DNA of 63,378 bases, counting the filler, from Reclinomonas americana ATCC 50394 (taxonomy: Eukaryota), in NCBI GenBank assembly GCA_048213135.1. It is 12 parts of 12 records of this genome, joined end to end, with 100 filler letters (N's around TTAATTAATTAA, not from the genome) between each part and the next. Parts side by side here need not be neighbours in the genome. Positions count along the whole stretch, not along the records: positions 3,630 to 8,387 come from AFZH01021513.1; positions 8,488 to 17,388 come from AFZH01021514.1; 10 more parts are not named here. One strand, written 5' to 3'. Below, in pieces: positions 1 through 63,378 of this stretch. The position numbers and the translations under genes were made by a program. Positions within the stretch are counted from its first letter, which is position 1. Each line of letters begins with the position of its first letter. A model generated the notes under the pieces. That model saw nothing but the letters and a program-made list of their open reading frames with translations, was not told where the DNA came from and ran no database searches.

Positions 1-22
1 CAACATACTTAGTCGCGACGGC

Positions 23-23
<1 letters not shown>

Positions 24-62
<39 letters not shown>
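24..62. repeat. (CA)n microsatellite
   Basis: Uninterrupted AC/CA dinucleotide run. Confidence 0.95.
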
Positions 63-63
<1 letters not shown>

Positions 64-119
64 CGCGCAGAGAGCATCATCCGACATGTTAACAACAACA
101 GTCATTCATTCTCTTTGTT

Positions 120-416
120 TTACAAGTCAGCGCACGGGTCGCAGTCGCCGCCCTCGCCACCACCACCGCCCATGGAGGGGAACGAGAGGCTGAGCGAGAA
201 CGAGGGGGTGTTGGAGGCCGCAGAGGACTGGCCGACGCCCGCAGAGTGACTCTCGCTGTCGACCTGTGTGCGCGCGTGTTAAGTGTGAGCGGAAGAGAGA
301 GAGAGAGGCCAGAGAGCGCGTGTGCGTGTTTTTCTCACCATGTTGTGCATGCCCAGCACAGTGGTGTCGGTGGAGGCCAGTGACGTGCCGTGCTCGGTGC
401 TAGTCGCAGATCCCAT
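120..416 (-). CDS. Small spliced hypothetical protein (73 aa), complement(join(120..263,339..416))
   Basis: ATG at 416 and a 75-nt GTGAG...CAG phase-0 intron (338-264) give an open frame to TAA. Product is MGSATSTEHG...GGGGGEGGDCDPCADL. No homology recognised. Confidence 0.45.
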
Positions 417-492
417 GCTGGCTCAAGGAAGTGTTTTTATTTGAAGAAGAAAACACGTGGGACCTGAGGACATTTGCTTTGTTCGCCAAATC

Positions 493-1789
493 ATGACGAG
501 CGTTGCTCCTCGCTGCTTGCGCTCATTCACTAGCCGCGAGTTTGCCAAGTCGAATCCGTATTGCGTGTCTGTCTCGCAGCGTGTTGCGTGGCCACGAGGC
601 CCAGTGCAACAGCTGTTGGCGGTGGAGTCCTTTGAGCGTCAAGTGTGGGTGTTTGAGGCGGATTCGTTGTCGCTGGTGTGCACGGTGCAGGTGACGAATG
701 CGGCGTGGCGGTGTGCGTTCTCGCCGACAGTGGCCACGCGACTGGTGGTGGCAGAGGGCCACGGCTTCGATTCGAGTATTGCATGCGCTTGTTTGATCTT
801 CAGTGTGATGAGGAGAGTGTGACTCCGCGGCTGCTCTGGGCGCTTGACAATTTTGAAGAAGGCGTGCTCGGGTTGGCGTGGTCGCATCGCGGCGACTTGG
901 TGTATGCGTGCTCGAACGACAAGACGCTGCGTGTGGTGAATGCGGAGACGGGGCAGGTGGTGCGCGTGATTGACGGGCAGCCCGAGGGTGCGCACGAGCT
1001 GCACCCGTCGCTCTCAGGGAAGGTGGTGGTGGCCTCCTATCTCGGAGGAGCACACATCGCTTGGGATATGGAGCGCGGCGTTGCGCTGTGGCAGCGTCCG
1101 CCAAACAACCACCGGTCAAGCTCGTTGATCACCAGCGACGACTGCCATGTGGTCTGCACGAGGCACAGCGACGTACCGCAGCTGTGCGACTTGTGGACGG
1201 GTGAGCCGGTGCGCGAGGCGATGCCGGAGTTGGGCGAGGCCACGACGTTGACGTTTTTCAGCTCGCCTGCTGGATTATATGCGGTAGCACGACATCTCTG
1301 CGGTTGCGTCAGCGACACCAGGTTGCACACTGTGATCGATACTGACGCACTGTTGACACGGCCACACAGATATGCGAGTGTTTCGAGTGAGGAATACCGA
1401 GTTCGAGTTGGTGAACACGCTGCGCAATGTCTTGCCCACAGCTCTGTCATCTGTCGATGTTACTTTTCTCGACACTGGAGCGATTGTGGTGCTGCAGAGT
1501 CGAGGACTTTTGCAAGTGTGGGATGCAGGTGCGTACTATGTGGGAGAAAGAAAGAGGGAGAAGGAACTCACCGTTGGAGATGCACGCAGGTCTGCTGCCC
1601 GAGGCAGGTCCTCTGCTGCGAGAGGAGGTGCGAGCAGCCTGTGACGCCGTCGAAGCACTGCAAGAAGTCGAGGCTGCGGTGGAGGGCGACGGCGGCGAGC
1701 CATTGCCCAAACTCGCGCTGCGTTGTTTCCTGGTGGAGGAAGCACGGCTGCAGCTGTTGCGCTGGTCACTGAGTCTCGATTGTCAGTGA
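493..1789 (+). pseudogene. WD40-like beta-propeller protein, copy A, with a 1-bp deletion near 784 (pseudogene or sequencing error); introns 1303-1369 and 1529-1589
   Basis: Colinear with copy B. 'att gca tg cgc ttg' versus copy B 'ata aca ttg cgc ttg' shifts the frame. WD-like segments GVLGLAWSHRGDLVYACSNDKTLRVVNAETG and LLQVWDA. Confidence 0.75.
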
Positions 1790-1958
1790 AGTGCAATTTC
1801 TCGGAACATTGTCTTGGCGAAAGCGTCAAGGCGCCAACGAGGTGTCGTTCTATGCGTTTGTGGCTGCGGTGGTACATGCAAAGAACGAAAGGCGTGAAGG
1901 GCGGGACGCGGAGGGACTTCTTGGCTCACATTTTCGTCAATCAAACGATCAATCAAAC

Positions 1959-3284
1959 ATGACGAGCGCTCCTCCTCGCTGCTTGCGTTCATTCACCAGC
2001 CGCGACTTTGTCAAGTCGCACGCCTACCGCGTCTCTGTCTCGCGTCGTGTCCCGTGGGAACGAGGCGCACGCGGGTCCGTGCAACTGCTGGCGGTACCGT
2101 CGTGTGATCGCACAGTGCGAGTGTTTGAGGCGGATGAATTGTCGCAAGTGTGCACGGTGGAGGTGGGGAATGCGGCATGGCGGTGTGTGTTCTCGCCTAC
2201 AGTGGCCACTCAGCTGGTGGTGGCGGAGGGCAGCATGTATGGAAAGAGTATAACATTGCGCTTGTTCGATCTCCAGTGTGACGCGAAGAGTGTGACTCCG
2301 CAGCTATTGTGGGTGAGTGACAGTTTCGGAGATGGCGTGCTTGGTCTGGCGTGGTCGCATCGCGGTGACTTGGTGTATGCGTGCTCGCACGACAAGACAC
2401 TGCGTGTGGTGAATGCGGAGACGGGCCAGACAGTGCGCGTGTTTGCCGATCAAGTCGAGTGTGCACACGAGTTGCGACTGTCGCCCTCTGGCAACGTACT
2501 GATGGCTACCTACCGCAAAGGGACGCGCATCGCGTGGGACTTGGTACGCAGGATTCCGCTGTGGAAGCATCCGCCTCCCGAACTCGCGTCGGTTCACCAT
2601 CGACCGAGTTCACTGATCACCAGCGATGGCCAGCACGTCGTCTGCACGATGCTCGACAACGTGCCTCGGTTGTGCAGTCTGCGGACAGGCAAGCCAGTGC
2701 GCGAGGCGATGCCCGAGTTGGGAGAGGTCACGACGTTTTTCACCTCGCCTGGAATCTCGTACGTGGTGGCTCAAGTACGTTGCGGTTGCGTTACTGACGA
2801 CAGTGCACACACACGCAGTCTCTTCACATGCTATTGTGCTGACACTCCTTTGATGCCGCACAGATTTGCTGGTGTTCCGAGTGAGAAACACCGAGTTCGA
2901 GTTGGTAAACACATTGCGCGACGTCTTGCTCCCGGAACAGACGTATGTCGATGTAGCCATTCTCGACACGGGAGCTATTGTGGTGCTTCATGGTGGCAAG
3001 CATGGTTCTCTGCAAGTGTGGGATGCAGGTGCGTGTCGTTGCAGAAAACAAGAGAGAGGGAAGGCAACTCAGTCGGGGATGCATACTGCGTAGGACTACT
3101 TGGTCACTTGTTGCGAGATGAAGTGCGAGCAGCCTGTGATGCCGTCGAAGCACTGGGAGAAGTGGAGGCTGCGATGGAGGGCAACGACGGCGAGCCATTG
3201 CCGAAACTCGTGCTGCGTTGTTTCCTAGTGGAGGAAGCACGGTTGCAGCTGTGGCGCTGGTCACAGAGTCTCGATTGTCAGTGA
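1959..3284 (+). CDS. WD40-like beta-propeller protein, copy B, join(1959..2784,2864..3028,3094..3284)
   Basis: WD-like repeats (SCDRTVRVFEA, SHDKTLRVVNA, SLQVWDA). Two GT-AG introns at the same positions as in copy A. Helical C-terminal tail. Confidence 0.75.
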   Translation: MTSAPPRCLRSFTSRDFVKSHAYRVSVSRRVPWERGARGSVQLLAVPSCDRTVRVFEADELSQVCTVEVGNAAWRCVFSPTVATQLVVAEGSMYGKSITLRLFDLQCDAKSVTPQLLWVSDSFGDGVLGLAWSHRGDLVYACSHDKTLRVVNAETGQTVRVFADQVECAHELRLSPSGNVLMATYRKGTRIAWDLVRRIPLWKHPPPELASVHHRPSSLITSDGQHVVCTMLDNVPRLCSLRTGKPVREAMPELGEVTTFFTSPGISYVVAQVRCGCVTDDSAHTRSLFTCYCADTPLMPHRFAGVPSEKHRVRVGKHIARRLAPGTDVCRCSHSRHGSYCGASWWQAWFSASVGCRCVSLQKTREREGNSVGDAYCVGLLGHLLRDEVRAACDAVEALGEVEAAMEGNDGEPLPKLVLRCFLVEEARLQLWRWSQSLDCQ

Positions 3285-3380
3285 AGTGCAATTTCTCGGA
3301 ATATTGTGCGAGAGACCACCTGCTGCTGACCGGTCGATTGGCGATGCTTGATGGATAATCGTGAGCTTGGGTGCCTTCCT

Positions 3381-3424
3381 CTTCCTTCCTTCCTTCCTTC
3401 CTTCCTTCCTTCCTTCCTTCCTTC
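3381..3424. repeat. (CTTC)n tetranucleotide microsatellite
   Basis: Perfect CTTC tandem run. Confidence 0.9.
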
Positions 3425-3529
3425 GTTTTTACAAAAAAAAAAAGTAATAATAGTAGTAGTAGTCAGAGGTCAAGGGAATGAAAGGTACAGTGCTGAGAGG
3501 TGCATTCACCATTGTCGTAACAACAACAA

Positions 3530-3629
3530 NNNNNNNNNNNNNNNNNNNNNNNNNNNNNNNNNNNNNNNNNNNNTTAATTAATTAANNNNNNNNNNNNNNN
3601 NNNNNNNNNNNNNNNNNNNNNNNNNNNNN
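3530..3629. other. Artificial contig spacer, first of 11 (others start at 8388, 17389, 19289, 22702, 24091, 27742, 55833, 57309, 59482, 61975; each 100 nt)
   Basis: Identical N44-TTAATTAATTAA-N44 blocks with stops in all six frames. Confidence 0.99.
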
Positions 3630-3926
3630 CGTCGTCATCAATTGCAAAGGAACCTTGTAGATCCCATCATCACCACCATTCATTATAATATTAGGTTTAC
3701 TTTCTACTGCAGAGAGTCTTCCTGCGCTGCGATCTCTTGGCTGCATCCATCGACAGCGCGCGCGCTGCGCATGCGCAGCGCGCATCCATGGATCGAGTCC
3801 ATCGCTCATCATCATAGCCAACAGCGAACATCGATGAATCCATCGACATGTACGTATACTATACAGCAGCAGGTGGTGTCCCACACGCCTCAGCACAGTC
3901 ACCGGGGAACGCCCTTCTTCAACAAG

Positions 3927-4806
3927 TACATTCGGCGTCAAAGGTATTCCGAAATTTTACCGTTGCACTTTTTTTCCTGCACGTGGATGCGTCAACGCGA
4001 TTTTTTTGCGCGAAAAACGAAGTCCGGGACTGCCCGAACAACCCTGTCAACTCCGTTTCTCGCGGAAATTTTCGCTTCTGCAAGCCTGATTCACTATCGT
4101 GCGACATGTCACGCACACTTCGAAACATTTTTCCCCGAAGAGTGCTACCACGGTTCGCAATAAGTGGCGCACACAGAAGTGTTCAGCAACAACCGCCACA
4201 CACGGGGTGCGCACCAGCGCTGTCTCCAGATGAGTCCAGTGATCTGCCGCTGATGATCATAGAATTTGGGTGACAGTGAGAGATGACCGTTGGAGAAGAC
4301 CGCACCCTTCCTCTGCGCCACCGACGACCGGTTCGGCGCCACTGCACCAGAGCTTGTTCCTGTGGTCTCCCGCACTACGAGGATGTGTGGTGCACGATGA
4401 GATGGAGTGAGCAGCCTGCAGTGTGAGCAAAGAAGCGTGCTGCTCCTGGCCGCACCTCTGCCAAGCGTACGGCTGTTCTGGTGGTGCACCAAATCGCCGC
4501 CAATGACTGCCACTTATCAGACATGTCCCCAACCCAATCAAGAACCTGTGGATATGAGTGAGCGAGCGTGTGGGCGAGCGTGAGTCGGGTGGGAGTCGCA
4601 AGGCGATTTTCGATCAGTCACCAAAAATTCCATTTTCTCTCCGTGCAACACCCGCGAAATGTACACCGCCTTGGTTCGTTTCACCGGTCTTACATAATGA
4701 CGCAGAAGCCTACCGTAAAGTTTGTGAAGACGGCTTGGAAAGAACTCATCTGGTTCTGCTGTGGCGATTTTTTTTTATGTTCGGAATACTTTTAAATTCG
4801 AATGTA
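3927..4806. mobile_element. Non-autonomous DNA transposon (MITE), Tc1/mariner-like, with TA target-site duplication
   Basis: Left end TACATTCGgcgTcAAAgGTATTCCGAA (3927-3953) matches the reverse complement of 4780-4806 at 22/27 nt. TA at both ends. The element is absent from the paralogous promoter at 12327-12400. No transposase ORF. Confidence 0.7.
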
Positions 4807-5020
4807 GTCCCATGGCCACCTGTCTGACGGATGCACACCAACGATCGGAAAATTCGAAGCACGGCTGTCGACTTGTTGAGAGTGCTGCTGCAGGCTAGTG
4901 GACACGATTGCCTGTCACAACTGAGCACGACGGCAAAACGGGAGCGGGGAGCGAGAAAGCATTTTCACATTTGGCGCCAAATTCTACGGTTTCCTTATTA
5001 CTCTCATCACGCCGCTTCTC

Positions 5021-8000
5021 ATGAATGCCAACGAGCGCGCGCTGCTTTTCTCGTGCTCCTCAAGCAATCGTGTTGCCGACCTGCGCGTGCATGTCAGCGT
5101 CGCCATCGTCGTCTTCTTCTCATTCATTCTCGCAGCAAGTTGCGTCACGGTACGGTGCATTTGTCGTTGCCACTCTTCTTCAAACACAAACACGCCTCCT
5201 TCTGTCTTGATCCGCTCGCAGGCGCCCAGACAGTGACCACCGCTGTGGCCAACAATGTCACTGGCTCGTCCGCCACTCTCAACGCGTGGGTCAATCCCAA
5301 CAATGTCGCTGGTGGCACTACCAACTCGTTTGAGTGGTCTCCATACGCCGCTGCCGTTGGTGTCTCCTCTGCCACTGTCTCCGCCTTTGTGGGCACGGCG
5401 GGCGTGTCGGGAACGACGGACGGTGTTGGAGCAAGTGCGCTATTCTTCCAGCCACTGGTACCCTTCATGGATGACATTGATTGCTTTCTCTCACACACAT
5501 TCTGGACTGACGCGCTTGTGCTCTCTCGACAGGGACTGGCCTTCGACGCCATGGGGAACTTGTTTGTCGCCCACCATGGGTTTGTGTGCACCCACAAATG
5601 CATTGTCTCGCTGTCCACTCGTCTGCTTTCTTTCTCACTCTCACTCACACGCGACCATGGCAGCAACTGTCGCATTCGACGCATCACGCCCGCTGCCACT
5701 GTGACAACGTTTGCGGGAGGCACCTGCGGCCTGGCGAATGGCACAGGAGTGGCAGCTCAGTTCAGAAAGTATGTTCTCTCTCACACTCTCGCACATTCTT
5801 TCTCCCGTCACGCACGCCCTTGCATACATTCACAGAGTTACCGACCTGGCCTTCGACCGAACCACGGGAACCATGTATGTTGCCGATGTGAGTGCGCGGC
5901 ATGTTTGTGATCACGTGTGATGCATTCTGCTGACTCAAGAGACTCTGTGTGCATGCGCAGCAATTTAACCACGCCATTCGCGCTGTCACGTCAGCGGCAG
6001 TGGTCACCACGTTGGCGGGCAATGGAGCGACGGGAAGTGCCAATGGCACGGGTGCAGCGGCCTCTTTCTATAATCCCCACGGAGTGGCAGTGGATGCCAC
6101 GAACCAAGTGATGTATGTGGGTGATTGGTACAACAACACCATTCGGCGAGTGACATATGCCGGTGCGGTGACGACCTTTTGTGGCTCTACGGGCATGAGT
6201 GGCATCGCCGATGGTGCGTGTGCGGGAGCGGCGCGATTCGGTGGTCCCAATGGTGTGCTGCTCGTCGGCACCACGCTGTATGTTGGTGAGTGCTGTGTGG
6301 GAGAAAATTTAAAGGGAGATGCACGGCTCTCCTTTCTCATCTGTGTCTTCTCTTTGTGTGCGTGTGCAGCCGATCGTGGGAGCCACTCCATCAGGGTCAT
6401 TGACACTGTGGCGATGACAGTGACGACGGTGGCGGGTTCGACGAGCGGCGCTTCTGGATCCACGGATGGCACCGGTGAGTTCATTCTTATCGACAGTACT
6501 GTTTGATTCCCTACGTTCGTGCTGACTGACAGCAACCCTTGGACCAGGATCCGCTGCCCGTTTCAATTTTCCTGTGGGACTGGCATACGACGGTGGAAAC
6601 AACGTGATCTATATCGCTGATGTTTAGTATCTCCACTTCCCATGCAGAGCCGTCTTCTTTCTCATGAGCCCGACCGCACAGTTATCCAACTACACCGTGC
6701 GGCAACTTCGATTGTCAGACTCGTCAGTGAGCACCATCGCTGGCGCGGTGGGCATGAGTGGCTCCGCCGTCGGGAGCGCACTGACCGCGGCTCGCTTTAA
6801 CTTGGCTCATTTTGTCGCCTTCGATGCATCAACGGCATCGATTCTGGTTTCCGATTACGGCACACACGTTATCCGTCGCCTCTCGCTTTCCTCCCAGTCG
6901 TTGTCAGCCACACCCGCCACCGCCACTGGCTCTCTGGCTTCGTCGATCACCGCCTCGCTGACAGGGTTAGCGAGCAATTGGACCTACTACAACCGCGCCG
7001 TCGTCGTCACCTCCACGCCCAGCACCATTAACGGCGCCACCGTATCGTTCACCACCACCACCAATGTGGCTCCAACCGACATTAGTTGCTCGTCGACGAC
7101 ATATGTGTCGCCGTCGGTGGCGAATCAAGTCGTGTGTGCACTGCAAACGACAGACGCGAATGCGGGCCAGTCGTTCACGTACTCGATTGTCGGCGGCGTC
7201 AACAGCGGAGTGTTTTCGATCAGCGGACAGTCATTGGTGATTGTGGCGGCGGGCCAGGCGGGCAGCCCGCTGGCGGTGACGATTCGGTCGACCGACAATG
7301 GATCGCCGCCGCTGTTCTTTGACAAGGCGTTCAGCATCACCACGGGTGAGACGAATGGGGAACTGCGTGGTCAAGTGTGTAGTGTATCTGCCACTCCCTT
7401 TCGGGGGCCTCTTGCTGATCTTCTCGTCCCCAGTCTTCTTCTTGTTCTTGTTCTTGTTCTTCTTCTTTCTCTTCTTCTTCTTCCTCTTGTTCTTCATCGT
7501 CTCCTTCTCCTACTTGTTCTCCTTCCTCTTTCTCTCCGTCTTGGTCTTCGTCTTCTTCTTTCGTCCTCGTCCTCCTCTCGGTTTCCTCCTACCGCTGTTG
7601 GTCATTCACAGTGATCTTCTTACTTGTTGGTATTCCACAGTCACGCAGTCATTGGCAACACTGGCGGCCAGCAGCTTGTCAACGTCGTCGGCGACGCTGA
7701 ATGCTGTGGTGGGCAACTCCGTGGCGGCCTCGACAATGAGCAACTCATTCGAGTGGGCGCCATCGACGGCTGCATTCGGTGTCACACCAACAGTGTCGAC
7801 TTGGTTGGGTACAGCGGGCATGCATGGCTCGACGAATGGTACTGGCACAGCTGCTCGTTTCACTTTTACGTCGGTTCGTGCACACGTTGTTGCAGTACCG
7901 TGTTTCACGATGTAAATCTCAACCGTGCAGAGCATCGATTTTGATGCGACTGGCACCGCGTTTGTGTGTGATGCTGGTAATCATACGATCCGGCGAGTGA

Positions 8001-8487
8001 CTAGCGCAGGAGTGACGTCTACTTTCCTGGGAACTGCCGGAGCAGCAAGCCTGGTCGACGGGGTTGGTACTGCGGCGCGGTTTTACTATCCCGTTGACTT
8101 GTCGATTGACCTTTCCACCGGCTACCTGTACATCACAGATGTTGCGTTGGTTGCACAACGGATGAAAGAGTGTGACTTGAAGAGTATTGTGTCGCTCACT
8201 CCTGTACACTTTCCAGGCAAGTAACAGTGCAATACGTGTGAGCACGCCTTCTGGCTCTGTGTCAACACTGGCTGGCAACGGATCGTCTGGCACTGCGAAT
8301 GGAACCGGATCGAATGCGAGGTTTAATGGTCCACACGGAATCGTCGTAGACTCGGCGAACAAGGTGATGTACGTTAGTGAGAATTTCNNNNNNNNNNNNN
8401 NNNNNNNNNNNNNNNNNNNNNNNNNNNNNNNTTAATTAATTAANNNNNNNNNNNNNNNNNNNNNNNNNNNNNNNNNNNNNNNNNNNN

Positions 8488-8543
<56 letters not shown>

Positions 8544-11500
8544 GCTGCACTGCTTGTACCAGTGCATCTCAGAACCTGTCTTACCGCCACTCAGGTTACA
8601 TATGGCGGTGAGGTCACTACCTACTGCGGTACTATTGGGTCGTCGGGAACAGCCGACGGCGCATGTGCATCAGTAGCAACATTTGCTAATCCGAATGGCT
8701 TGGAATTGGATTCAATCGCCAATCGGCTGTACGTCGGTGCGTGTATTCGTACGTGCGTGCGATTACTATCGGTTCTCTGCGAATCACTGTGGTCAAGGAC
8801 GGGTGCTCATATCTTGGGAGATGATTGCAGCTGCTCGAGGTGCACATTCCGTTCGTGTGATCGACATGCTGGCAATGACAGTGTCGACTCTGGCCGGCTC
8901 GCTCACTGGAGCATCAGGATCAACGGATGCCACGGGCACTGCCGCTCGATTCAACGAACCTGTTGGCATCTCGCTAGATCGAGGGCGAGGCGTCCTGTAT
9001 GTCTCTGAAGTTGCGTATTCTTGTTCCACTGGAATTGCTGCTCTCTGCGTTCTGCTCATCACTCGTGACACACTTAGGCAACCAGCCACACGATTCGCCA
9101 AATCGTTATTAGCACGGGTGCTGTGACGACCATCGCCGGTGCTGCTGGGTCTTACGGATCGGCGAACGGGAGCCCGCTCACTGTTGCTCGACTTAATGTC
9201 CCGGTTCGCTTTTTTTGTTTATGTTCACAAGAAGCGTGTTCAAAAGAAGCGCTGCTTAGCTCAATTGCATTGCATTGAATGCAGCACTACATGGCATTCG
9301 ATGCTGCGACGTCTTCTCTGTACATCGCGGGTACGAGTTTACCTGCAGTAAGAGGTTTGACAATTGTGTTGAGTTCTCATGCTATCCACCATCAGAGTGG
9401 GACAACTCCACCATCCGTCGACTCACCATTGGCTCCACCACCGTCTCGGCCACTCCGGCCTCTACTGGAGTCGCTTCCAGCACCACCGTGACCGCCTCTT
9501 TGACGTCCCTGGCCGCCAACTGGACGTACTACTTTCGTGCCATCTCGACCTCCACCGTGCCCAGCACCCTCACCGGCTCCACGATGTCCTTCACCACCTC
9601 CAACTCGGCGCCGACCAATGTGACGTGCACCGGAACGACCACCTATGTCGCGCCATCAACTGCTAGCGTGCCGCTGTGTACGATGAGCACCAGCGACGAC
9701 AACGTGGGGCAATCGTTTACGTACGCGGTCAGTGGAGGAGCAAATGGCGCTGCATTCTCAGTAAGCGCTGGCGCCCAGTTGCAGATCGCGTCGGCGGGCC
9801 AGTCTGCCAGTCCGTTGGTTGTCACTGTCCGCTTGTTCGACAATGGCACACCGCCGATGTTTTTCGACAAGTCATTCAGTGTGACGTCGGGTGAGCTGAT
9901 CAGCATGGAATTCGTTGTTTCTTGGTGTGAAATGCTGACCTTGTTTCGGCGCAGTGAACAATGCACCGACGGCGGTTACGCTGAGTGCGAGCTCGTACAT
10001 TCCGCCCAGCACGGTGGGTCAAGCGATTGGCACGATGAGCACGAGCGACGTGGACTCCCAGCAGTCGTTCACGTATTCGGTGGTGGGTGGCGCCAGCAGT
10101 GCATTGGTGACAATCGTGTCTGGCAATCAGCTGCAGTTTGCGAGTGCCAATGTGCAGGCGTCGTTGGTGGTGATTGTGCGCACAACCGACAATGGCAATC
10201 CAGCCATGTCGTTCGATCAGACGCTCAACATTGCTGGTTGCGTGCTTCGACATTGTACAATGTTTTGATGCAAGATTGAGCGCTTATTCTCCTTTGCGCA
10301 TGTGCATGCAGTACCCACTGTGACGTCGTTGTCAGCCACCTTTGTGTCGGCACTGGCCGGCCAGTTGATTACGTTGACGGGAACTGACTTGCTGAACAAC
10401 TCGGTCGACTCGTCGGCGTATGCGCTTGCCACTCCTCTCTGTGCTGCGGCGACGCCTCCAACGGCCGTGGCCAGCACCGCCGTCAGCAGTGTGTTCGGGA
10501 GTGCGACCAGCATCACGCTGACGATTGGTGCGGCGGGTGCAACTGGCGGCACGTACGAGTTGTGCACGCGATGGTCGCCCACCAAGACGTACCTGGCGGT
10601 GTCTTCGTTCGCCATCGGTGAGGAACGAGTAGACAAGAGAGAATTCTTTTTGTGCGTGCTTGTCAGCTTATTGGAGTGTGTGCAGGGAATGTGGCTCCGA
10701 GTGACATTCTGCTGTCGGGCGCACAGACATACTCTAGCGCGACAGTGCCATTCACGGTGGGCACACTGAGCATGGTGGATCTCAACACGGGACAGACGCC
10801 AACGTTCAGCATCGCGGGCGGAATACATGCGGCTCTGTTCAGCATTGTGGGTGGCAATCAGCTGATAATCTCGGTTGCCCCTCCGCTGAGTCGGCGATTG
10901 CAAGTGTTTGTGCAAGTGAGCGACGGGACGCTGACGTTCACGAAGCAGTTCGTGATTGTGTACGGTGCGCGATCGCGCATAGGAGACGGGATTAGAAGGG
11001 GAATAGGGAGAAGGGATGGAAAGGAAGACAAGCATGGTGCTAACGGCAGAATGTGTTGATATCGAGGGTGAAGGTTGCAGAGCGCGTACACGCGAGTGCA
11101 AAGAGCGGCAGCGATTCGAGTGAGTGGCACAGAGTTCAGTGTCAAGGGGAGCAGAGAGGGACAGAGAGTCGCTGTGTGCGTTCGTGTGCGTGTGTGTGTG
11201 TGAGAGAAAGAGACAGATAGGGTGAGCAAGGAGGGGGAGTGAAAAGTGCAGGGAATTCGACGACGCGAATAGCGAAGGCGGAAGCGTGGGTTACAGAGAA
11301 GAGTCGGGAGGGTATCGACGGTACATTCTTCGCTGAGTATGCGGTAAAGAGGAAGAAGACGCAGCCCTTTGATCTTGTCCCTCAGTGCGAGATTGTTTCG
11401 GTGGCTGGCGCCGGATGCACTCTCTTCTTAGTCGAGGCACTACTCGCGCTAGGTGTCATACACAGTTGTACATTGATTGATTGTGCACTGACAATGTCTG

Positions 11501-12282
11501 TGTGCAGCATCGATCGCGACTGCAGGCTGTGCGGCGGTGCAGCATGGAGTGGTGGCTTGTTGCGTTTGCTGTGAGCTTAGCATTATCATCGTCTACCATC
11601 TCACTCTTCGGCATACCGAGCAGCCGCGTTGGAAGTGTGCCAGTTCGAGGCAGTAGATCGACCTGGCGGCACGATCTTCGGTGTGTTTCTATCGGTTCTC
11701 AGCGAAGTCGGATGTTGCGAGTTGTGCGACCAGTGTCCGCTGTGTCGATCATGGACGTTTTTGGATGCTGCTGCGGCGTCGAATACTCTTGGAGTTGGTG
11801 TGTGCACCCTCAAGGCACGTGATCGTTGATGGTAAGAAGAGGCGCTTGACGAATGACGAGCTCATCTTCTCGGTGCATGCAGAGCACGGTACCGGCGGCG
11901 GCAGTCAATGCAGAGACCAGCAACGTGTGTGGCACGCATTTCTGCTTGGTGTCGGGACGCAAGACGAGTGCGGCTGCGTATGACAGCAGCGGATTCCAGA
12001 CGAGCACGGGTGAGTTTTTCGCAGAGATTAGAGAGAAAGAGATGAGGGAGGATTGTGGCTTATTGGCGTGCAGATCGACCTGGTGGCGATCTCACGTGGG
12101 CCATCAAGACAACAAGCGGAGCACAAGCATGCTCGCTGTGGTGCTCGCAGTTGGCCGCATGCGGCTCGTGGACGTTCACAGCGTCGACGAAACAGTGTGC
12201 GCCGAAGAGTGGCGTGGTGGCGACGTCGACGGGGACTGCGTGTGCGACCAGCGGTGACTGCACATCGGGGTTGAAGATCTGA
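5021..12282 (+). CDS. Large secreted multidomain protein: signal peptide, 2x[FN3-like domain interrupted by NHL propeller, cadherin-like], cadherin-like, IPT/TIG-like, cadherin-like, 2x PAN/apple-like; ~23 introns; spans the 8388-8487 gap
   Basis: Spliced frame gives VAIVVFFSFILAASA|QTVTT (signal peptide), NHL repeats (FYNPHGVAVD..MYVGDWYNNTIRRV), cadherin-like NxAPTDI..TTDANAGQSFTYS..STDNGSPP, and PAN-like DRPGGDL..CSLWC..CGSWTF..C.PK. The exon at ~11508-11558 is less certain. Confidence 0.8.
7420..7590. repeat. CTT-rich low-complexity tract inside intron 7346-7640
   Basis: Degenerate (CTT)n/(CTTGTT)n pyrimidine tract between a GTGAG donor and a CAG acceptor. Confidence 0.8.
8489..8542. repeat. 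Intronic (GT)n microsatellite at contig start
   Basis: Perfect GT run; probably caused the assembly break inside the NHL gene. Confidence 0.95.
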
Positions 12283-12326
12283 GTGAGATGGCTCAATTGC
12301 CTACTTGATTGTTGTAATACATTGTT

Positions 12327-13228
12327 ACGCCTCAGCACAGTCACCGGGGAACGCCTCGAGCTCCTTCTTAAACTGTGCGCCAATGCTGACGGATGCACAC
12401 CAACAACGATCGGAAAATTCGAATCACGCCTGTCGACTGGTTGCCGGTGCTGCTGCAGGCTAGTGGACACGATTGCCTGTCACAACTGAGCACGACGGCA
12501 AAACACTCGGAGAGAAAAGTCGAAATCGTTTTACTGAGACACGGCATTTTCACATTTGGCGCCAAATTCTACGGTTTCCTTTTCTCATCACGCCGCTTCT
12601 CATGAATGCCAACGAGCGCGCGCTGCTTTTCTCGTGCTCCTCACGCAATCGTGTTGCCGACCTGCGCGTGCATGTCAGCGTCGCCATCGTCGTCTTCTTC
12701 TCATTCATTCTCGCAGCAAGTTGCGTCACGGTGCATTTGTCGTTGCCACTCTTCTTCAAACACAAACACGCCTCCTTCTGTCTTGATCCGCTCGCAGGCG
12801 CCCAGACAGTGATCACCGCTGTGGCCAACAATGTCACTGGCTCGTCCGCCACTCTCAACGCGTGGGTCAATCCCAACAATGTCGCTGGTGGCACTACCAA
12901 CTCGTTTGAGTGGTCTCCATACGCCGCTGCCGTTGGTGTCTCCTCTGCCACTGTCTCCGCCTTTGTGGGCACGGCGGGCGTGTCGGGAACGACGGACGGT
13001 GTTGGAGCAAGTGCGCTATTCTTCCAGCCACTGGTACCCTTCATGGATGACATTGATTGCTTTCTCTCACACACATTCTGGACTGACGCGCTTGTGCTCT
13101 CTCGACAGGGACTGGCCTTCGACGCCATGGGGAACTTGTTTGTCGCCCACCATGGGTTTGTGTGCACCCACAAATGCATTGTCTCGCTGTCCACTCGTCT
13201 GCTTTCTTTCTCTCGCTCACACGCGACC
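12327..13228 (+). repeat. Recent segmental duplicate of the promoter and 5' part of the NHL gene (3885-3913 plus ~4825-5657)
   Basis: Near-identical sequence including introns. A 5-nt indel (TACGG) falls inside the predicted first intron. Confidence 0.95.
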
Positions 13229-13563
13229 CACTGGAGCGATTGTCGTGCTCCACAGTGGCGATCGAGGACTTTTGCAAGTGTGGGACGCAGGTACGTCTTG
13301 CTGCGAGACGGTGAGCAACACTGAGAAGGAGAAGACAAGGATACTCACTGTCGGAGGTTCACACAGGTCTGCTGCCCGAGGCTGGTCACTTGTTGCGAGA
13401 GGAGGTACGCGCAGCCTGTGATGCCGTCGATGCACTGGGAGAAGTGGAAGCAGCAATGGAAGACGACGACGGCGAGCCACTGCCGAAACTCGTTATGCGT
13501 TGTTTCCTGGAGGAAGCGCAGCTGCAGCTGTTGCGCTGGTCACAGAGTCTCGAATATCAGTGA
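12602..13563 (+). CDS. Candidate chimeric gene (NHL-gene exons 1-3 fused to the 3' end of a third WD40 paralog), join(12602..12719,12798..13033,13109..13155,13256..13290,13367..13563), 210 aa; may be a pseudogene
   Basis: Junction at ~13228. Using the CACAG acceptor at 13255 keeps the WD40-tail frame open to TGA 13561-13563. Confidence 0.5.
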
Positions 13564-13780
13564 AGAAGCACCTAATAGACACCACAGCGATGCCTCGCCG
13601 AATCCGCCCCGGCATTCATGAATACATCGTCTCGCGGCTTCACTCAGCAGTCGGTGTGGCGGCACGGACAACTTGCTAATCTGTCGCTCGTCTTCCAGTG
13701 TCTCAGATTTTCGCTCTCTCTATAAACAGGTACGTGGGTGGTGGTGCAGAGTGGATGAGGTGGGGATGAGTTTGAGGCAA

Positions 13781-15437
13781 CTACTGCATCTGCCTGGCGG
13801 CATTGAGGCGCGCCATGAGGTCACCCGTGGACTCGATTCGGTTTCGCATCGGTCCGCCAAAATCAGTGGCCGCAGTGGCGTCGGTCTTGAGCTGCACATC
13901 ACGACCCATGTGAGACTGCCTTTCCACCATCATTACCAACATACATACTCAAATCACAACAACGTACCGCCATCAGTGCCGGTGCCGATGGAATCCGGTT
14001 CAGCAGGCCCTCTGTGCCAATGTTCTCCTTCTCTTCGTACCGCCGTTGCAGATTGGCCAGCCGCTCCGACACACCGTCTGTGGTTAGAGTGGGATTCGCG
14101 AGCGGTGCCAGGGATGGCGCAGGTGCAGCCGAGGGCCCGGCGGCCGCGCCACCAATGGCGAGACCACCTCGCATTTCAATTGCCTGTGAAAAACAAACAA
14201 ACTCTCGTAAACCACACACGCACAGAAACAGTGTGCCGAAAACTCTCCTCACAAAGCAACTGACCTTTTCACGCGCCTCGAGTTGTCGCTCACGCTCGTC
14301 GAGCGCCCGCTGACGAGCATCCAGAGCCACCTCCTTCTCCCGCAGCTCCTCTTCGCGCTTCTTCATCGCGCTGATCTGCATGGCCATCTTGCGCTCGCGC
14401 AAGCGCGCCGAGATGGGTGGGAAATCCAGCAGCTGATCGACGTTCATACGCCGCGCCTGGTCGACTTGCAGCATGTTGGTGATCACGTCACGCAGCTCGC
14501 GCGAGTACGAGCTGGGAATGGGCTTGAACCTGCCCTCGCGAATCTTCATGGCCAGTGCCACTTGCGTTTGCGCCTCAAATGGCGGACTGCGCGTGAAAGA
14601 TTAAAAAGGAGTGAGTAAGACGATGGAGAACTACACATTAGGGAAGAGCAAACAGTTAAAAAACGCAACGCCAGCGCGCAGAGCTCGTACATCAGGCAGC
14701 CGAGGCTCCAGATGTCGGACTTTTGGTTGTACGGCACCTCGTTGACTTGCTCTGGTGACATGTAAAACGGCGTGCCGACGTTGGTGTAGGCAAACATGGA
14801 GCTCTTGGAGAGGACGCGAGCGAGGCCGAAATCGCCCAGCTTCACATTGCTCTGTGCGTCGAGGAAGATGTTGCCGGGCTTGAGGTCGCGATGCAACACA
14901 GCGCCCTCGTCGCGGTTGTGGCACTCCTTCAGCGCGCACAAACATTGCACAAAGATGCGCCACACAGTCTCCTCATCCAGCAATGTGCTGCAGCACACAC
15001 ACACACGGGAGGATGAGTCAACCAACGCACTCATTCCGACAGCATGCCAGACAACTAACCCTTCTCGTCGCGCCTTCTTGATGAGGGCTCCCAGATCGCC
15101 GCCTGAGCAGTACTCCATAACAATGTAGATCTTCTTGCGATCGCGGTCAATGATGCGGTCGTAGTAGCGCACAATGTGTGGGTGGCGCAGCTCGCGGAGA
15201 ATGTTGACCTCCGACACCAGCAGCTGCTTCTCTTTGTCCGACATGTTGCCATAGTACAGCTCCTTCCACACCAGTTGCTGCGTGCGTGTAGGACGGAAGA
15301 AGACAGTGAGCGACGAGAGTCGTCGTGGAGTCATATCTCGAGTTCCGACAGACCTTTCCGTCGGCCTTGCGGCGGATGCGACTCACTCTGCCAAAGGAGC
15401 CGGAGCCAATGACACCCAGCACTTCATATTGATCCAT
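13781..15437 (-). CDS. NEK2: NIMA-related kinase NEK2-like, complement(join(13781..13891,13968..14183,14265..14586,14670..14987,15060..15277,15354..15437))
   Basis: GSGSFG, LVWKEL.YG.M...EKQLLVSEVNILRELRHPHIVRYYDRIIDR, HRDLKPGN, DFGLAR, GTPFYMSPE. Coiled coil and KEN motif follow. Five GT-AG introns of 72-83 nt; the last exon is inferred. Confidence 0.92.
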
Positions 15438-16476
15438 ACTATCGCACACACACGCACACACGCAACAGTCAGCGTTCATGATGCGAACTGGTGGTTGCAG
15501 TGCCGTTACACACGTGCCATGCAACTGCGAGTGTCACTCTTGCCGTCTGGCGTGCTCATGCGTGCATGGTGTGTGGTGTCTCTCGCAAGCAAGCAAGCAC
15601 AGTGTTCACACATACACGCACAGAGATGGCGAGACAAGGGGCGGAGAGAGAGAGAGTGTGTGTGTGAGAGAGAGAAGACGGGCGAGTGCCTCACCTCGAT
15701 TGGGCCTCCGTGATAGGCAACGCTGACTGACACCACTTGCACGAGAGGAGAAAGGATAAGAGCGCGCGCGAGAGAGAGAGAGAAAGAGGAGGAGGAGAGG
15801 AGAGTGAGAGAACGAAGAGAGACAAGAGAAGTTCTTTGCTCGTCCGATGAGCCAAAAGCCGAAACGTTCCGAGGCCTGTCGGTGCATCCGAGCGGACGGT
15901 GGAATCGTGGCCAATCGTGAGATTGCGTGTGAGGTGAGCGTAAAGGCGCCTGCTGCTGTGTGTGTGTGCAAGTGTTGACGCACACGAGAGAGAATGAGAA
16001 AAGCGAGAATGTCACTGATTGTTTGCGTGTGTGTGTGAACGGAGTGTGACATTGCACTGCACATAAAAAGTGATCTCTGCCCTGCTCTCTTTCTCTCTGT
16101 GTGTGCATAAGAGAGAGCGCGCACATGTGAGCAAGTGCACACTCACACACACGCGCGCAATGAGAGCGCCTGTTGTACAGTTTGCAAACACGCACACACC
16201 GACTCAGAAAAAGTGTATTTATACAATTCGTCACTCCGCGCTGATTATGACTGACACGCGCGAGCTCACACAAGAGAGAAAGAAGAGAAGGGAGTGTGTA
16301 TGTGCCAAAGTGAGTGTGAATGAGAGAGAGAGAGCTGAAAATTTTAACAGCGCGACGTGTGTTTTTTGGTGCTCTCACACAAGTGTCATTCTCTCTCACT
16401 CAAAATATCTCTCCTCTCATGTGTGTATTTGTGTATCTGTGCAGTCTGTGTGTGTGTGTGTAAGTGTGTGTGCAAG

Positions 16477-16586
16477 ATGGCGGCCCCAAATAAGACGCTG
16501 ACGTACAAGCTGGTGCTGTTGGGCGAGAGTGCTGTCGGAAAGTCGTCACTTGTGTTGCGTCCCCTTGAGCGCTCTCAAGCACACCA

Positions 16587-16617
<31 letters not shown>

Positions 16618-17380
16618 TCACTCACGTTCACTTGGCGCACAGATTGCGATTTGTGCGAGGGCAGTTCTTTGAGTACCAAGAGTCAACAATTGGCGGTGCG
16701 CTGATTCTGCTGCCGCTGTTCTGGATGTCGTGTGTGTTTGCTGATGGTGTCTGTTTCTCGTGTGTGTGCGCAGCGGCGTTCTTGACACAGACTGTGCCAC
16801 TGAATGACACGATTGTCAAGTTTGAGATTTGGGATACGGCAGGGCAGGAGCGGTACCACTCTCTTGCACCGATGTACTATCGGGGAGCGGCAGCAGCGAT
16901 TGTGGTGTATGACATTACGAACCCGGTGAGCATGTTGTGTGGTGGTGTGTGTGCGTGGCTGGTTGTGGTACCGTCAGACGCGGGCTTCTCGAGTGGGTTG
17001 CACGAGCCGCAGCCGTCACCTGTTGCCGTGTTCCTCAAGTACACAGTGATTGTTATTCCCAAGCTTCTTTTGCACTCTCCTCAGTCTCCCCAGTCTCTCT
17101 CTCTCTCTCCCTTCCCTCCCCGCCTCATCCACTCACCTTTCCTCGCTTTCCCCCATCACACAGCACTCATTCGAGAAGGCCAAGGATTGGGTGAAGGAAC
17201 TGCAGCGCAAGAGCAGTGCCAACATTGTTATCGCACTGGCCGGCAACAAGGTGGACATGAAGGACAAGAGGAGAGTGGCCACCGAGGACGCGGAGCAGTA
17301 TGCCACCGACAATGGCATTCTGTTCCTGGAGACGTCCGCCAAGAACTCAATCAACGTGAATGAGATTTTCGTGGCCATTG
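16477..17380 (+). CDS. RAB5: Rab5 small GTPase, 3'-truncated, join(16477..16553,16643..16695,16774..16925,17164..17380)
   Basis: [50 protein letters not shown]; Rab5-diagnostic effector region. Confidence 0.95.
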
Positions 17381-17488
17381 GTGAGTTGNNNNNNNNNNNN
17401 NNNNNNNNNNNNNNNNNNNNNNNNNNNNNNNNTTAATTAATTAANNNNNNNNNNNNNNNNNNNNNNNNNNNNNNNNNNNNNNNNNNNN

Positions 17489-19288
17489 CCGCCGTCGACG
17501 CCATCTCGTTTGTCGTCATGCACGTGAGCCTGCTCATGCTCGTCTTCGACCCGGCTGTTGTTGGCGACACGGGCAACAACTTGTTCCTCGGCGCCGAGCT
17601 ATTGCCTTCTGTGGTGAGTCGGGATTTTTTGATTGGCTATATATCTCGCGAAAGGACATCCAATCAAACTTTGCATGCACGAATATTCATTCGGACTGAT
17701 TGGGTGATGGTGCAGATGCCAATGTCCCGCTTGTACGTGGCCTGGATGTTTGCCACTGCCTTTGTCGTGTTGCTACTGGTGCAATTGCGTCGCCTTCACC
17801 GCCGCCAGCAAGCCGAGCACGCGAATATCGGTGGAGGACTTGGAGTGACTGCAGATTCGTTTGCGGCCGGACTTGTCCGTTTGCAGGTTTGTTTCTGCTT
17901 CTCTCTCTCCCTCTCTCCTGCATGCGCGTCTGCGATGGAGGCCTGTGTCTGAGTTGTCTCCGCTGTGCAGCTGGCGCTGGTGGTCGGGCCCATGCTGCCG
18001 TCGTTGACGCTGCTGTTGATGCGCCCACTGCATTGCGACTTCAGCTCGCTGGAACATCTGAGCATGGAGCTCCGTCCGGATGACGATAGCTGGAGTTGCG
18101 TGCGCTGCCTTGGCGATGGCCCACTTAATCATGCGCTCACACACGATGCATATGGATGTTCTTTCACAGAATGCGATGACCCGACCAACGTGTTTCTGGG
18201 CTCCATAGGCCTGCTGTTCACTGTGCTGCTGTGCTTCCTCGCCGTGTTGATCCCGCTGCTGTTGCGTGGCATGCATGCTGATTCAGAGAGGTTCATCATT
18301 GGTGATGACGGGGGGGATGCCATTGCAGATCGCTGGACTTCCGACCGACGTCACGTTTGTGGAGTGCCGGCATGCTGAGTGGCCGCTACGTGGCGACTGT
18401 CAATGTGGTGCGAGTGGCACTTGCAGTGACGCACACATATGTGGCCAATGCGATGCCGCTGGCGCATGTGGTGGTGGCAGTGCTTGGCGCGGTGGTGTTG
18501 ATGGTGGGCCTGCTGCGTCACCTTCCACTGCACGTGCGTGCGTCGGCCAGCTTTGCGACGTCGTGGTGTGTGGCAGTGGTATTGGCGGCATGCGGCTGCG
18601 GCTATCTGGCGCTGACGCAGCAGTCGGATCCACTGTTGGGGACGGTGCTGTTCACGGAAGCAGCAATTGTGGGCGCCAGTGTGGCCGTTGGCTTGTCGAT
18701 TGGCGTGCTGCTGGTGCACGTGCGGCACAAGCAGATTTGCCGCGGCGTGGATCACTTTGTGGCATCGATGGCAATGGGTGGCGGCGGCTCGACCGCCGGG
18801 TCAGTGGTCTCCCTTGGCACAGGCAGTCTGGTGGGGCTATCGAGTCCCACTGCACGATACCTGGTGAGTGAGTTTGCGTGTGATTGAGGCGCGCGGAGTT
18901 CTTCTGTGCTCACATTACGTGTGTGCGCATCGGGGGTCACAGCGTGGTGAAGGATCGGTGAATGGCGGCGATGTGGACGACGGCAAGTTTGAGAACGAGT
19001 TGCGAGACTTGTTCCCCAATGTGTGGTCAGTTGAGCTGGCTGCGCGACTGCCACCAGCATCGGCACCCGACGCGTGGGGACGAGCAATGGATTTGTTTGA
19101 GCTTGGTGCGCGATCCTTCTTCATTTGTCTGAGTTATGGTACGAGTGAGCTGACGACGGGCTTGGTGATGCAGGGCGACTGCGCTTTGCGCAGAGTGAGT
19201 CGGATGTGGTGCCACTGCTGCATGTTGTCTACATGTGGAGCTTCAACGCGGAGGTCGAGCAGGCGCAGCTGCTGATTGCGGAGATTGC
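17489..19288 (+). CDS. TmcB-like multi-pass membrane protein, N-terminal part (spliced, partial at both ends)
   Basis: Several hydrophobic helices with a conserved-looking Cys loop (RPLHCDF..KCDDP), then SVELAAR..AMDLFELG, recalling the TmcB/TmcC-like family. GT-AG introns. Confidence 0.55.
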
Positions 19289-19388
19289 NNNNNNNNNNNN
19301 NNNNNNNNNNNNNNNNNNNNNNNNNNNNNNNNTTAATTAATTAANNNNNNNNNNNNNNNNNNNNNNNNNNNNNNNNNNNNNNNNNNNN

Positions 19389-22300
19389 TGGCTCAAGCAA
19401 CAGCAGCGGGAGCACTGGTGAGAAGCATGAAGAGAAGAAGAAGGAGGAGGAGGAGGCAAGGCTGCGCTGACTCGCTTTGTGTGCATGCAGTGGTGGAAGA
19501 GATGGACACGCCGGCTGGAGAGAACCTGCGTGGAGCGTCGGTGTACGTGTCGAAACACACAGTAGACGGAGGTGAGAGAGATGAGGATAGCACTCTCGGT
19601 GTCTGTTGCTAGTTGATTGAAGATCTGTTTGTGGTGCTGCAGGCAAGCAGCAGACATCTGGGTTTGAAATGACTGTCAGCGCACGCAGCGTCAGTGACAG
19701 TGAAGCGACAGCGACGAAGGCGGGCGCATCGGCCAGCAAGCTGCAGGTGTGTTTTAAGACGATGGCATGTATGATGCATGTCTCGACTGAAGGGTCAGTT
19801 TATCAATGTGCGCAGGAGGACCAGCAACGTGGCCTGTCGAACACCGCGTCGAAGCGCCTGAGTTGTGTCAACTGTGTCGTGTTCCTCCTTGCGTGTTCAA
19901 TCATGTGCTGATGGAGTGGCGTGCGTGCGTGCAGACTTTGCGGGAAGCGAGCAACTTGCGCGCCACACGTCGAATCGCGATGCCCAGGCCGACAGTCGAA
20001 GTGACCACGGGTCGTCGGTGGCAGGTGGCAGGTGTGTGCGGATGAGAAAAAGTGCGCGTCGGAGTGGAGACCACTGACAGATGTATTTCTTGTCTCTCTT
20101 CATCAGCTCGAAGCACTCGGGTGGCAGTTCAATGCGATCGGGAGTGAGCGCAGACAGCACTGCGTCTGCGCTGCTGCGACGGACAATTATTGCGGAGAAG
20201 GTGTGGTGACACGCACTTGTCATTCATATGATGATGCTCACCAGTGTTTCTTCATATTGCAGAACCCCGCGACAACACGTGCGTGCTGGGTTCTGGTGAT
20301 GATGACGGTGGCATGTATGGCGGCACTGGTGTTTGTGTTTGCGCGATCAAACACCATGGTCTCACAATTCAATGACGAGAGCGGCCTGTTTTCCACGTTG
20401 GCGACTGCTTGGTTGCGTTTTCTTCCGTATGTGTGTGGAGGAGGACATGGACAGTCAGTCGCTCACGTGTGCGTCGTTGTGTGTTGCACAGCACATACGC
20501 CTCGCGTGTGGGACTTACCGCGTGGCGCATGTGGAACCAAAGAGCAGTCGCCGACTCGGTCGAGGCACTTCGTCTTTTCATCCCAACGAACACTACATTC
20601 GTACGCAGCGCTCTTGATCAGCTTACTACTCGGTGAGAATCGTGAACTTTCAATCTCAGTTTGTGTTGCTGTTGCTTATAGTGATGTTGACTGGTTTACT
20701 CGTGGCAGACACTACTCCTCGGAGACTGCTGCTCCGGTTACCTTCAAAACCACGATATACTCCAACTCGACAGGCGTCATCTCACCCGTCACGCTTCCGG
20801 GCATTGATTTCTTGCTCACATTCCTCGACAGTGCCATAGTACGATGTTGTGATGCGCTCATTGTCGGTCGCAAGGCTCTCACTTCTTCTGGTTGGCGCAG
20901 GACTTGTTCCACATGCCACTGGCCACCATGACCACTACCGTCCGCCAGGAGTCGTTGGTGACCGTCCTGGCGAACGCTGATGTTGTCAACGATGTCATCT
21001 TCCGCATCGCACAAGAGTTCAACAATCGCACCGTGCAGTCGGCAAGCAGCTACTCTGCCGAAGCATGGGTCGACTTTGCTGTGGTTGCGGGGTGCGTGTG
21101 GTGGTGTGTGTGCAGTCGTTGAGGCAGATGCATGGTACTCACGCACGGGTGGTCGCAGGCTTTGTGTTGGCCTGCTTCTATTGGTGTTCCTGCCGATTGT
21201 GTGGGCAGTCCGGCAAGGACTGATCAAAAATTTGCGCGCGTTCGCTTTGATTCCGAAGGAGGCTGCGCGCGACGTTCACCACGGTCTGCGTGATCGGTAT
21301 CTCAACTATCTGGAGGCGTCGGAGGTGGTGCGCGATGTTGCGTCTCTCTGGTTTCCGCGTGCTCAGTGGTAGCTGTGCCGTGCCCGTTGCTAAATGTGCT
21401 GATTGTGCAGGGCGTCCACCCGTCGACAGTGGTGACCACCAAGTACCTGGCGACGCAGTGCACTCGTGCAGACATGCAGTTCACGCAGAATGTTTTCTTC
21501 CGTGCGTGTGTAGTGGTGATGGTGGCATTCATCGCAGCCACGTGTATGTCGTTGCGTGACGAGATTGCGGACTCTTTGCATCCCTGTGTGTGGATCACTA
21601 ACTGCATTTGTTTGTCTGTTCACCAGGTACGGTGCATCCATAATTGCCAACGAGACAGTGCGGTGCATGAATGTGGCTAGCGTGGCGCAAGCCAGGACCA
21701 CGTCGTTCCCGGTGATTGTGCAGGTTTCCTTGCAATACCTGAATTCGGCGAGCATCGTGCCGAAGGATCAGACGCAGATTCGACTGCAATCGCTGGTCGC
21801 TCGGGTGTGTTTGCATTTGTCAGTCGCTGCGTTGCGATTGTGAAGTGTGTCGCTTACTTGCTCACATGACAGGCACGCGAAAAGCAAGTAGCAGCGACGC
21901 AACTCGTCATGAGTAATGGGTGGGATGCGGCAGCTGACGCGGCTCAGAACTCAATGCTGTACGATCCACGGTGCACACCGCAGGAATCGGCGATTGTCAC
22001 CAATCCGCCGTGGGCGCAGCAGGTCAAGTGCCTGTCGATGAATGACCTGGTTTGTCGAGCTGTGTGGAAAGACGATGCTTCACTTTGCTTTAACTGACCC
22101 GGCTGTACAGGCACGCAGTGTCCTCGATGCGGCCGACTTGCTGGCGTCTCAATACAACAGTCCCGCGAGTGCCAAAGACAAGGACATTGTCGAATACCTC
22201 ATAGCTGCGCGACCAGTGCTTGGCGCGTACTACTCGCAGAGTGCGCAGGTGAGGACATTGATGATGTTGTTTCGCTAGTACGACCGTGTACTTCTACTCA

Positions 22301-22701
22301 CATTTGCACGTGATTTGCAGCTGCTGTCGGACAGTCTTGCGCGCTTTGTGGGCCGCTACCAGTTCCTGTCGGAAGCAATGTTGGTCATGGGCATTCTGGT
22401 GACGCTGGTGGGCTCAGTCGTCTTCATGGCACCGTCACTGGCCGAGGCCGATCAGCAGCTGCGCTTCTTCAAGCGATCGCTGATGCGTGTGCCGACTGCG
22501 GTGGTCACCACCGTGAAAGAGCTGCAAGTGCAGCTGCTTCCTCGTTACGTCATCGTGGTGTGGATATGCACCTGCTGCGTCGTGTGCAACTGAATGCAAG
22601 AGTTCACAGATGCTTTGCTCGCATCCATGGAGATCAATCGAATGATGAACGAGAACGACCACATGTTCCGTGAAATCACTTCTGGTGAGGGGAGCTGTTC
22701 C
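19389..22701 (+). CDS. TmcB-like membrane protein, C-terminal part (spliced, partial); probably the same gene as 17489-19288
   Basis: Ser-rich linker ending ALLRRTIIAEK, repeated TM-helix pairs, and terminal TM plus SLAEADQQLRFFKRSLMRVPTAVV, resembling TmcB-family C-termini. Confidence 0.5.
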
Positions 22702-23216
22702 NNNNNNNNNNNNNNNNNNNNNNNNNNNNNNNNNNNNNNNNNNNNTTAATTAATTAANNNNNNNNNNNNNNNNNNNNNNNNNNNNNNNNNNNNNNNNNNN
22801 NCGCGGCACCGCGCTCTTGGCTGGCGCCGTCGCGCAGAGGAGGCACAGCGCCAGTCCGGCTCGCGCCATCGATCGGTTGAGCGAAAGATGTCCTGGTGTG
22901 GTGATCGACATGGGTCCCTCGGCCGATCGAAGAAGATCTCGTTTACTTTTGCCACCGGGCCGGCATCTGTCGATTGCTTCCGGTTGCCGGGCCTTGCCGT
23001 TGGCGAGCCGCCTCAGCGGGCGTGGGCAAAGAGCATGGCGGCGTCAAAGAGGATGCGGCCACCCCTTCCTCGCGAATCCTGGCTCACGGCGAACCGCAAC
23101 CCAGCGCAAGCAGGCGCAATCGTCGCCGAGCGATCAAAGCTGTATATTCGGAAAACAGATCAGAGGTCGCCACGGGCCACCCGGTACAGGACATCATCGG
23201 CGCGAAGGAGAACGTC

Positions 23217-23660
23217 ATGGGTCTTCGGCAGAACCCTGGGGCTGAGCCCCCCGCCGCGCAGAAGGAACTCGGCTGGACCGGGAACCTGCTGTTCATCGTC
23301 TGCGGCGCGATTTCGATGGCGGCGGGCCTCTGGATCGCCAGGGCGGCGACCGACTTCCTCTTCCCGGAACCGTGGCTGAAGCCCGGCGCCCCCTATCATC
23401 CCTCCGTCGCGTGGCTCGTGCGGGATTTCCCGGAGCCGCGGCCGCCGCAGAACCACTGGGACATCGTGCAGGATGTCGGCTTCGCCGCGTCCTGGCTCGC
23501 TCATGAGCTCGCAGCGACCGTCGCGGGCGTGGTGACGGCATGGCCGGTCATCGTCTTCGTATTGATCCTGCTCTTCAGCTTCTTTCTGTTCTTCTTCGTG
23601 ATGTGGAGGTTCTTTGTGGAGCGGATCTACGATGGGCGGTGGCCTACCGGCAGAGCATAG
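23217..23660 (+). CDS. Hypothetical bacterial membrane protein (147 aa)
   Basis: AAGGAG RBS before ATG 23217; two to three hydrophobic segments. Confidence 0.6.
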   Translation: MGLRQNPGAEPPAAQKELGWTGNLLFIVCGAISMAAGLWIARAATDFLFPEPWLKPGAPYHPSVAWLVRDFPEPRPPQNHWDIVQDVGFAASWLAHELAATVAGVVTAWPVIVFVLILLFSFFLFFFVMWRFFVERIYDGRWPTGRA

Positions 23661-23682
23661 TGACCGGCACGGATCAGTCGAT

Positions 23683-24090
23683 CTATGGCGTTTGGCCGCC
23701 CGGTCCGGCGCGTCTCGCCGGCGGCAGCTGGGCGAGGATCAGCCAGCGCAGCTCGTCTGCGGAAAGCGCGTCTGCCGCCTCGCGCTTCTCGCCGCCGATG
23801 AAGAGAATGGGTTGAGCCTTCAGCCCCGTCGCCAGCATGATGTCATCGTGCTGACGATGCAGGGTCGCCCGAGCCGTACCGTTTCGGAGGCATGCGTCGA
23901 TGTCGACGGATGGGGTGTCCCCCTCCCTGAGGACTTCAGCGAAAGCTCGTCTTCGCTCCGCTTCTTCGGGGACGCTCCCCCACCGGACGGCGGCAGCCAC
24001 GAGCTTGCGAAACTGAGCGAAACGCATCTCGGGGGCGGCGCAGACAGCGAGCAGCGAGGCCTCGACGCTCGCGTCGCCGGGACGGCCCGT
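23683..24090 (-). CDS. 3' part of a hypothetical protein, possibly the C-terminus of the relaxase from the next contig
   Basis: Frame is open from the contig end to the stop at 23683, on the same strand as the relaxase that runs off the adjacent contig. Confidence 0.3.
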   Translation of the reverse strand, partial: TGRPGDASVEASLLAVCAAPEMRFAQFRKLVAAAVRWGSVPEEAERRRAFAEVLREGDTPSVDIDACLRNGTARATLHRQHDDIMLATGLKAQPILFIGGEKREAADALSADELRWLILAQLPPARRAGPGGQTP

Positions 24091-24190
24091 NNNNNNNNNN
24101 NNNNNNNNNNNNNNNNNNNNNNNNNNNNNNNNNNTTAATTAATTAANNNNNNNNNNNNNNNNNNNNNNNNNNNNNNNNNNNNNNNNNNNN

Positions 24191-25542
24191 CGCGATCCAT
24201 CTCGGCGCGGTCGAGGGCCGCGGCCTGATCGGAAGCGGCACGCAGGCGCTTGGCAGAGGTGAAGCTCGGGATCGCGGCAACGGCCACGCCAGCTGCGGCG
24301 AGCGCGGCGATGAGCCCCGCACCGGTGGCCAGAACGCCTACCGCAACGATGTAGAAGGCGGCCTTCCGGATATCGCGCCCTGCGAACAGCTTCGCGGTCA
24401 CGAAGGCGCGATTGACGCGCGCCCGGCGAATCCGATCTCGCTCACGGTAGCGGGCGCGCACGAGCTTCTGCCGCTCGCGCAGGTCCTTCTGCTCCTCTCC
24501 GGTGAGGCGCGCGGCGAGGCGATCACGTCCTTGCCGGGCCTTGGCGGCCTCCTCCCGCTCGCCGATCGAGGTCCGTCTCGGCAGCGAGGCGGTCGAACTC
24601 GCCGAGCAGGTCGGAGGCACTGCGCTGCGGCGCGTCCTTCCTGAGCTCAGCTTTGACGATGGCTTCAGAGGGCAGGGCGCCGATGATGGCTGCAACCTGC
24701 GGCTCCTGGAGCGGCCCCCTGTCGCCCGCCCCCTTCCGAACGCGATTGAGATTCCGGGTGAGGCTGTCGGCGAACAGCGTCTCGCTGTCGAGAAGCCGAA
24801 CGATGGGCGCGCCCGCGATGCGTTTGTCGCCGCCCGCGAGCCGGAACCCAAGCTTCTCAAGTTCGACCGGCAGCTTACGGATGTCTTCGCCGGATCGACG
24901 CCAGGCTTCCAGAAGCCTAGCGTCGACCAGATCGAGATCGGTCTCGAGCCGATTGGCCTGCTGACGCTCGGCCTTGGAACGGCCAGCCCTCTTCTCTGCG
25001 ACAGGCCCGGTTGCGGCGATCTCCGCGAGCTCCGGCAGACCGCGTTCGCGCAGCAGCTGGGCGACCCGGTCGACCCGCAGGCTCGGCGTCAGACCTTCGC
25101 CCAGTTCGATCTCGAGGCGGCGGGCGATCATCTCGTCGCGCTCTGTGGAGCGAACGAAGCGCAGAGCCTTCCCCGACCCCGGCGCAACCATCGCATAGTT
25201 GACGTGGAAGTGCGGCGCACGGTCGCCCTTTCGATGCTCCACGACGTGCCGAGGGCAGTCGAAAGGGATCCCGTACTCTTCTTCGTAGACCGCCAGAACA
25301 CGCTCCAGGCCCTCCGGGCCCAGCGGGACCTTCGGCGAGATCTTGAGGTGGGCGATGTCGCGCGTCACGCGGCGGTTCTGGCGCGCGATCGCGGCCATGA
25401 TCCGCAGCGCGAGCGCCGTATCGGCGGGAACGTCGCGGATCATGTCGGCGCGGACGAGGACTTCCTTGTTCGACCCGCGCCCAGTCTTCCCGAGATGCCG
25501 GCTGAGCTCGCCGATCCGACGGGGCGTAGTGATGATGATCAT
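24191..25542 (-). CDS. Relaxase/mobilization nuclease (MOBP/VirD2-like) with an apparent frameshift near 24565; 3'-truncated
   Basis: IAHLKISP (motif II) and VVEHRKGDRAPHFHV (HUH motif III). ATG overlaps the stop of the upstream RHH gene. Coding continues as GEREEAAKARQGRDRL in another frame. Confidence 0.85.
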
Positions 25543-25910
25543 CAGGCATCCTCCTCGATCTTGAGCAGGTCGAGCACCCGGGCCATCAGCGCCTCGGTTG
25601 CCGACCGCATCTTCTCGATGTCTGCAACGACCGAGACGAGCGAGCCGGAACCGTTCGCCAGTCTGGCCAACTGGTTCAGGTTCCGGCCGTGCGCCCGAAG
25701 CTCGCTCAGCACCTCGCCCAGGAGCTCGGCGTTCGCGACGGAGCGCCGGACCGTCGGCGCTCTCATCTTCGAACCGAGCAGCTTCATCAGCTGCGCCCGG
25801 GCCCAGGCATTGCTCTTGAGGCCAGCGGCCTCCGAGACGACTGCCAGCTGCTTGGCAGTGGCTTCGTCGATCCGGAACGAGACGAAGTTCGCAACATGTT
25901 CGCCCGCCAT
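25542..25910 (-). CDS. Relaxosome accessory ribbon-helix-helix protein (Pfam MobC-like)
   Basis: N-terminal VSFRIDE beta strand and the signature LRAHGRNLNQLARLAN; translationally coupled to the relaxase. Confidence 0.85.
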   Translation of the reverse strand: MAGEHVANFVSFRIDEATAKQLAVVSEAAGLKSNAWARAQLMKLLGSKMRAPTVRRSVANAELLGEVLSELRAHGRNLNQLARLANGSGSLVSVVADIEKMRSATEALMARVLDLLKIEEDA

Positions 25911-25949
25911 CAGGGCTTCTCCTTCTGTTTGCGGCGGAGCCGGCGCCGT

Positions 25950-26180
25950 CAGGCGCACCGGCTTGCCGGTTGGGGTGCAGGGACCTCCCTGCCGAGCCTC
26001 GATGTGCGCAATCGAAGATCTGTGCACATTGAATCCACTCGCCCTTTCAGGAAAACAGAAGTTGAGATCAGTTCAATACTTATTATCGCATCCGTAATCT
26101 ATGCGTAAATCGCAGTATGCATTCATATATAGGCGTAAATGCAAAATATAATTTCAATCAATACTTCACATCGACCCGCA
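25950..26180. promoter_or_regulatory. Putative oriT and divergent promoter region
   Basis: Lies between divergent mob operons. Adjacent inverted repeats ACCGGC-tt-GCCGGT (25957-25970) and GCAGGGA-cc-TCCCTGC (25977-25992). AT-rich tract with TCAATACTT x2 and GCGTAAAT x2. Confidence 0.6.
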
Positions 26181-26211
26181 ATCCCGACATGGTCATGACA
26201 GGAGACAACAG

Positions 26212-26733
26212 ATGACCGACGACGATCTCTCAAAGCGTAGGCGCAAGGCCGACGAAGACCTGAAGGTCATTCTCGCCGGGCGTCCGACCACGATCGGTAG
26301 CCGTGCGGACGTGGTGCGGATCTTTCACAGCCACATCGTAGCGATGCGTCAGGTCAAAACCTCCTGGGAAGCGATCGCCGTGAAGCTCGAGGACTGGAGC
26401 GGCCTTGGCGTCGCCCCCACCACGGTCAAGCAGTACATGACCGACATCAGCCAGGGCCGGATGACGATCGAACCTCGGTCGACGGTCCACCCGCAGGCCG
26501 AGACGTCCTCCGCGCCGCCTGCCAAGACCTCCCATTCGATTCAGGATTCTCGCAAGGAGCGCAGCGGAGACTCCAGCTCGTTGACTGACGAGGCGGGTTT
26601 CAGGCTCTCCGAGACGAATTCCCAGATCAGCGCCGGCGCCCACGCGCCGGGCCACCGGAATGCCGACGGCTCTTCGTCGGCATCGAGCACCGCTACCCGC
26701 GGTCGCTACACCCTCAAGTCACAGCCAGAATGA
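26212..26733 (+). CDS. Mobilization protein, TraK/StbA/pTF-FC2 MobC-like DNA-binding protein
   Basis: GGAG RBS; HTH-like segment SWEAIAVKL..GLGVAPTTVKQYM; low-complexity C-terminus; first gene divergent from oriT. Confidence 0.55.
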   Translation: MTDDDLSKRRRKADEDLKVILAGRPTTIGSRADVVRIFHSHIVAMRQVKTSWEAIAVKLEDWSGLGVAPTTVKQYMTDISQGRMTIEPRSTVHPQAETSSAPPAKTSHSIQDSRKERSGDSSSLTDEAGFRLSETNSQISAGAHAPGHRNADGSSSASSTATRGRYTLKSQPE

Positions 26734-26743
26734 GGCAAAGCCC

Positions 26744-27499
26744 ATGTCCGATACTTCCCGCACGACCACGACCAGGAGTGCTGCCCTCGGCAGCACGGCG
26801 ATGAGCCGAACGCCCCAGGAAGCCCAGCCCGTCTTCCTGTTCTATAGCGGGAAGGGCGGCGTCGCGAAGAGCACCGAGGCGCTCAAGTTCAACTATCACT
26901 GCATCAAGGCCGGCAAGGTGCCGACCCTGGCCGATGCCGACTTCATCGTTCAGGATTTGATCCTGGCTCATCACCAGGAGCAGGACTGCCACCCGATCAA
27001 GCTTTCGGAAGAGGACGGGTTCACCGCCCTTGCGGACGTGATCGCGAGTACGCAGGCCGGTTCGCCGATCATCGTGTCCTGCCCGGGCGGTCAGGCCGAG
27101 ATCTTCAACGACAACGCGCCGGTCATCCTGATCGCGGCGCGCAACGCTGGCCGCAGGGTGATCGTGATGTCGCCCATGGACCTGCATGTGAACTCCTACA
27201 GCCATGTTCCCGAGGTCGAGCAGGCGATGCCCGAGGCCGAGATCTATCTCGTGCGTCCGCGCTGGTTCGGGCGTCCCGAACAGTTCGTCGCGTTCAACGC
27301 TTCCCAGCTGGGGAAGCGCTATCTCGCGGCGGAACGGGTCATCGACGTCCCCCTCATGCCGGCCGCCCTTGCGCGGGCTTTCAAGGATGGCGAGCACTCG
27401 CTGCACTGGATCGAGCTCAACGGTTCGGGCGGCGAGAAGGCCTCGCTCGAGGCCTGGCGCGAGAAGTCGCGGCGCGCCTATGCGCGGTTCCTGGGCTGA
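26744..27499 (+). CDS. ParA/MinD-like P-loop ATPase, TraL/StbB/MobD-like
   Basis: Deviant Walker A SGKGGVAKST; LVRPRWFG..QF..FNAS and C-terminal SLEAWR resemble MobD-type proteins. Confidence 0.7.
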   Translation: MSDTSRTTTTRSAALGSTAMSRTPQEAQPVFLFYSGKGGVAKSTEALKFNYHCIKAGKVPTLADADFIVQDLILAHHQEQDCHPIKLSEEDGFTALADVIASTQAGSPIIVSCPGGQAEIFNDNAPVILIAARNAGRRVIVMSPMDLHVNSYSHVPEVEQAMPEAEIYLVRPRWFGRPEQFVAFNASQLGKRYLAAERVIDVPLMPAALARAFKDGEHSLHWIELNGSGGEKASLEAWREKSRRAYARFLG

Positions 27500-27503
27500 T
27501 CTC

Positions 27504-27741
27504 ATGGACCGGCAGGCGCTCGATATGGTCGCGCGGGAGATTCTCGGGCGGCCTCTGACGGATGACGAAGCGGCCTTTGTCGCGAATGCGTGCGTGGCGA
27601 TGGGGCTGGGCGAGGGCGACATCCTCGTGCGCCTGCTGATCATATACGCCTCTCTCATGACCTTCCTTGGCCGCACGCTGGCGGCTGTGGAAGCGTCGCG
27701 CTCGCCTTCCGCCCTGCTGCGCCGTCATCCCGGCATGTCGA
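27504..27741 (+). CDS. MobE/TraM-like protein, 3'-truncated
   Basis: ILGRPLTDDE..AMGLGEGDILVRLLIIY pattern and position after the MobD-like gene. Confidence 0.5.
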
Positions 27742-27841
27742 NNNNNNNNNNNNNNNNNNNNNNNNNNNNNNNNNNNNNNNNNNNNTTAATTAATTAANNN
27801 NNNNNNNNNNNNNNNNNNNNNNNNNNNNNNNNNNNNNNNNN

Positions 27842-28131
27842 CCTACATGTTCGAAGACCTGTATCCGGCAACCGCGCGGGCCGCCAAGGACTACATGGCT
27901 GAGCACGGGGGCCGCGAGGCGATCCCGCCGGTGGCTGCGGTGGACGGCTGTCAGCTCTCCGCCAGCACCGCTGCGGTGGACGGTATGCCGCTGCGCCTGA
28001 CGATCGATCTCCCACCGGAGTGCGCCTCCGAGGTCGTGATCCGCCTCGGGCGGTCCGGCAACCCGCTGACCGTCACGCTCAATCCCAATGGCGGCGCGGC
28101 GCGTCCCTCCAGGCTGGAGGGTGCGCGGTGA
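27842..28131 (+). CDS. Hypothetical protein, 5'-truncated
   Basis: Open frame whose stop overlaps the GTG start of the downstream ATPase. Confidence 0.5.
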
Positions 28132-29558
28132 GCAAGGAAGAGGACGATAAGCCGAAGCCGACCGACACCGATCTGCTCGTCGCGATCGGCGAGAAGGAGG
28201 CCGTGCTGTCCCAGCACCGGTCCAAGGCCTACGCCACGGTCACCACCCGAAGGGGCCGGCGCACGTTCCAGGTGCTTGGGCCGGGGTGCTCGACTTGGCT
28301 GCGCCTACGCTTTCGCGATCAGTATCGTCGGACCCCGTCCGCGGGTGCAGTCAAGGCTGCGATCACGGCGCTCGCCGACCTCGCCAGCCTTGCCGACGAG
28401 ACGCCGGTCTGGTTGCGTTCGGCCTGGCACGAAGGCAGGGTCTATATCGATCTCGGCGACGAGAGTGGGTGCGCCATCGAGATCAGCGCGGATGGCTGGC
28501 GCCTTACGCCGTTTCCGCCCGTTCTGTTCGTGCGCAGCAATCTCGGCCTGCCCTTGCCGAGGCCGGGCCGAGATGACGATCTCGATCGGCTGCGGGGCCT
28601 TCTGAATATCCCCGATGACGCCACATTCCAGCTGATCGTCACCTGGTGTGTCGCCGCGCTGATGCCGCACGGTCCCTATCCGCTGATCACGATCGGCGGC
28701 GAACAGGGCGCGGGGAAGACGCTGCTCGCCGGTGTCCTCCACGCGCTCGTCGATCCCAGCAGGCTTCCGCTCCGGGCCCTGCCGCGGTCGGAGCGCGATC
28801 TCTACATCGCGTGTTCGAATACGCATGTCCTCGCATACGACAACATCTCGAAAATGCCTGATTGGCTCAGCGATGCCTTCTGCAAGGTCGCCACCGGCGG
28901 CGGAATGGCGCTGCGCCAGGTCTTCAGCGATGACGCGGAGGTCTACTTCTCCGCCACCAAGCCGATCATCCTGAATGCGATCGAGGATGTGGTGACGCGG
29001 CCTGACCTCGCCGATCGCGCCATCATCCTGAATCTCCCGGCGATCGCGGAGGAGAAGCGCATCGATCCGGCGGAGTTCGCCGCCCGCTTCGAAGAATGCC
29101 GGCCCGAGGTATTCAAGACGCTGCTCGACCTCATGTCGTTCGCGATGGCCGTGATGCCGACGCTGCAGGTCGAGCGTCTCCCGCGCATGGCGGGATTTGC
29201 CCGCATCGGCATCGCGATCGAGGGATGCTTTGGAGCCCCAGGCTGCTTCATGGCCGCCTACGATTCCAACCGCGCCATGGCCTCGTCCATCGTCGCCGAG
29301 AGCGATCCCATTGTTGCTCCGATCAGGGTGCTCGCCGCGACGCGGCCGGTTTGGCGGGGTACCGCGACCGAACTCGCCAGCCTGCTCGAAACCCGCCTCG
29401 TTCCTCCCAGGCGCCTCGACCCCGCTGCTCTCGGCGGCCATCTGCGCCGCATCGCGCCCATCCTGCGCGCCGACGGCATCGAGATTTCGTTTTCGCGGGA
29501 CGGCAAGGGGCGCGATCGCCTCATCACCGTGGCGCGAATTTCATCCTCGAAGCCGTGA
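28128..29558 (+). CDS. P-loop ATPase, SF3-helicase-like replication protein of a mobile element
   Basis: GGAGG RBS plus GTG; Walker A GEQGAGKT, Walker B LAYDN, motif C IILN, DLADR arginine finger; C-terminal wHTH-like WRGTATEL. Confidence 0.75.
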   Translation: MSKEEDDKPKPTDTDLLVAIGEKEAVLSQHRSKAYATVTTRRGRRTFQVLGPGCSTWLRLRFRDQYRRTPSAGAVKAAITALADLASLADETPVWLRSAWHEGRVYIDLGDESGCAIEISADGWRLTPFPPVLFVRSNLGLPLPRPGRDDDLDRLRGLLNIPDDATFQLIVTWCVAALMPHGPYPLITIGGEQGAGKTLLAGVLHALVDPSRLPLRALPRSERDLYIACSNTHVLAYDNISKMPDWLSDAFCKVATGGGMALRQVFSDDAEVYFSATKPIILNAIEDVVTRPDLADRAIILNLPAIAEEKRIDPAEFAARFEECRPEVFKTLLDLMSFAMAVMPTLQVERLPRMAGFARIGIAIEGCFGAPGCFMAAYDSNRAMASSIVAESDPIVAPIRVLAATRPVWRGTATELASLLETRLVPPRRLDPAALGGHLRRIAPILRADGIEISFSRDGKGRDRLITVARISSSKP

Positions 29559-29571
29559 TCGCGCGAGCGCC

Positions 29572-29626
29572 GTCCGCACTGTCCGCTCCGTCCGCCAAAA
29601 ATCCGGACGGCGGACAGCGCGGACAG
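29572..29626. repeat. Iteron-like direct and inverted GTCCGC repeats (putative replication origin)
   Basis: GTCCGC at 29572, 29581, 29590; inverted (G/C)CGGAC at 29603, 29610, 29619; an A-rich spacer lies between the two sets. Confidence 0.6.
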
Positions 29627-29877
29627 CGATATCAGGATTTCTGGCGGCGATGTCGATCTGCTCTCGCATGCCACGCGGGGGACGAGGGGAAGCGACATTT
29701 CTCTTTTGTGAGAGTGCTGACCACGGGCGCTCTGTCTGCAGTTCGAGTCATCGCGACCTCAGTGACCTACGAGCCATATTCCGGAATACGACGACCCCTG
29801 ATCCATCTATGGGGTATCCAAGGGGATTTTCGTTTGAACGGTGTGAAGTGTCATCGAAGGCGAAGTGGGGTGTCTTC

Positions 29878-29995
29878 GGCGAGAAGCGCGTCTTCCTCCG
29901 GACCGGCCGGCACTAGGACAGCTATCAGCCCGTCAAGATCGATCCGACCGGCTGGAGCATCGTCGGCGAACCGTCGGCTTCGCTTCATGCGCGGG
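29878..29995 (+). pseudogene. Degenerate fragment of a second helicase-like gene
   Basis: VFLRTGRH*DSYQPVKIDPTGWSIVGEP..RFMR aligns with VWLRSAWH...DESGCAIEISADGWRLTPFPPVLFVR of 28128-29558. Confidence 0.55.
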
Positions 29996-30017
29996 GCGCC
30001 TGAAGCGAAGCTGTAAC

Positions 30018-30115
30018 TGGTTCGAGGCCCAGCACGATCTCGATCCCCAGCACCTCGTCTTCGTCGACGAGATCGGTCTGTCGATCAGGATGAGCACCTG
30101 TGCGGCCGAGCGCGG
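30018..30115 (+). mobile_element. IS630-family transposase remnant
   Basis: WFEAQHDLDPQHLVFVDEIG matches the first catalytic-Asp region of alphaproteobacterial IS630 transposases. Confidence 0.7.
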
Positions 30116-30247
30116 AACGCTGTCGGAGCGCTCGTTCGGCTCTTCTCTCCGGCAGAATGCGAAAACTGCTTCGAGGCAGCAGAAGATGAACGGGATCAAA
30201 CGAAAAATCTCTAATTCATCGCGGCGGATGATTTATCGTGCCTATGA

Positions 30248-31153
30248 TTATGGTTCCTGCGCGCCGCATGTATTCAGATATATCGCGTACAGCGAAGTCG
30301 ATGCGCAGATGAAAAGCCGGTTCTTTTTGCGGCCTCCGAAAGCGATGTTGGCGACGGTCTCCGGAATGCGGATGCGGCCGAGCAACGTTCCATCGGGCAG
30401 GTAGCAGTTGACGCCGGCGCCTGCGCTTGTCCACACGTTCCCCACCTCGTCGCAGCGCAGGCCGTCGGCATAGCCGCCATTGATATCGGCAAAGATGCGA
30501 GCCCGAGAAAGCGTGCATCCGTCCTCGGATACGTCGATCGCAAAAATCCGCCCCTGTGGTTCAGGGTTGCCCGGAACACCTGTATCGGCGAGGTAGAGGG
30601 TCCGTTCGTCGGGCGAGAAGGCGAGGCCGTTCGGGTGAACGGCTTCGTCGCAAATGACTGTCAGCTCGTGCGTTCTCGGGTCATATCGATAGACGACATA
30701 TCGACAGGTCTCGCTCTCCGCGCGGTCTCCTTCGTAGTCGCTTTGTATGCCGTAAGGCGGGTCCGAGAACCAGATCGTCCCGCCGGACTTCACAACGACG
30801 TCGTTGGGAGAATTGAGTTTCTTGCCGCCGAACCTGTCGACAACGGTGACGACACGGCCGTCCAGTTCCGTGCGGCTGATCCGGCGGCCGCCATGTTCGC
30901 AACTGATCAGCCGCCCCTCGCGGTCACGGGTATGACCGTTTGCATATCCTGCGGGCTGACGAAAAACGGACACTCCATCCTCGGTCCAACGCAAAATGCG
31001 GTCGTTCGGAATGTCGCTGAACAAGAGGTGGCCGGCATCACCGAACCAGACTGGACCCTCTACCCACCGGAACCCTGTGGCCAGCCGTTCAACGGGGGCA
31101 TTTCCCATGACATAGCGTCGGAACCGGGGATCCAAAATCTCGACGTCCACCAT
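30248..31153 (-). CDS. SMP-30/gluconolactonase/LRE family lactonase
   Basis: EGPVW, SPNDVVV..WFSDP, PNGLAFSPDE, ADGLRCD; AGGAG RBS before ATG 31153. Confidence 0.92.
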   Translation of the reverse strand: MVDVEILDPRFRRYVMGNAPVERLATGFRWVEGPVWFGDAGHLLFSDIPNDRILRWTEDGVSVFRQPAGYANGHTRDREGRLISCEHGGRRISRTELDGRVVTVVDRFGGKKLNSPNDVVVKSGGTIWFSDPPYGIQSDYEGDRAESETCRYVVYRYDPRTHELTVICDEAVHPNGLAFSPDERTLYLADTGVPGNPEPQGRIFAIDVSEDGCTLSRARIFADINGGYADGLRCDEVGNVWTSAGAGVNCYLPDGTLLGRIRIPETVANIAFGGRKKNRLFICASTSLYAIYLNTCGAQEP

Positions 31154-31522
31154 GATGGGGCTCCTGCTATGCTGTCTGCGCGTGCGCATGAAAACAGCGG
31201 AAGGCTGCTTTCCATTCTGATCGGGAGCCTCGCCGGCGAATGCGGGTTCGCCTCCAGGCTCGATCTCCTTGTTTCGCTGCCATTCCGGACGGAGAATCGT
31301 TGCGCAGTTCCGCTGGAATTGCTCCAAACCCGTTATCCCGAAAGCAGGCAGGGGAAAGCGCCGGAAAGTGCCTATCTGCGGCCGACCCATGGTCGATCTT
31401 GCCGGCGCAGGGCATCGGAGCAGTCAGCAATCTCGTCGGGCAGGCTGGATCTGGGATAGCCCGGGACTCAATCAGCCGAGTTCGTTTGCAGCCGGTTTCT
31501 GCGGATAAAGCCGCTTGGCGGT

Positions 31523-32185
31523 TCATTGCCCGGCATTGCGATCAACCGCGACGGTGAAGGGGGCCTGCGTCCTGGCCCTGACCTCGTCGAGGCTGACGCC
31601 CGGTGCGAGTTCGATCAGGGTCAGCCCGCCGCCATTGGCCTTGTCGCAGGTCATCACGCAGAGATCGGTGATGATCATGTCGACGACGCCGGCGCCGGTC
31701 AGCGGCAGCGAGCAGCGCTCCAGCACCTTGGATTCGCCCGCCTTGTTGGCGTGGTCCATCACGACGATGACCTTCTTGACGCCGGCTACGAGGTCCATTG
31801 CGCCGCCCATGCCCTTCACCATCTTGCCGGGAATCGTCCAGTTGGCGATGTCGCCATTGGCCGCCACTTCCATGGCGCCGAGGATGGTCAGGTCGATATG
31901 GCCGCCGCGGATCATCGCGAACGAATCGGCCGAGGAGAAGAAGCTCGAGCTCGGCAGCACCGTGATCGTCTGCTTGCCTGCATTGACAAGGTCGGGATCC
32001 TCTTCCCCCTCATAGGGGAAGGGACCCATGCCGAGCATGCCGTTCTCGGACTGGAGCGTCACGTCGACGCCGTCGGGAATGTAGTTCGCCACCAGCGTCG
32101 GAATGCCGATGCCGAGATTGACGTAGAAGCCGTCCTTGAGCTCCTTGGCCGCGCGGGCGGCGACTTGTTCGCGGGTCCAAGGCAT
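31523..32185 (-). CDS. scoB: 3-oxoacid CoA-transferase subunit B
   Basis: [14 protein letters not shown] (catalytic Glu), [10 protein letters not shown]. Confidence 0.93.
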
Positions 32186-32895
32186 TATGCCGACTCCCTT
32201 TTGCGTACCGTCCGCTTCTCGATGCGCTTCTCGTTGATCGTGCTCTTGACGATGCGGTCGACATAGATGCCGGGCGTGTGGATCGCCTCCGGATCGAGCG
32301 ATCCGACCGGCACGATTTCCTCGACCTCGGCCACGGTCACCTTGCCGGCGGTCGCCATGTTCGGGTTGAAGTTGCGCGCGGTACGCCGGTAGACGAGGTT
32401 GCCGGCGGTGTCGGCCTTCCAGGCCTTGACGATGGCGAGATCGGCCCGCAGCCAGGTCTCGCGAACGTAGAGCTGCCCCTCGAACTCCTCGACCGGCTTG
32501 CCCTCGGCGACGACCGTGCCGACGCCGGTCTTGGTGTAGAAGGCCGGGATGCCGGCGCCGCCGGCGCGGATGCGCTCGGCCATTGTACCTTGAGGGTTGA
32601 ACTCCAACCCCAGCTCGCCGGCGAGGTATTGCTGCTCGAACAGCTTGTTCTCGCCGACATAGGACGCGATCATCTTCCGGATCTGGCGGGTCTGCAGCAG
32701 CATCCACAGGCCGAAGCCGTCGGCGCCGGCATTGTTTGAGATCACCGTCAGGTTCTTCACGCCGGAATCGCGAATCTCAGGGATCAGGCTTTCGGGATTG
32801 CCCGACAGGCCGAAGCCGCCCGACATGATCGTCATCCCGTCGAAAAGCAGCCCAGCCAGCGCAGCCTCAGGGTTCTCATAGACTTTCTGCGTCAT
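32185..32895 (-). CDS. scoA: 3-oxoacid CoA-transferase subunit A
   Basis: [38 protein letters not shown]; stop overlaps the scoB start. Confidence 0.93.
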
Positions 32896-33081
32896 AACTC
32901 CCGCCCTTGATTCCGGAATTCATCGGTCGACCGCTTTCCTGTCGGGCCCAGAACATTTCCAGCAAAGCTGCGCCGCTGTTTTGCGTGTGGAGTTGCGTCG
33001 AAACAAAGCGACAAGGCTTTGGAAATGAACCCGTATTCACCGGAAACCCTCCAGGCGGCGGCTGCTTCCGTGCGCGGATCA

Positions 33082-34809
33082 TTATTTGGCGTGCCGAACC
33101 TCGGGGTCGTCGACGTCTGCAAATGTGGCGAGAAAGCCCAGATCGCAGCCTTCGTCCGCTTGCAGGACGTTTTCGATATGCAGCTTGCCGAACCCTCGTT
33201 CGTAATGCGGCGGCGGCGCGACCCAGGTCGCGCGGCGTGCCGCAAGCTCGGACTCGTCGACAAGGAGGTCGAGAGCCCGTCCCTCCACGTCGAGCAAAAT
33301 CAGGTCACCGTCCTGAACAAAGGCGAGGGGGCCGCCCACGCGGCTTTCGGGGCAGACATGCAGGATGCAGGTTCCGTAACTCGTGCCGCTCATCCGCGCA
33401 TCGGAGATGCGGACCATGTCTTGCACGCCCTGCTGGAGGAGCTTCTTCGGGATCGGGAGCATGCCCCATTCCGGCATGCCGGGCGCACCCACCGGCCCGG
33501 CATCCTGCAGCACGAGCACGCTGTCCGCCGTGACCGGCAGCGCGGGGTCGTCGATGCGTGCGAGCATTTCCTTGAAGTTGCGGAAAACCACGGCCGGGCC
33601 GGTATGCTTCTGCAGGCGCGGATCGGCGGCGGCGCGCTTGAATACGGCCCCTCTGGGCGCAAGCGTGCCGCGCAGGACGACCAGGCCGCCGGTGCCGAAG
33701 ACCGGATTCTCGACGGTCCGAATGACATCGTCATTATAGACGGCGGCGTCGGCGATATTGTCGCCAAGCGTCCTGCCGGTGACGGTCATGCACGACAGGT
33801 CGAGATGGCCTTCCAGCCGTTTCAGCAGGGCGAGCAATCCGCCGGCGTAATAGAAGTCCTCCATCAGATATGCGCCGCTCGGCTGAAGGTTGCAGATCAC
33901 AGGCACGCTTTCGCTCGCGGCGCCGAAATCGTCGAGCGTCAGCTCCAGCCCAAGGCGGCGCGCCATCGCGATCAGATGGATCAGCGAATTGGTCGAGCCC
34001 GAGAGAGCCATGTCGGCGATCACCGCGTTGAGGAAGCTCGCGCGCGTCACCATGCTCCTCGGCCGGAGATCCTCCGAGACCATCTCGACGATGCGGCGCC
34101 CGCACATCGAAGCCATCTGTGCATGTCGGGAGTCGACGGCCGGGATGGAGCTAGCGCCGGGCAGGGTGAAGCCGAGCACGTCGGCAAGGCTCGTCATGGT
34201 CGATGCCGTGCCCATGGTGTTGCAGGTGCCGGGCGAGCGCGACGTACCTTCGCCGAAGGAGCGCCAGGTCTTCTCGTCGATCTTGCCCGAGCGAAAGTCG
34301 TCCAGCGCCTTCCAGGTGCTGGATCCGGTCCCGAGATTCCAGTTCTCGCGGAAATGGCCGCGCAGCATGGCGCCCGCGGGCACGAAGATCGCGGGAATGT
34401 TCATGGAGGCAGCGCCCATGAGCAGGCCCGGGGTCGTCTTGTCGCAGCCTCCGAGCAGCACGGCACCATCGATCGGGTGCGAGCGCAGGATTTCCTCGGC
34501 TTCCATCGCGAGCAGGTTGCGGTAGATCAGGCTGCTCGGCCTGACATAGGTCTCGCCGATGCTGAGAGCCGGCATCACGACCGGAAAGCCGCCCGCTTGC
34601 CAGATGCCGCGCTTGATGTCCTCAAGGCGTTGCGGGAAGTGCGAATGGCAGGAGTTGAGGTCCGACCAAGTGCTCAGAATCCCGATGACGGGCTTGCCCT
34701 GGAAGTCCTCGCTCGTGAAGCCCATCTGCTTGGTGCGATAGGATTTATGGTTGCCGGTTTGCCCCTCGCCGCCAAACCATTTCTGGCTTCTCAATTTCGT
34801 GGGATCCAT
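33082..34809 (-). CDS. IlvD/Edd family dehydratase, sugar-acid (L-arabinonate/D-xylonate) dehydratase-like
   Basis: NSCHSH, GGCDKTTPG, GTCNTMGTASTM (Fe-S ligands), SDARMSGTSYG. Confidence 0.9.
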   Translation of the reverse strand: MDPTKLRSQKWFGGEGQTGNHKSYRTKQMGFTSEDFQGKPVIGILSTWSDLNSCHSHFPQRLEDIKRGIWQAGGFPVVMPALSIGETYVRPSSLIYRNLLAMEAEEILRSHPIDGAVLLGGCDKTTPGLLMGAASMNIPAIFVPAGAMLRGHFRENWNLGTGSSTWKALDDFRSGKIDEKTWRSFGEGTSRSPGTCNTMGTASTMTSLADVLGFTLPGASSIPAVDSRHAQMASMCGRRIVEMVSEDLRPRSMVTRASFLNAVIADMALSGSTNSLIHLIAMARRLGLELTLDDFGAASESVPVICNLQPSGAYLMEDFYYAGGLLALLKRLEGHLDLSCMTVTGRTLGDNIADAAVYNDDVIRTVENPVFGTGGLVVLRGTLAPRGAVFKRAAADPRLQKHTGPAVVFRNFKEMLARIDDPALPVTADSVLVLQDAGPVGAPGMPEWGMLPIPKKLLQQGVQDMVRISDARMSGTSYGTCILHVCPESRVGGPLAFVQDGDLILLDVEGRALDLLVDESELAARRATWVAPPPHYERGFGKLHIENVLQADEGCDLGFLATFADVDDPEVRHAK

Positions 34810-34866
34810 CGGTCACCCTAGATGCGGCGGGACACAAATGCACGTGTTGTAAGTCGAGGAAGTGTG

Positions 34867-34890
34867 TTGACTCGATACATATTGATACAT
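34867..34890. promoter_or_regulatory. Putative -35 box and direct-repeat operator GATACAT-N3-GATACAT
   Basis: TTGACT at 34867, repeats at 34874 and 34884, in the divergent dehydratase/oxidoreductase intergenic region. The same motif recurs at five other promoters. Confidence 0.6.
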
Positions 34891-34962
34891 ACCAGTGTCA
34901 AGTGATCGGGATCGGCGGTGTGCCGTGAGCGTCCCGGCAGGCTAGGGGTCCGGGTGCAAACG

Positions 34963-36366
34963 ATGCAAAAGGCGGAGCTTGCTGGAGCTTTCCAATCGCT
35001 CCAGGACGACCTTGGAAAAGCGGCGGTTCTCGTCGGAGACGACGTGCCGGACCGCAACGGCAACGATCACGGCAAGCTCAGGCCCTGTCCCCCGCAGGCC
35101 GTCATCCGCCCTGTCGATGCCCGGCAGCTTTCGGAAGCGGTATCTTTCTGTCGGCGCTGGGGGTTGAAATTCGTCGCGCAGGGCGGCCTCACGGGGCTCT
35201 GCGGCGGTGCCCGGCCGGAGCCGGGCTGGGTTGCGATATCGCTCGACCGAATGACGGGCGTCGAGGAAGTCGACGTCCAGAACGGCACCATGACGGTCAA
35301 GGCCGGAACGCCGCTCGAAGTGGTGCAGAATGCCGCCGAGGAGGCCGGGCTGCTGTTCCCGCTCGATCTGGGTGCGCGTGGCTCCTGCACGATCGGCGGT
35401 AACATCGCCACGAATGCCGGCGGCAACCGCGTTATCCGTTACGGCATGACGCGCGATCTCGTTCTTGGGCTCGAGGTGGTGCTCGCGGACGGGACGATCG
35501 TGTCCAGCCTGAACAATCTCATCAAGAACAACTCCGGCTATGACCTGAAGCAGCTGTTCATCGGCTCCGAGGGAACACTCGGAATTATCACCCGTGCCGT
35601 CCTGAGGCTTCATCCGCGGCCGCGGCACAAGGATGTCGCCATCTGCGCAGTGGAGAATTATGCGCAGGTGCAGTGGCTCTTGTCCGCCGCGAAGGCGGAG
35701 CTTGGCGCGCAGCTTACAGCCTTCGAGGTGATGTGGCGGGACTACTGGGAGGCCGTCACGCCCTCTTTGGGCGGAAGGCCGCCGATCGAGGGGGCATACG
35801 GGTTCTACGTTCTAATCGAGAATCAGGTCACGCAGCAGGGCGCCGACGGGCGGATGTTTCAGGGATGGCTCGAGGCCGCGCTCGAGACAGGTCATTTCGG
35901 GGACGCGGCGATCTCGCAATCGGAGCAGCACGTCCGGAACTTCTGGGCCGTTAGGGACGCGGTGTCCGAATTCGGCCGCATCCTCGGGGATTACATTTCC
36001 TACGATGTCGGGCTCCCGGTCGAGCACATGGACGCGTTTGCGGCACGGTGCCGGGGCGAACTGGCCGCGGCAATGCCGGATGCGCGGAGCCTGCATTACG
36101 GCCATATCGGCGATGGCAATCTGCACGTTGTCGCCTGGGCGCCAGGGATACGCTCCGAGGCTGCAAAAGACGTCGTCGACCAGGTCATCTACGGAGCGGT
36201 GCGCGAGCTGGGCGGAAGCATATCGGCCGAGCACGGCATAGGCTCCACCCGGAAAAAATGGTTGAGCTACTCGCGAAGCAGCCCGGAAATCGAGCTGATG
36301 AAGCTTCTGAAAAACGCAATGGACCCCGGCGGGTTTCTGAATCCCGGCAAGGTCATACCTGGGTAG
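34963..36366 (+). CDS. FAD-binding 2-hydroxyacid dehydrogenase (GlcD/D-2-hydroxyglutarate dehydrogenase-like)
   Basis: QGGLTGLCGG, GGNIATNAGG, GSEGTLGIIT, GHIGDGNLH, SAEHGIG. Confidence 0.9.
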   Translation: MQKAELAGAFQSLQDDLGKAAVLVGDDVPDRNGNDHGKLRPCPPQAVIRPVDARQLSEAVSFCRRWGLKFVAQGGLTGLCGGARPEPGWVAISLDRMTGVEEVDVQNGTMTVKAGTPLEVVQNAAEEAGLLFPLDLGARGSCTIGGNIATNAGGNRVIRYGMTRDLVLGLEVVLADGTIVSSLNNLIKNNSGYDLKQLFIGSEGTLGIITRAVLRLHPRPRHKDVAICAVENYAQVQWLLSAAKAELGAQLTAFEVMWRDYWEAVTPSLGGRPPIEGAYGFYVLIENQVTQQGADGRMFQGWLEAALETGHFGDAAISQSEQHVRNFWAVRDAVSEFGRILGDYISYDVGLPVEHMDAFAARCRGELAAAMPDARSLHYGHIGDGNLHVVAWAPGIRSEAAKDVVDQVIYGAVRELGGSISAEHGIGSTRKKWLSYSRSSPEIELMKLLKNAMDPGGFLNPGKVIPG

Positions 36367-36530
36367 TCGGTCAATCGATCACAGGTGCACCGCGGCCGCA
36401 ATGTCTTGGAGCGTCGGCCTTAAAAGCGGAACGCGGATTTCGAGAAAAGTCTGTGCAAAATCAAAAGCCTAGAGTATCGGGCTGAATACGTTACCCAGTC
36501 CGAAATTCTGGCATATCATGGGAGAAGCGC

Positions 36531-37364
36531 ATGCCATTGCTGGATCGGATCGGTGTTGATATCGGAGGCAAGCTTGCTGTCGAGGACGCTGTCGAGGCGG
36601 CCAGGCAGAAAAGCATCAAGTTCATCGATATTCAGCTCGATATCGGCGAAAACAGAATCGATCTGTTCGACGATCAGCGCATCGGCCGCCTGCGGGACAG
36701 GATTGTCGAAGCGGATCTCGGCGTGGGTCTTCATACCCTGTCGGCCGTCAACGTGGCCGAATTCTCTCCGTTCCTGTCGGAAGCCGTCGATCGATACATG
36801 ATGGCTTATGTCGATATGGCAGCAAAGCTGCACGCGCGCCATGTCGTCGTCCATGCCGGTTTTCATTTTACGGCTGACAGGGCGCGGCGGATGCAGGCCG
36901 GTCGGGATCGCCTCAGCAAAATCACCGAGTATGCCGAGAGGCGGGGCGTGCTGCTGCTCCTGGAGAATATGAACAAGGAGCCGGACGACGCGGAAGTCCA
37001 TTATCTCGCCCATTCCGTTGAAGAGTGGCGGTTCTACTTCGAACAGATCAGGTCAGGCTCGCTCGGCCTGGCGTTCACCGCAAATCACGCGCACATCATG
37101 CCCGATGGCGTGGACGGTTTCATCGACGCCATCCCGATGGATCGCGTGGGCGAGGTGCGGCTCGCGGATTGCTGGCGCAATGGCAAAGAGGAGCACCTCA
37201 TGGTCGGCGAGGGCGATTTCGACTTCGCCGCGATGTTCAATCGGCTCGAGGGTGGCGGCTTCAAGGGGCCATACGTTGCCGCGTTCGTGTCGTTGGAGGC
37301 CATGGTCGCCGCGAGGTCGCAGTTGGTGGCGATGGCCGCCGGGGCAGGCGTCGACGTCTCCTGA
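36531..37364 (+). CDS. Sugar phosphate isomerase/epimerase (xylose-isomerase-like TIM barrel)
   Basis: VVVHAG, LLLENM, ANHAH, EHLMVGEGDFDF metal-site pattern. Confidence 0.8.
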   Translation: MPLLDRIGVDIGGKLAVEDAVEAARQKSIKFIDIQLDIGENRIDLFDDQRIGRLRDRIVEADLGVGLHTLSAVNVAEFSPFLSEAVDRYMMAYVDMAAKLHARHVVVHAGFHFTADRARRMQAGRDRLSKITEYAERRGVLLLLENMNKEPDDAEVHYLAHSVEEWRFYFEQIRSGSLGLAFTANHAHIMPDGVDGFIDAIPMDRVGEVRLADCWRNGKEEHLMVGEGDFDFAAMFNRLEGGGFKGPYVAAFVSLEAMVAARSQLVAMAAGAGVDVS

Positions 37365-37545
37365 GCCCTTCGGGGAAGCACCTGCAGCTTTGAGAGTTCG
37401 ATCGATTCCGGCGAGCGATATGCGCCGGAATCGCTTCAGCGAGAGCGGAAGTGGGGCGCTGCGCCCTCGTTGGCTGCTTCTCCCCTGCATCCCGGCTGCG
37501 TGGCCCTGAGGCTGAATGTATCGCCTGAAAACTTCATGGCGCCTC

Positions 37546-37575
37546 TTGACTTAAGACATATTAATACAAATAATC
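37546..37575 (+). promoter_or_regulatory. Putative promoter and direct-repeat operator AAGACAT-N3-AATACAA
   Basis: TTGACT at 37546, repeats at 37553 and 37563, AATAAT -10-like element at 37569. Confidence 0.6.
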
Positions 37576-37629
37576 CTCGTGCTCGTTACGGAAATATCCG
37601 GGCGGCGGAAAGCCATAGGGGAGAGTCGG

Positions 37630-38694
37630 ATGAAGATGCTTGCAACAGGTCGGCAGGCTGCGCTCGCTGCGATCACGGCCGCTGGCATGATCTTGAGCCC
37701 CGCAATCGCACATGCGCAACGTAGTCTCGAAGGGCAGCAGGTCGTCCTGTACACGTCCGGCGGGACGCAGCTGGAGACGACGCGCGAACTGGTGATCAAG
37801 CCGTTCGAGCAGGAGACCGGCGCCAAGGTCGTCATCGACGATTCATGCTGCGCCCGGCTGCAGGCTGCGATGGAGGCCAGGCAGTATGTCGGCGATGTCC
37901 TGATCGGAGTCGATCGCGCTGCGCTAATGGCGCGCGACGACCGTGGCTTTTTCATTCACGATCCCAGGCTTGAAGAAATCGCGCGCGAAAGGGGCTCTCC
38001 TGATCCGCTGCCTTCCAAGGCGATGGTGATCCTGAATCTTTATTCTTACGTCATTGCCGCGAAGAACGAGACGCTGCCTCTTCCGCGGAGCTGGATCGAA
38101 TTCTGGGATACGCAACGGTTTCCGGGGTCACGTGGTCTCAACCGAACCGTTCCGCAGGTTCAAGTCGAGGCGGCCTTGCTGGCCGACGGCGTGCCTGCCG
38201 ACAAGCTCTATCCTCTCGACGTTCCAAGGGCGCTTAAGAAGCTGTCCGAGCTGAGGGACAAGACTAAACTCATCCTGAATGCGTCGGGCGCCGACCAGAT
38301 CAACAATCTTGGAACGGGAGAGACCGACTACGCGGTGACCTATAGCAACCGCGCCTATCTTGCGAAGCGGGATGGCATCAAGATCAACTTCAGTTTTGCC
38401 GACGGCTTCATTGCAGGTAACGGCGGCGCGATCCTGCGGGGGTCGAAGAATGTCGATGGTGCCGTAGCGCTTCTCCGGTACCATATGCGGCCTGAAGTCC
38501 TAGCCCGGTTTGCCGAGCGGACGGGCATGTCTCCCGCCTACAAGGCCTCGGCCGACATGATCGAGCCGCAGTATCGGGCGCTCATGGCGACGACGCCCGA
38601 AAATCTCCAGCTTCAGCACATGTTGAATGATGAATACTGGCAGAAGAATCTGACATCCGTAGCCGAGAAATGGATCGGATGGTCGGCGCAGTAA
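37630..38694 (+). CDS. ABC transporter solute-binding protein 1 (PotD/PotF-like)
   Basis: Signal peptide (AHA|QR), KPFEQETG, SWIEFWD..RFPGSRGL, EAALLADGVPADKLYPLDV. Confidence 0.9.
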   Translation: MKMLATGRQAALAAITAAGMILSPAIAHAQRSLEGQQVVLYTSGGTQLETTRELVIKPFEQETGAKVVIDDSCCARLQAAMEARQYVGDVLIGVDRAALMARDDRGFFIHDPRLEEIARERGSPDPLPSKAMVILNLYSYVIAAKNETLPLPRSWIEFWDTQRFPGSRGLNRTVPQVQVEAALLADGVPADKLYPLDVPRALKKLSELRDKTKLILNASGADQINNLGTGETDYAVTYSNRAYLAKRDGIKINFSFADGFIAGNGGAILRGSKNVDGAVALLRYHMRPEVLARFAERTGMSPAYKASADMIEPQYRALMATTPENLQLQHMLNDEYWQKNLTSVAEKWIGWSAQ

Positions 38695-38786
38695 GCGCCG
38701 ACCGTTGGACCGGCAGGAGAAGCGCCGTGCGAACGGCATGGGCCAGGGCGCACAACGCGTCGTGAGGGGGCGGCGAAGTCTGGCCC

Positions 38787-38815
38787 GATACGGGTCCGAT
38801 ACAAGCCCGAAACAC
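38787..38815 (+). promoter_or_regulatory. Putative direct-repeat operator (GATACGG / GATACAA / GAAACAC, 11-bp period)
   Basis: Upstream of SBP2; same core as the other island promoters. Confidence 0.45.
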
Positions 38816-38894
38816 GTCATCGCAGATCGCGCCGCTCGACATATCGGGGAGGCGTCGACGAAGCGGCCATTGCCGCAGAAGTACGAGGAGTCAA

Positions 38895-39953
38895 ATGACT
38901 ACGACTATTCGCAGAACTGTATTCCTGGTGAAGTTTGCAGCAGCGCTGGCGCTTCTTCCTCAGACGGCCGGCGCAGCTAACAGGCCGCTCGAAGGGCAGC
39001 AGATCGTGCTGTATACCTTCGGCGGAACGCAGCTGGAGACGACGCGCGAACTGGTGATCAAGCCGTTCGAGGAGGAAACTGGGGCGAAGGTTGTTGTCGA
39101 TGACTCTTGCTGCACGCGGCTGAACGCGTCGACGGAGGCGGGGCAGTTCATCGGCGACGTGATTATTGGAATCGATCAGAGCAGCATGCTTGCGCGCGCC
39201 GATCGCGGGCAGTTCTTGTCCGATCCGCGCCTCGAAAAGATCGCCCGTGATTATGGTGTTCCCGAGAATTACCTCTCGAAGACAAGTATCGTTCTGCATA
39301 GCTATTCGTACGTCATGGCGGCCAGGGAAGGTTTGGTCTTGCCAAAAAGCTGGGCTGAGTTCTGGGACCGGCAGAAGTTTCCGGGAAGCCGGGGTCTCAA
39401 TCGCATTTCGCCGAATGTGCAGCTCGAGGCGGGGGTGCTCGCCGCTGGCGTCGATCCTGACAAGCTCTATCCGATCGATGCGGATCTCGCTTTCAAGAGC
39501 CTGACGGATCTGAGGAATTCGGGCAAGACGATCTTCAATGCCTCGGGCGCCGATCAGATCAACAATCTCGGCACGGGAGAGACGGATTATGCGGTGGCCT
39601 ATAGCAACCGCCTCTATCTGGCCAGAAAAGAAGGCATCAAAGTCAATTTCACCTATGGCGGCGGCTTTATCGTCGGCAATGGCGGTGCCATTCTGAAGGG
39701 CGCCAAGAATGTCGACGGTGCGGTTGCTTTCCTTGCCTATCACATGAGGCCGGAGGTGCTGGCTCGTTTTGCCGAGCGGACGGGGATGTCCCCGTCTTAT
39801 GAGTGCGCGGCGCAGATGATCGACTCGAAATATCGTGACTTGCTGCCGACATCTCCCGAAAATGCAAAGAGGCAGCGCTATCTCGATGTCGGATACTGGC
39901 ACCAGAACTTCATCAAGCTGAACGACCGCTGGGTGAACTGGTTGGCTCAATAG
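38895..39953 (+). CDS. ABC transporter solute-binding protein 2 (PotD/PotF-like)
   Basis: GAGGAG RBS, signal peptide, close paralog of SBP1 and SBP3. Confidence 0.9.
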   Translation: MTTTIRRTVFLVKFAAALALLPQTAGAANRPLEGQQIVLYTFGGTQLETTRELVIKPFEEETGAKVVVDDSCCTRLNASTEAGQFIGDVIIGIDQSSMLARADRGQFLSDPRLEKIARDYGVPENYLSKTSIVLHSYSYVMAAREGLVLPKSWAEFWDRQKFPGSRGLNRISPNVQLEAGVLAAGVDPDKLYPIDADLAFKSLTDLRNSGKTIFNASGADQINNLGTGETDYAVAYSNRLYLARKEGIKVNFTYGGGFIVGNGGAILKGAKNVDGAVAFLAYHMRPEVLARFAERTGMSPSYECAAQMIDSKYRDLLPTSPENAKRQRYLDVGYWHQNFIKLNDRWVNWLAQ

Positions 39954-39969
39954 AATCCGGACATGAAAC

Positions 39970-39995
39970 AAGGGGGCGGTGCTGGCCGCCTCCTT
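39970..39995 (+). terminator. GC-rich stem-loop after SBP2 (terminator or mRNA-stabilising hairpin)
   Basis: AAGGGGGCGG...CCGCCTCCTT inverted repeat; weak U-tract. Confidence 0.45.
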
Positions 39996-40090
39996 GGTCT
40001 GGTGCAGGTGGGGCGCGTTCATCCGGACAGAACGATCGCGGCGGGTTATCTCCCGGTGCCGCCGGGCACTTCAAGCAAGAACATATCAGC

Positions 40091-40115
40091 TTGACGTGAT
40101 ACAAGAATAAGACAT
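40091..40115 (+). promoter_or_regulatory. Putative promoter and direct-repeat operator GATACAA-N4-AAGACAT
   Basis: TTGACG at 40091 with the first repeat 7 nt downstream, as at 34867 and 37546. Confidence 0.6.
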
Positions 40116-40192
40116 AGCATGACAACTGCTTGTTTCGACGCTCCGGGAAGCGTCGACGCGCCTGGCAATCGCCGCAAAAAAAGAGGGGTCAA

Positions 40193-41251
40193 ATGACAAC
40201 CATTACCCGCAGAAGCGTTTCGTTGTTGAAGTTCGCCGCCCTGCTGGCGTTCGTTCCGCAAATGGCCGGTGCGGCCAACAGGCCGCTCGAAGGACAGCAG
40301 ATCGTACTTTATACGTTCGGCGGCACGCAGTTGGAGACAACGCGCGAACTCGTCATCGCTCCTTTCGAGAAAGAGACCGGCGCGAAGGTCGTCATCGACG
40401 ACTCTTGCTGCACGCGGCTGAATGCCTCGACCGAGACGGGGCAATTCATTGGTGATCTGGTGATCGGCCTCGATCAAGGTGGTATGCTTGCGCGCGCCGA
40501 TCGCGGCCAGCTCGTGTCGGACCCGCGTCTTGAAAAGATCGCGCGGGATCATGGTGTTCCCGAGAACTACATCTCGAAATCGAACCTTATACTTCACAGC
40601 TATTCTTATGTTATCGCTGGTAAGGACAACCTGCCCTTGCCCAAGAGCTGGGTCGAATTCTGGGACCGTACCAAATTTCCCGGGAGCCGTGGTCTCAACC
40701 GCATCTCGCCGACCGTGCAGCTTGAAGCGGGCGCGCTGGCTGCTGGTGTCAGCCCAGACAAGCTCTACCCGGTCGACGCGGATCTCGCTTTCAAGAGCTT
40801 GGGTGCGCTCAGGGCCTCGGGCAAGACGATCTTCAATGCCTCCGGTGCCGATCAGATCAACAATCTCGGTACGGGAGAGACTGATTACGCGGTGGCCTAT
40901 AGCAACCGCCTCTACCTGGCCAAGCGAGACGGAATCAAGATCAACTTCACTTACGATGACGGCTTCATCGCCGGAAATGGCGGCGCTATCCTGAAGGGCG
41001 CCAAGAATATCGATGGTGCTGTTGCTCTGCTTGCCTACCACATGAGGCCGGATGTGCTCGCCCGCTTTGCGGAGCGGACGGGCATGTCTCCTTCCTATCA
41101 GAAGTCTGCGGAGATGATCGATCCGAAATATCGCGCATTGCTACCGACGGCTCCGGAGAACGTAAAGAAGCAGCGCTTCATCGACGTTGGATACTGGCAC
41201 CAGAACTTCATCAAATTGAACGACCGCTGGGTGAATTGGCTGGCTCAATAG
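40193..41251 (+). CDS. ABC transporter solute-binding protein 3 (PotD/PotF-like)
   Basis: GAGGGG RBS, signal peptide, very similar to SBP2 with an identical C-terminus. Confidence 0.9.
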   Translation: MTTITRRSVSLLKFAALLAFVPQMAGAANRPLEGQQIVLYTFGGTQLETTRELVIAPFEKETGAKVVIDDSCCTRLNASTETGQFIGDLVIGLDQGGMLARADRGQLVSDPRLEKIARDHGVPENYISKSNLILHSYSYVIAGKDNLPLPKSWVEFWDRTKFPGSRGLNRISPTVQLEAGALAAGVSPDKLYPVDADLAFKSLGALRASGKTIFNASGADQINNLGTGETDYAVAYSNRLYLAKRDGIKINFTYDDGFIAGNGGAILKGAKNIDGAVALLAYHMRPDVLARFAERTGMSPSYQKSAEMIDPKYRALLPTAPENVKKQRFIDVGYWHQNFIKLNDRWVNWLAQ

Positions 41252-41272
41252 CATAGGCAGCAAGTGTCAACA

Positions 41273-41296
41273 GGGAGGCGGCGTTGTTCGCCTCCC
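41273..41296 (+). terminator. Stem-loop between SBP3 and the permease
   Basis: GGGAGGCG-N8-CGCCTCCC; typical SBP mRNA-stabilising hairpin. Confidence 0.5.
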
Positions 41297-41318
41297 GATT
41301 GCCTCGTGGAAGTGAAAC

Positions 41319-43124
41319 GTGACCATTCAAACCGAAAGAACCGTGATAGGCGGAGTTGTTCATTCCGGCGCGTCACGAAGCTCGGCGCTTACGTCGAAGT
41401 TTAATCTTGCCGGCGCGCTGGGTTGGCCCCTCGTCATCGGATTTCTGCTCGTTACGTTCATCGTTCCGCTGGGGCTTGTCGTATCGCGTAGTATCGGTGA
41501 TCCGATCTATTCCAGTTACCTGGCCGTCGGGCAGAGCGAGTCAATCCGAACGATCACGTTCCGGACCTTGCGCCTGGGGGCCTTTGTAACGCTGATCTGC
41601 CTTCTGATCGGATATCCGGCGGCTTACGCGATGACGAAGCTCGGCAAGGCCGGCCGTGTGTTTGTCGGCATTCTGATCCTCGTCCCCTTTCTGACATCAA
41701 GCCTCGTGCGCACTTACGGGTGGATTGCAATCCTTGGTGTCAACGGACCCGTTGCGGCGCTGAGTACGTGGCTCGGTTACGGGCGGCAGGGCCTCAACGG
41801 CACGTTCTCCGGCTTGGTCATCGCGATGACGCATATGCTACTGCCGCTGATGATTATGCCGGTCTTTGCCACCATGGCGGCGATCGACCGGCGCCAGCTC
41901 CAGGCGGCTGCGGCCCTGGGCGCGCGGCCTGCGGAGGGTTTCCTGCGCGTATACGTCCCGCAGACCCTGCCGGGGGTCATTGCCGGAATCCTGCTTGTCT
42001 TCATTCTCTCGCTCGGGTTTTTCATCACGCCGGCGCTCATCGGCGGAAGTCGCGAAACGACGATCGCCCAGATCATATACGTATTCATCAACGAGTTGTT
42101 TGACTGGAAGCGCTCGACGGCGCTGGCCGTGATCCTTCTTCTCGTCGTCGCGTTGCTGCTGGTGATCGCCGGCCGGTTCATCTCCCTCGAGGCGGCGTTC
42201 GGGCTAAAGCGCGCTTCGGCTCATTCCCGGGCGCGGCCTGGCCGAAACCTTCGATCCGGAGGGATTGCGAAACAGGTTGGGCGGCTTGTTTCATACCTGC
42301 CGCTTCAGCAGCATTTGTCCCGCGTCGCTCATGCCTTCCTTTGGTTCGCGATGGTCATCCTCCTGCTGCCCATCGCCTACGTCATCCTCGTATCGTTCCA
42401 GCCCCTTCGCCTGCTGGCCCTTCCCAGCGAGGGCTTCTCTCTGAACTGGTATCGCGTCGTCTTCAGCAAGGACGAGTGGTTCACAGCCGCCCGGAACAGC
42501 CTAGGCATTGCGCTGATTTCGACGGCGATCTCCATGTCGGCCGGCTTGTTTCTGGCGCTTCAATCGCAGCGCCTGAAGACCTTCGGGAGGCTGGCGGTCG
42601 CGGCTGGAGCCATCGGGCCGCTGGCATTGCCTCATATCGTTCTGGCCATCGGCATCTACGGCGTCTTCATCCAGCTCGGCTGGGTAGGAAACATGGCCGC
42701 GATCGCGCTTGCTCACGCAGCCTTCGCCCTTCCTTACACGTTCATCAACGTGGCGAACGGCCTCGCGAGCTATGACACGCGCCTGGATCAGGCCGCGCAG
42801 AGCCTCGGCGCGCGACCCTGGACAGTGCTGCGCCGCATCAAGATTCCGCTGCTGCAGGCGTCGGTTCTCACCGCCGTTGCGCTCGCCTTCCTCACATCCT
42901 TCGACGAGCTGGTCGTCACGCTGTTCATCGCCGGCCCCTCGCTGCCGACCCTGCCGGTGCGGATGTGGGCGGGTACGTCCCAGAACATCAGCCCGGAGCT
43001 CGCAGTCGTCGGCACGCTCCTCATGCTGTTCGCCGGGATCGTGTTTGGAACGCTTAAACTTGCCCCGAGGCTCAGCCGGTCAGCCCGGAGCGCGGCGCCG
43101 AATTCTCTCGAACAGGGAGCCTGA
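41319..43124 (+). CDS. Fused double ABC permease (PotB-like plus PotC-like)
   Basis: Two EAA-type loops (QAAAALGARP, DQAAQSLGARP) and many TM helices in one 601-aa ORF. Confidence 0.9.
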   Translation: MTIQTERTVIGGVVHSGASRSSALTSKFNLAGALGWPLVIGFLLVTFIVPLGLVVSRSIGDPIYSSYLAVGQSESIRTITFRTLRLGAFVTLICLLIGYPAAYAMTKLGKAGRVFVGILILVPFLTSSLVRTYGWIAILGVNGPVAALSTWLGYGRQGLNGTFSGLVIAMTHMLLPLMIMPVFATMAAIDRRQLQAAAALGARPAEGFLRVYVPQTLPGVIAGILLVFILSLGFFITPALIGGSRETTIAQIIYVFINELFDWKRSTALAVILLLVVALLLVIAGRFISLEAAFGLKRASAHSRARPGRNLRSGGIAKQVGRLVSYLPLQQHLSRVAHAFLWFAMVILLLPIAYVILVSFQPLRLLALPSEGFSLNWYRVVFSKDEWFTAARNSLGIALISTAISMSAGLFLALQSQRLKTFGRLAVAAGAIGPLALPHIVLAIGIYGVFIQLGWVGNMAAIALAHAAFALPYTFINVANGLASYDTRLDQAAQSLGARPWTVLRRIKIPLLQASVLTAVALAFLTSFDELVVTLFIAGPSLPTLPVRMWAGTSQNISPELAVVGTLLMLFAGIVFGTLKLAPRLSRSARSAAPNSLEQGA

Positions 43125-43129
43125 AGATT

Positions 43130-44269
43130 ATGGCCGAGAACAACAATGACATCCGCCCGGGTGCCAGCGGCAACCTCATTCTGCGCTCCGTCTCGAAGAG
43201 CTATGGCAACGTTCCGGCGCTGCGCGGGATCTCGCTCGAAATCAAGCAGGGCGAGTTCATCGCCCTGCTGGGTCCCAGCGGCTGCGGAAAGACGACGCTC
43301 CTGGGTTCGATCGCGGGATTTACCGATATCGACAGCGGTGAAATCGAGATCGATGGTCGGCGGCTGTCCCGTGCCACGCCGCCCTTCGAGCGCAATCTCG
43401 GCGTCGTGTTTCAGCAATACGCGCTGTTCCCGCACATGTCCGTCAGGCAGAATATCGCTTTCCCCCTGGAAATCCGAAGGCTCTCCTCCGCCACCATCCG
43501 CGAGATGGTCGACAAGGCGTTGGCCATGGTCGATCTGGGGCCATATGAGTCCCGCTTCCCGCGTGAGTTGTCAGGCGGGCAGCAGCAGCGCGTCGCCTTG
43601 GCCCGGGCGCTGGTTTACTCACCGCCGGTTCTGCTTCTCGACGAGCCGCTGGGGGCGCTTGACCGGCGCCTGCGTGACGCCATGCAGGCCGAGCTCAAGG
43701 ATCTCCATCGGCGGCTCGGAACCACGTTTGTCTATGTGACCCATGACCAGGACGAAGCCCTGGCCATGGCCGATCGCGTCGTCATCATGCGCGGCGGCCT
43801 CATCGAACAGGTCGGGACGCCGTTCGAGCTCTATGAGCGGCCGAAGACGGAGTTCGTCGCCAAGTTCGTCGGCGAGTGCAATGTGTTCGACGCCTCCGTC
43901 TCTACTCATGCCGGCTCCGGCGCGCTTCGCGATCAGAAATCCGGCGCGCTATTGCATGTCGGCCCGCACGCGCAGGCTGGCGGCAAGGTTGCTATTCGTC
44001 CGGAATGGATTCAGGTCGCTTCCGTCGGGGCGACAAGCGCGGACGGTGCCGCTGTGCACGCCAGGCTCGTGCAGGATCAATTCCACGGGAGCGACACCCT
44101 TCTGACCTTCGAAAGCGCGTTGGGATCGATACAGGCCAGGATTTCTCATGCTGCGCGCAGGAGTCTGGATCTCGAAGCGAAGGAGTTCGCCTTGTCCTGG
44201 GATCCGCATGCCACGGTTATCGTCGAGCCTGCGCCACATGAGGGTGGGAATCTCGCAAAAGCAGCTTGA
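43130..44269 (+). CDS. ABC transporter ATP-binding protein (PotA-like)
   Basis: [29 protein letters not shown]. Confidence 0.95.
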   Translation: MAENNNDIRPGASGNLILRSVSKSYGNVPALRGISLEIKQGEFIALLGPSGCGKTTLLGSIAGFTDIDSGEIEIDGRRLSRATPPFERNLGVVFQQYALFPHMSVRQNIAFPLEIRRLSSATIREMVDKALAMVDLGPYESRFPRELSGGQQQRVALARALVYSPPVLLLDEPLGALDRRLRDAMQAELKDLHRRLGTTFVYVTHDQDEALAMADRVVIMRGGLIEQVGTPFELYERPKTEFVAKFVGECNVFDASVSTHAGSGALRDQKSGALLHVGPHAQAGGKVAIRPEWIQVASVGATSADGAAVHARLVQDQFHGSDTLLTFESALGSIQARISHAARRSLDLEAKEFALSWDPHATVIVEPAPHEGGNLAKAA

Positions 44270-44284
44270 TTGCAACGTATTACT

Positions 44285-44315
44285 TTGTTATAGATACGTA
44301 ACAATACAAGATAAT
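44285..44315 (+). promoter_or_regulatory. Putative promoter and direct-repeat operator GATACGT-N3-AATACAA
   Basis: Repeats at 44293 and 44303 in the short AT-rich gap before GGT-like gene 1. Confidence 0.55.
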
Positions 44316-44330
44316 CGGGAAGTAGGCTTC

Positions 44331-46022
44331 ATGGCCAATGTTTCTGAGTGGACCCACGCCAAAAGCGAGGCTGTGGCCAGGCGGGGGATGGTCGTTGCGA
44401 GGCATCCATTGTCTGCGCTGGCCGGGCAGGAGATTCTCGCCAAGGGAGGGAATGCGGTCGATGCCGCGGTGGCCGCCTCGCTCGTCGGCAGCGTGGTTCA
44501 GCCGGTCGCGAACGCGATTGGCGGCGGCGGGCTCATGCTGATCGCCCGGAAGGGCGATGTTTCCGCCATCAACTACCTCTATCAGGCGCCGGCCGGCGCT
44601 TCGCCCGGCATGTTCGAACTAGAAGCCGGGGCAGCCCCCGGCTTGTTCGGGTGGAGCGGCATCAAGGGAAGGGCCAACGAGATCGGCGGGTCCGCGGTGG
44701 GCGTTCCCGGCTCCATAGCCGGCCTGCATCATGCGGTGTCGCGGTACGGCCGGCTGTCCTGGGCTGAGGTTGTCGCGCCCGCCATCGCGGCTGCGGAGCA
44801 GGGCTTTCAGATCGATTGGTACAACTCCTTGATGGCGTCGGTGCTGGCCGACGAAATGCTCGCTTTCCCCGCTACGGCGCGCGCCTTCCTGCGAAACGGC
44901 CGCGATGCCTATCGTCCCGCGGTCATCGGCCCTGCCGATGTGCATCGCCAGCCCGAGTTAGCCGGGGTGCTCAGGAAGATCGCCACGGACGGCCCCTCGG
45001 CATTTTACCAGGGCGACGTTGCAAGGAATATCGCCGCTTCCGTCAAGGCTGCGGGTGGCACGCTGAGCGAGAGGGATCTCGCTGAATACAAGGTGCGCAC
45101 ACCTGCGGCTGCCCGATTGGAATACCGCGGCGCGTCCATCAGCTACCTGCCGTATGGCGCCCCGACATTCGCGCTCGCATTGGGGATATTGGCCGCCTTC
45201 GATATGCCGCGCTTCGCGTCGGACGATCCGCAGCGGCTTCATCTGGTGATCGAGGCATTGAAGCTGGCTTGGGCATATCGGGATAGGTTCAACGGCGACA
45301 GCGATGTTGTTCCGGGTCCGTGGCGCGGCCTCGCTGATGTTGGGTTTGCCGCCGAGCTCGCCCGCTCGATCGATCCCCGGCGCGCCAAGGCGCCCGATAC
45401 CAGTCTCGACCCTTACGACTTCGACGATGCCGCCAGGGGCGTTGAGGGGGCGGGCCGCGCGCGCTCTGAAGGTACCGTCCACATATCGGCAGCCGACGAC
45501 AGCGGTGGGATGGTCGCGTTGACCGAAACCGTGGTTGGAAATTTTGGCTCCCTCGTAACCTCCGACGACGGCGTGCTCCTCAACAACGGAATGATCGCGT
45601 TCAGCCCGATACCGGGCCAGACAAACTCGATCGCGCCGGGTAAGCGGCCCGCGACGAACATGTGCCCGATCATCGTCCATGATGCCTCCGGGCGGGCCGT
45701 GGCGACGCTTGGCGCCTCCGGCGGCCGGAAGATCATCCCCGCTGTCTTGCAGGCTTTGCTGCATCATCTCGACCACGGACTATCGATGCAGGATTCAATC
45801 GCGCATCCTCGTCTCGACCTTGAGGGCGACGCGGTTGTTCTCGATGCTCGATATGGCGCTTCGGTGGCCGAGGCCCTGGAGCGGCTTGGGCACCGGGTCG
45901 AGCGGCGCAGCGAAGATCTCACGACATTCGAGTTCGGCAACGCCTGCGGCATCGCGCGCCGGGATGATGAGCTGCGCTCGGGCGTGAACCCCTTCCAGAT
46001 GACCATGGCGGCTGGACTTTGA
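44331..46022 (+). CDS. Gamma-glutamyltransferase-family Ntn hydrolase 1 (no signal peptide)
   Basis: GGNAVDAAVA, VGVPG, autoprocessing site EG|TVHIS, GVLLNNGM, PGKRP, GASGG. Confidence 0.9.
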   Translation: MANVSEWTHAKSEAVARRGMVVARHPLSALAGQEILAKGGNAVDAAVAASLVGSVVQPVANAIGGGGLMLIARKGDVSAINYLYQAPAGASPGMFELEAGAAPGLFGWSGIKGRANEIGGSAVGVPGSIAGLHHAVSRYGRLSWAEVVAPAIAAAEQGFQIDWYNSLMASVLADEMLAFPATARAFLRNGRDAYRPAVIGPADVHRQPELAGVLRKIATDGPSAFYQGDVARNIAASVKAAGGTLSERDLAEYKVRTPAAARLEYRGASISYLPYGAPTFALALGILAAFDMPRFASDDPQRLHLVIEALKLAWAYRDRFNGDSDVVPGPWRGLADVGFAAELARSIDPRRAKAPDTSLDPYDFDDAARGVEGAGRARSEGTVHISAADDSGGMVALTETVVGNFGSLVTSDDGVLLNNGMIAFSPIPGQTNSIAPGKRPATNMCPIIVHDASGRAVATLGASGGRKIIPAVLQALLHHLDHGLSMQDSIAHPRLDLEGDAVVLDARYGASVAEALERLGHRVERRSEDLTTFEFGNACGIARRDDELRSGVNPFQMTMAAGL

Positions 46023-46056
46023 CGCTATTCGCTCAGGCGAAGACGGAGTAGGAATA

Positions 46057-46521
46057 ATGGATCTCAAGTTCAGCCATGTCGACATTGTCGTCGAGGACCT
46101 CGACAAGGCGGTCGAATATTACAAGCGTGTCTTCAAATGTGTCGCTTCCGAGAAGATCGAGTGGAACCGAGGCGGTTTCCATGTCGACTTCGTGATCATG
46201 TTCAGCGGCACGGAGCGCTTCTTTCTGGTCAAGCCGTACAAGGGCAACTTGAGGGATTTGCTCGATACCAAGGGCGAGGGAACGATCTATCGCCTCTGCT
46301 ATACGGTTCCGGACATGGCCAATGCTTACGACGAGCTTCTCGCCGCCGGAGTTCAGCCCGAGGACGAGAACGGCGCGCCGCTTGCCAAGGACAACCTCGC
46401 ATCGCCAGGAGGAACTCCGATCGTATGGCTTCCAAAGGCGTTCGGCGGGTTGTCCATCGAACTCCTCGAACGCGGCCCTCATGAGGCCAAGATGGAATCG
46501 CGGCGCAAGTCTGCCACCTAA
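46057..46521 (+). CDS. VOC/glyoxalase family protein (methylmalonyl-CoA epimerase-like fold)
   Basis: FSHVDIVVEDLDKAVEYY, KGEG, GLSIELLE. Confidence 0.8.
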   Translation: MDLKFSHVDIVVEDLDKAVEYYKRVFKCVASEKIEWNRGGFHVDFVIMFSGTERFFLVKPYKGNLRDLLDTKGEGTIYRLCYTVPDMANAYDELLAAGVQPEDENGAPLAKDNLASPGGTPIVWLPKAFGGLSIELLERGPHEAKMESRRKSAT

Positions 46522-46715
46522 GTATGAAGTTATCGCGGCAGGCCATAATTAAGGTTTTGAGCCTGCTTCGCCACATTATGCGGATGCCGGAAGACAGCAC
46601 GCGGCGCAGGGCGATCTATATCCACCAAAGATATTGGTGAATGAACGAAACTCTGATCTCTCGGATCCCGCTCGGTCAACAAAAAAATACTTCGCTATTA
46701 CATTTGGAGATTCAG

Positions 46716-48386
46716 ATGCCTCTAGACACGACCGTGTCGAATTGGACGCACGATAAGACTGAGGCTCGAGCCTCTGGCGGAATGGTTTCGTCGCGGCACC
46801 CGGAATCGGCCAAGGCCGGGCGCGCGATCTTGCAGCAGGGCGGAAATGCGGTCGATGCCGCCGTCGCCGCGTCCTTTGCGGAAAGCGTCGTCCAGCCTGC
46901 GGCGAGCACAATTGGCGGTGGCGGCATTTTTACCTTCCGGGGTGTAGATGGCGACGCCCACGGCATCAACTACATGTGGCAGACTCCGCTGTCGGCGAAG
47001 CCGGACATGTTCCCCATCGAGGGGAAACCTGAGCGCGGGCTCTTCGGCTGGTCGGGTGTTAAGAATGCTGCCAACGAGATTGGGGCTCTGGCTGTGGCCG
47101 TCCCTGGATCCGTCGCAGGTCTCGTCGAGGCTTCCAAGCGCTTCGGCAGACTGCCGCTGAAGAAGGTTTTGGAGCCTGCTATCGCCCTGGCGGCAGACGG
47201 ATATGAGATGGATTGGTACGGCAGCCTTATGGCCGGCATCCATCTTGATATCATCAAGGAATACCCTGTCACCGCGCGGATGCTCCTCCGGGACGGGCAG
47301 TATCCCTATCGCCCGAACATGATCGGCCGTGCGGATCGCCACAAGCAGCCCGCTCTGGCTGAAACGCTTAGTGCCATCGCGGATCGCGGCGCCGAGGCTT
47401 TCTATACCGGGAAGGTGGCGGAGAGCATCGTTGCGGCGGTTCAGGAGAAGGGCGGTATTGTCTCCCTCGAAGACCTCGCGACTTACAAGCCGTTCGTCTC
47501 GAAGCAGCGTTCCGTGACCTATCGCGGACATAAGATCTCGGGCGAGTACAGCGGCTTCGTGATCTATGGCCAAGTTTTCAACACGCTGTCGCATTTCGAG
47601 GTCGGCGCCCACGCCCCCGACTCGCCCGAGCGCCTTCGCATCCTGATCGATGTCCTGCGGCGCTGCTGGGCGGACAAGGGCAAGGTCTATCAGGATTTCG
47701 ACACCGACAAGGGACCCTGGGATGTTCTGCTGTCGTCGGCCTATGCCTGCCAGACGGCGCAGGAGCTGGCTGACAGCCGGCCGAAATCGACGTTCAAGGT
47801 GAGCTCAGCCGGTGAAAGCCGCACCGTTCACATTTCGGCCATTGACGCCGAAGGCGGAATGGCGAGCCTGACTGAGACGGTGATCGGCAACTATGGCAGC
47901 TTCATCTGCTCCGAAACCGGCGTGCTGCTGAACAACGGCATGATCAGCTTTGCCCCGATTCCGGGCGAGGTGACCTCGATCCGCCCCGGTCGGCGCTCCG
48001 CTTCGTCCTTCATCAGCCCGCTTCACATCACCCGCCCCGACGGGAAGTCGATCGTGACGATCGGTTCCTCCGGCGGATCGAAGATCGTCACCTCCAAGCT
48101 GCAGATCGCAAGCTTGATCATGGATCACGGCATGTCCCCGCAGCAGGCCGTATCCTTCCCAAGGTTCGATTTCGAGGGCGACAAGCTGATCCTCGATCCG
48201 CGCTTCCCACAAGCCACGATCGACCGTCTCAAGAGCCTCGCCTACGACATCGATCTGCGCTTGGAAGAGCTCTCGACCTTCGAATACGGCAACCCCGCCG
48301 TTCTCGCCCGCGATGCCGACGGCGTGATCACGGGCGGCGTCAACCCGTTCCAGGCGACGACTGCCGTCGGTTTCAACGCCGCGTAA
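46716..48386 (+). CDS. Gamma-glutamyltransferase-family Ntn hydrolase 2 (no signal peptide)
   Basis: GGNAVDAAVA, VAVPG, SR|TVHIS, GVLLNNGM, GSSGG; paralog of 44331-46022. Confidence 0.9.
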   Translation: MPLDTTVSNWTHDKTEARASGGMVSSRHPESAKAGRAILQQGGNAVDAAVAASFAESVVQPAASTIGGGGIFTFRGVDGDAHGINYMWQTPLSAKPDMFPIEGKPERGLFGWSGVKNAANEIGALAVAVPGSVAGLVEASKRFGRLPLKKVLEPAIALAADGYEMDWYGSLMAGIHLDIIKEYPVTARMLLRDGQYPYRPNMIGRADRHKQPALAETLSAIADRGAEAFYTGKVAESIVAAVQEKGGIVSLEDLATYKPFVSKQRSVTYRGHKISGEYSGFVIYGQVFNTLSHFEVGAHAPDSPERLRILIDVLRRCWADKGKVYQDFDTDKGPWDVLLSSAYACQTAQELADSRPKSTFKVSSAGESRTVHISAIDAEGGMASLTETVIGNYGSFICSETGVLLNNGMISFAPIPGEVTSIRPGRRSASSFISPLHITRPDGKSIVTIGSSGGSKIVTSKLQIASLIMDHGMSPQQAVSFPRFDFEGDKLILDPRFPQATIDRLKSLAYDIDLRLEELSTFEYGNPAVLARDADGVITGGVNPFQATTAVGFNAA

Positions 48387-48403
48387 GAAACAGGTTCAAA
48401 GTC

Positions 48404-49699
48404 ATGGACAATTTCACTCCGAGAAGCGAGGCGCAGAAGGCAAAGGTCCGCAAGGCCTATGACCTGATCCCGGGCGCCTCAACCAATTCCCTGCTCCAGC
48501 CCGACGGAATCGAGTTTCTGATCGAGCGCGGCGAGGGGGCTCACGTCTTCGACACGGACGGGCGGCGCTATCTGGACTTCATGTTGGGAGCGGGTCCGCT
48601 CGTGCTGGGGCATTCGCATCCGCGCATCGTCGAGACGATCAAGCGCCAGGCCGAGCGCGGGACCCAGTTTTTCGGGCTGGCGGATCGCGCAGTCGATCTC
48701 GCCGAACGGCTGGTTCAGCACATCCCCTCCGCAGAGATGGTCCGATATGCATCGAGCGGATCAGAGGCGACGTTCCATGCCCTCAGACTGGCGCGCGCGA
48801 CGACCGGACGACAGAAATTCATCAAGTTCGATGGTGCCTGGCATGGCCATCATGACTTGGCGGTCTGGTCGATGGAGATGTCGCCGACACAGGTGCCGGA
48901 GCCCTATGCCGTCAGCTCGGGTATCCAGACCGGCGTTAAGGACAGCCTGATGGTGCTGCCCTTCAACGATGCCGCTTACTTCAAGAAGATCATGGCGGAG
49001 CATCCGGGCGAGTTCGCGGCCGTCATCTGCGAACCGATGCAGCGCACTTTGAAGCCGCTGCCCGGCTTTCTCGAGACCCTAAGGCAGGAATGCGATCGCT
49101 GGGGCACGGTCTTGATCTTCGACGAGATCGTTTCGGGGTTCCGTCTTTCCGCGGGTGGCGCACAGGCCAAGTATGGCGTCACGCCCGATCTGACCACGCT
49201 GGGCAAGGCGCTGGGAGGAGGGCTGCCCCTCTCCGCCGTCGTCGGCCGGCGGGCGTTTATGGAGCATCTCGACCCGCGCAGTGACAGCCACAACTACAGC
49301 TTCCATTGCGGCACCTTCAACGGCCATCCGATCGGCATCGAATGTGCGCATACCACCATCGACATTCTCGTCGATGAGAAGGGCTTGGACTACATCGCGG
49401 ATCTCGGGGAATACGGCCGGCAGGCTCTAGCCAAGCTTTTCCGCGATCTTGGCGCCAAGGTGCAGATCACCGGCGACGGGCCCATCTTCCACTTCTACTT
49501 CTCGGAAGAACCGATCCACGACCATGCCGCGGTGCGCCGGTCAAACGTCCCGCTCTCCGACGCCATGCACAAAGAGATTTATGCGAAGGGCATCTACAAA
49601 AACTTTTCAAAGGCCTATGTCAGCACCGCACACACTAGGGACCATATCGACGAGCTCTGCGACGCGCTCCGGCGCGCCTACGTGGCGGTAAAGTCATGA
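48404..49699 (+). CDS. Class III PLP aminotransferase (glutamate-1-semialdehyde aminomutase-like)
   Basis: SSGSEAT, FDEIVSGFR, TLGKALGGGLP, HCGTFNGHP. Confidence 0.9.
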   Translation: MDNFTPRSEAQKAKVRKAYDLIPGASTNSLLQPDGIEFLIERGEGAHVFDTDGRRYLDFMLGAGPLVLGHSHPRIVETIKRQAERGTQFFGLADRAVDLAERLVQHIPSAEMVRYASSGSEATFHALRLARATTGRQKFIKFDGAWHGHHDLAVWSMEMSPTQVPEPYAVSSGIQTGVKDSLMVLPFNDAAYFKKIMAEHPGEFAAVICEPMQRTLKPLPGFLETLRQECDRWGTVLIFDEIVSGFRLSAGGAQAKYGVTPDLTTLGKALGGGLPLSAVVGRRAFMEHLDPRSDSHNYSFHCGTFNGHPIGIECAHTTIDILVDEKGLDYIADLGEYGRQALAKLFRDLGAKVQITGDGPIFHFYFSEEPIHDHAAVRRSNVPLSDAMHKEIYAKGIYKNFSKAYVSTAHTRDHIDELCDALRRAYVAVKS

Positions 49700-50886
49700 G
49701 CAGTCCCGCAGTGGTTTCGATCGCGCGGCGCTCCAGTCCCGACTTACTCTGGCCGCTGCCTCCGACGCGCGTCCTCAACATGTCGACGGGGCCGATCGAG
49801 GTCACGCGAAATGTTCTGGAAGCGCAGAACGCAAGCATCCTGACGCCTCATATCGAGTCGTTCTGGAGCGCTCATGACGAAACGATCGATCTGCTTGCGA
49901 AGGTGCTTCGCACCAGGAGCAAGATCTTCCTGATGCACGGCTCGATCCGATCGGGTATCGACGTTGCCCTCGCCAACTTCATTGAGCCGGGTACAAAGGT
50001 GCTCAGCATTATCAACGGCTATTGGGGTGAGTTGATCGCTCAATGGGCCGAGCGCCGGGGCGCTCTGGTGACGCGGCTCGTGCATGGTGTCCTCGACCCC
50101 ATCGACCTTCAAAGGGTCGAGGAGGCGCTTCGTTCAGGCCCCTATGACCTGACGACGCTCGTCCATGTCGAAACCAATTCCGGGCTCGTAAATCCGGTCC
50201 GGGAGATCGGGGAGCTTGTCGCGCGCGCCGGCGGCCTGTTCTTCGTCGATACCGCCTGTTCGGCCGGGGCTATCGAACTGGAAACCGACGACTGGAAAAT
50301 CGACATCCAGACAACCGGCTCTCACAAGTGCCTTGCCTCTGTTCCGGGCTTGGCCGTCGTCTCGGTTTCCGACAAAGCCTGGCGGCAGCGTTCGGCCATT
50401 GCGGGAAAGCAGGGATATTTCGATTTCTCGGAACTATGGAAGCACTCCATCGAGAGAGTCCACACCCCGCCATTCACTCAGCCCACCACTCTCGTTCTGG
50501 CCTTGCGCGCGGCACTTCGCGAGATATTCCAATTTGGAATGGAAAAGTGGTGGGCGGTTCACCGTCAGCTGGCGACACGCTTCATGGATGACCTTCGGGC
50601 CGGCGGCTTTTCGATGCTCATCGATGAAAGCACGGTGGCCGGTCGCCGCGATTGCTACTCCGACACTGTGATTGCGGTGCGTTATCCGCCTAGTGTCAGC
50701 GATCAGTCGTTCCGGAAAATTCTTCTCGAAGAGTTCGGGATCTTCGTTATCGGCAATGTCGGTGAGTTCGCGGGACGTTCCTTCCGCGTCGGGCTGATGG
50801 GGCCGGCGCAGATGGACGCCATCAACATGACCGGGACGGTCGCAGCGCTTCAGCGCACCGCAGCAGCTGCCGCAGCTCGCCAATAA
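49696..50886 (+). CDS. Class V PLP aminotransferase (alanine-glyoxylate/serine-pyruvate/PucG-like)
   Basis: VHVETNSG, VDTACS, TGSHKCL (PLP Lys), FRVGLMG; ATGA overlap with the upstream gene. Confidence 0.88.
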   Translation: MSSPAVVSIARRSSPDLLWPLPPTRVLNMSTGPIEVTRNVLEAQNASILTPHIESFWSAHDETIDLLAKVLRTRSKIFLMHGSIRSGIDVALANFIEPGTKVLSIINGYWGELIAQWAERRGALVTRLVHGVLDPIDLQRVEEALRSGPYDLTTLVHVETNSGLVNPVREIGELVARAGGLFFVDTACSAGAIELETDDWKIDIQTTGSHKCLASVPGLAVVSVSDKAWRQRSAIAGKQGYFDFSELWKHSIERVHTPPFTQPTTLVLALRAALREIFQFGMEKWWAVHRQLATRFMDDLRAGGFSMLIDESTVAGRRDCYSDTVIAVRYPPSVSDQSFRKILLEEFGIFVIGNVGEFAGRSFRVGLMGPAQMDAINMTGTVAALQRTAAAAAARQ

Positions 50887-50912
50887 TAATGCGGTAGGCC
50901 GGCTGTGCCGGC

Positions 50913-52415
50913 CTACACGATCACCGGGAAGCGTGAGGACGAGCGCTTGGAAAGATCGGCCGCCGCGCGGCAGACTTGGCGGACTGCTTTACCCAGCGCG
51001 TCTCTGTCGGAAAGGCCGTAGCTCAGCCGGAAGCCTGTGTTGTCGGCCTTTTCCGGCGTGAGATGAACGCCTGTCAGAATGCCGACATTCCGGCGCAGGC
51101 AGGCGTAGAAGAAGTCGACAGGATCTATGGCGGCCGGAAGCTTGACCCACAGGTTCAGCCCGCCATGCGGCCGCGTGAAGGTCGAGCCGGCCGGCAGATT
51201 TTCAGCAAGTCCCTGAATGACCGTATCCAGCACCGGCTTGTAAGCTTTCCTGATGCGGGACAGATTCGCTTCGGCTTCAGCTGAATCGAGATAGGCCGCA
51301 AAAGCATCCTGCAGAAGAGGCGCGGTGTGAAGGTCTGAAACAGATTTCCAGGCCGTGACCTGCTCCATACGTGCAGGAGGCGCCAATACAAAACCCAACC
51401 TCATCCCGGGGATAAGCGTTTTCCCCATGCTGACGATGTAATAGACAAGGTCTTCAGGCTCCGACAGCGACTTGATCGACGGTATGAAATCACCTTCGAA
51501 CCGGAGTTCAGAAAAGCAGTCGTCCTCGATAATAGGAATGCCGTGGCGCCGGCCGATGCCTAGGATCGCCCGTCTCTTTTCCAACGAGGTCGTGATACCC
51601 GTCGGGTTCTGATAAGTCGGCATCGTGAAGATCGCTTTGGCATTGGACGATCTCACGACTTCGGACAATTGCTCGATCGCCATGCCGTCCTGTTGCATGT
51701 CGATGCCGATCGCGTTCGCCCCCATATTGCGGAGCAGATCGAGTAAGCCGAAATAGGTGGGATTCTCGACGATGACGGTATCCCCGCGGCTGACCAGGGA
51801 CTGGATCGTGATGGAAATTCCCTGCTGGCCGCCGCTGGTGACGATCATGTCGTCGACGTCGCAGTGTAGTTGGCGATGTCTTTCGAGGAAGCGCGCGAAG
51901 GCCGCCTTCAGGTTTGGGAGCCCGTCGGGAGCGATGTACGAATAGGCGTATTCCGGCTTGGCCTTCAAGATCTGGCCGATTTTCTGTTCGAACGCGCCGG
52001 TATCGATCAGGCTCGCGTCAGGATAGGCCCGGGTCAGAGGAACGATATCGGGCAGGTCACCTACCTTGAGCATCCGCCGAAACGTGTCTCCGTCCTCGTT
52101 CGGCAATGTGTCTCGAGGTGAAGGGGCAGCGGGGGCGGGAGCTGGGGGCTCTTCAGCGGGGCCTTGCACAAAAGTCCCCAGTGCACCCCGTCCAGCAATC
52201 AGGCCACGGTCTGACAATTCCCGATAGGCGCGCGCAATCGTCATGACATTGACATTCGCGGCCTCGGCCAGGGCGCGGACCGGCGGCAACCGCTCTCCCT
52301 CACTGAGGCGGCCTTCGATAATCTCTGTCGCAATGAAATCCCGGACTTGAGCATAGAGAGCGACATCCGCAGCCTTGTCTAACTGGAGAATGCCCGCAAG
52401 CCTTTGAATTTCCAT
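50913..52415 (-). CDS. MocR/GabR-family PLP-dependent transcriptional regulator
   Basis: GntR wHTH (GERLPPVRALA..MTIARAY) fused to a class I aminotransferase-like domain (PTYQNPTG, IIEDD, SMGKTLIPGMRLG). Confidence 0.93.
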   Translation of the reverse strand: MEIQRLAGILQLDKAADVALYAQVRDFIATEIIEGRLSEGERLPPVRALAEAANVNVMTIARAYRELSDRGLIAGRGALGTFVQGPAEEPPAPAPAAPSPRDTLPNEDGDTFRRMLKVGDLPDIVPLTRAYPDASLIDTGAFEQKIGQILKAKPEYAYSYIAPDGLPNLKAAFARFLERHRQLHCDVDDMIVTSGGQQGISITIQSLVSRGDTVIVENPTYFGLLDLLRNMGANAIGIDMQQDGMAIEQLSEVVRSSNAKAIFTMPTYQNPTGITTSLEKRRAILGIGRRHGIPIIEDDCFSELRFEGDFIPSIKSLSEPEDLVYYIVSMGKTLIPGMRLGFVLAPPARMEQVTAWKSVSDLHTAPLLQDAFAAYLDSAEAEANLSRIRKAYKPVLDTVIQGLAENLPAGSTFTRPHGGLNLWVKLPAAIDPVDFFYACLRRNVGILTGVHLTPEKADNTGFRLSYGLSDRDALGKAVRQVCRAAADLSKRSSSRFPVIV

Positions 52416-52446
52416 CTTTTCTCAGTGCCTATTCGAAGGTCGTGAT

Positions 52447-52471
52447 ATGTATATCATACAAGGTCGTACAA
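52447..52471. promoter_or_regulatory. Putative autoregulatory operator of the MocR gene (CATACAA-N3-CGTACAA plus an inverted copy)
   Basis: Repeats at 52455 and 52465, inverted ATGTATA at 52447, about 30-55 nt upstream of the regulator start. Confidence 0.5.
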
Positions 52472-52594
52472 CAACGTAAATTTTGCCGTGCTGTCGGGTT
52501 TTGGAAAGAGATGGCGTCGAGGTCGCGGTCGCACTCGTAATAGCAGTGCTGCTGCGGACGGAGGATTGCGCCACAACATTGCGGGAGTGGAATT

Positions 52595-53563
52595 TTAGCC
52601 GCTGAGATCTTCGCCTGGAGCCTCGGGCGGGTTGTTCTCCGGATCTGGCTGATCTGCTCTCGCTGACGAACGCGACTCCGCAGCGAGCCAATCGATGAAC
52701 GATGCGACATCGGGGTCCCGTTGCCCTCCGATGGGTGTGACGGCAAAATAAGAGCCGTTGCCCCGGAGCGGAGCGACCATTTCGAGCGCGGTCAGCGCGC
52801 CCTCCGCCAGCTCTCGTTCGACCAGGAAGGAAGGCACCAATCCAACTCCGATTCCTGCGGCTGCCGCTGCGGCAACCATGGAGAACTGGTCGAACAGGGG
52901 CCCACGCTGCGGGGAGGGGTGCTCGGCTCCTGCGGCCGCGAACCAATCGCGCCAGAGATTCGGCCGTGTCGCCTGCTGCAGCAGCGCCGCCCGCATGAGG
53001 TCGGCCGGTTCGCGTAGATCGTGCTCGACGATGTAAGAAGCATGGGCGACGGCGATGACGTCCTCGTCCCAGAGATGCGTCATTTCCGCGTGGGCCCAGT
53101 TCGGCAGTCCGAAATGAATGGCAATGTCCGCTGACCGCTCGGCCAAGTCGAATGGCTGGGATTCCGTGACGAGTTGAAACGTCACCATCGGGTGTCGGGC
53201 GAAATAGCCGGGAAGACGCGGAATCAACCAGCGGGTGGCGAAAGTTGGCAGCACGCCTATTTTCAGCGTTCGTTCGCTGCCGGCTGAGGCCATGATCGAG
53301 TGCGCTGAACTCGCATAATCGGCCAGGATTTTCCTTGCGGAGGCGAGAAAAGCGTTCCCCGCCTTGGTAAGGACCACGCGACCCTTGACGCGCTCAAAAA
53401 GCGTTGCGCCCAGCGTGCTTTCCAGTTCGCGGATTTGCTTGCTCACCGCGCTCTGCGTCAGGGATAGTTCTTCAGCTGCACGGGTGAAGCTGCCATGCCG
53501 GCCCGCCGCCTCGAAGGCGGCCAGTTCTTGCAGCGAAGGCATTTGGGCCCGGCGTAGCAGCAT
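52595..53563 (-). CDS. LysR-family regulator (GcvA-like)
   Basis: LAAFEAAGRHGSFTRAAEELSLTQSAVSKQIRELE; LPTFATRWLIPRL; divergent from hglS. Start codon uncertain. Confidence 0.93.
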   Translation of the reverse strand: MLLRRAQMPSLQELAAFEAAGRHGSFTRAAEELSLTQSAVSKQIRELESTLGATLFERVKGRVVLTKAGNAFLASARKILADYASSAHSIMASAGSERTLKIGVLPTFATRWLIPRLPGYFARHPMVTFQLVTESQPFDLAERSADIAIHFGLPNWAHAEMTHLWDEDVIAVAHASYIVEHDLREPADLMRAALLQQATRPNLWRDWFAAAGAEHPSPQRGPLFDQFSMVAAAAAAGIGVGLVPSFLVERELAEGALTALEMVAPLRGNGSYFAVTPIGGQRDPDVASFIDWLAAESRSSARADQPDPENNPPEAPGEDLSG

Positions 53564-53792
53564 GCGCGCATCATTCCATATTGGAATGAATCTGTGAAGA
53601 AGCATCAATTGCGTGGCCGTTACCTTGCCCGCATGACTGTCGACCGATCTCAGGCCCCAAAGCCGGTGTGTCGCAAGTCAGAGTCAGAAGTGCTCCCGTC
53701 ACCGGTTCAGCCGTCGAGCCTCGGTCATGGCGGACGCGATCATCCGTGACTGCCGGCCCAACATCGATCACCGCTGAGAGAGGACGCAAACC

Positions 53793-55190
53793 ATGAGCCG
53801 ATTGCCCAAATTCATGTCGCCTGACGAGGTCCGCACGATCTTTTCCCGTGCGATGTCCGACATGTATCGCGAAGAGGTGCCGCAATACGGGACGTTGATG
53901 AAGCTCGTTGGCGAGGTGAATGTCGGGACTCGACGGGCCGATCCCGTTCTGGACGGCCGGCTGATCGCCAATGACGAGATCGAGCGATTGGATCTCGAGC
54001 GCCATGGCGCGATCCGCGTCGGTACGGCGGACGAGCTTTCGACCATGCGCCGGCTTTTCGCGGTCATGGGCATGCAGCCGGTTGGCTACTATGACCTGTC
54101 GATCGCAGGCGTTCCTGTGCATTCGACGGCGTTTCGCCCGATCGATCCAATGGCTTTGCGCCGTAATCCGTTCCGCGTCTTCACGTCGCTCCTGCGATTG
54201 GATCTCATTGAGGATGCGACGCTCCGGAGCGAAGCAACGGCAATCCTCGCGCGCCGCTCGATCTTTACGCCAGCTTGTCTCGAACTGATCAGATCGTGCG
54301 AGGCGCAGGGAGGCTTGAACGAAGCCCAAGCCCGGCAGTTCGTCGCCGAGGCGCTCGAAACCTTCCGCTGGCACAGCGACGCGACGGTTTCCGTGGACGT
54401 CTACAACCGGCTTCGGGCAGCTCATCCGCTGGTTGCCGATATAGTCTGCTTCAAGGGTCCGCATATCAACCATCTCACGCCGAGGACGCTCGATATCGAC
54501 GCGGTCCAGGTCGGGATGCCCGCGCAAGGCATTTCTCCGAAAGCGGTGATCGAAGGTCCGCCGCGACGCCGTGTTCCGATCTTGCTTCGGCAGACCAGCT
54601 TCCGGGCGCTGCAGGAGCCGATTTCGTTCCGCGGCAGCCATGGCGGCCAGCAGGATGGCACGCATACGGCGCGGTTCGGTGAAATCGAGCAGCGAGGCGC
54701 TGCGCTGACGCCGAAGGGACGCCAGCTTTACGACGATTTGCTTGCCGGGGTGCGCGCCGATGTTCAGGTCACGTCAAATGGGTCAAACGCCGGTGACTAC
54801 ATGGCGGCGCTCGAGCGTCATTTCGAGAAGTTCCCGGATGACGAGGACGCTCTGAGAACACAGGGGCTGGCGTATTTCCGTTATGCAGCGACCGGAAAGC
54901 GCGGTGCCGATCCGAAGGCGAGCCTCGAAAGCCTCCTGGCCGCCGGTTACATCAGGGCCGAGCCGCTTACCTATGAGGATTTCTTGCCTGTCAGCGCCGC
55001 TGGCATTTTCTCTTCCAATCTGGGCGACGAAGGTCAGAAAAATCATCGGGAGAGGTCGGAGCGGGCGTCCTTTGAAGAGGCGCTCGGGACCTCCGTGATC
55101 GATGAGATCGCCGTCTACGCTGTGGCCGAGAAGGCTTCGATCGAAGAGACGCGCGATGTGTTGACCATTGCTGCTCAACGTATCGCCTGA
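53793..55190 (+). CDS. hglS: 2-oxoadipate dioxygenase/decarboxylase (HglS/YdcJ, DUF1338)
   Basis: [52 protein letters not shown]. Confidence 0.9.
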
Positions 55191-55257
55191 GAGCGCTCTC
55201 GATCCGGCAAGTGAACCACTGACAAGTAATCCCTTTTGGTTCAAAGGTGAAACGCCC

Positions 55258-55832
55258 ATGAAGATTCTAGTGCCCGTTAAGCGGGTGGTTGATTACAATG
55301 TTAAGATCCGCGTGAAGGCTGACGGTTCGGGCGTTGAGCTGGCGAACGTGAAGATGTCGATGAACCCGTTCGACGAGATCGCGGTCGAAGAGGCGTTGCG
55401 TCTCAAGGAAGCCGGCAAGGCGAGCGAGGTCGTGGTGGTCTCGATCGGCCCGGCTCAAGCCGCTGAGACGATCCGCACCGGCCTGGCGATGGGCGCCGAT
55501 CGCGGCATCCTGGTCAAGGTCGAGGGCACGGTCGAGCCGCTCGCCGTCGCCAAGCTCCTGAAGAAGGTCGTCGAGCAGGAGGCGCCCGGCCTCGTCGTGC
55601 TCGGCAAGCAGGCGATCGATGACGACTGCAACCAGACCGGCCAGATGCTGGCGGCGCTGCTCGGCTGGGGCCAGGGCACGTTTGCCTCGAAGGTCGAGCT
55701 ATCAGCGGATTCGGTCGACGTAACCCGCGAGGTCGATGGCGGCCTGCAGACGGTCTCGCTCAAGCTCCCGGCGATCGTGACCACCGATCTGCGCCTGAAC
55801 GAGCCGCGTTACGCCTCGCTGCCCAACATCAT
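55258..55832 (+). CDS. etfB: Electron transfer flavoprotein beta subunit, 3'-truncated
   Basis: [51 protein letters not shown]. Confidence 0.96.
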
Positions 55833-55943
55833 NNNNNNNNNNNNNNNNNNNNNNNNNNNNNNNNNNNNNNNNNNNNTTAATTAATTAANNNNNNNNNNNN
55901 NNNNNNNNNNNNNNNNNNNNNNNNNNNNNNNNGAGCGCTTCAT

Positions 55944-55962
55944 TGGTGATAAATTATCACCA
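55944..55962. promoter_or_regulatory. Perfect 9-1-9 palindrome TGGTGATAA-A-TTATCACCA (putative operator)
   Basis: Lies between a minus-strand ATG at 55943 (gene lost at the contig end) and the kinase start at 56019. Confidence 0.6.
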
Positions 55963-56018
55963 GTATCTGTCAGATCATATGCATTTTCAACGCCGACAAT
56001 TCTGCCATCCTCACCAGC

Positions 56019-57188
56019 ATGGCAACGAAAACTTCCCTGCAGATCGGCATCGTGGCGGATGACCTGACAAGCGCGGCCGATGGTGCTGGCCCGTTCCTGA
56101 AGCGTGGCTTTGCGCCGTATCTCCATCGTGGTTCATGCCCGCAGACCGACGAGACGGTGATTGCGGTCGACACGGGCAGCCGCAATCTGGCGGAAGCGGC
56201 AGCCGAAGAGGCGGTCGCGCAATCCATCACGGCCCTGGCGGGGCGGAGCCTGCTCTACAAGACAATAGATTCGACCCTGCGCGGCCATGTCAGGGCCGAG
56301 ATTGTCGCGGCGTTCGAAGCCAGCGGTCGGGATCGTCTCGTCGTCGCGCCGGCCTTTCCCGCGGCGGGGCGTCAGACGATCGGCGGCGTTCAATTCGTCG
56401 GCGGGCGCCCCGTCTCGGAAACAGGCTATGGCCGCGATCCTCTCCATCCGGCCCGATCCTCGCGCATCCTGGACCTGATCGATCCCGCGCTGGGGCCGGC
56501 GACGATCCTGTCGCAGCGGATGAGCGACGAGGCGGTCCTCGCCGCGCTCGCCCGTTTCCGTGTGCTGATCATCGACGCCGACCGTCAGGAGGTCCTCGAC
56601 CGCCGGGTCGCCCTCCTCATTCAGTCGGGCTCGATCCTGTGGGTGGGCTCGCCCGGTCTCGCGCAGGCGCTGGCGACGCAGATCGTGTCCTTGCCCATAC
56701 GCCGGTTTGGTCCACGGCCGGACGCACGGCGCGTCCTCATCGTCATCGGTAGCGCCAATGCGGTCAGCCGGCAGCAATGCGAGATTCTCGCGGAGAATGG
56801 CGTTCCGGTGGGCGAGCACGCCGCCGAGCTTGACGCCAATGCCGAGATCGTCTGCCTGCGCGCTCCGCAAGCGGGCGCGGGCGATCCCGCCGCAATCCTT
56901 GCTGCTCTGGCGGACGAGGCGCAGGCGGCCATGGGAGCACAGCGCTTCGACGCGATCCTCGCCACGGGCGGGGATACGATGGGCGCGCTGCTGCAACGGA
57001 TCTCGATCAGCAGCCTCGTGCTGTCGGGCGAGTTCGAGCCGGGCTTTCCCTTTGGCTACGGGACGATGGCGGGGGCAGCCACGCCGCTGTTCCTGGCGAT
57101 GAAGGCCGGTGGTTTTGGCCATCCGGAGACCCTGCTTCACGCAGCGCAGCGGTTGCTGCCTCCCTTGCCCCTGGAGTGCGCCCGATGA
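56019..57188 (+). CDS. Four-carbon acid-sugar kinase (DUF1537; DtnK/DenK/OtnK family)
   Basis: IVADDLTSAAD, YKTIDSTLRG, PAFPAAGR, TGGDT, KAGGFG. Confidence 0.9.
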   Translation: MATKTSLQIGIVADDLTSAADGAGPFLKRGFAPYLHRGSCPQTDETVIAVDTGSRNLAEAAAEEAVAQSITALAGRSLLYKTIDSTLRGHVRAEIVAAFEASGRDRLVVAPAFPAAGRQTIGGVQFVGGRPVSETGYGRDPLHPARSSRILDLIDPALGPATILSQRMSDEAVLAALARFRVLIIDADRQEVLDRRVALLIQSGSILWVGSPGLAQALATQIVSLPIRRFGPRPDARRVLIVIGSANAVSRQQCEILAENGVPVGEHAAELDANAEIVCLRAPQAGAGDPAAILAALADEAQAAMGAQRFDAILATGGDTMGALLQRISISSLVLSGEFEPGFPFGYGTMAGAATPLFLAMKAGGFGHPETLLHAAQRLLPPLPLECAR

Positions 57189-57308
57189 GATCGACAGTCC
57201 TGCCCATTGCGATCACCATGGGGGACCCGTCCGGCATCGGGCCGGAAATCGTCGCGAAATTCTTTGCCCGGCGACTGGTCGAGGACGCGACACCGGGAGA
57301 AGGTGAGG
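57185..57308 (+). CDS. pdxA: PdxA-family dehydrogenase (PdxA2-like), 3'-truncated
   Basis: PIAITMGDPSGIGPEIV; ATGA overlap with the DUF1537 kinase. Confidence 0.85.
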
Positions 57309-57408
57309 NNNNNNNNNNNNNNNNNNNNNNNNNNNNNNNNNNNNNNNNNNNNTTAATTAATTAANNNNNNNNNNNNNNNNNNNNNNNNNNNNNNNNNNNN
57401 NNNNNNNN

Positions 57409-58059
57409 GCGCATGTCCTGCAGCATCATGTGCCGCATCGCCTGCTGGGCCTTGTCGCGGCCGCAATGGCGGGCGACGAGATAGAGGCCGAGATCGATCG
57501 CGGCGGTCGAGCCGGCGCAGGTGATCAGGTCGCCCTCGTCGATGAAGAGCCGCTCGACCCCGGCCGAGACCTTGGGAAAGCGCTCCTTGAAGGCGTCGAG
57601 CACATTCCAGTGCACGCAGACCCGGCGCGGGCCGGCGAGGCCGGCCCGGGCGATGGCGAAGGTGCCGGTGCAGATGCCGAGTAGTCGCACGCCCGATGCC
57701 GCCGCCCGGCGCAGATAGCCGAGCAGGCTCTCGGGCAGGGCGTCGTTGAGATAGTCGTTGCCGCCGCAGACGGCGATGTAGTCAAAGCCGGCGGGGTCGA
57801 GCAGACCCGCATTCGGGGTGACCGAGACGCCACAGCTCGAGCGCCGCGGCTCGCCGTCGAGGCTCATCACCGTCCAGCTCGCATGCAGCTGGCGGCTGCG
57901 CCCGCCATGGTCCGCCGCCAGCCTGAGCACGTCGATCAGCCCGGAGAAGGCCGCGAGCGTAAACTGGTCGAGCAGGAGAAAGCCGACCCGCAGCCGTGAG
58001 ACGGGCGCCGCGGGCTGCGACCGGTCGCTGGCATGTTGATGGAGCTGGACGGTGCTCAT
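57409..58059 (-). CDS. GlxA-family AraC regulator (DJ-1/PfpI sensor domain), 3'-truncated
   Basis: FTLAAFSGLIDVLRLA, GICTGTFAIARAGL, CVHW, TCAGSTAAIDL. Confidence 0.9.
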
Positions 58060-58164
58060 GTCGTGATTATTCAAATTTTGGGCCGGCGCATTCTAGTGCT
58101 TTTTGCAGCCTACGCGCCAATGTCCCGACAGAAGCGCAAAGACGCTCGGCAGAGGAGAACGACG

Positions 58165-59208
58165 ATGACCCCAACCGTCCGGCTGGCCACGGCCATGCTC
58201 GCCACCACCCTGCTCACCGCGCCTGCCTTGGCGCAGCAACCGTCGTCGATCACGGTCGCCTGGTATGGCGGCAATTGGGGCGATGCCTTCAAGGCCTGTG
58301 TTGCCGAGCCCTTCACCAAGGCGACTGGCATCGCCGTCAATGCCGAGATCGGCACCTCGACCGTCACTTTGGCGAAGCTGCAGCAGCAGAAGGCGGCGCC
58401 GACCATCGACGTCGCCTGGATGGATGGCGGCATCAGCGAGCTCGCTCTCGCCGCCGAGGTGACCGACAATCTCGACCCGGCGGCGATCCCCAATCTCGCC
58501 AACACCTTGCCGGAAGCGATCTACAAGAGCGGCGCAACCACCTATGCGGTCGGCACCGGCTATTATTCGCTCGGGCTCACCTACAACACCCAGAAGGTCA
58601 AGGCCGCGCCGACCTCCTGGAACGACCTCTGGAAGCCGGACTTCGAGGACGCCGTCACGATCCCCTCGCCGGCGAATTCCTCGGGCGTGCCCTTCGTGAT
58701 GTTCCTGTCGAAGATCTGGGGCCATCCGGCCGGCGATCTTTCTGCGACCTTCAAGAAGATCAAGGAGCTCAAGGCCGCCCTGTTCTTCGATTCCTCGGGT
58801 GCCGCCACCAACGCCTATCAGAGCGGCGAGGCGATCATCGGCGCGCATTTCAACGTCGGCGCCTGGGATCTCGCCGACAAGGGCCTGCCGATCGGCTTCG
58901 TCGTGCCGAAGGAGGGCGCCTGGGCGACCGATGCCCGCCTGCATCTGGTCAAGGGCACGCCGAAGAAGGACGCCGCCGCCAAGTTCATCAACCAGGCGCT
59001 GACGCCGGAAGCTTCCGGCTGCCTCGCCGAAAAACTCTATCTCGGCCCGTCCGTGAAGAACGTCACGGTCAAGCCCGAGACCGCCCGCAAGCTGCCCTGG
59101 GGCGAAACCGGCTCGGTCAAGAACCTGCAATTGTTCGACTGGGCCGAGATCAACGGCCTGCGCTCGCGCGTGGTCGACGAGTGGAACCGGCAGATCGCCC
59201 GCAAGTGA
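58165..59208 (+). CDS. ABC transporter solute-binding protein (PotD/PotF-like)
   Basis: GAGGAG RBS, signal peptide [31 protein letters not shown]. Confidence 0.9.
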
Positions 59209-59239
59209 GCGCACGGCAACGAGCATCGCGAGCCGCAGC

Positions 59240-59481
59240 ATGAGCCCCATCCTCGCCATAGGCGGACTGTCCAAGCATTTCGGCGGACAGCCGGCGCTGA
59301 CGGCGATTGAGCTCGCCGTTGAGCAGGGCGAGTTCATCGCCCTGCTGGGCCCTTCGGGCTGCGGCAAGACCACGCTGCTGCGCTGCATCGCCGGCTTCCT
59401 GACGCCGGAGGCCGGTACGATCCGGGTCGCCGGCGAGGATGTGACGCGTTTGCCGCCCTAGTCGGCGCCCGCTCAACACCG
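59240..59481 (+). CDS. ABC ATP-binding protein (PotA-like), 3'-truncated, with a probable 1-nt insertion error at 59461
   Basis: GPSGCGKTT; removing one G restores LPPYRRPLNT. Confidence 0.85.
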
Positions 59482-59650
59482 NNNNNNNNNNNNNNNNNNN
59501 NNNNNNNNNNNNNNNNNNNNNNNNNTTAATTAATTAANNNNNNNNNNNNNNNNNNNNNNNNNNNNNNNNNNNNNNNNNNNNCCATATGGTCATGGCCGCA
59601 GCCATCATGCCTCGACATCGCGCCGCTGGCCGCTCCGTTCGAGGCTTTTC

Positions 59651-61084
59651 ATGACCGCCTATCCCGACCTGCAGCTTTATATCGGCGGCGCCTGGCGCAA
59701 GACCTCCGACAGCCTGCCAGTGCTCAACCCGGCCGATGAGAATGTGATCGGTGCCGTGCCGGTTGCCGGCCGCGCCGATCTCGACGATGCGCTGGCTGCA
59801 GCCAGGGACGGCTTCAGGGTCTGGAGCCGGACTTCGCCGCGTGCCCGTGGCGAGGTCATGCTCAAGGCCGCGGCGCTGATGCGGGCCCGCATCGACGAGA
59901 TCGCCCATGCGATCACGCTCGAGCATGGCAAGCCCTTCGCCCAGGCGCAGCTCGAAGTGATCCGCGGCTGCGAGTTCTTCGAATGGGACGCGGCCGAGGG
60001 CCAGCGCACCTATGGACGGGTCATCCCGAGCGAGCCCGGCATCAAATATGTCGTGATGCACCAGCCGATCGGCATGGTCGCGGCCTTCTCGCCCTGGAAT
60101 TTCCCGATGAGCCAGCCGGCGCGCAAGATCGCCGGCGCGCTCGCCGCAGGCTGCTCGATCATCCTGAAGGCGGCTGAGGAGACACCGGCCGGCGCGCTCC
60201 ACATCGCCCGGGCCCTGCATGATGCCGGCCTGCCGCCCGGCGTGTTCAACCTCGTCTTCGGCGTTCCCGCCGACATCTCCTCCTACCTGATCCCGCAGGC
60301 GCAGACCCGGTTGATCGCCTTCACCGGCTCGACCGCCGTCGGCAAGCACCTGACCCGCATCGCCGCCGACCATATGAAGCCGGTGCTGATGGAGCTCGGC
60401 GGCCACGCCCCCGTGATCGTCTGCGACGATGTCGATCCGGTCGCGGCGGCGAGCGCCTCGGCGATCCGCAAGTCGCGCAATGCCGGCCAGGTCTGCACCT
60501 CACCGACGCGCTTCTTCGTGCAGGAGCCGATCTATGAGGCCTTCGCCAGGACCTTCGCCGAGAAGGCGCGCTCGGTCGTGGTCGGCAACGGCCTCGATGC
60601 CGCAACGCAGATGGGCCCGGTCGCCAATCATCGCCGCATCGAGGCGATGGAGACGCTGGTCGCTGATGCCCGCGCCAAGGGCGCGCGGGTGCTCGCCGGC
60701 GGCGAGCGTATCGGCAATCGCGGCTATTTCTTCCCGGTGACGGTGCTGGCCGATGTGCCCGACGATGCCCGGGTCATGCGCGAGGAGCCGTTCGGGCCGC
60801 TCGCGGTGATCAATCCGGTCTCGACACTGGACGATGCGATCGCCAAGGCGAACGGCCTGCCCTTCGGCCTCGCCGCCTATGCCTTCACCCATTCGGCCAG
60901 CCGGGCGGATCGCCTCGCCGACGAGATCGAGGCCGGCAACGTCTCGATCAACACGCTGGAGGCCTCGGTCGCCGAGGTGCCGTTCGGCGGCGTCAAGGAC
61001 AGCGGCTATGGCCGCGAGGGCGGCGCCGAGGGTTTGGCGCATTACACGACCATCAAGACGGTATCGCACCGCATGGCGATCTGA
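59651..61084 (+). CDS. NAD(P)-dependent aldehyde dehydrogenase (succinate/2-ketoglutarate-semialdehyde dehydrogenase-like)
   Basis: PWNFP, FTGST, MELGGHAP, NAGQVC, EEPFGP. Confidence 0.93.
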   Translation: MTAYPDLQLYIGGAWRKTSDSLPVLNPADENVIGAVPVAGRADLDDALAAARDGFRVWSRTSPRARGEVMLKAAALMRARIDEIAHAITLEHGKPFAQAQLEVIRGCEFFEWDAAEGQRTYGRVIPSEPGIKYVVMHQPIGMVAAFSPWNFPMSQPARKIAGALAAGCSIILKAAEETPAGALHIARALHDAGLPPGVFNLVFGVPADISSYLIPQAQTRLIAFTGSTAVGKHLTRIAADHMKPVLMELGGHAPVIVCDDVDPVAAASASAIRKSRNAGQVCTSPTRFFVQEPIYEAFARTFAEKARSVVVGNGLDAATQMGPVANHRRIEAMETLVADARAKGARVLAGGERIGNRGYFFPVTVLADVPDDARVMREEPFGPLAVINPVSTLDDAIAKANGLPFGLAAYAFTHSASRADRLADEIEAGNVSINTLEASVAEVPFGGVKDSGYGREGGAEGLAHYTTIKTVSHRMAI

Positions 61085-61110
61085 CCGGCGGGCGACAGGG
61101 AGACAGCCGC

Positions 61111-61974
61111 ATGAAATACGCCAGGAAGGACGCGAAGGCTTATACCCGCGCCAACATGAAAGGCATCTGGGCGGCTGCGCTCACGCCCTTCACTCAGTCG
61201 CTAGGCATCGACGAGGACGGCTTCCGCCAGAACATCCGGCACTGGACGGACGATCTCGGCATCGACGGCCTGTTCATCGCCGGCAAGCAGGGCGAGTTCT
61301 TCGCGATGTCGGTGGAGGAACGCAAGCGCAGCTTCGAGCTCGCGGTCGAGGCGACGGCCGGGCGCGGCCAGACGATCATGTCCTGCTCCGACCAGAACAT
61401 GGACGTCGTCATCGATCTGGCGAAGCACGCCCAGAAGGTCGGAGCCGACTATATCGTCGTGCACGCGCCGCTGCTGCACTTCTTCAAGGCGCAGGACGAG
61501 ACGCTCTACGAGTACTACCGGACGATCGCCGAACAGGTCGACATCGGCATCGCCCTCTGGAGCCATCCGGACTCCGGCTATCTGATGAGCCCGCAGCTCT
61601 GCAACCGGCTCGCCGACATCGAGAACGTCGTCGCGATCAAGTACAGCGTGCCGCGCGCCATGTATGCCGAGCTGACGAGGCTCGCGGGCGACCGCATCCT
61701 GGTCAGCACCGCCTCCGAGGAGGAATGGCTCGACAATATCGTCGAGCTCGGCTGGCAGGTCTATCTCTGCTCCTCGCCGCCCTATCTGATCCAGACGGCC
61801 GCCGATCGGCGCATGCGCGAATACACCGACCTCGCCTTTGCCGGCGAGGTCGAGAAGGCCCATGCCATCCGCGACAGCCTCAACCCGGTGCGCGAGGCGT
61901 TGCGCACGACGCGGCCGGCCGAGAAGCCGCATGCTCATCAGAAATACTGGCAGGAACTGCTCGGCCAGGTCGGC
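61111..61974 (+). CDS. DHDPS/NAL-family class I aldolase-like protein, 3'-truncated
   Basis: ALTPF, GKQGEF, VVAIKYS (Schiff-base Lys). Confidence 0.85.
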
Positions 61975-62074
61975 NNNNNNNNNNNNNNNNNNNNNNNNNN
62001 NNNNNNNNNNNNNNNNNNTTAATTAATTAANNNNNNNNNNNNNNNNNNNNNNNNNNNNNNNNNNNNNNNNNNNN

Positions 62075-62180
62075 GCCGCTCTACGAAGCCTTCTTCGCCG
62101 ATGAGAAGGCCCGCACCTGCAAGCAGTGCGGCGCCGTCCATCCTGGCCGTAAGCCGCCGGCCGGCTGGGTCGCGCTCTGA
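62075..62180 (+). CDS. nbaC: 3' end of 3-hydroxyanthranilate 3,4-dioxygenase
   Basis: PLYEAFFADEKARTCKQCGAVHPGRK matches the C-terminal rubredoxin-like CxxC of bacterial 3-HAO. Confidence 0.7.
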
Positions 62181-62240
62181 GCGATGAGGAAGGCGCCGGC
62201 TCGCCCGGCGCCTTCGAAGCACTTGCGCGCCGATCCAAAA

Positions 62241-62260
62241 TTGTTTTAAGCTTAAAATAA
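62241..62260. promoter_or_regulatory. Palindromic operator TTTTAAGCTTAAAA
   Basis: Perfect 14-bp palindrome at 62244-62257 in an AT-rich promoter about 45 nt upstream of the SBP start. Confidence 0.6.
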
Positions 62261-62300
62261 TATCGAACAATCCGACGCGAATGATCGGAGGAGGGGAACC

Positions 62301-63378
62301 ATGCAGCACCGTAAATCAGTATGCCTGGGAGTGATGCTGGCCGCCGCCGTCGCCATGCCGGCGCTGGCCCAGCAAGCGCCGGTCAAGATCGGCATGGTCA
62401 CCACATTGTCGGGGCCGGGCGGCTATCTTGGCCAGGACATCCGCGACGCCTTCAAGCTCGCCATCGACATGAACGGCGGCAAGCTCGGCGGCGCTCCGGT
62501 CGAGCTCGTGGTCGAGGACGACGCGCTGAAGCCCGGCCAGGGCAAGCAGATCGCCGAGAAGATGCTGAAGACCGACGGCATCAAGATCATGACCGGCATC
62601 GTCTTCTCGAATGTCGCCGGCGCGACCGTGCCGGATATCGTCGACGCCGGGGCACTCTATGTCAGCCCCAATGCCGCACCGTCGAACTTCGCCGGCAAGG
62701 AGTGCAACGAGAACTACTTCGTCGTCTCCTGGCAGAACGACAGCCTGCATGAGAGCGCCGGCCAGCACGCCACCAATCTCGGCTACAAGAAGGCCTTCAT
62801 CCTTGCCCCGAACTACCAGGCCGGCAAGGACGCGCTCGCCGGTTTCAAGCGCCTGTTCAAGGGCGAGGTCGTCGGCGAGGTCTATACGCGCCTCGACCAG
62901 ACCGATTTCGCGCCGGAGATGGCGCAGATCCGCGCGGCCAATCCGGACGTCGTCTTCCAGTTCCATCCGGGCGGGCTCGGCATCGCCTTCCTGCGCCAGT
63001 ACCAGCAGGCCGGCCTGCTCGGCAAAACCCCGATGGTGCTGGCTGAGCCCTCGCTCGATTCCACCACGCTGAAGGCGGTCGGCGACGCCGCGCTCGGGCT
63101 CAGCGTGACCTCGCATTGGAACACCGATTTCGACAACGCCTCGAACAAGGCTTTCGTTGAGGCCTTCACCAAGGCCTACAACCGGGTGCCGACCTATTAC
63201 GCCAGCCAGGGCTACGACACCGCCCTCGCCATTGCCTCGGCGCTGAAGGCGACCGGCGGCAAGACCGATGTTCCGGCGCTGCGCAAGGCATTGGCAAAGG
63301 CCGATTTCCAGTCGGTGCGCGGCGCCTTCAAGTTCGGCCCGAACCAGCATCCGGTCCAGGACTGGTACGCGCTCAAGG
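62301..63378 (+). CDS. Branched-chain-amino-acid-type ABC solute-binding protein (aromatic-acid-binding-like), 3'-truncated; missing from the ORF track
   Basis: GGAGG RBS; MQHRKSVCLGVMLAAAVAMPALAQQAPVKIGMVTTLSGPGGYLGQDIRDAF; PNYQAGKD; frame open to the window end. Confidence 0.9.
   Translation, partial: MQHRKSVCLGVMLAAAVAMPALAQQAPVKIGMVTTLSGPGGYLGQDIRDAFKLAIDMNGGKLGGAPVELVVEDDALKPGQGKQIAEKMLKTDGIKIMTGIVFSNVAGATVPDIVDAGALYVSPNAAPSNFAGKECNENYFVVSWQNDSLHESAGQHATNLGYKKAFILAPNYQAGKDALAGFKRLFKGEVVGEVYTRLDQTDFAPEMAQIRAANPDVVFQFHPGGLGIAFLRQYQQAGLLGKTPMVLAEPSLDSTTLKAVGDAALGLSVTSHWNTDFDNASNKAFVEAFTKAYNRVPTYYASQGYDTALAIASALKATGGKTDVPALRKALAKADFQSVRGAFKFGPNQHPVQDWYALK

Follow-up and report, generated by a model that had tools for sequence, protein, structure and literature searches.

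Choice of the 5′ splice site is held to be nearly universal: G|GURAGU pairs with the invariant 5′ end of U1 and is then handed to the ACAGAGA box of U6, and the known exceptions are rare animal sites and the separate minor spliceosome. Introns that begin with GTTGCGT in DNA of Reclinomonas americana raise the question of how far this recognition has shifted in an intron-rich jakobid. The window (the whole stretch of 63,378 nucleotides analysed here) is a chain of short contigs, eukaryotic from base 1 to 22701 (22,301 bases of contig) and bacterial in the remainder (39,977 bases). The eukaryotic contigs derive from R. americana or a very close relative. Our sample is the 22.3 kb of eukaryotic sequence with about 10 gene models and 58 curated introns, which are short (median about 75 nt). 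Genes were also parsed with a donor-blind parser that ignores intron bases 3-8; the parsers permit only GT..AG pairs, and with that restriction GT..AG ends are found in 58/58 curated introns. The source for intron-rich jakobids, as cited in a passage of PMC1501061, is a 2002 paper on jakobid chaperonin genes. That paper may show boundaries of this kind; the literature searched on Reclinomonas and jakobid introns yielded no description of a GTTGCGT/GUUGCGU motif.

Our data show that a second class of 5′ splice site in the eukaryotic contigs is real and frequent, accounting for about one intron in four. GTTGCGT occurs 22 times in the whole window; 100 dinucleotide shuffles gave 9.76 ± 2.93 and in no case as many as 22. 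Four matches are in the bacterial contigs, and both strands of the eukaryotic ones together hold 18, where an order-3 Markov model predicts 5.08 and 500 order-1 simulations gave 6.4 ± 2.6 (maximum 16). In the curated models 15 of these 18 occurrences are intron starts, versus 4 of 34 for GTGCGT and 6 of 25 for GTGAGT. The heptamer thus opens 15/58 curated introns, or 14/54 (14 GTTGCGT and 40 other) when the duplicated block 12602-13563 is left out, in agreement with the quarter of some 50 introns given in the original prediction. All 13 coordinates named there carry GTTGCGT (the minus-strand copy at 14663-14669) and are intron starts in the curated models, those at 11559 and 21551 being ambiguous; two sites that it had missed, 18261 and 20412, are added. 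Several of the introns are paralogous or duplicated (1303 and 2785 are paralogues, 5139 and 12720 are copies, and others belong to NHL repeats), so that about 11 are independent. Three donor-blind parses picked the heptamer for 11/73, 9/50 and 8/36 introns, where 0.42, 0.29 and 0.21 were expected, that is, 20-40 times above chance.

Cleavage falls directly before the first G of GTTGCGT. The position is fixed by homology at two sites, as had been proposed for both genes:

16554..16642, plus strand: RAB5 intron 1, donor GTTGCGT, 89 nt, phase 2; picked by all donor-blind parses
14587..14669, minus strand: NEK2 intron 3, donor GTTGCGT (14669 down to 14663), 83 nt, phase 0; picked by all donor-blind parses

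The RAB5 exon matches P0123 at 100%, this protein being EukProt EP00694 Reclinomonas americana, from EST EC799852.1. Among the GT..AG pairs tried, 16554..16642 alone yields a product identical to EST-derived P0123 (166/166 residues), which demonstrates removal of this intron and makes it the one junction with transcript-derived support, at the protein level. For NEK2, exhaustive enumeration of GT..AG pairs places donor 14669 at the top of global alignments with two homologues, P0001 (752, next 731) and P0009 (647, next 626), and the junction is ungapped in tblastn with P0001.

The other curated donors of the class, together with related sites and with the three heptamers that are not donors, are as follows:

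1303..1369, plus strand: intron of WD40-like gene A1, donor GTTGCGT, 67 nt, phase 1; picked by the blind parse at penalty -3
2785..2863, plus strand: intron of WD40-like gene A2, donor GTTGCGT, 79 nt, phase 1; junction residues kept with paralogue A1
5139..5221, plus strand: intron 1 of an NHL gene, donor GTTGCGT, 83 nt, phase 1; picked by all parses
8141..8216, plus strand: intron in module 2 of the NHL gene, donor GTTGCGT, 76 nt, phase 0
9010..9077, plus strand: intron of the NHL gene on the next contig, donor GTTGCGT, 68 nt, phase 0; in NHL blade register
10237..10311, plus strand: domain-boundary intron of an NHL/TIG protein, donor GTTGCGT, 75 nt, phase 1; all donor-blind parses
11559..11623, plus strand: ambiguous intron, possible donor GTTGCGT, 65 nt; blind parse at penalty -3
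12720..12797, plus strand: copy of the 5139 intron in the duplicated block, donor GTTGCGT, 78 nt; all blind parses; not independent of 5139
18095..18169, plus strand: intron of an orphan membrane-protein gene (contig 17489-19288), donor GTTGCGT, 75 nt, phase 1; all blind parses
18261..18328, plus strand: second GTTGCGT intron of the orphan membrane-protein gene, 68 nt, phase 2; all blind parses
20412..20491, plus strand: intron of the gene on contig 19389-22701, donor GTTGCGT, 80 nt, phase 2; blind parses at penalties -3 and -5
21337..21410, plus strand: intron of the gene on contig 19389-22701, donor GTTGCGT, 74 nt, phase 0; all blind parses
21551..21626, plus strand: ambiguous intron of the gene on contig 19389-22701, possible donor GTTGCGT, 76 nt, phase 2
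5888..5960, plus strand: NHL blade intron with ordinary donor GTGAGT, phase 0; blade register homologous to 8141
6622..6681, plus strand: NHL blade intron with related donor GTTTAGT, 60 nt, phase 0
19862..19934, plus strand: intron with related donor GTTGTGT, 73 nt, phase 1; non-blind parse (blind parses took 19874)
583..589, plus strand: GTTGCGT, no donor; coding, in exon 1 of gene A1, frame conserved with paralogue A2
15460..15466, minus strand: GTTGCGT, no donor in the curated models; 23 nt upstream of the NEK2 ATG (15437)
21897..21903, minus strand: GTTGCGT, no donor; antisense to a gene, upstream frames on that strand open for just 1-15 codons

At 1303 and 12720 no in-phase GT alternative exists within 36 nt, and the 1303 junction is common to paralogue A2. 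Gene A1 also carries a 1-base frameshift upstream of this intron. The NHL blade register sets 8141 and 9010 exactly after D/E: at 8141, where read-through meets a stop, the intron directly follows the blade-motif D and precedes x-x-N/S-x-x-I/V-R, in the same register as at 5888, 6622 and 9010. The site at 8141 was picked by a non-blind parse and not by the blind ones, and at 9010 the parsers preferred the GT at 9001 or at 8992, in phase and respectively 9 or 18 nt further upstream, with which conserved motif residues would be lost. Introns at the same phase-0 position of the blade motif switch class between the two NHL modules, with GTGAGT at 5888 and GTTGCGT at 8141. The variants GTTTAGT at 6622 (boundary set by blade register, with an in-frame TAG inside the donor) and GTTGTGT at 19862, which had been assigned to the same pattern, both lie at curated donors. 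The intron at 10237 has the phase-1 position after G of the boundary introns 7346, 9891 and 10618, and that at 5139 follows a hydrophobic first exon and links the ATG-bearing exon with the main reading frame. The 18095 intron has a model-only basis (in frame, open), with a CTCAC motif and a CAG end; that at 18261 supplies a frame change required between the ORFs starting at 17953 and 18309.

It could be argued that the heptamer is not a cleavage site at all, being an enhancer-like motif beside true donors, or that the class is inflated by the gene models. At five class sites another GT lies in phase no more than 15 nt away, in some cases an ordinary-looking one, three curated class donors were picked by no blind parse, and the blind parser recovers 39/58 curated donors at best. 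At 2785, with in-phase alternatives nearby, the parsers preferred GTTGCGG (2779) or GTACGTT (2775); GTATGTG lies in phase 15 nt downstream of 20412 and GTGCGCG 9 nt upstream of 21337; the upstream exon of 11559 is uncertain and GTGAGCT lies in phase 12 nt downstream. The donors at 2785 and 9010 were curated by paralogy or repeat register and 21551 without independent support, the last being absent from all donor-blind parses, which took 21542 (GTGTATG) or 21548; a homologue to decide this site was sought and none was found. We nevertheless regard this reading as highly improbable: other GT..AG pairs fail to give the EST-derived RAB5 protein, the NEK2 heptamer scores best against both homologues, 1303 and 12720 offer no in-phase choice, and parses blind to the motif choose it far above chance.

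The class departs from the usual U1-complementary consensus with its -1 G and +5 G. Base +5 is C in 14/14 GTTGCGT introns, and the exon base at -1 is G in 4/14 versus 32/40 other donors (p=0.0009), or 3/10 versus 22/25 in the blind-supported subset (p=0.0016). The T at +7 is required, as GTTGCG[A/C/G] gave 0/11 donors and GTTGCGT 15/18 (p=1e-5). Ordinary donors rely on -1 G and +5 G, and they have G at +3 in 27/40 and C at +4 in 13/40. The class has the form of a bulge +2/+3 site, with an extra U at +2/+3 and the rest fitting the consensus one base later (after GTT follow GCGT in 14, TAGT in 1 and GTGT in 1; n=16). The original prediction equated it with GTGCGT plus one T. Taking one T out of GTTGCGT, GTTTAGT and GTTGTGT leaves GTGCGT, GTTAGT and GTGTGT, each of them found among the ordinary donors of these contigs. 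But an ordinary donor with an added T should show after GTT the spectrum of ordinary +3..+6 bases, and this is not the case, since ordinary donors have GAGN in 14/38 and GCGT in 4/38 (binomial 2e-12 versus the class); GTTGAGT and GTTAAGT, each present once in the eukaryotic contigs, do not serve as donors. The GTTGCGT class is not simply the ordinary donor with one more T.

In their 3′ halves the two classes are alike. A YTNAY motif lies 9-34 nt before the 3′ end in 14/14 class introns (CTCAC in 6, CTGAC in 2) and other introns are alike, a CTCAC/CTGAC-like motif some 20-25 nt ahead of CAG being common to both. The median distance from the branch-like A to the 3′ end is 23.5 in the class versus 21 in other introns, the base at -3 of the 3′ end is C in 13/14 (T in one) versus 39/40, lengths are 75.5 versus 73, and phases are alike. 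Class and ordinary introns are mixed within genes, even at homologous positions. It appears that GTTGCGT introns are removed by the same major-type machinery once the 5′ splice site has been recognised. An origin as an introner-type (transposon-derived) family was considered and rejected: such families also have a sequence feature at the ends common to many introns, but are similar along the intron, whereas class introns beyond the heptamer are no more alike than any intron pair (median local alignment score 8 for 91 class-class, 703 other-other and 532 class-other pairs; maximum 15 class-class versus 21 among other introns).

The canonical U1 5′ end reads ..ACUUACCUG. With an 11-mer of this end in unmodified bases, free of pseudouridine (the organism's own U1 may differ), and with bulges allowed, predicted duplexes of the class come to a median of about -1.45 kcal/mol, versus -7.25 for other donors. 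Class duplexes range from -2.9 to +0.5 and are unstable in every register, while GUUGAGU (-4.3) and GUUAAGU (-4.2) would pair better. Under a hypothetical U1 end ..ACGCAC.. the class and the other donors come out at -7.4 and -7.3, pairing being weaker than -4 at 4/54 donors; a hypothetical ..ACGCAAC.. gives -11.0 and -5.9. The +3 G and +4 C of ordinary donors are as a ..ACGCAC..-type U1 would predict. Such a U1 would be poorly specific, because its predicted pairing reaches -6 or better at 41% of 342 control GTs taken from exons, and its perfect match GTGCGT should be the commonest ordinary donor but makes up just 4/40. A search of the window with Rfam families gave zero matches.

How, then, is GUUGCGU read? 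One answer is canonical U1 in an unusual register, tolerated at many introns, in which a single U bulges out or the helix slips by one position. Roca and co-workers reportedly described human GUU-type 5′ splice sites that use bulge +2/+3 or shifted registers (2009, 2012). PMC4856993 presents bulge +2/+3 and shifted registers as proven in human cells. Like the class, these sites carry one more U behind GU, with the next G and U one position beyond the usual +5 G and +6 U, and their introns have GT-AG ends and 3′ halves of the ordinary kind. In Table 3 of PMC4856993 they are exceptions, 54 (+2/+3) and 36 (+3) of 201,541 sites in a curated list, versus about one in four here. The Reclinomonas class also has seven invariant bases of a GCGU type, where canonical U1 would favour an AAGU or GAGU type, and it lacks a -1 G dependence. 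The occurrence of the T-shortened forms as ordinary donors and the shared 3′ halves suit this answer; the near-zero canonical duplexes, the disuse of the better-pairing GUUGAGU and GUUAAGU, and the donor spectrum speak against it, and we consider it unlikely. The claim that this lineage routinely uses the human-type bulged or shifted register is accordingly not upheld, given -1.45 versus -7.25, the 2e-12 spectrum and the missing -1 G. A fully separate system, either an expanded minor-type (U11/U6atac-like) or a dedicated snRNP for which the heptamer is a transformed 5′ splice site, seems less likely still. An extended invariant intronic 5′ motif with no exonic -1 preference is a U12-type hallmark, and U12-type introns too are scattered among ordinary introns; the class mixes with ordinary introns in the same genes. 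These introns have the branch sequence TTCCTT[G/A]AC near the 3′ end. The class starts with GTTGCGT and not with [G/A]TATCCTT, whose single exact match in the eukaryotic part (13337-13344) is on the strand opposite a gene model. TCCTTRAY is in no class intron; its sole eukaryotic-part match is at 8792 on the minus strand (whole window, 6 versus 4.2 expected). Since branch-like motifs and their spacing, CAG ends and lengths match those of other introns, the class is not U12-like, and switching of class at homologous positions is easier within one machinery. An abundant second class does have a parallel in Physarum polycephalum, where the preprint 10.1101/2020.10.12.336362 reports more than 20,000 minor introns with transformed signals.

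Recognition without U1 pairing, by a protein or directly by U6 or U5 binding UUGCGU at the intron start, with the heptamer doubling as protein site and cleavage site, strikes us as comparably improbable. It would fit the negligible predicted canonical-U1 pairing, the strict +7 T and an exonic G preference at -3 (9/14 versus 8/40, p=0.006) that the U1 mechanism favoured below leaves unexplained. Exact invariance over seven bases, however, is met with more typically in RNA-RNA pairing than at sites bound by proteins, and no candidate factor is known. U1-independent introns and U6-fixed cleavage sites are cited by Tan et al. in a section of PMC4856993.

The best explanation, which we judge slightly more probable than its negation, is that these are introns of the same machinery whose 5′ end is read by a diverged or variant U1, a hypothetical snRNA; variant U1/U6 snRNAs were the alternative offered in the original prediction. 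An snRNA with a 5′ end other than the canonical ..ACUUAC.. would pair with the heptamer, either continuously or around a single bulge. That snRNA might be the sole U1 of the organism, carrying G and C where the two pseudouridines normally stand, or an additional U1 variant whose sequence complements GUUGCGU. The subsequent handover to U6 would be displaced by one base. Strong pairing to the intronic bases would account for both the free exon base and the rigid motif. A near-invariant extended donor, presumably matched base for base by an snRNA, is also found in intron-poor protists and yeasts (GTATGT), an example being Streblomastix in a part of PMC1501061. Those organisms have one rigid motif with +5 G for all introns, whereas in the intron-rich genome of Reclinomonas a rigid motif without +5 G stands beside an ordinary class that is degenerate. 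A bolder statement, possible but to be held tentatively, is that R. americana recognises 5′ splice sites by two parallel systems, acting on short introns that are identical in other respects. One would be the system of the ordinary degenerate G|GTRNGT class; the other, a dedicated putative snRNA (a U1 variant or transformed U11-like) with a 5′ end complementary to GUUGCGU, would serve about a quarter of introns.

If the two-system reading is true, it would define a third intron class beside U2-type and U12-type, distinct at the 5′ end only. This free-living jakobid would offer a natural experiment on how far 5′ splice-site recognition can shift and a test case for bulk co-evolution of snRNAs and splice sites. 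Gene finders trained on ordinary donors will misplace about every fourth intron in the Reclinomonas lineage, and the nuclear genome of this lineage serves questions on early eukaryote and mitochondrial evolution.

The window chains 12 short contigs into 63,378 bases by N runs around TTAATTAATTAA. Its first five contigs are eukaryotic and its last seven bacterial, with linkers between, so features should not be read across the linkers:

1-3529, 3630-8387, 8488-17388, 17489-19288 and 19389-22701: eukaryotic contigs with intron-rich genes, 22,301 bases in total, 55-59% G+C
22802-63378: seven bacterial contigs with ordinary metabolic genes, 61-67% G+C
3530-3629, 8388-8487, 17389-17488, 19289-19388, 22702-22801 and further ones downstream: linkers, N runs around TTAATTAATTAA

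The RAB5 exon at 17164-17382 matches P0123, an EST-derived protein (EP00694_Reclinomonas_americana_P008149, from EST EC799852.1), at 100% identity, and the eukaryotic contigs therefore belong to the jakobid Reclinomonas americana or a very close organism. The bacterial contigs encode a fused ABC permease, two gamma-glutamyltransferases, L-arabinonate dehydratase, aminotransferases and a MocR-type regulator; they are probably derived from the flagellate's food or culture bacteria, which would fit the bacterivory of R. americana. Rfam and tRNA scans of the whole window gave no match. Microsatellites of the (CA)n/(GT)n and (CT)n types abound (1-60, 8488-8542, 16590-16620 and many intron tails) and occupy contig ends, and many introns end in CACAG. 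Partial genome assemblies of R. americana are described as public in passages of two articles (PMC8134430; PMC8321541).

The heptamer GTTGCGT is strongly over-represented. It occurs 22 times in the whole window versus 9.76 ± 2.93 in shuffles, and the 22.3 kb of eukaryotic sequence hold 18 copies versus 5.1 expected from an order-3 model and 6.4 ± 2.6 in order-1 simulations; the 40 kb of bacterial DNA hold 4. Our curated set, corrected by hand at boundaries that paralogues, internal repeats or homologues determine, comprises 58 GT-AG introns in ten gene models, and 15 of them start with GTTGCGT (14 of 54 when the duplicated block 12602-13563 is left out), in line with the original prediction of about a quarter of some 50 introns. 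The heptamer is present at all 13 donors first proposed, to which curation adds 18261 and 20412. Thus 15 of the 18 eukaryotic copies serve as donors in the curated models; for the ordinary motifs the figures are 4 of 34 occurrences (GTGCGT) and 6 of 25 (GTGAGT). The three remaining copies do not act as donors:

583: coding
15460-15466, minus strand: upstream of the NEK2 ATG
21897-21903: antisense

Gene models of several kinds were compared. A parser based on codon usage only was rejected, as it built RAB5 wrongly and predicted antisense genes, and so was enumeration of every frame-compatible acceptor per site, which is too permissive in stop-poor DNA and decided nothing. A generalised HMM, seeded and trained from coordinates, scored coding sequence with a three-periodic order-2 model and introns with an order-2 model, added a length prior and an acceptor matrix, and required nothing of a donor but GT. 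RAB5 intron 1 and the three NEK2 introns checked by homology came out correctly, whereas RAB5 introns 2 and 3 were misplaced and several same-phase donors were set off by a few bases. In a blind version the first 8 intron bases were neither trained on nor scored, so that the motif was invisible; at three intron penalties it nevertheless chose GTTGCGT for 11 of 73, 9 of 50 and 8 of 36 introns, where 0.42, 0.29 and 0.21 are expected by chance from the motif's presence on 18 of 3,154 GT dinucleotides (binomial P from 5e-13 to 3e-11). The blind parser is a rough tool, recovering 39, 31 and 23 of the 58 curated donors at these penalties.

Individual donors are fixed by evidence of several kinds. 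Splicing the RAB5 model gives a product identical to P0123 over 166 of 166 residues, and of the GT..AG pairs enumerated for intron 1, 16554..16642 is alone in doing so, at a boundary that the original prediction had drawn from homology; at the protein level a slide of 1-6 bases leaves the residues unchanged, and this pair alone is GT-AG. The same comparison fixes introns 16696..16773 (GTGCGC) and 16926..17163 (GTGAGC), and a fourth donor, GTGAGTT, lies at 17381. TTGCG is common to the start of intron 1 (16554-16560, GTTGCGT) and the start of exon 2 (16643-16649, ATTGCGA), so that read-through and spliced message agree at three residues; the first tblastn match of RAB5 ran on into the intron. 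For NEK2, the boundary likewise proposed from homology holds: intron 3 at 14669..14587, with its GTTGCGT donor, gives the top global alignment both to the homologue P0001 (752, runner-up 731) and to P0009, named as Andalucia godoyi Nek2 (647, runner-up 626).

Four phase-0 introns of the NHL repeat gene, placed by the register of its internal repeats, interrupt the blade motif right between its D/E and x-x-N/S-x-x-I/V-R:

5888: GTGAGT
6622: GTTTAGT
8141: GTTGCGT
9010: GTTGCGT

The predicted switch of donor class between NHL modules is therefore seen at one shared position, 5888 versus 8141. The donor at 10237 occupies the phase-1 domain-boundary position common to 7346, 9891 and 10618, while 1303 and 2785 are one junction in two paralogues. 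No in-phase alternative lies within 36 nt of 1303 or 12720. The donors at 5139 and its copy 12720, 18095, 18261, 20412 and 21337 come from the models only, and every one was picked by blind parses. Two donors are ambiguous: the exon upstream of 11559 is uncertain and an in-phase GTGAGCT follows 12 nt downstream, and instead of 21551 blind parses took 21542 or 21548. Homologue searches gave a single weak match (E=4e-5) for the large exon of the gene at 17489-19288 and none for the exon between 21337 and 21551, which leaves 18095, 18261, 20412, 21337 and 21551 without outside support.

Genes other than RAB5 lack close recorded relatives. The top protein match of NEK2 is P0001 at 71% identity, the rest reaching at most 65%. 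Its ORF finds metagenome contigs at 58% at best and, among genome contigs, L081 at 57%, where the introns look ordinary. L081 carries a spliced eukaryotic NEK2 gene (600-1818), with lower G+C and different intron starts from that of the window, inside a bin labelled uncultured Rhizobiales; it is eukaryotic contamination of a bacterial bin.

Some structural features of the eukaryotic contigs should also be noted. A near-exact repeat of NHL gene exons 1-3 (4830-5650) lies on one contig at 12300-13563, with a 6-base deletion within its GTTGCGT intron; at about 13220 this sequence passes into the 3' end of a third WD40-like gene copy (compare 1480-1790). Either a true recombination or a chimeric assembly produced the arrangement. 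Of the tandem WD40-like paralogues at the window start, A1 is one base short relative to A2 (at about 785, within 760-800) and its frame is shifted, by pseudogenization or by a sequencing error, with the splice signals of its introns intact. The introns at 7346, 9891, 10237, 10618 and 10965, between repeated extracellular NHL/TIG/PAN domains, are all phase 1 and follow G, an arrangement that domain duplication through exon shuffling would produce.

The class differs from other introns at its 5' end. The other 40 donors fit G/GT[G]N[G]T (-1 G in 32, +3 G in 27, +5 G in 35 and +6 T in 20), with A, C or T at +4 in 16, 13 and 9 cases, whereas class donors have seven invariant bases; none of the 11 occurrences of GTTGCGA, GTTGCGC or GTTGCGG is a donor (p=1e-5). 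The -1 G is found in 4 of 14 class donors versus 32 of 40 others (Fisher p=0.0009), and in 3 of 10 versus 22 of 25 when only donors confirmed by blind parses are counted (p=0.0016). If the GTT donors are read as ordinary ones with an extra T, the four bases after GTT are GCGT in 14 cases and TAGT and GTGT in one each; the corresponding bases of ordinary donors are GAGN in 14 of 38 and GCGT in 4 of 38, a different spectrum (binomial 2e-12), and GTTGAGT occurs once, not as a donor. G at exon position -3 (9 of 14 versus 8 of 40, p=0.006 uncorrected) is explained by no register that we considered. The rest of the intron is alike in both sets: median lengths are 75.5 nt (class) and 73 nt (others), phases are similar, the A of a CTCAC/CTGAC-like motif precedes the 3' end by a median of 23.5 nt (class) or 21 nt (others), and acceptor -3 is C in 13 of 14 and 39 of 40.

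We rejected an introner family because, the heptamer aside, class introns resemble one another no more than they resemble other introns. A U12-type origin was rejected too. Passages of a preprint (10.1101/2020.10.12.336362) define U12-type introns by [G/A]TATCCTT and TTCCTT[G/A]AC, and put their number in Physarum, where the signals are transformed, at more than 20,000; the class, in contrast, has GTTGCGT, lacks the U12-type branch motif and carries the branch-like motif of the other introns. Elsewhere, an in-frame 75-nt intron has a donor GTACCCTT (5458-5465 and 13034-13041) one mismatch from U12-type GTATCCTT; no U12-type branch motif follows it, so the likeness is probably due to chance.

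To explain recognition of the heptamer, the original prediction considered routine pairing with U1 in a shifted or bulged register or, alternatively, variant U1/U6 snRNAs. The canonical U1 5' end was used as an 11-mer pairing partner, with pseudouridines written as U. Even with bulges allowed, ViennaRNA gives a median of only -1.45 kcal/mol for the class (range -2.9 to +0.5) versus -7.25 kcal/mol for other donors. The commonest and most rigid donor would thus be the weakest, which argues against the first of these ideas; the predicted second class, real and frequent, stands. A hypothetical ..ACGCAC.. end, with G and C replacing two pseudouridines, levels the medians (-7.4 class, -7.3 others) and leaves 4 of 54 donors weaker than -4. 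This is not a clean solution, since 41% of 342 exonic control GT sites form good duplexes with it too. The heptamer-complementary ..ACGCAAC.. gives -11.0 for the class and -5.9 for others. These pairing models lead us to favour a diverged or additional U1-like snRNA that would read the heptamer, after which U6 pairing may be displaced by one base.

A curated human list counts 54 'bulge +2/+3' and 36 'bulge +3' sites among 201,541 (PMC4856993, in its Table 3). For jakobids, passages of one article flag a possible intron-rich exception among excavates from one gene family (PMC1501061), and those of another describe Andalucia godoyi as intron-poor, with 134 introns in 107 of 864 genes examined, all GT..AG (PMC7050145). 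GTTGCGT occurs 40 times in the A. godoyi supplement, where the two copies inspected are coding, one an N-terminal ATG-TTG-CGT, and a full-text literature search found no mention of it as a donor motif. The GTTGCGT class is real and frequent; it stands apart in how its 5' end is recognized, has an ordinary 3' half, and constitutes a new variant of the spliceosomal 5' splice site.

Follow-up and report, generated by a model that had tools for sequence, protein, structure and literature searches.

A gene of Reclinomonas americana ATCC 50394 is predicted to encode a secreted protein in which, according to alignments and structure models, each of two FN3 domains is split at its C-C' loop and carries there a complete six-bladed NHL propeller. 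The gene belongs to a family of about 80 paralogues, and our best reading, towards which we lean, is that its members are secreted proteins that have diversified to bind surfaces and whose design resembles the way RTX adhesins use split domains for display. The first-pass annotation handled the gene as a singleton and missed this family; the paralogue family and its variable propeller face are the new elements here. A full-text literature search covering few subscription journals found no published description of an NHL propeller inside an FN3 domain.

The window (i.e., the whole 63,378-nucleotide stretch of DNA analysed) is bacterial past ~22.8 kb. On its + strand, positions 5021..12282 form a single predicted gene of 24 exons and ~1,596 aa in our coordinate-based gene model, consisting of part A (5021-8387; 12 exons, 780 aa, without a stop) and part B (8595-12282; 12 exons, 810 aa plus the stop). 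Among the 22 whole introns, 21 are GT-AG and one is GC-AG (11815-11882). The domain order is a leader, a first nested unit (FN3 half, six NHL blades, FN3 half), a cadherin-like domain, a second nested unit, two cadherin-like domains, an IPT domain, a cadherin-like domain, and two PAN domains, as follows:

5021..5138 (+): exon 1, hydrophobic leader (predicted signal peptide), then a phase-1 intron (gene model)
5222..5355 (+): FN3 unit 1, N-terminal half, strands A, B, C (alignment, profile, two-chain model)
5368..6891 (+): NHL propeller 1, six blades, exons 2-9; d-strand entry, exit after the c strand (Pfam, blade alignment; strand order from the bacterial model)
6892..7062 (+): FN3 unit 1, C-terminal half, strands C', E, F, G (alignment, profile, two-chain model)
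7063..7345 (+): cadherin-like domain 1 (bacterial cadherin-domain proteins, 32-43% identity; Pfam Cadherin E 0.067)
7641..7774 (+): FN3 unit 2, N-terminal half (alignment)
7790..9433 (+): NHL propeller 2, six blades, where the family varies most (gene model, paralogue variation)
8388..8487 (no strand): break between two contigs (N spacer), in which some six codons and the donor site are lost (paralogue comparison)
9434..9604 (+): FN3 unit 2, C-terminal half (alignment)
9605..9890 (+): cadherin-like domain 2 (resemblance to domain 1; without a Pfam match)
9955..10236 (+): cadherin-like domain 3, one exon (gene model; without a Pfam or PDB-sequence match)
10312..10617 (+): IPT/TIG-like domain, one exon (PF01833 E 0.001, just below the cut-off)
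10686..10964 (+): cadherin-like domain 4, one exon (gene model; without a Pfam match)
11508..11558 (+): short exon encoding a linker with a conserved Cys; its 5' boundary is uncertain (gene model and paralogues)
11624..11933 (+): PAN/apple domain 1 (PAN_4 E 9.5e-10; Cys conserved)
11988..12282 (+): PAN/apple domain 2 and stop codon, without a membrane anchor (PAN_4 E 2.3e-5)
12390..13240 (+): near-identical copy of the gene's upstream region and first three exons, which then breaks off (sequence match)

Both exons flanking the break at 8388-8487 share one contig in 50/62 paralogue chains; there, the piece missing from our gene usually amounts to six codons and then a GT donor. A permissive search recovered a leader-like exon in 37 of the 38 paralogue cases examined. 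For the 51-nt exon at 11508-11558, the acceptor lies at the predicted place in just 1/49 paralogues. The leader is the sole strongly hydrophobic stretch of the predicted protein, in agreement with the signal peptide and the lack of a transmembrane anchor proposed in the first-pass annotation, which had also called the protein giant; at ~1,600 aa it is large instead. The observation made there was confirmed, with a small correction to the domain order: the first cadherin-like domain lies between the nested units and the fourth after the IPT domain. Bacterial contamination was ruled out as the source of the gene, since its spliceosomal introns are conserved across paralogues.

The split of the FN3 domains was examined by alignment and modelling. 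The domains are of a bacterial type (PF00041/PF16656) with seven strands, A-B-C-C'-E-F-G, and B-E and C-F pairing, and in the alignment the propeller takes the place of the C-C' loop, both halves matching uninterrupted bacterial FN3 repeats (P0070, P0079). Blade alignment gave exactly six NHL blades per nested unit. In a single-exon scan, Pfam NHL scored above the cut-off on two exons and Pfam fn3 had no match on the split halves. A two-chain model of the halves paired them with a score of 0.62 versus 0.02 for the best of three controls; at least 99% of contacts were common to the runs, the partner pLDDT was 81 or higher, and the B-E and C-F contacts were present. The pairing mark was reached by 51/78 solved and 2/108 mismatched pairs in a microbial benchmark and by 39/65 and 2/126, respectively, in a eukaryotic one, although passing it may reflect resemblance to solved FN3 domains. 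The predicted fold of a bacterial unit (L096; pLDDT 94.8, pTM 0.86) runs through strands A-B-C, six blades and C'-E-F-G, the same order as in the gene's nested unit; a single-sequence fold of bacterial protein P0255 reached a pLDDT of just 34.5. Fold searches matched the bacterial unit to NHL structures at Z 40-45, dominated by propeller matches that barely probe the FN3 part. Together, the intact-FN3 alignment, the two-chain model and the bacterial-unit fold support the earlier suggestion of a propeller inside an FN3 domain in a unit occurring twice. A Ser after the strand-C aromatic, tried as a marker of nesting, was present in 3/44 bacterial matches that are intact and also in many intact FN3 of the R. 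americana genome, and was dropped.

The nested unit, a layout that some uncultured bacteria share, is carried by 26 bacterial genomes, 24 of them Verrucomicrobiota or Planctomycetota, and the insertion is therefore not a eukaryotic invention. The uncharacterised surface proteins concerned (P0101, P0236, P0255, P0240-P0254; loci L092-L136) likewise have FN3 domains of this type whose C-C' loop carries an NHL propeller, six-bladed or sometimes shorter. Two or three units per protein are common, and both halves have profile matches (97.4% and 96.4%). Unlike the gene here, they lack introns, show no PAN match in three scanned or annotated sets, and occupy 1-3 loci per genome in a motif scan. Their FN3 domains were missed by profile searches because they are split, and our analysis draws attention to them. 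We consider that the nested module probably came from a Planctomycetota/Verrucomicrobiota-type surface protein and later gained introns and eukaryote-type PAN domains. Among 79 matches, the best 150 of 6,572, and 21 further ones, crowded by NHL proteins, no eukaryotic homologue with the nested unit was recognised, and viral contigs yielded 10 loci with blades only and no FN3 halves.

The FN3 trees bear on this origin. With junction columns kept, all nested units lie to one side of a branch with low support (62); with these columns omitted, they do not form one group. The latter would fit separate insertions in bacteria and in this eukaryote, at a permissive loop of an FN3 type owned by both, or else a move from eukaryote to bacteria. 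The R. americana genome, in which intact FN3 of this type also occur in long arrays, and a protein (P0237) whose FN3 of this type hosts a Laminin_G_3 domain close to the same insertion place, also fit such a history, which we nevertheless find somewhat unlikely: bacteria and eukaryote share the same loop and the same d-strand entry, a single clade of all nested units was not rejected (p-AU 0.38), and nested and intact FN3 are mixed both in bacterial proteins and in some genes of this genome. Of the earlier proposal of horizontally acquired bacterial-type modules, the bacterial character is upheld by the insertion itself existing in bacteria, and acquisition fits the patchy match, but the trees give no supported nesting that would point to a donor, a direction or a single origin. 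Bacteria-to-eukaryote transfer is thus likely but unproven.

Close paralogues number 81-84 in the genome, as counted with three different exons (81 close matches of 150 listed, 83 of 150, and 84 of 109). They are mostly intact, with a median identity of 82% and two stops in 62 chains, and many intact copies lie in tandem. An apparent three-blade paralogue (L036, L037) is probably an artefact, since its deletion coincides with a 20-N assembly gap, and the long open frames of candidate intron-free paralogues were runs of N.

Variation among the paralogues is concentrated on the top face of the propellers, i.e., the b-c and d-a loops (definition from PMC4015489). Of the 20 most variable positions, 15 fall in a top-face set of 67 of 1,532 positions, a set settled after the entropy plot had been viewed. 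Omega was 0.68 and 0.99 at the top face versus 0.21 in the remainder of each propeller and 0.13-0.20 in the FN3, cadherin-like, IPT and PAN domains; the stalk and PAN domains are thus under purifying selection, and the top-face positions vary widely. As a class, the top face does not exceed an omega of 1. Our own site model (2dL 12.4 and 14.9; 0.0 and 29.2 with constant dS), with 4/8 and 1/5 flagged sites inside the top-face set, gives modest support for positive selection, and much of its signal is accounted for by relaxed constraint in exposed loops. Because the chain's entry to and exit from the propeller are both at the c-d link, on the bottom face, we infer from the topology that the top face points away from the FN3/cadherin-like stalk.

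These patterns could also reflect a variable coat or decoy, whose exposed face drifts or diversifies to evade viruses, parasites or predators and does not bind chosen ligands. A top-face omega near and not clearly above 1, the many intact tandem copies, and an Ala/Thr/Ser-rich composition with 17 N-glycosylation sequons would suit a coat, yet the variation is confined to few fixed positions per blade, the varying face is the ligand-binding face in Brat and bears the teneurin loop linked to homophilic binding, and the display layout is associated with ligand binding in RTX adhesins, which makes a coat unlikely. An enzymatic or antimicrobial role, with a catalytic propeller like that of PAL lyase or SMP-30 lactonases placed on prey by the stalk, seems very improbable: such enzymes share the fold (Z 24-31), but the candidate active-site face is the least conserved part, and no invariant His/Glu/Asp set beyond the structural blade motif was seen by eye in the family consensus.

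Under the preferred surface-binding reading, the gene would encode one of ~80 diverged, secreted multi-domain binding proteins, and the family would be a repertoire of binders with differing specificities for foreign surfaces such as bacterial prey, substrate or other cells. That the top face varies among ~80 paralogues raises the likelihood of a role in binding; adhesion or prey capture, the role first suggested, is still conjectural. As the protein has no membrane anchor, its retention is a guess: a partner may tether the proteins to the cell's surface or within secreted material, possibly via the PAN pair. The PAN Cys are invariant or nearly so across 50-53 copies, and the last four residues are identical in 43/51 paralogue cases. 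PAN_4 scored 38.8 bits on PAN 1 and 24.8 bits on PAN 2 (a partial exon) against a cut-off of 27, and PAN 1 found the factor XI apple domain at E 0.82 in a PDB sequence search, where cadherin-like domain 3 had no match. TIG (PF01833) scored 19.5 bits against a cut-off of 20.9. Cadherin PF00028 matched domain 1 only (E 0.067), with none on domains 2-4. Cadherin interdomain calcium motifs include D-x-N, D-x-G-x-P and an acidic linker motif; by eye, the first two are present in the cadherin-like domains and the acidic linker motif is incomplete.

In a bolder version, the heterotrophic flagellate co-opted a bacterial display module and, under diversifying selection, expanded it into a germline-encoded repertoire of ~80 receptors, each two-headed, for recognising different bacterial prey, comparable to an antibody library but built on an NHL scaffold; this is tentative and in our view doubtful. 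The host genome encodes IFT46 and had no match to light-harvesting proteins, and its best HSP90 matches were at 70-78%. Recognition of prey is named among the steps by which protists feed, and the genes behind it have received little study in free-living species (PMC7852580). As the ~80 members are natural variants of a single fold and their differences map to about six positions per blade, binding specificity is directly testable.

Among known systems, the IPT domain is reminiscent of the Dictyostelium Tgr proteins, and teneurins and a bacterial teneurin-like protein are among the closest solved folds. In teneurins, homophilic specificity is determined by the NHL domain (PMC5851990), and the propellers here might similarly bind each other or a partner receptor on conspecific cells; such self or kin recognition is quite improbable, however, given no membrane anchor and a diversity seen as ~80 loci in one genome and not as allelic polymorphism. 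Teneurins and bacterial teneurin-like proteins (PMC5851990, PMC6425310, PMC13018210; PDB 9ifo) share an extracellular six-bladed TEN_NHL-type propeller, which adjoins an FN domain, packs via its bottom face and exposes its top face, and teneurin is of bacterial origin by transfer. Unlike here, the teneurin NHL follows the FN-plug in tandem and the FN insert is a plug (structural ranges that spanned both halves had hinted at nesting, but the papers give the tandem order), and the gene here has no YD shell, EGF or membrane helix, its domain order not fitting teneurin. Toxoplasma MIC4 (PMC2196004, PMC6829480), a soluble adhesin with apple domains, lacks an anchor and depends on a transmembrane escorter to retain it; it has no NHL, FN3 or cadherin-like parts, and would serve as a parallel for retention. 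A similar layout is seen in the RTX adhesins, in which split domains project ligand-binding domains (PMC12077191, PMC10865825). As in AhLap, FrhA and MpIBP, a beta-sandwich stalk domain is interrupted by a budding guest domain with its termini together and its far face free. No RTX repeats, type I secretion signal or retention module were found in the translation, which has an N-terminal leader instead; here the host is FN3, the guest an NHL propeller, the organism a eukaryote and the ligand only putative, and the split-domain display rule would thereby be widened from RTX adhesins to FN3 hosts.

Exons set by coordinates and translation gave a single intron-rich gene in the 5021-12282 region, whose two parts, 5021-8387 and 8595-12282, encode 780 and 810 aa and are both free of stops. 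Of its introns, 21 are GT-AG and one is GC-AG, and the predicted splice sites are shared by nearly all paralogues, the exception being the acceptor of exon 11508-11558 (at the predicted place in 1 of 49). An unusual donor, GTTGCG, occurs five times in these introns (e.g., 5139, 8141, 9010, 10237, and 11559). The sole strongly hydrophobic stretch is the leader, and hydrophobicity of the translation revealed no C-terminal anchor, in agreement with the first-pass annotation of one gene with a signal peptide and no obvious transmembrane anchor. From the N-terminus, the leader is followed by two nested units with cadherin-like 1 between them, then by cadherin-like 2 and 3, an IPT-like domain, cadherin-like 4, and two PAN domains. 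The modules are of the kinds listed previously, but one cadherin-like domain sits between the nested units instead of following them. On 16 exon pieces, Pfam matched NHL and PAN_4, with TIG slightly below cut-off, Cadherin on only one of the four cadherin-like domains (E 0.067), and fn3 on none.

The window is a string of separate contigs, bacterial from about 22.8 kb onward, where GC climbs to about 0.6-0.69 (22802-63378), with the following features:

489-3307, WD40-repeat genes in tandem, 75-90% alike and spaced by about 1.5 kb
3530-3629 and 8388-8487, examples of the 11 artificial contig joins, each a 12-base spacer with 44 N on either side; not measured gaps
12390-13240, recent partial duplication of the adhesin-like gene, covering its upstream region and exons 1-3 and joined to the WD40 3' fragment listed next
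13384-13589, further WD40 3' fragment, past the duplicated start of the adhesin-like gene
13899-15382, minus strand, NEK-like kinase exons, an ordinary eukaryotic neighbour (label by eye)
16569-17363, plus strand, Rab5-like GTPase exons, an ordinary eukaryotic neighbour (label by eye)
22802-63378, contigs from bacteria within the eukaryotic assembly, with relaxase-like, ParA-like, and primase-like ORFs, CoA-transferases, ABC transporters, and gamma-glutamyltransferases (by eye)

In paralogues, the part that the 8388-8487 break hides usually amounts to six codons and a GT donor, and the flanking exons share one contig in 50 of the 62 chains assembled; the whole protein would measure about 1,596 aa. 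Immediately 3' of the gene's stop, the second contig carries a near-identical copy of that gene's 5' end, which suggests that the two contigs are true neighbours. This partial duplication (12390-13240) is a sign of continuing local rearrangement.

Both FN3 halves of the nested units align to uninterrupted bacterial FN3 repeats of two database proteins (P0070 and P0079) that match fn3 and PF16656 in Pfam, and in each unit a propeller of six blades takes the place of the short C-C' loop, as had been proposed from the first reading (an FN3 domain split by about six NHL repeats, twice). In structure prediction the halves were predicted to pair: modelled as two chains, they scored 0.62, with 0.02 as the highest of three control scores, although such a pass by halves of one domain may reflect likeness to solved structures. 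This mark was reached by 51/78 solved and 2/108 mismatched pairs in a microbial benchmark, and by 39/65 and 2/126, respectively, in a eukaryotic one. Partner pLDDT was 81 or higher, and no less than 99% of contacts agreed between runs, the surest being B-E and C-F, an assignment that rests on the established FN3 sheet order.

A profile of the N-terminal junction, searched against 1.84 billion representatives, yielded among its best 150 matches a single protein, P0101, whose match spans the junction; its three nested units are separated by intact FN3. Searching with the P0101 junction gave 21 proteins, 17 of which hold 31 nested units, and 48 loci came from a strict motif scan covering 185,579 species genomes. 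The 44 distinct matches were nested (34), intact (3), or other (7, where blades follow but the locus end cut them or they fell outside the length rule). By record titles, the nested matches come from 26 genomes, all metagenome-assembled (18 Verrucomicrobiota, 6 Planctomycetota, 1 Chloroflexia, and 1 unassigned). Folded with 33 sequences, the bacterial nested unit L096 (pLDDT 94.8, pTM 0.86) has the strand order A-B-C, six blades, C'-E-F-G, and its best structural matches are the propellers of SOQ1, NHLRC2, a teneurin-like protein, and Lin41. Both eukaryotic FN3 halves matched the bacterial profile (97.4% and 96.4%). Five Planctomycetota units (L114, L117, L125, L128, and L136) have much shorter propellers (spans of 278-305 aa) and, by eye, the most eukaryote-like C' strand.

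Bacteria carry the nested unit, which fits the suggested horizontal acquisition, but FN3 trees placed the eukaryotic units in no well-supported bacterial clade. A quick tree of 99 columns with the junction kept put nested FN3, from bacteria and from the eukaryote, together to one side of a branch (support 62); with junction columns dropped, the genome's other FN3 added, and 16 long or redundant rows removed, nested and intact groups mixed, and a single clade of all nested units was not rejected (p-AU 0.38). The simplest reading, and a fairly probable one, has the module transferred from a Planctomycetota/Verrucomicrobiota-type protein. Convergence, with the insertion arising independently in a permissive FN3 loop, is less probable; in its favor, a Laminin_G_3 domain (residues 1802-2109) of another database protein, P0237, interrupts this FN3 type directly after strand C', close to the NHL insertion place, and this FN3 type is host to more than one kind of guest. 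Across 16 stretches read from the genome of the adhesin-like gene, other genes carry tandem nested units and long runs of intact FN3 of this type. Nine stretches (L151-L157, L164, and L165; contigs C674, C226, C64, C707, C4346, C218, C244, C1826, and C84) hold single-exon intact arrays whose open frames exceed 1,000 aa, with nested units as well in six of the nine, and L158-L163 and L166 hold genes with at least three FN3-NHL units in tandem.

The adhesin-like gene belongs to a large family. Searches with three different exons, the first two scoring only 150 candidates, found at least 81 copies at ≥78% identity and at least 83 at ≥75% among the 150 matches listed, and 84 of 109 full-length matches at ≥78%. 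From 60 fetched stretches, 62 paralogue chains were assembled, with only two stops among them all, and 33 of the chains have 21 or more of the 23 non-leader exons; many paralogues are in tandem, and leader, cysteines, and C-terminus are conserved. Pairwise identity (median 82%, range 72-96%; 1,591 pairs) shows that these are not assembly duplicates. At one paralogue locus (L036, 4406-5183), a piece of propeller 2 matches on the opposite strand, by inversion or misassembly. A PAN-exon search of the genome also returned 25 weaker matches, including several fragments and a second group at 51-62% identity, from other PAN-bearing gene families.

Among paralogues, dN/dS is 0.13-0.20 in FN3, cadherin-like, IPT, and PAN domains, and variation is highest in every blade at residues flanking the F-x-x-P motif and within the D-x-x-N loop. 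These are the d-a and b-c loops, by which the top face of an NHL propeller is defined (PMC4015489). Of 1,532 positions, the 67 on the top face include 15 of the 20 most variable and 29 of the 50 most variable, an enrichment that is partly circular because the set was picked after entropy was seen. Mean entropy was 1.5 vs 0.5 bits (top face vs rest, propeller 1) and 2.3 vs 0.7 (propeller 2), and omega was 0.68 and 0.99 at the top face vs 0.21 elsewhere in the propellers. Our own unvalidated site model, with its global fit at the grid edge and recombination ignored, gave 2dL of 12.4 and 14.9 with variable dS and 0.0 and 29.2 with constant dS, with 4/8 and 1/5 flagged sites in the top-face set; positive selection on the propellers is only weakly supported.

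The chain enters the propeller at a d strand and exits after a c strand (translation and L096 model), so the bottom face would be where FN3 attaches, through the c-d link, leaving the variable top face to point outward. IFT46 is present in the host genome, light-harvesting proteins gave no match there, and both fit a host that is probably a heterotrophic flagellate. Top-face variation and its probable outward display lead us to favor, by a modest degree, a family of putative secreted two-headed binders with differing specificities. Among other roles for so variable a family, a variable coat seems unlikely, kin recognition more doubtful still, and an enzyme highly improbable.

Our full-text literature search found no description of an NHL propeller inside FN3. 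What is new is a family of about 80 genes with PAN tails, its variation mapped to one propeller face, and the spread of the nested unit over 26 bacterial genomes. Every module is already known, as is the display principle from RTX adhesins, whose split Ig-like domains project ligand-binding domains (PMC12077191, PMC10865825); in both cases a guest buds from a split beta-sandwich, here with an FN3 host and an NHL guest. In the teneurin NHL, the bottom face packs, the top face is exposed, and homophilic specificity is set by NHL, but this propeller follows an FN-plug in tandem and is not nested (PMC5851990, PMC6425310, PMC13018210). For retention of an anchorless protein, Toxoplasma MIC4, reported to be held by an escorter (PMC2196004, PMC6829480), is a precedent and, for the adhesin-like protein, a parallel only.

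Follow-up and report, generated by a model that had tools for sequence, protein, structure and literature searches.

A rare gene cluster that has spread horizontally among bacteria, and whose genes are real and conserved, was found in the DNA analysed here. From family membership and gene arrangement, we consider it fairly probable that the cluster acts as a single, horizontally mobile unit for the catabolism of an amide-linked amino compound, by the steps set out below. As the first-pass annotation had proposed, the genes form one co-inherited, MocR-linked catabolic system that was matched to no described pathway, and our literature searches for this gene set or pathway found no published description.

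Gene content and co-inheritance

The window, meaning the whole stretch of 63,378 nucleotides that was analysed, consists of 12 pieces joined by N44-TTAATTAATTAA-N44 spacers. The whole system lies in one assembled piece of approximately 28 kb (27842..55832), with these artificial joiners at both ends. All genes that the first-pass annotation had assigned to one contig were wholly inside this piece, and its 17 listed genes were all recovered at or near where it had placed them, with 17/17 matching their assigned families (Pfam). Its extent of 30248..52415 covers those genes, but the piece runs on past mocR with a LysR gene, hglS, and an ETF-beta fragment. It was also noted that contigs from an RNA library cover the cluster, such coverage by itself being no sign of transcription.

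The 17 window proteins were compared by tblastn with 105 loci, and eight distinct loci, each with at least 17 kb of sequence, were counted (the window, L029, L030, L032, L033 (= L034), L035, L039, and L105). MocR (32-51% identity to the window protein), GGT2 (53-66%), AT3 (61-75%), and AT5 (47-64%) were present in all eight, GGT2 being the GGT common to every cluster variant. The small VOC protein and the same type of ABC importer were each found in six, and a GGT1 orthologue in five. The core comprises MocR, the binding protein(s), a fused permease, an ATPase, two GGTs, the small VOC protein, and class III and class V aminotransferases. Four to nine of these core genes recur in the seven other distinct loci, with gene order and accessory genes both variable. 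The carriers span Alpha- and Betaproteobacteria, and two of the loci are plasmid-borne, one in Variovorax paradoxus VAI-C and the other in Agrobacterium vitis T60/94. Loci whose GGT is at most 42% identical gave no tblastn match to AT3, AT5, or the small VOC protein; one such locus, L011, has a MocR-family match at 22%. Among the best 120 protein clusters related to GGT1, 46 were at least 45% identical, after which identity falls to 42%. Of 980 plasmid records matching GGT1, only 3 reached at least 49% identity, and none of 401 sampled alphaproteobacterial genomes had a GGT2 match at E<=1e-130.

Co-occurrence elsewhere thus held for the core, but the lactonase, scoAB, araD-like, and TIM-barrel genes did not accompany it. 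The SMP-30/gluconolactonase-family lactonase (30248..31390, minus strand; Pfam SGL E=1.1e-46) is a neighbour outside the conserved core, and its homologue was found in one further locus, the 2.7-kb contig L036 (47% identity), where it adjoins a GGT2-like gene. The family I 3-oxoacid CoA-transferase genes scoB (31523..32185, minus strand; NCBIfam 330.1 vs 243.55) and scoA (32185..32895, minus strand; 263.1 vs 128.5) are specific to the window; other CoA-activating enzymes recur near the core elsewhere, as family III CoA-transferases in L029, L030, and L032 and AMP-ligases in L033 and L039. Both lactonase and scoAB are tied to the system by adjacency only, as had been cautioned. The IlvD/Edd-family, L-arabinonate-dehydratase-like (araD-like) gene (33082..34809, minus strand), divergent from the glcD-like gene, encodes a protein that barely reaches the L-arabinonate dehydratase equivalog (NCBIfam, 882.8 vs 882). 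This protein is 87% identical in amino acids to an ordinary Bosea plasmid araD with unrelated neighbours, and its gene was missing from 7/7 other loci by tblastn. The xylose-isomerase-like TIM-barrel gene (36531..37364, plus strand; Pfam AP_endonuc_2 E=3.6e-26) shares a transcription unit with the dehydrogenase; its product has a weak PDB match, and no homologue was found in the other loci by tblastn. The lactonase, araD-like, and TIM-barrel genes appear to be local additions in the source strain, outside the conserved system.

Regulation, uptake, and the GGT-family hydrolases

The MocR/GabR-type regulator (50913..52415, minus strand) joins a GntR winged helix to an aminotransferase-fold domain, in which inspection by eye shows a Lys within a class I-like SMGKTL motif. 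We scanned the 28-kb piece for A[TG]AC[AG]/A[TG]ACA pairs on the same strand whose boxes are spaced by 10-11 nt. Five sites were found (starting at 34875, 37554, 38788, 40099, and 44294), all intergenic, on the plus strand, and just upstream of a plus-strand gene. The expected number was 0.24 on average (maximum 2; at least five in 0/300 Markov simulations), a figure that is optimistic because the pattern was defined post hoc from those very sites. O1 (34867..34890, plus strand) precedes the D2HGDH-like gene in the divergent araD/glcD region; in it, TTGACT leads into a pair of ATACAT boxes with a spacing of 10 nt. O2 has its boxes (37554-37568) inside the spacer of the promoter TTGACT-17-AATAAT (37546..37574, plus strand), and O4 (boxes 40099-40114) has the same layout within TTGACG-18-TAGCAT (40091..40120, plus strand), a layout also seen by eye upstream of the binding-protein genes in L030, L032, and L035. 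The direct repeats O3 (38788..38803, plus strand) and O5 (44294..44308, plus strand) lie upstream of SBP2 and within the 61-nt gap preceding GGT1, respectively. The mocR promoter TTTACG-16-TATGAT (52447..52480, minus strand) is overlapped by an inverted box pair, O6 (52447-52461), and an independent scan placed three operator sites inside sigma-70-like promoters.

Where MocR is 42-51% identical, the clusters of boxes that lie in promoters of conserved genes number 3/5 in L030, 1/1 in L032, 3/3 in L033, and 2/2 in L039. The two-box scan of L035 gave no cluster, and none of the boxes were found in the Variovorax loci, where MocR differs (32-34% identity). The shared operator described earlier is consequently borne out by direct repeats before five plus-strand genes, the inverted variant before mocR, and the same box at orthologous promoters. 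MocR is predicted to bind these ATACA-type boxes, in the -35/-10 spacers of the five plus-strand promoters and over its own promoter, and most likely acts there as a repressor; reaction of its PLP with an amine or amino-acid ligand would lift the block. That it represses and does not activate is suggested by box position alone.

Three periplasmic binding proteins with signal peptides are encoded on the plus strand: SBP1 (37630..38694, 354 aa, start corrected to 37630), SBP2 (38895..39953, 352 aa), and SBP3 (40193..41251, 352 aa, start corrected to 40193). SBP2 is 82% identical to SBP3 and 62% to SBP1. These Pfam SBP_bac_8 proteins had been called PotD-like, and the three are present; however, their NCBIfam scores fall far below the cut-offs for PotD (27-32 vs 582 bits) and PotF (20-23 vs 636 bits). 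The nearest solved relatives, for SBP3 as well, are GABA- and mannityl-opine-binding proteins, with the mannopine/mannopinic-acid/agropine binders matching at E=2e-32 (AttC), 1.5e-18 (MotA), and 3.5e-16 (AgtB). A fused two-domain permease with PotB-like and PotC-like halves (41319..43124, plus strand) and an ATPase with a TOBE domain (43130..44269, plus strand; Pfam, NCBIfam) follow, and their best NCBIfam matches are of PotB/PotC/PotA type.

GGT1 (44331..46022, plus strand; Pfam, start corrected to 44331) and its paralogue GGT2 (46716..48386, plus strand; 45% identity, start corrected to 46716) are GGT-family Ntn hydrolases. After start correction neither has room for a signal peptide, in keeping with the cytoplasmic location first assigned to them. 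Both missed the gamma-glutamyltransferase equivalog cut-off of 357.85 (337.6 and 305.5; NCBIfam). By alignment, GGT1 has its nucleophile Thr382 and oxyanion Gly464-Gly465, and both proteins possess the catalytic Thr and oxyanion glycines without the residues that anchor glutamate; the suggestion that they are non-canonical family members was well founded. We assumed that both undergo autoprocessing.

The pocket of B. licheniformis GGT consists of Arg109, Thr399, Thr417, Glu419, Glu438, Ser460, Ser461, Gly481, and Gly482 (PMC6769717). When aligned to that numbering, GGT1 retains Thr399, Thr417, and Gly481-Gly482 and carries the replacements Arg109->Leu, Glu419->Val, Glu438->Gly, Ser460->Thr, Ser461->Asn, and Asp441->Ala, and GGT2 carries Arg109->Met, Glu419->Ile, Glu438->Gly, and Asp441->Ser. 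We take E423, E442, and D445 of B. subtilis GGT to be the counterparts of Glu419, Glu438, and Asp441 (our own mapping). According to a review, the B. subtilis triple mutant E423Y/E442Q/D445N shows a 963-fold increase in glutaryl-7-ACA acylase activity, and D445 is there equated with Asp433 of the E. coli enzyme (PMC8062742). Because the anchors for the alpha-amino and alpha-carboxylate groups of a gamma-glutamyl moiety are gone, the acyl part of the amide would not be gamma-glutamyl. The loss of Arg109 also disfavours a distal carboxylate on the acyl group, which weakens the dicarboxylyl amide version of the proposal.

Aminotransferases, the VOC protein, and HglS

AT3 (48404..49699, plus strand) is a class III aminotransferase of the GSA-aminomutase/D-phenylglycine-AT/beta-transaminase group. 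Its best families are GSA aminomutase (333.4 bits vs a cut-off of 398) and the aldehyde/amine transaminase GntE (NCBIfam), and it carries a GSAM-like lysine motif, LGKALGGGLP. AT5 (49696..50886, plus strand) is a class V, AGXT/PucG/pyridoxamine-pyruvate-AT-like enzyme. No aldehyde dehydrogenase matched among the genes scanned in the window and related loci, which makes oxo-acids or ketones the probable products of the aminotransferases. The small VOC protein (46057..46521, plus strand) resembles glyoxalase I about as closely as methylmalonyl-CoA epimerase, with E near 1e-4 for its matches to solved chains, and its assignment in the Atlas is generic. It is 60-73% identical in the GGT1-orthologue loci L029, L030, L032, and L035 and 60% in L033, and it may be an integral step as an isomerase, epimerase, or glyoxalase-like enzyme.

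The "GlcD-like" FAD 2-hydroxyacid dehydrogenase of the first-pass annotation (34918..36366, plus strand; Pfam; alternative ATG at 34963) is FAD-linked, but that name proved imprecise. By solved-chain scores it is D-2-hydroxyglutarate-dehydrogenase-like, with 3pm9 (325 bits) and human D2HGDH 6lpn (285 bits) nearest, whereas chains of lactate dehydrogenase and glycolate oxidase scored about 175-187 bits; human D2HGDH is the closest among the named solved chains to this operator-linked flavoenzyme. Beyond the originally described interval, past mocR, lie a LysR-family (GcvA-like) regulator gene (52595..53608, minus strand), the divergent hglS (53793..55190, plus strand; Pfam HGLS E=7e-164), and an ETF beta subunit gene truncated by the piece end (55168..55832, plus strand; family match). 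HglS converts 2-oxoadipate to D-2-hydroxyglutarate. The route 2-aminoadipate -> 2-oxoadipate -> D-2-HG -> 2-oxoglutarate has been demonstrated in P. putida (bioRxiv 10.1101/450254).

HglS exceeds the NCBIfam equivalog cut-off of 550 and is at most two genes away from the core in three loci: the window, with a score of 729.6; V. paradoxus, with 681.8; and A. vitis, with 561.7 and 750.6, which additionally encodes a YdiJ D-2-HG dehydrogenase (1467.7 vs 1350). The HglS-FAD-AT-SBP-ETF run of V. paradoxus includes a binding protein that shares 61% identity with SBP3. Overall, HglS adjoins the core in 3/8 loci, with one weak Pfam-only match in L039 and none in 4/8 within the sequence examined; a class I aminotransferase stands beside it in L029, L030, and L039. 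Since hglS has its own LysR regulator and the two-box scan of the piece gave no site there, it could belong to a second, simply adjacent pathway.

Alternative readings and the proposed route

A more specific version of the favoured explanation, possible though rather unlikely, has transamination precede amide cleavage. The substrate would be an amide of gamma-glutamyl or delta-(2-aminoadipyl) type, for example an isopeptide or the aminoadipyl side chain that cephalosporin C, penicillin N, and ACV carry. An aminotransferase would make the 2-oxo end, a GGT-like enzyme would free 2-oxoadipate or 2-oxoglutarate and an amine, HglS and D2HGDH would finish the carbon, and the second aminotransferase would take the amine. 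This order would account for the missing alpha-amino anchors, for two aminotransferases alongside one universal amidase, and for HglS and D2HGDH beside the core; the AT3 group includes a stereo-inverting D-phenylglycine aminotransferase, and the class I enzyme next to HglS also fits. However, the alpha-carboxylate anchor Arg109 is gone too, binding proteins of this class have no known import of such substrates, and HglS is missing from half of the loci within the sequence examined. We regard as unlikely a route in which AT3 converts an alpha-aminoketone (a 5-aminolevulinate-like amine, imported or released) to a 2-oxoaldehyde, 4,5-dioxovalerate in the case of ALA, which the glyoxalase-like VOC protein would turn into a D-2-hydroxyacid (D-2-HG) for oxidation to 2-oxoglutarate by the D2HGDH-like flavoenzyme. 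Glyoxalase converts 4,5-dioxovalerate to D-2-hydroxyglutarate, although our literature search for this reaction found no paper. The AT3 families and motif, the glyoxalase I resemblance, the flavoenzyme, the lack of an aldehyde dehydrogenase in the loci examined, and the kinship to GABA binders agree with this route, but the VOC assignment is weak, a glyoxalase II or thiol-cofactor gene was not evident, and two amidases and HglS would be left unexplained.

The conjugate first envisaged, an opine, Amadori, or sugar-acid-amine compound that is imported, cut at its amide, transaminated, dehydrated, and oxidised, now seems quite improbable. AttC, MotA, and AgtB are among the binding-protein matches, an A. 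vitis plasmid is among the carriers, and the dehydratase, lactonase, and TIM-barrel genes adjoin the window core, with O1 in the araD/glcD region. Against this, the araD-like and TIM-barrel genes occur in 1/8 loci (the window) and the lactonase elsewhere only in L036, the araD-like protein has its 87% identical Bosea counterpart in an unrelated setting, GABA-specific proteins are also among the closest named binders, and the loci examined showed neither an amadoriase nor an opine oxidase gene. As these genes are not kept with the core, the sugar-acid, epimerase, and lactone half is unsupported. Polyamine or gamma-glutamyl-polyamine catabolism, Pot/Puu-like with GGT replacing PuuD, is very improbable: the transporter matches, the SBP_bac_8 family, and the presence of GGTs and aminotransferases would suit it, but the PotD and PotF scores are low and both GGTs are without gamma-glutamyl anchors. 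The loci examined also yielded neither a PuuA-like ligase nor an aminoaldehyde dehydrogenase. Unrelated operons lying side by side, with chance operator likeness, were already disfavoured and are given very little weight; the post hoc operator pattern and the changing accessory genes would allow this, yet the core recurs despite rearrangement and different hosts, AT3, AT5, and small VOC homologues are missing around all more distant GGTs, and box clusters reappear in orthologous promoters.

For the single catabolic unit that we favour, each chemical step is drawn from family membership and neighbourhood. Once repression by MocR is relieved, one to three paralogous binding proteins of the GABA/mannityl-opine branch would deliver the compound(s) to the fused-permease importer. 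Both GGT-family hydrolases would then act in the cytoplasm on a non-gamma-glutamyl amide, whose acyl part might, for instance, be neutral or be a dicarboxylyl group in des-amino, 2-oxo, or 2-hydroxy form, and the class III and class V aminotransferases would deaminate the products. Carbon may pass from 2-oxoadipate to D-2-hydroxyglutarate (HglS) and on to 2-oxoglutarate (D2HGDH-like flavoenzyme with ETF), and may also enter by way of CoA activation, by a CoA-transferase or a ligase, together with enzymes of beta-oxidation type. The carriers of this cluster thus probably import an amide compound, cut it with two atypical GGTs, and pass the pieces to central metabolism.

Source and gene content of the cluster

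The window contains 22 runs of 44 N, forming 11 pairs with each pair around TTAATTAATTAA, and it is 12 artificially joined pieces rather than one molecule. The joiners (44 N, TTAATTAATTAA, 44 N) occupy positions 3530-3629, 8388-8487, 17389-17488, 19289-19388, 22702-22801, 24091-24190, 27742-27841, 55833-55932, 57309-57408, 59482-59581, and 61975-62074, and neighbours across them are not real. The MocR-linked catabolic gene cluster (30248-52415) lies entirely within one piece (27842-55832; 27,991 nt), referred to here as the cluster piece. It was noted that pieces 1-5 (1-22701) have a eukaryotic look, with a GC content of 51-59%, (AC)n, (CTTC)n, and (GT)n microsatellites, and almost no bacterial-type ORF matches. 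Among their features are WD40/NHL fragments, a minus-strand protein-kinase domain (14549-15382), and a Ras GTPase that is split between two reading frames (16569-17360 and 17050-17433). Because these are separate pieces, they have no bearing on the cluster. The source of the window is a mixed bin, or the assembly of a eukaryote together with a bacterial companion.

The genes flanking the cluster share 84-94% DNA identity with Bosea plasmids. It appears that the strain carrying the cluster is Bosea-like, nearly clonal, and widespread, and perhaps a frequent companion in water or cultures. Near-identical copies of a 9.3 kb stretch (43130-52415) were recorded in 20 of the 24 public runs listed (13 studies). 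These include several organism-labelled runs and metagenomes of lake, seawater, freshwater, biofilm, and silage origin, and six of all these runs may be the source itself. The listed contig pieces of this stretch from four runs had zero or one differing letter. Contigs from one RNA library (X7) also spanned the cluster, their listed pieces differing from it by at most one letter; DNA carry-over is possible, so this coverage is no sign of transcription.

All 17 genes named in the first-pass annotation were present with the families assigned to them. Pfam matched 17/17, and NCBIfam was used as well. The set comprises the SMP-30-type lactonase, scoB, scoA, an IlvD/Edd dehydratase, a GlcD-family flavoenzyme, a xylose-isomerase-like TIM barrel, three binding proteins (SBP1-3), a fused PotB/PotC-like permease, an ATPase, two GGT-family proteins (GGT1 and GGT2), a small VOC, one aminotransferase each of class III (AT3) and class V (AT5), and MocR. 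The IlvD/Edd dehydratase barely reached the NCBIfam equivalog for L-arabinonate dehydratase (882.8 vs 882). The corrected starts are 44331 for GGT1 and 46716 for GGT2, and SBP1 and SBP3 start at 37630 and 40193. Three genes beyond mocR on the same piece had been missed. These are a minus-strand gene for a LysR regulator (52595-53608), HglS at 53793-55190 (E=7e-164 to Pfam HGLS and 729.6 vs 550 for the NCBIfam equivalog), and, past HglS, an ETF beta gene truncated by the piece end. At the left end of the piece, a 512-aa ORF (28020-29558, plus strand) with a coding GC3 of 0.80 and a Walker-A-like GAGKT had no Pfam match, and it may belong to a mobile element.

Recurrence of a co-inherited core

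We assessed the recurrence of the cluster using its GGT proteins as queries. Among the best 120 GGT1 protein clusters from 5.8 billion sequences, 46 were at least 45% identical, after which identity fell to 42%. Only 3 of 980 plasmid records with a GGT1 match reached at least 49%. Comparison of GGT1 peptides with one genome per species returned nothing above 35% identity (loci L001-L028), and these loci had no counterparts of AT3, AT5, or the small VOC, with a 22% MocR-family match at L011 alone. Similarly, loci with a GGT at most 42% identical, L011 included, had no match to AT3, AT5, or the small VOC. No GGT2 match at E<=1e-130 was recorded in 401 sampled alphaproteobacterial genomes, for each of which the three best candidates were scored. 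The next GGT clade (approximately 40% identity; L077, L088, and L104) was accompanied by a HelY-type helicase and unrelated genes and gave no substrate hint.

The 17 window proteins were then run against 105 loci, including three plasmid regions and 74 metagenome loci. Counts were taken over eight distinct loci of at least 17 kb, these being the window, plasmids of V. paradoxus VAI-C (L029), A. vitis T60/94 (L030), and Variovorax sp. SRS16 (L105), and L032, L033, L035, and L039. L034 has the arrangement of L033, L031 is the window's own sequence, and the short contigs L036, L038, and L095 were excluded from the counts. From this examination, MocR, GGT2, AT3, and AT5 were each found in 8/8 loci, so that these genes, grouped into one system by the first-pass annotation, do occur together elsewhere. 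The small VOC was present in six loci, as was the same type of ABC importer, which is replaced by an MFS gene in L039 and a LIV-type transporter in L105. A GGT1 orthologue was present in 5/8 loci, a GlcD-family flavoenzyme in 5/8, and a CoA-transferase or CoA-ligase in 6/8.

Gene order and strand vary among the eight loci, and IS/transposase genes flank or interrupt L029 and L035. This recurrence despite differing order and strand, together with the IS genes and the absence of the set near distant GGTs, indicates that the core is a co-inherited mobile unit. In a check for a Ti plasmid, VirE2 had no match in the A. vitis record, but the control genomes gave none either.

Enzymes, importer, and candidate operator

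GGT1 and GGT2 are paralogues (45% identity) that both possess the full PF01019 fold (Pfam E=4e-119 and 1e-103). Thr382, Thr400, and Gly464-Gly465 of GGT1 are invariant in 25 family members and align to Thr399, Thr417, and Gly481-Gly482 of B. licheniformis GGT (BlGGT), whose chain numbering in the alignment is the enzyme numbering. The BlGGT pocket is described as Arg109, Thr399, Thr417, Glu419, Glu438, Ser460, Ser461, Gly481, and Gly482, and in E. coli GGT the carboxylate is held by Arg114, Ser462, and Ser463 and the alpha-amino group by Asn411, Gln430, and Asp433 (PMC6769717). At BlGGT positions Arg109, Glu419, Glu438, Asp441, Ser460, and Ser461, GGT1 carries Leu81, Val402, Gly420, Ala423, Thr442, and Asn443, and at the first four of these GGT2 carries Met, Ile, Gly, and Ser. 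The anchors for the gamma-glutamyl alpha-carboxylate and alpha-amino groups are thus absent from GGT1, and from GGT2 at the four positions. Both proteins also scored under the cut-off of the TIGR00066 GGT equivalog (337.6 and 305.5 vs 357.85).

Canonical GGTs and the class IV cephalosporin (glutaryl-7-ACA) acylases share with this pair the PF01019 fold, the nucleophilic Thr, the Thr417 equivalent, and the Gly-Gly. According to the mutant descriptions in PMC8062742, E423Y/E442Q/D445N in B. subtilis GGT gave a 963-fold shift towards glutaryl-7-ACA and D433N gave E. coli GGT activity on glutaryl-7-ACA. The acidic alpha-amino anchors are thereby replaced in the acylase-shifted mutants, as in GGT1 and GGT2. 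That review equates only B. subtilis D445 with E. coli Asp433, and the placement of E423/E442/D445 at BlGGT Glu419/Glu438/Asp441 is our own mapping. The loss of the acidic anchors with retention of the catalytic residues suggests that GGT1 and GGT2 act as Ntn amidohydrolases on amides whose acyl group bears no free alpha-ammonium and, because the arginine is also lost, possibly no alpha-carboxylate either. Since the alignment to the mature BlGGT starts at GGT1 residue 13, the corrected starts leave no room for a signal peptide, which agrees with the cytoplasmic location proposed earlier as judged from this alignment. The pair differs from canonical GGT in this apparent lack of a signal peptide and in forming a conserved paralogous pair within a catabolic operon. 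In L033 and L105, where there is no GGT1 orthologue, an Amidohydro_3-family hydrolase of approximately 550 aa adjoins MocR or AT3, and this may be a non-homologous replacement of the second amidase.

All three SBPs carry signal peptides; identity is 82% between SBP2 and SBP3 and 62-66% between SBP1 and the other two. Their tandem genes (37726-41128) are 73-79% identical in DNA. The metagenome contig L031, identical to the window, begins at approximately 39680, the end of SBP2, which suggests that the repeated SBP genes break assemblies. The SBPs had been called PotD-like; three binding proteins are indeed present, but they scored far below the NCBIfam PotD (26.7-31.8 bits vs 582) and PotF (20.1-22.5 vs 636) equivalogs.

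AT3 falls in the GSA-aminomutase/D-phenylglycine-AT/beta-transaminase group and AT5 in the AGXT/PucG/pyridoxamine-pyruvate-AT group, and inspection by eye places a Lys of each in the sequence context expected for the PLP lysine. The ESM Atlas neighbours of the small VOC were all generic VOC and methylmalonyl-CoA-epimerase proteins. The operator-linked flavoenzyme possesses FAD_binding_4 and FAD-oxidase_C domains, and its nearest solved relatives are 3pm9 and human D-2-hydroxyglutarate dehydrogenase (285 bits), compared to 171-187 bits for LctD, glycolate oxidase, and LDHD; it is therefore closer in sequence to D2HGDH than to the lactate/glycolate enzymes and is putatively of D2HGDH type. No aldehyde dehydrogenase matched among the genes scanned in the window piece and compared loci. 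This is unusual for omega-amine catabolism and suggests that the transaminations yield oxo-acids or ketones.

The window HglS is a full-length PF07063 protein (its residues 17-409 cover profile positions 1-386 of 386), and HglS proteins at or above the equivalog cut-off stand next to the core in three hosts, namely the window, V. paradoxus (681.8), and A. vitis (two copies, 561.7 and 750.6). In A. vitis, the genes that follow HglS encode an aminotransferase of class I and the D-2-HG dehydrogenase YdiJ (1467.7 vs 1350). The V. paradoxus run comprises HglS, an FAD oxidoreductase, an aminotransferase-fold protein, an SBP, ETF beta, and ETF alpha; this SBP is 61% identical to SBP3, and its position inside the run ties the module to the importer. 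A stand-alone 401-aa protein in V. paradoxus (L029 24402-25607), located between an FAD dehydrogenase and a binding-protein gene, has its best NCBIfam matches to MocR-type effector domains (PdxR model 94-447) and has no DNA-binding domain. In L039, a short Pfam-only HGLS match has alanine dehydrogenase, a GlcD-type enzyme, and an aminotransferase of class I as neighbours. Counting against the HglS link, HglS stands beside the core in only 3/8 loci plus this one weak match, and in the window HglS comes with a separate LysR regulator and lacks a two-box operator site. Family III CoA-transferases by the core in L029 and L030 were most similar to succinate-glutarate CoA-transferase, under the cut-off.

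MocR combines a GntR domain (residues 20-83) with an Aminotran_1_2 domain (residues 159-470), the MocR/GabR architecture. Its Lys stands in SMGKTLIPGMRLG, which we take to be a class I-like PLP-lysine context. The best NCBIfam model was PdxR, under its cut-off (295.8 vs 320). Intergenic regions of the cluster contain a TTGAC -35 box and then two ATACA-type boxes. A two-box pattern (A[TG]AC[AG] then A[TG]ACA on the same strand, 10-11 nt start to start) occurs six times in the window and five times in the cluster piece. All five sites in the cluster piece are intergenic, on the plus strand, and directly upstream of a plus-strand gene, at 34875 (before the D2HGDH-like gene), 37554 (SBP1), 38788 (SBP2), 40099 (SBP3), and 44294 (GGT1). 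When the piece was simulated 300 times with a first-order Markov model, the pattern had a mean of 0.24 and a maximum of 2, a significance that is overstated because the pattern was written after the sites were seen. Independent of the pattern choice, an inverted box pair overlaps the mocR promoter (52447-52461). The shared operator of the first-pass annotation is thus represented on the cluster piece by five candidate two-box sites and the inverted mocR pair, all of them predicted.

In further support that does not depend on the pattern choice, a generic promoter scan placed the SBP1 and SBP3 boxes within the spacers of TTGACT-17-AATAAT and TTGACG-18-TAGCAT, respectively; as the scan gave 6 sites vs 4.4 +/- 2.0 in shuffles, only the coincidence of box and promoter counts. 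A third such support comes from the orthologous loci, where the single-box pattern in unaltered form gives box clusters in conserved-gene promoters (L030 3/5, L032 1/1, L033 3/3, and L039 2/2), with none in L035 or the two Variovorax loci. The Variovorax MocR proteins are 32-34% identical to that of the window, and ATGCAA-like boxes were seen there instead by eye. The position of the boxes between -35 and -10 suggests that MocR would repress the cluster through them. An earlier operator guess, TGATACATA, was no commoner than chance and was replaced by the two-box pattern. Three more ATACA-type box clusters were noted at 19767-22181 in a lower-GC eukaryote-like piece; they most likely reflect base composition and have nothing to do with the operator.

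Competing readings and known systems

The most far-reaching reading, advanced tentatively as possible rather than probable, is that the GGT pair would be the first of a functional class of its own, cytoplasmic Ntn amidohydrolases acting on non-gamma-glutamyl amides, in a previously unknown nutrient pathway wired to the recently discovered HglS/D-2-hydroxyglutarate route and spread by plasmids among soil-, water-, and plant-associated Proteobacteria. The nutrient would be a natural isopeptide, an aminoadipyl conjugate, or an acyl-amine conjugate, possibly a microbial secondary metabolite or polymer fragment. In P. putida, 2-aminoadipate is converted to 2-oxoadipate, D-2-HG, and 2-oxoglutarate via HglS and YdiJ (bioRxiv 10.1101/450254), and in the reading we favour carbon in the cluster would likewise flow through 2-oxoadipate and D-2-HG. 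The sequences themselves establish the gene families, their joint inheritance, the changed GGT pocket, HglS as such, and the presence of operator-like sites, whereas MocR repression, the sequence of steps, the kind of amide, and this carbon flow are inferred from them. We also considered three narrower versions. One of them, a route with transamination ahead of the amidase, acting on aminoadipyl- or glutamyl-type amides, seems unlikely to us. A branch from an alpha-aminoketone through a 2-oxoaldehyde to a D-2-hydroxyacid would explain AT3, the VOC, and D2HGDH; we regard it as distinctly improbable.

The first-pass annotation had proposed catabolism of an opine or sugar-acid conjugate, which now appears very improbable. 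The nearest named solved relatives of the SBPs are Agrobacterium MotA, AttC, AgtB, and Atu4243 (E 2e-32 to 3.5e-16), and the Agrobacterium mannityl-opine/GABA uptake systems use the same PotBC/PotA transporter type, but their catabolic enzymes are entirely different. The listed relatives include AttC (5l9s, labelled mannopine), MotA, an agropine binder, fluorescent GABA-sensor scaffolds, and 4eq7, labelled polyamine and presumably the GABA-specific Atu4243; the best solved match, 4i1d (E=5e-38), is an ABC binding protein with no ligand named in its listing. Compared with the Ti-plasmid mot/moc/aga genes, no opine oxidoreductase, amadoriase, or oxoprolinase-like lactam hydrolase was found with Pfam in the window piece, L029, L030, L032, L033, L035, or L039; the likeness to MotA, AttC, and AgtB is confined to the SBPs. 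The proposed sugar-acid dehydration and oxidation is not supported, as the araD-like and TIM-barrel genes each occur in 1/8 loci and the SGL lactonase in 1/8 plus the short contig L036; being nearly window-restricted, these genes are not part of the core. The araD-like protein is 87% identical to a Bosea plasmid araD in another neighbourhood, where the adjoining genes encode a Gfo/Idh/MocA oxidoreductase and a lactonase of the SMP-30 family, and an eda aldolase gene lies further along the record. Only the dehydratase and lactonase of an L-arabinonate pathway are on the cluster piece, which has no 2-keto-3-deoxy-pentonate dehydratase or aldolase and no sugar dehydrogenase to go with them.

The cluster works like other MocR-controlled catabolic operons with known enzyme families, and it is not a new principle. 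GabR-gabTD, TauR-tpa, EnuR/EhuR, and rhizopine MocR have the same regulator of GntR-HTH and aminotransferase fold, and here too it is encoded beside aminotransferase and transporter genes, its presumed targets. Direct and inverted repeat boxes are described for this subfamily in the main text of PMC5320631, and candidate boxes of both kinds are predicted here. The GGT pair with a VOC and class III/V aminotransferases is not among the main-text regulons of that study, where 'ggt' occurs 0 times and 'glutamyl' once, on the Puu pathway; its supplementary tables may list such a set. No description of the gene set was found by full-text literature searches or in those main-text passages.

HpxW of Klebsiella purine catabolism is a cytoplasmic GGT-family oxamate amidohydrolase that works with a class V aminotransferase, a pairing similar to that seen here. 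The cluster differs in having no other hpx genes, and no chain named oxamate amidohydrolase was among the PDB matches of GGT2 (E<=1e-20) or GGT1 (E<=1e-30). The P. putida D-lysine/2-aminoadipate pathway (aminotransferase PP_4108, HglS PP_5260, and YdiJ PP_4493) is resembled in three respects: HglS at equivalog level (window, V. paradoxus, and A. vitis), YdiJ at equivalog level (A. vitis), and a D2HGDH-type flavoenzyme with ETF (window and V. paradoxus). In contrast, enzymes of the upstream lysine steps, such as AmaA/B and DpkA, are missing, and here the module is combined with a pair of amidases, two different aminotransferases, and an importer. What appears to be new, as read from the sequences, is the composition of a glutamate-blind cytoplasmic GGT pair, a VOC, and two aminotransferases tied to HglS/D2HGDH.

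Because the cultured V. paradoxus VAI-C and A. vitis T60/94 carry the cluster on plasmids, direct testing is possible, and the MocR with its readable candidate operator is a possible biosensor once the inducer is found. The cluster is an orphan catabolic cluster from known enzyme families and not a new kind of system. It gives HglS and D-2-hydroxyglutarate dehydrogenase a context beyond classical lysine catabolism. Proteins of the GGT family nearly always receive the annotation glutathione hydrolase, and this pair, with its anchors lost, its catalytic core kept, and its operon co-inherited, offers a clean entry to a new amidase specificity.
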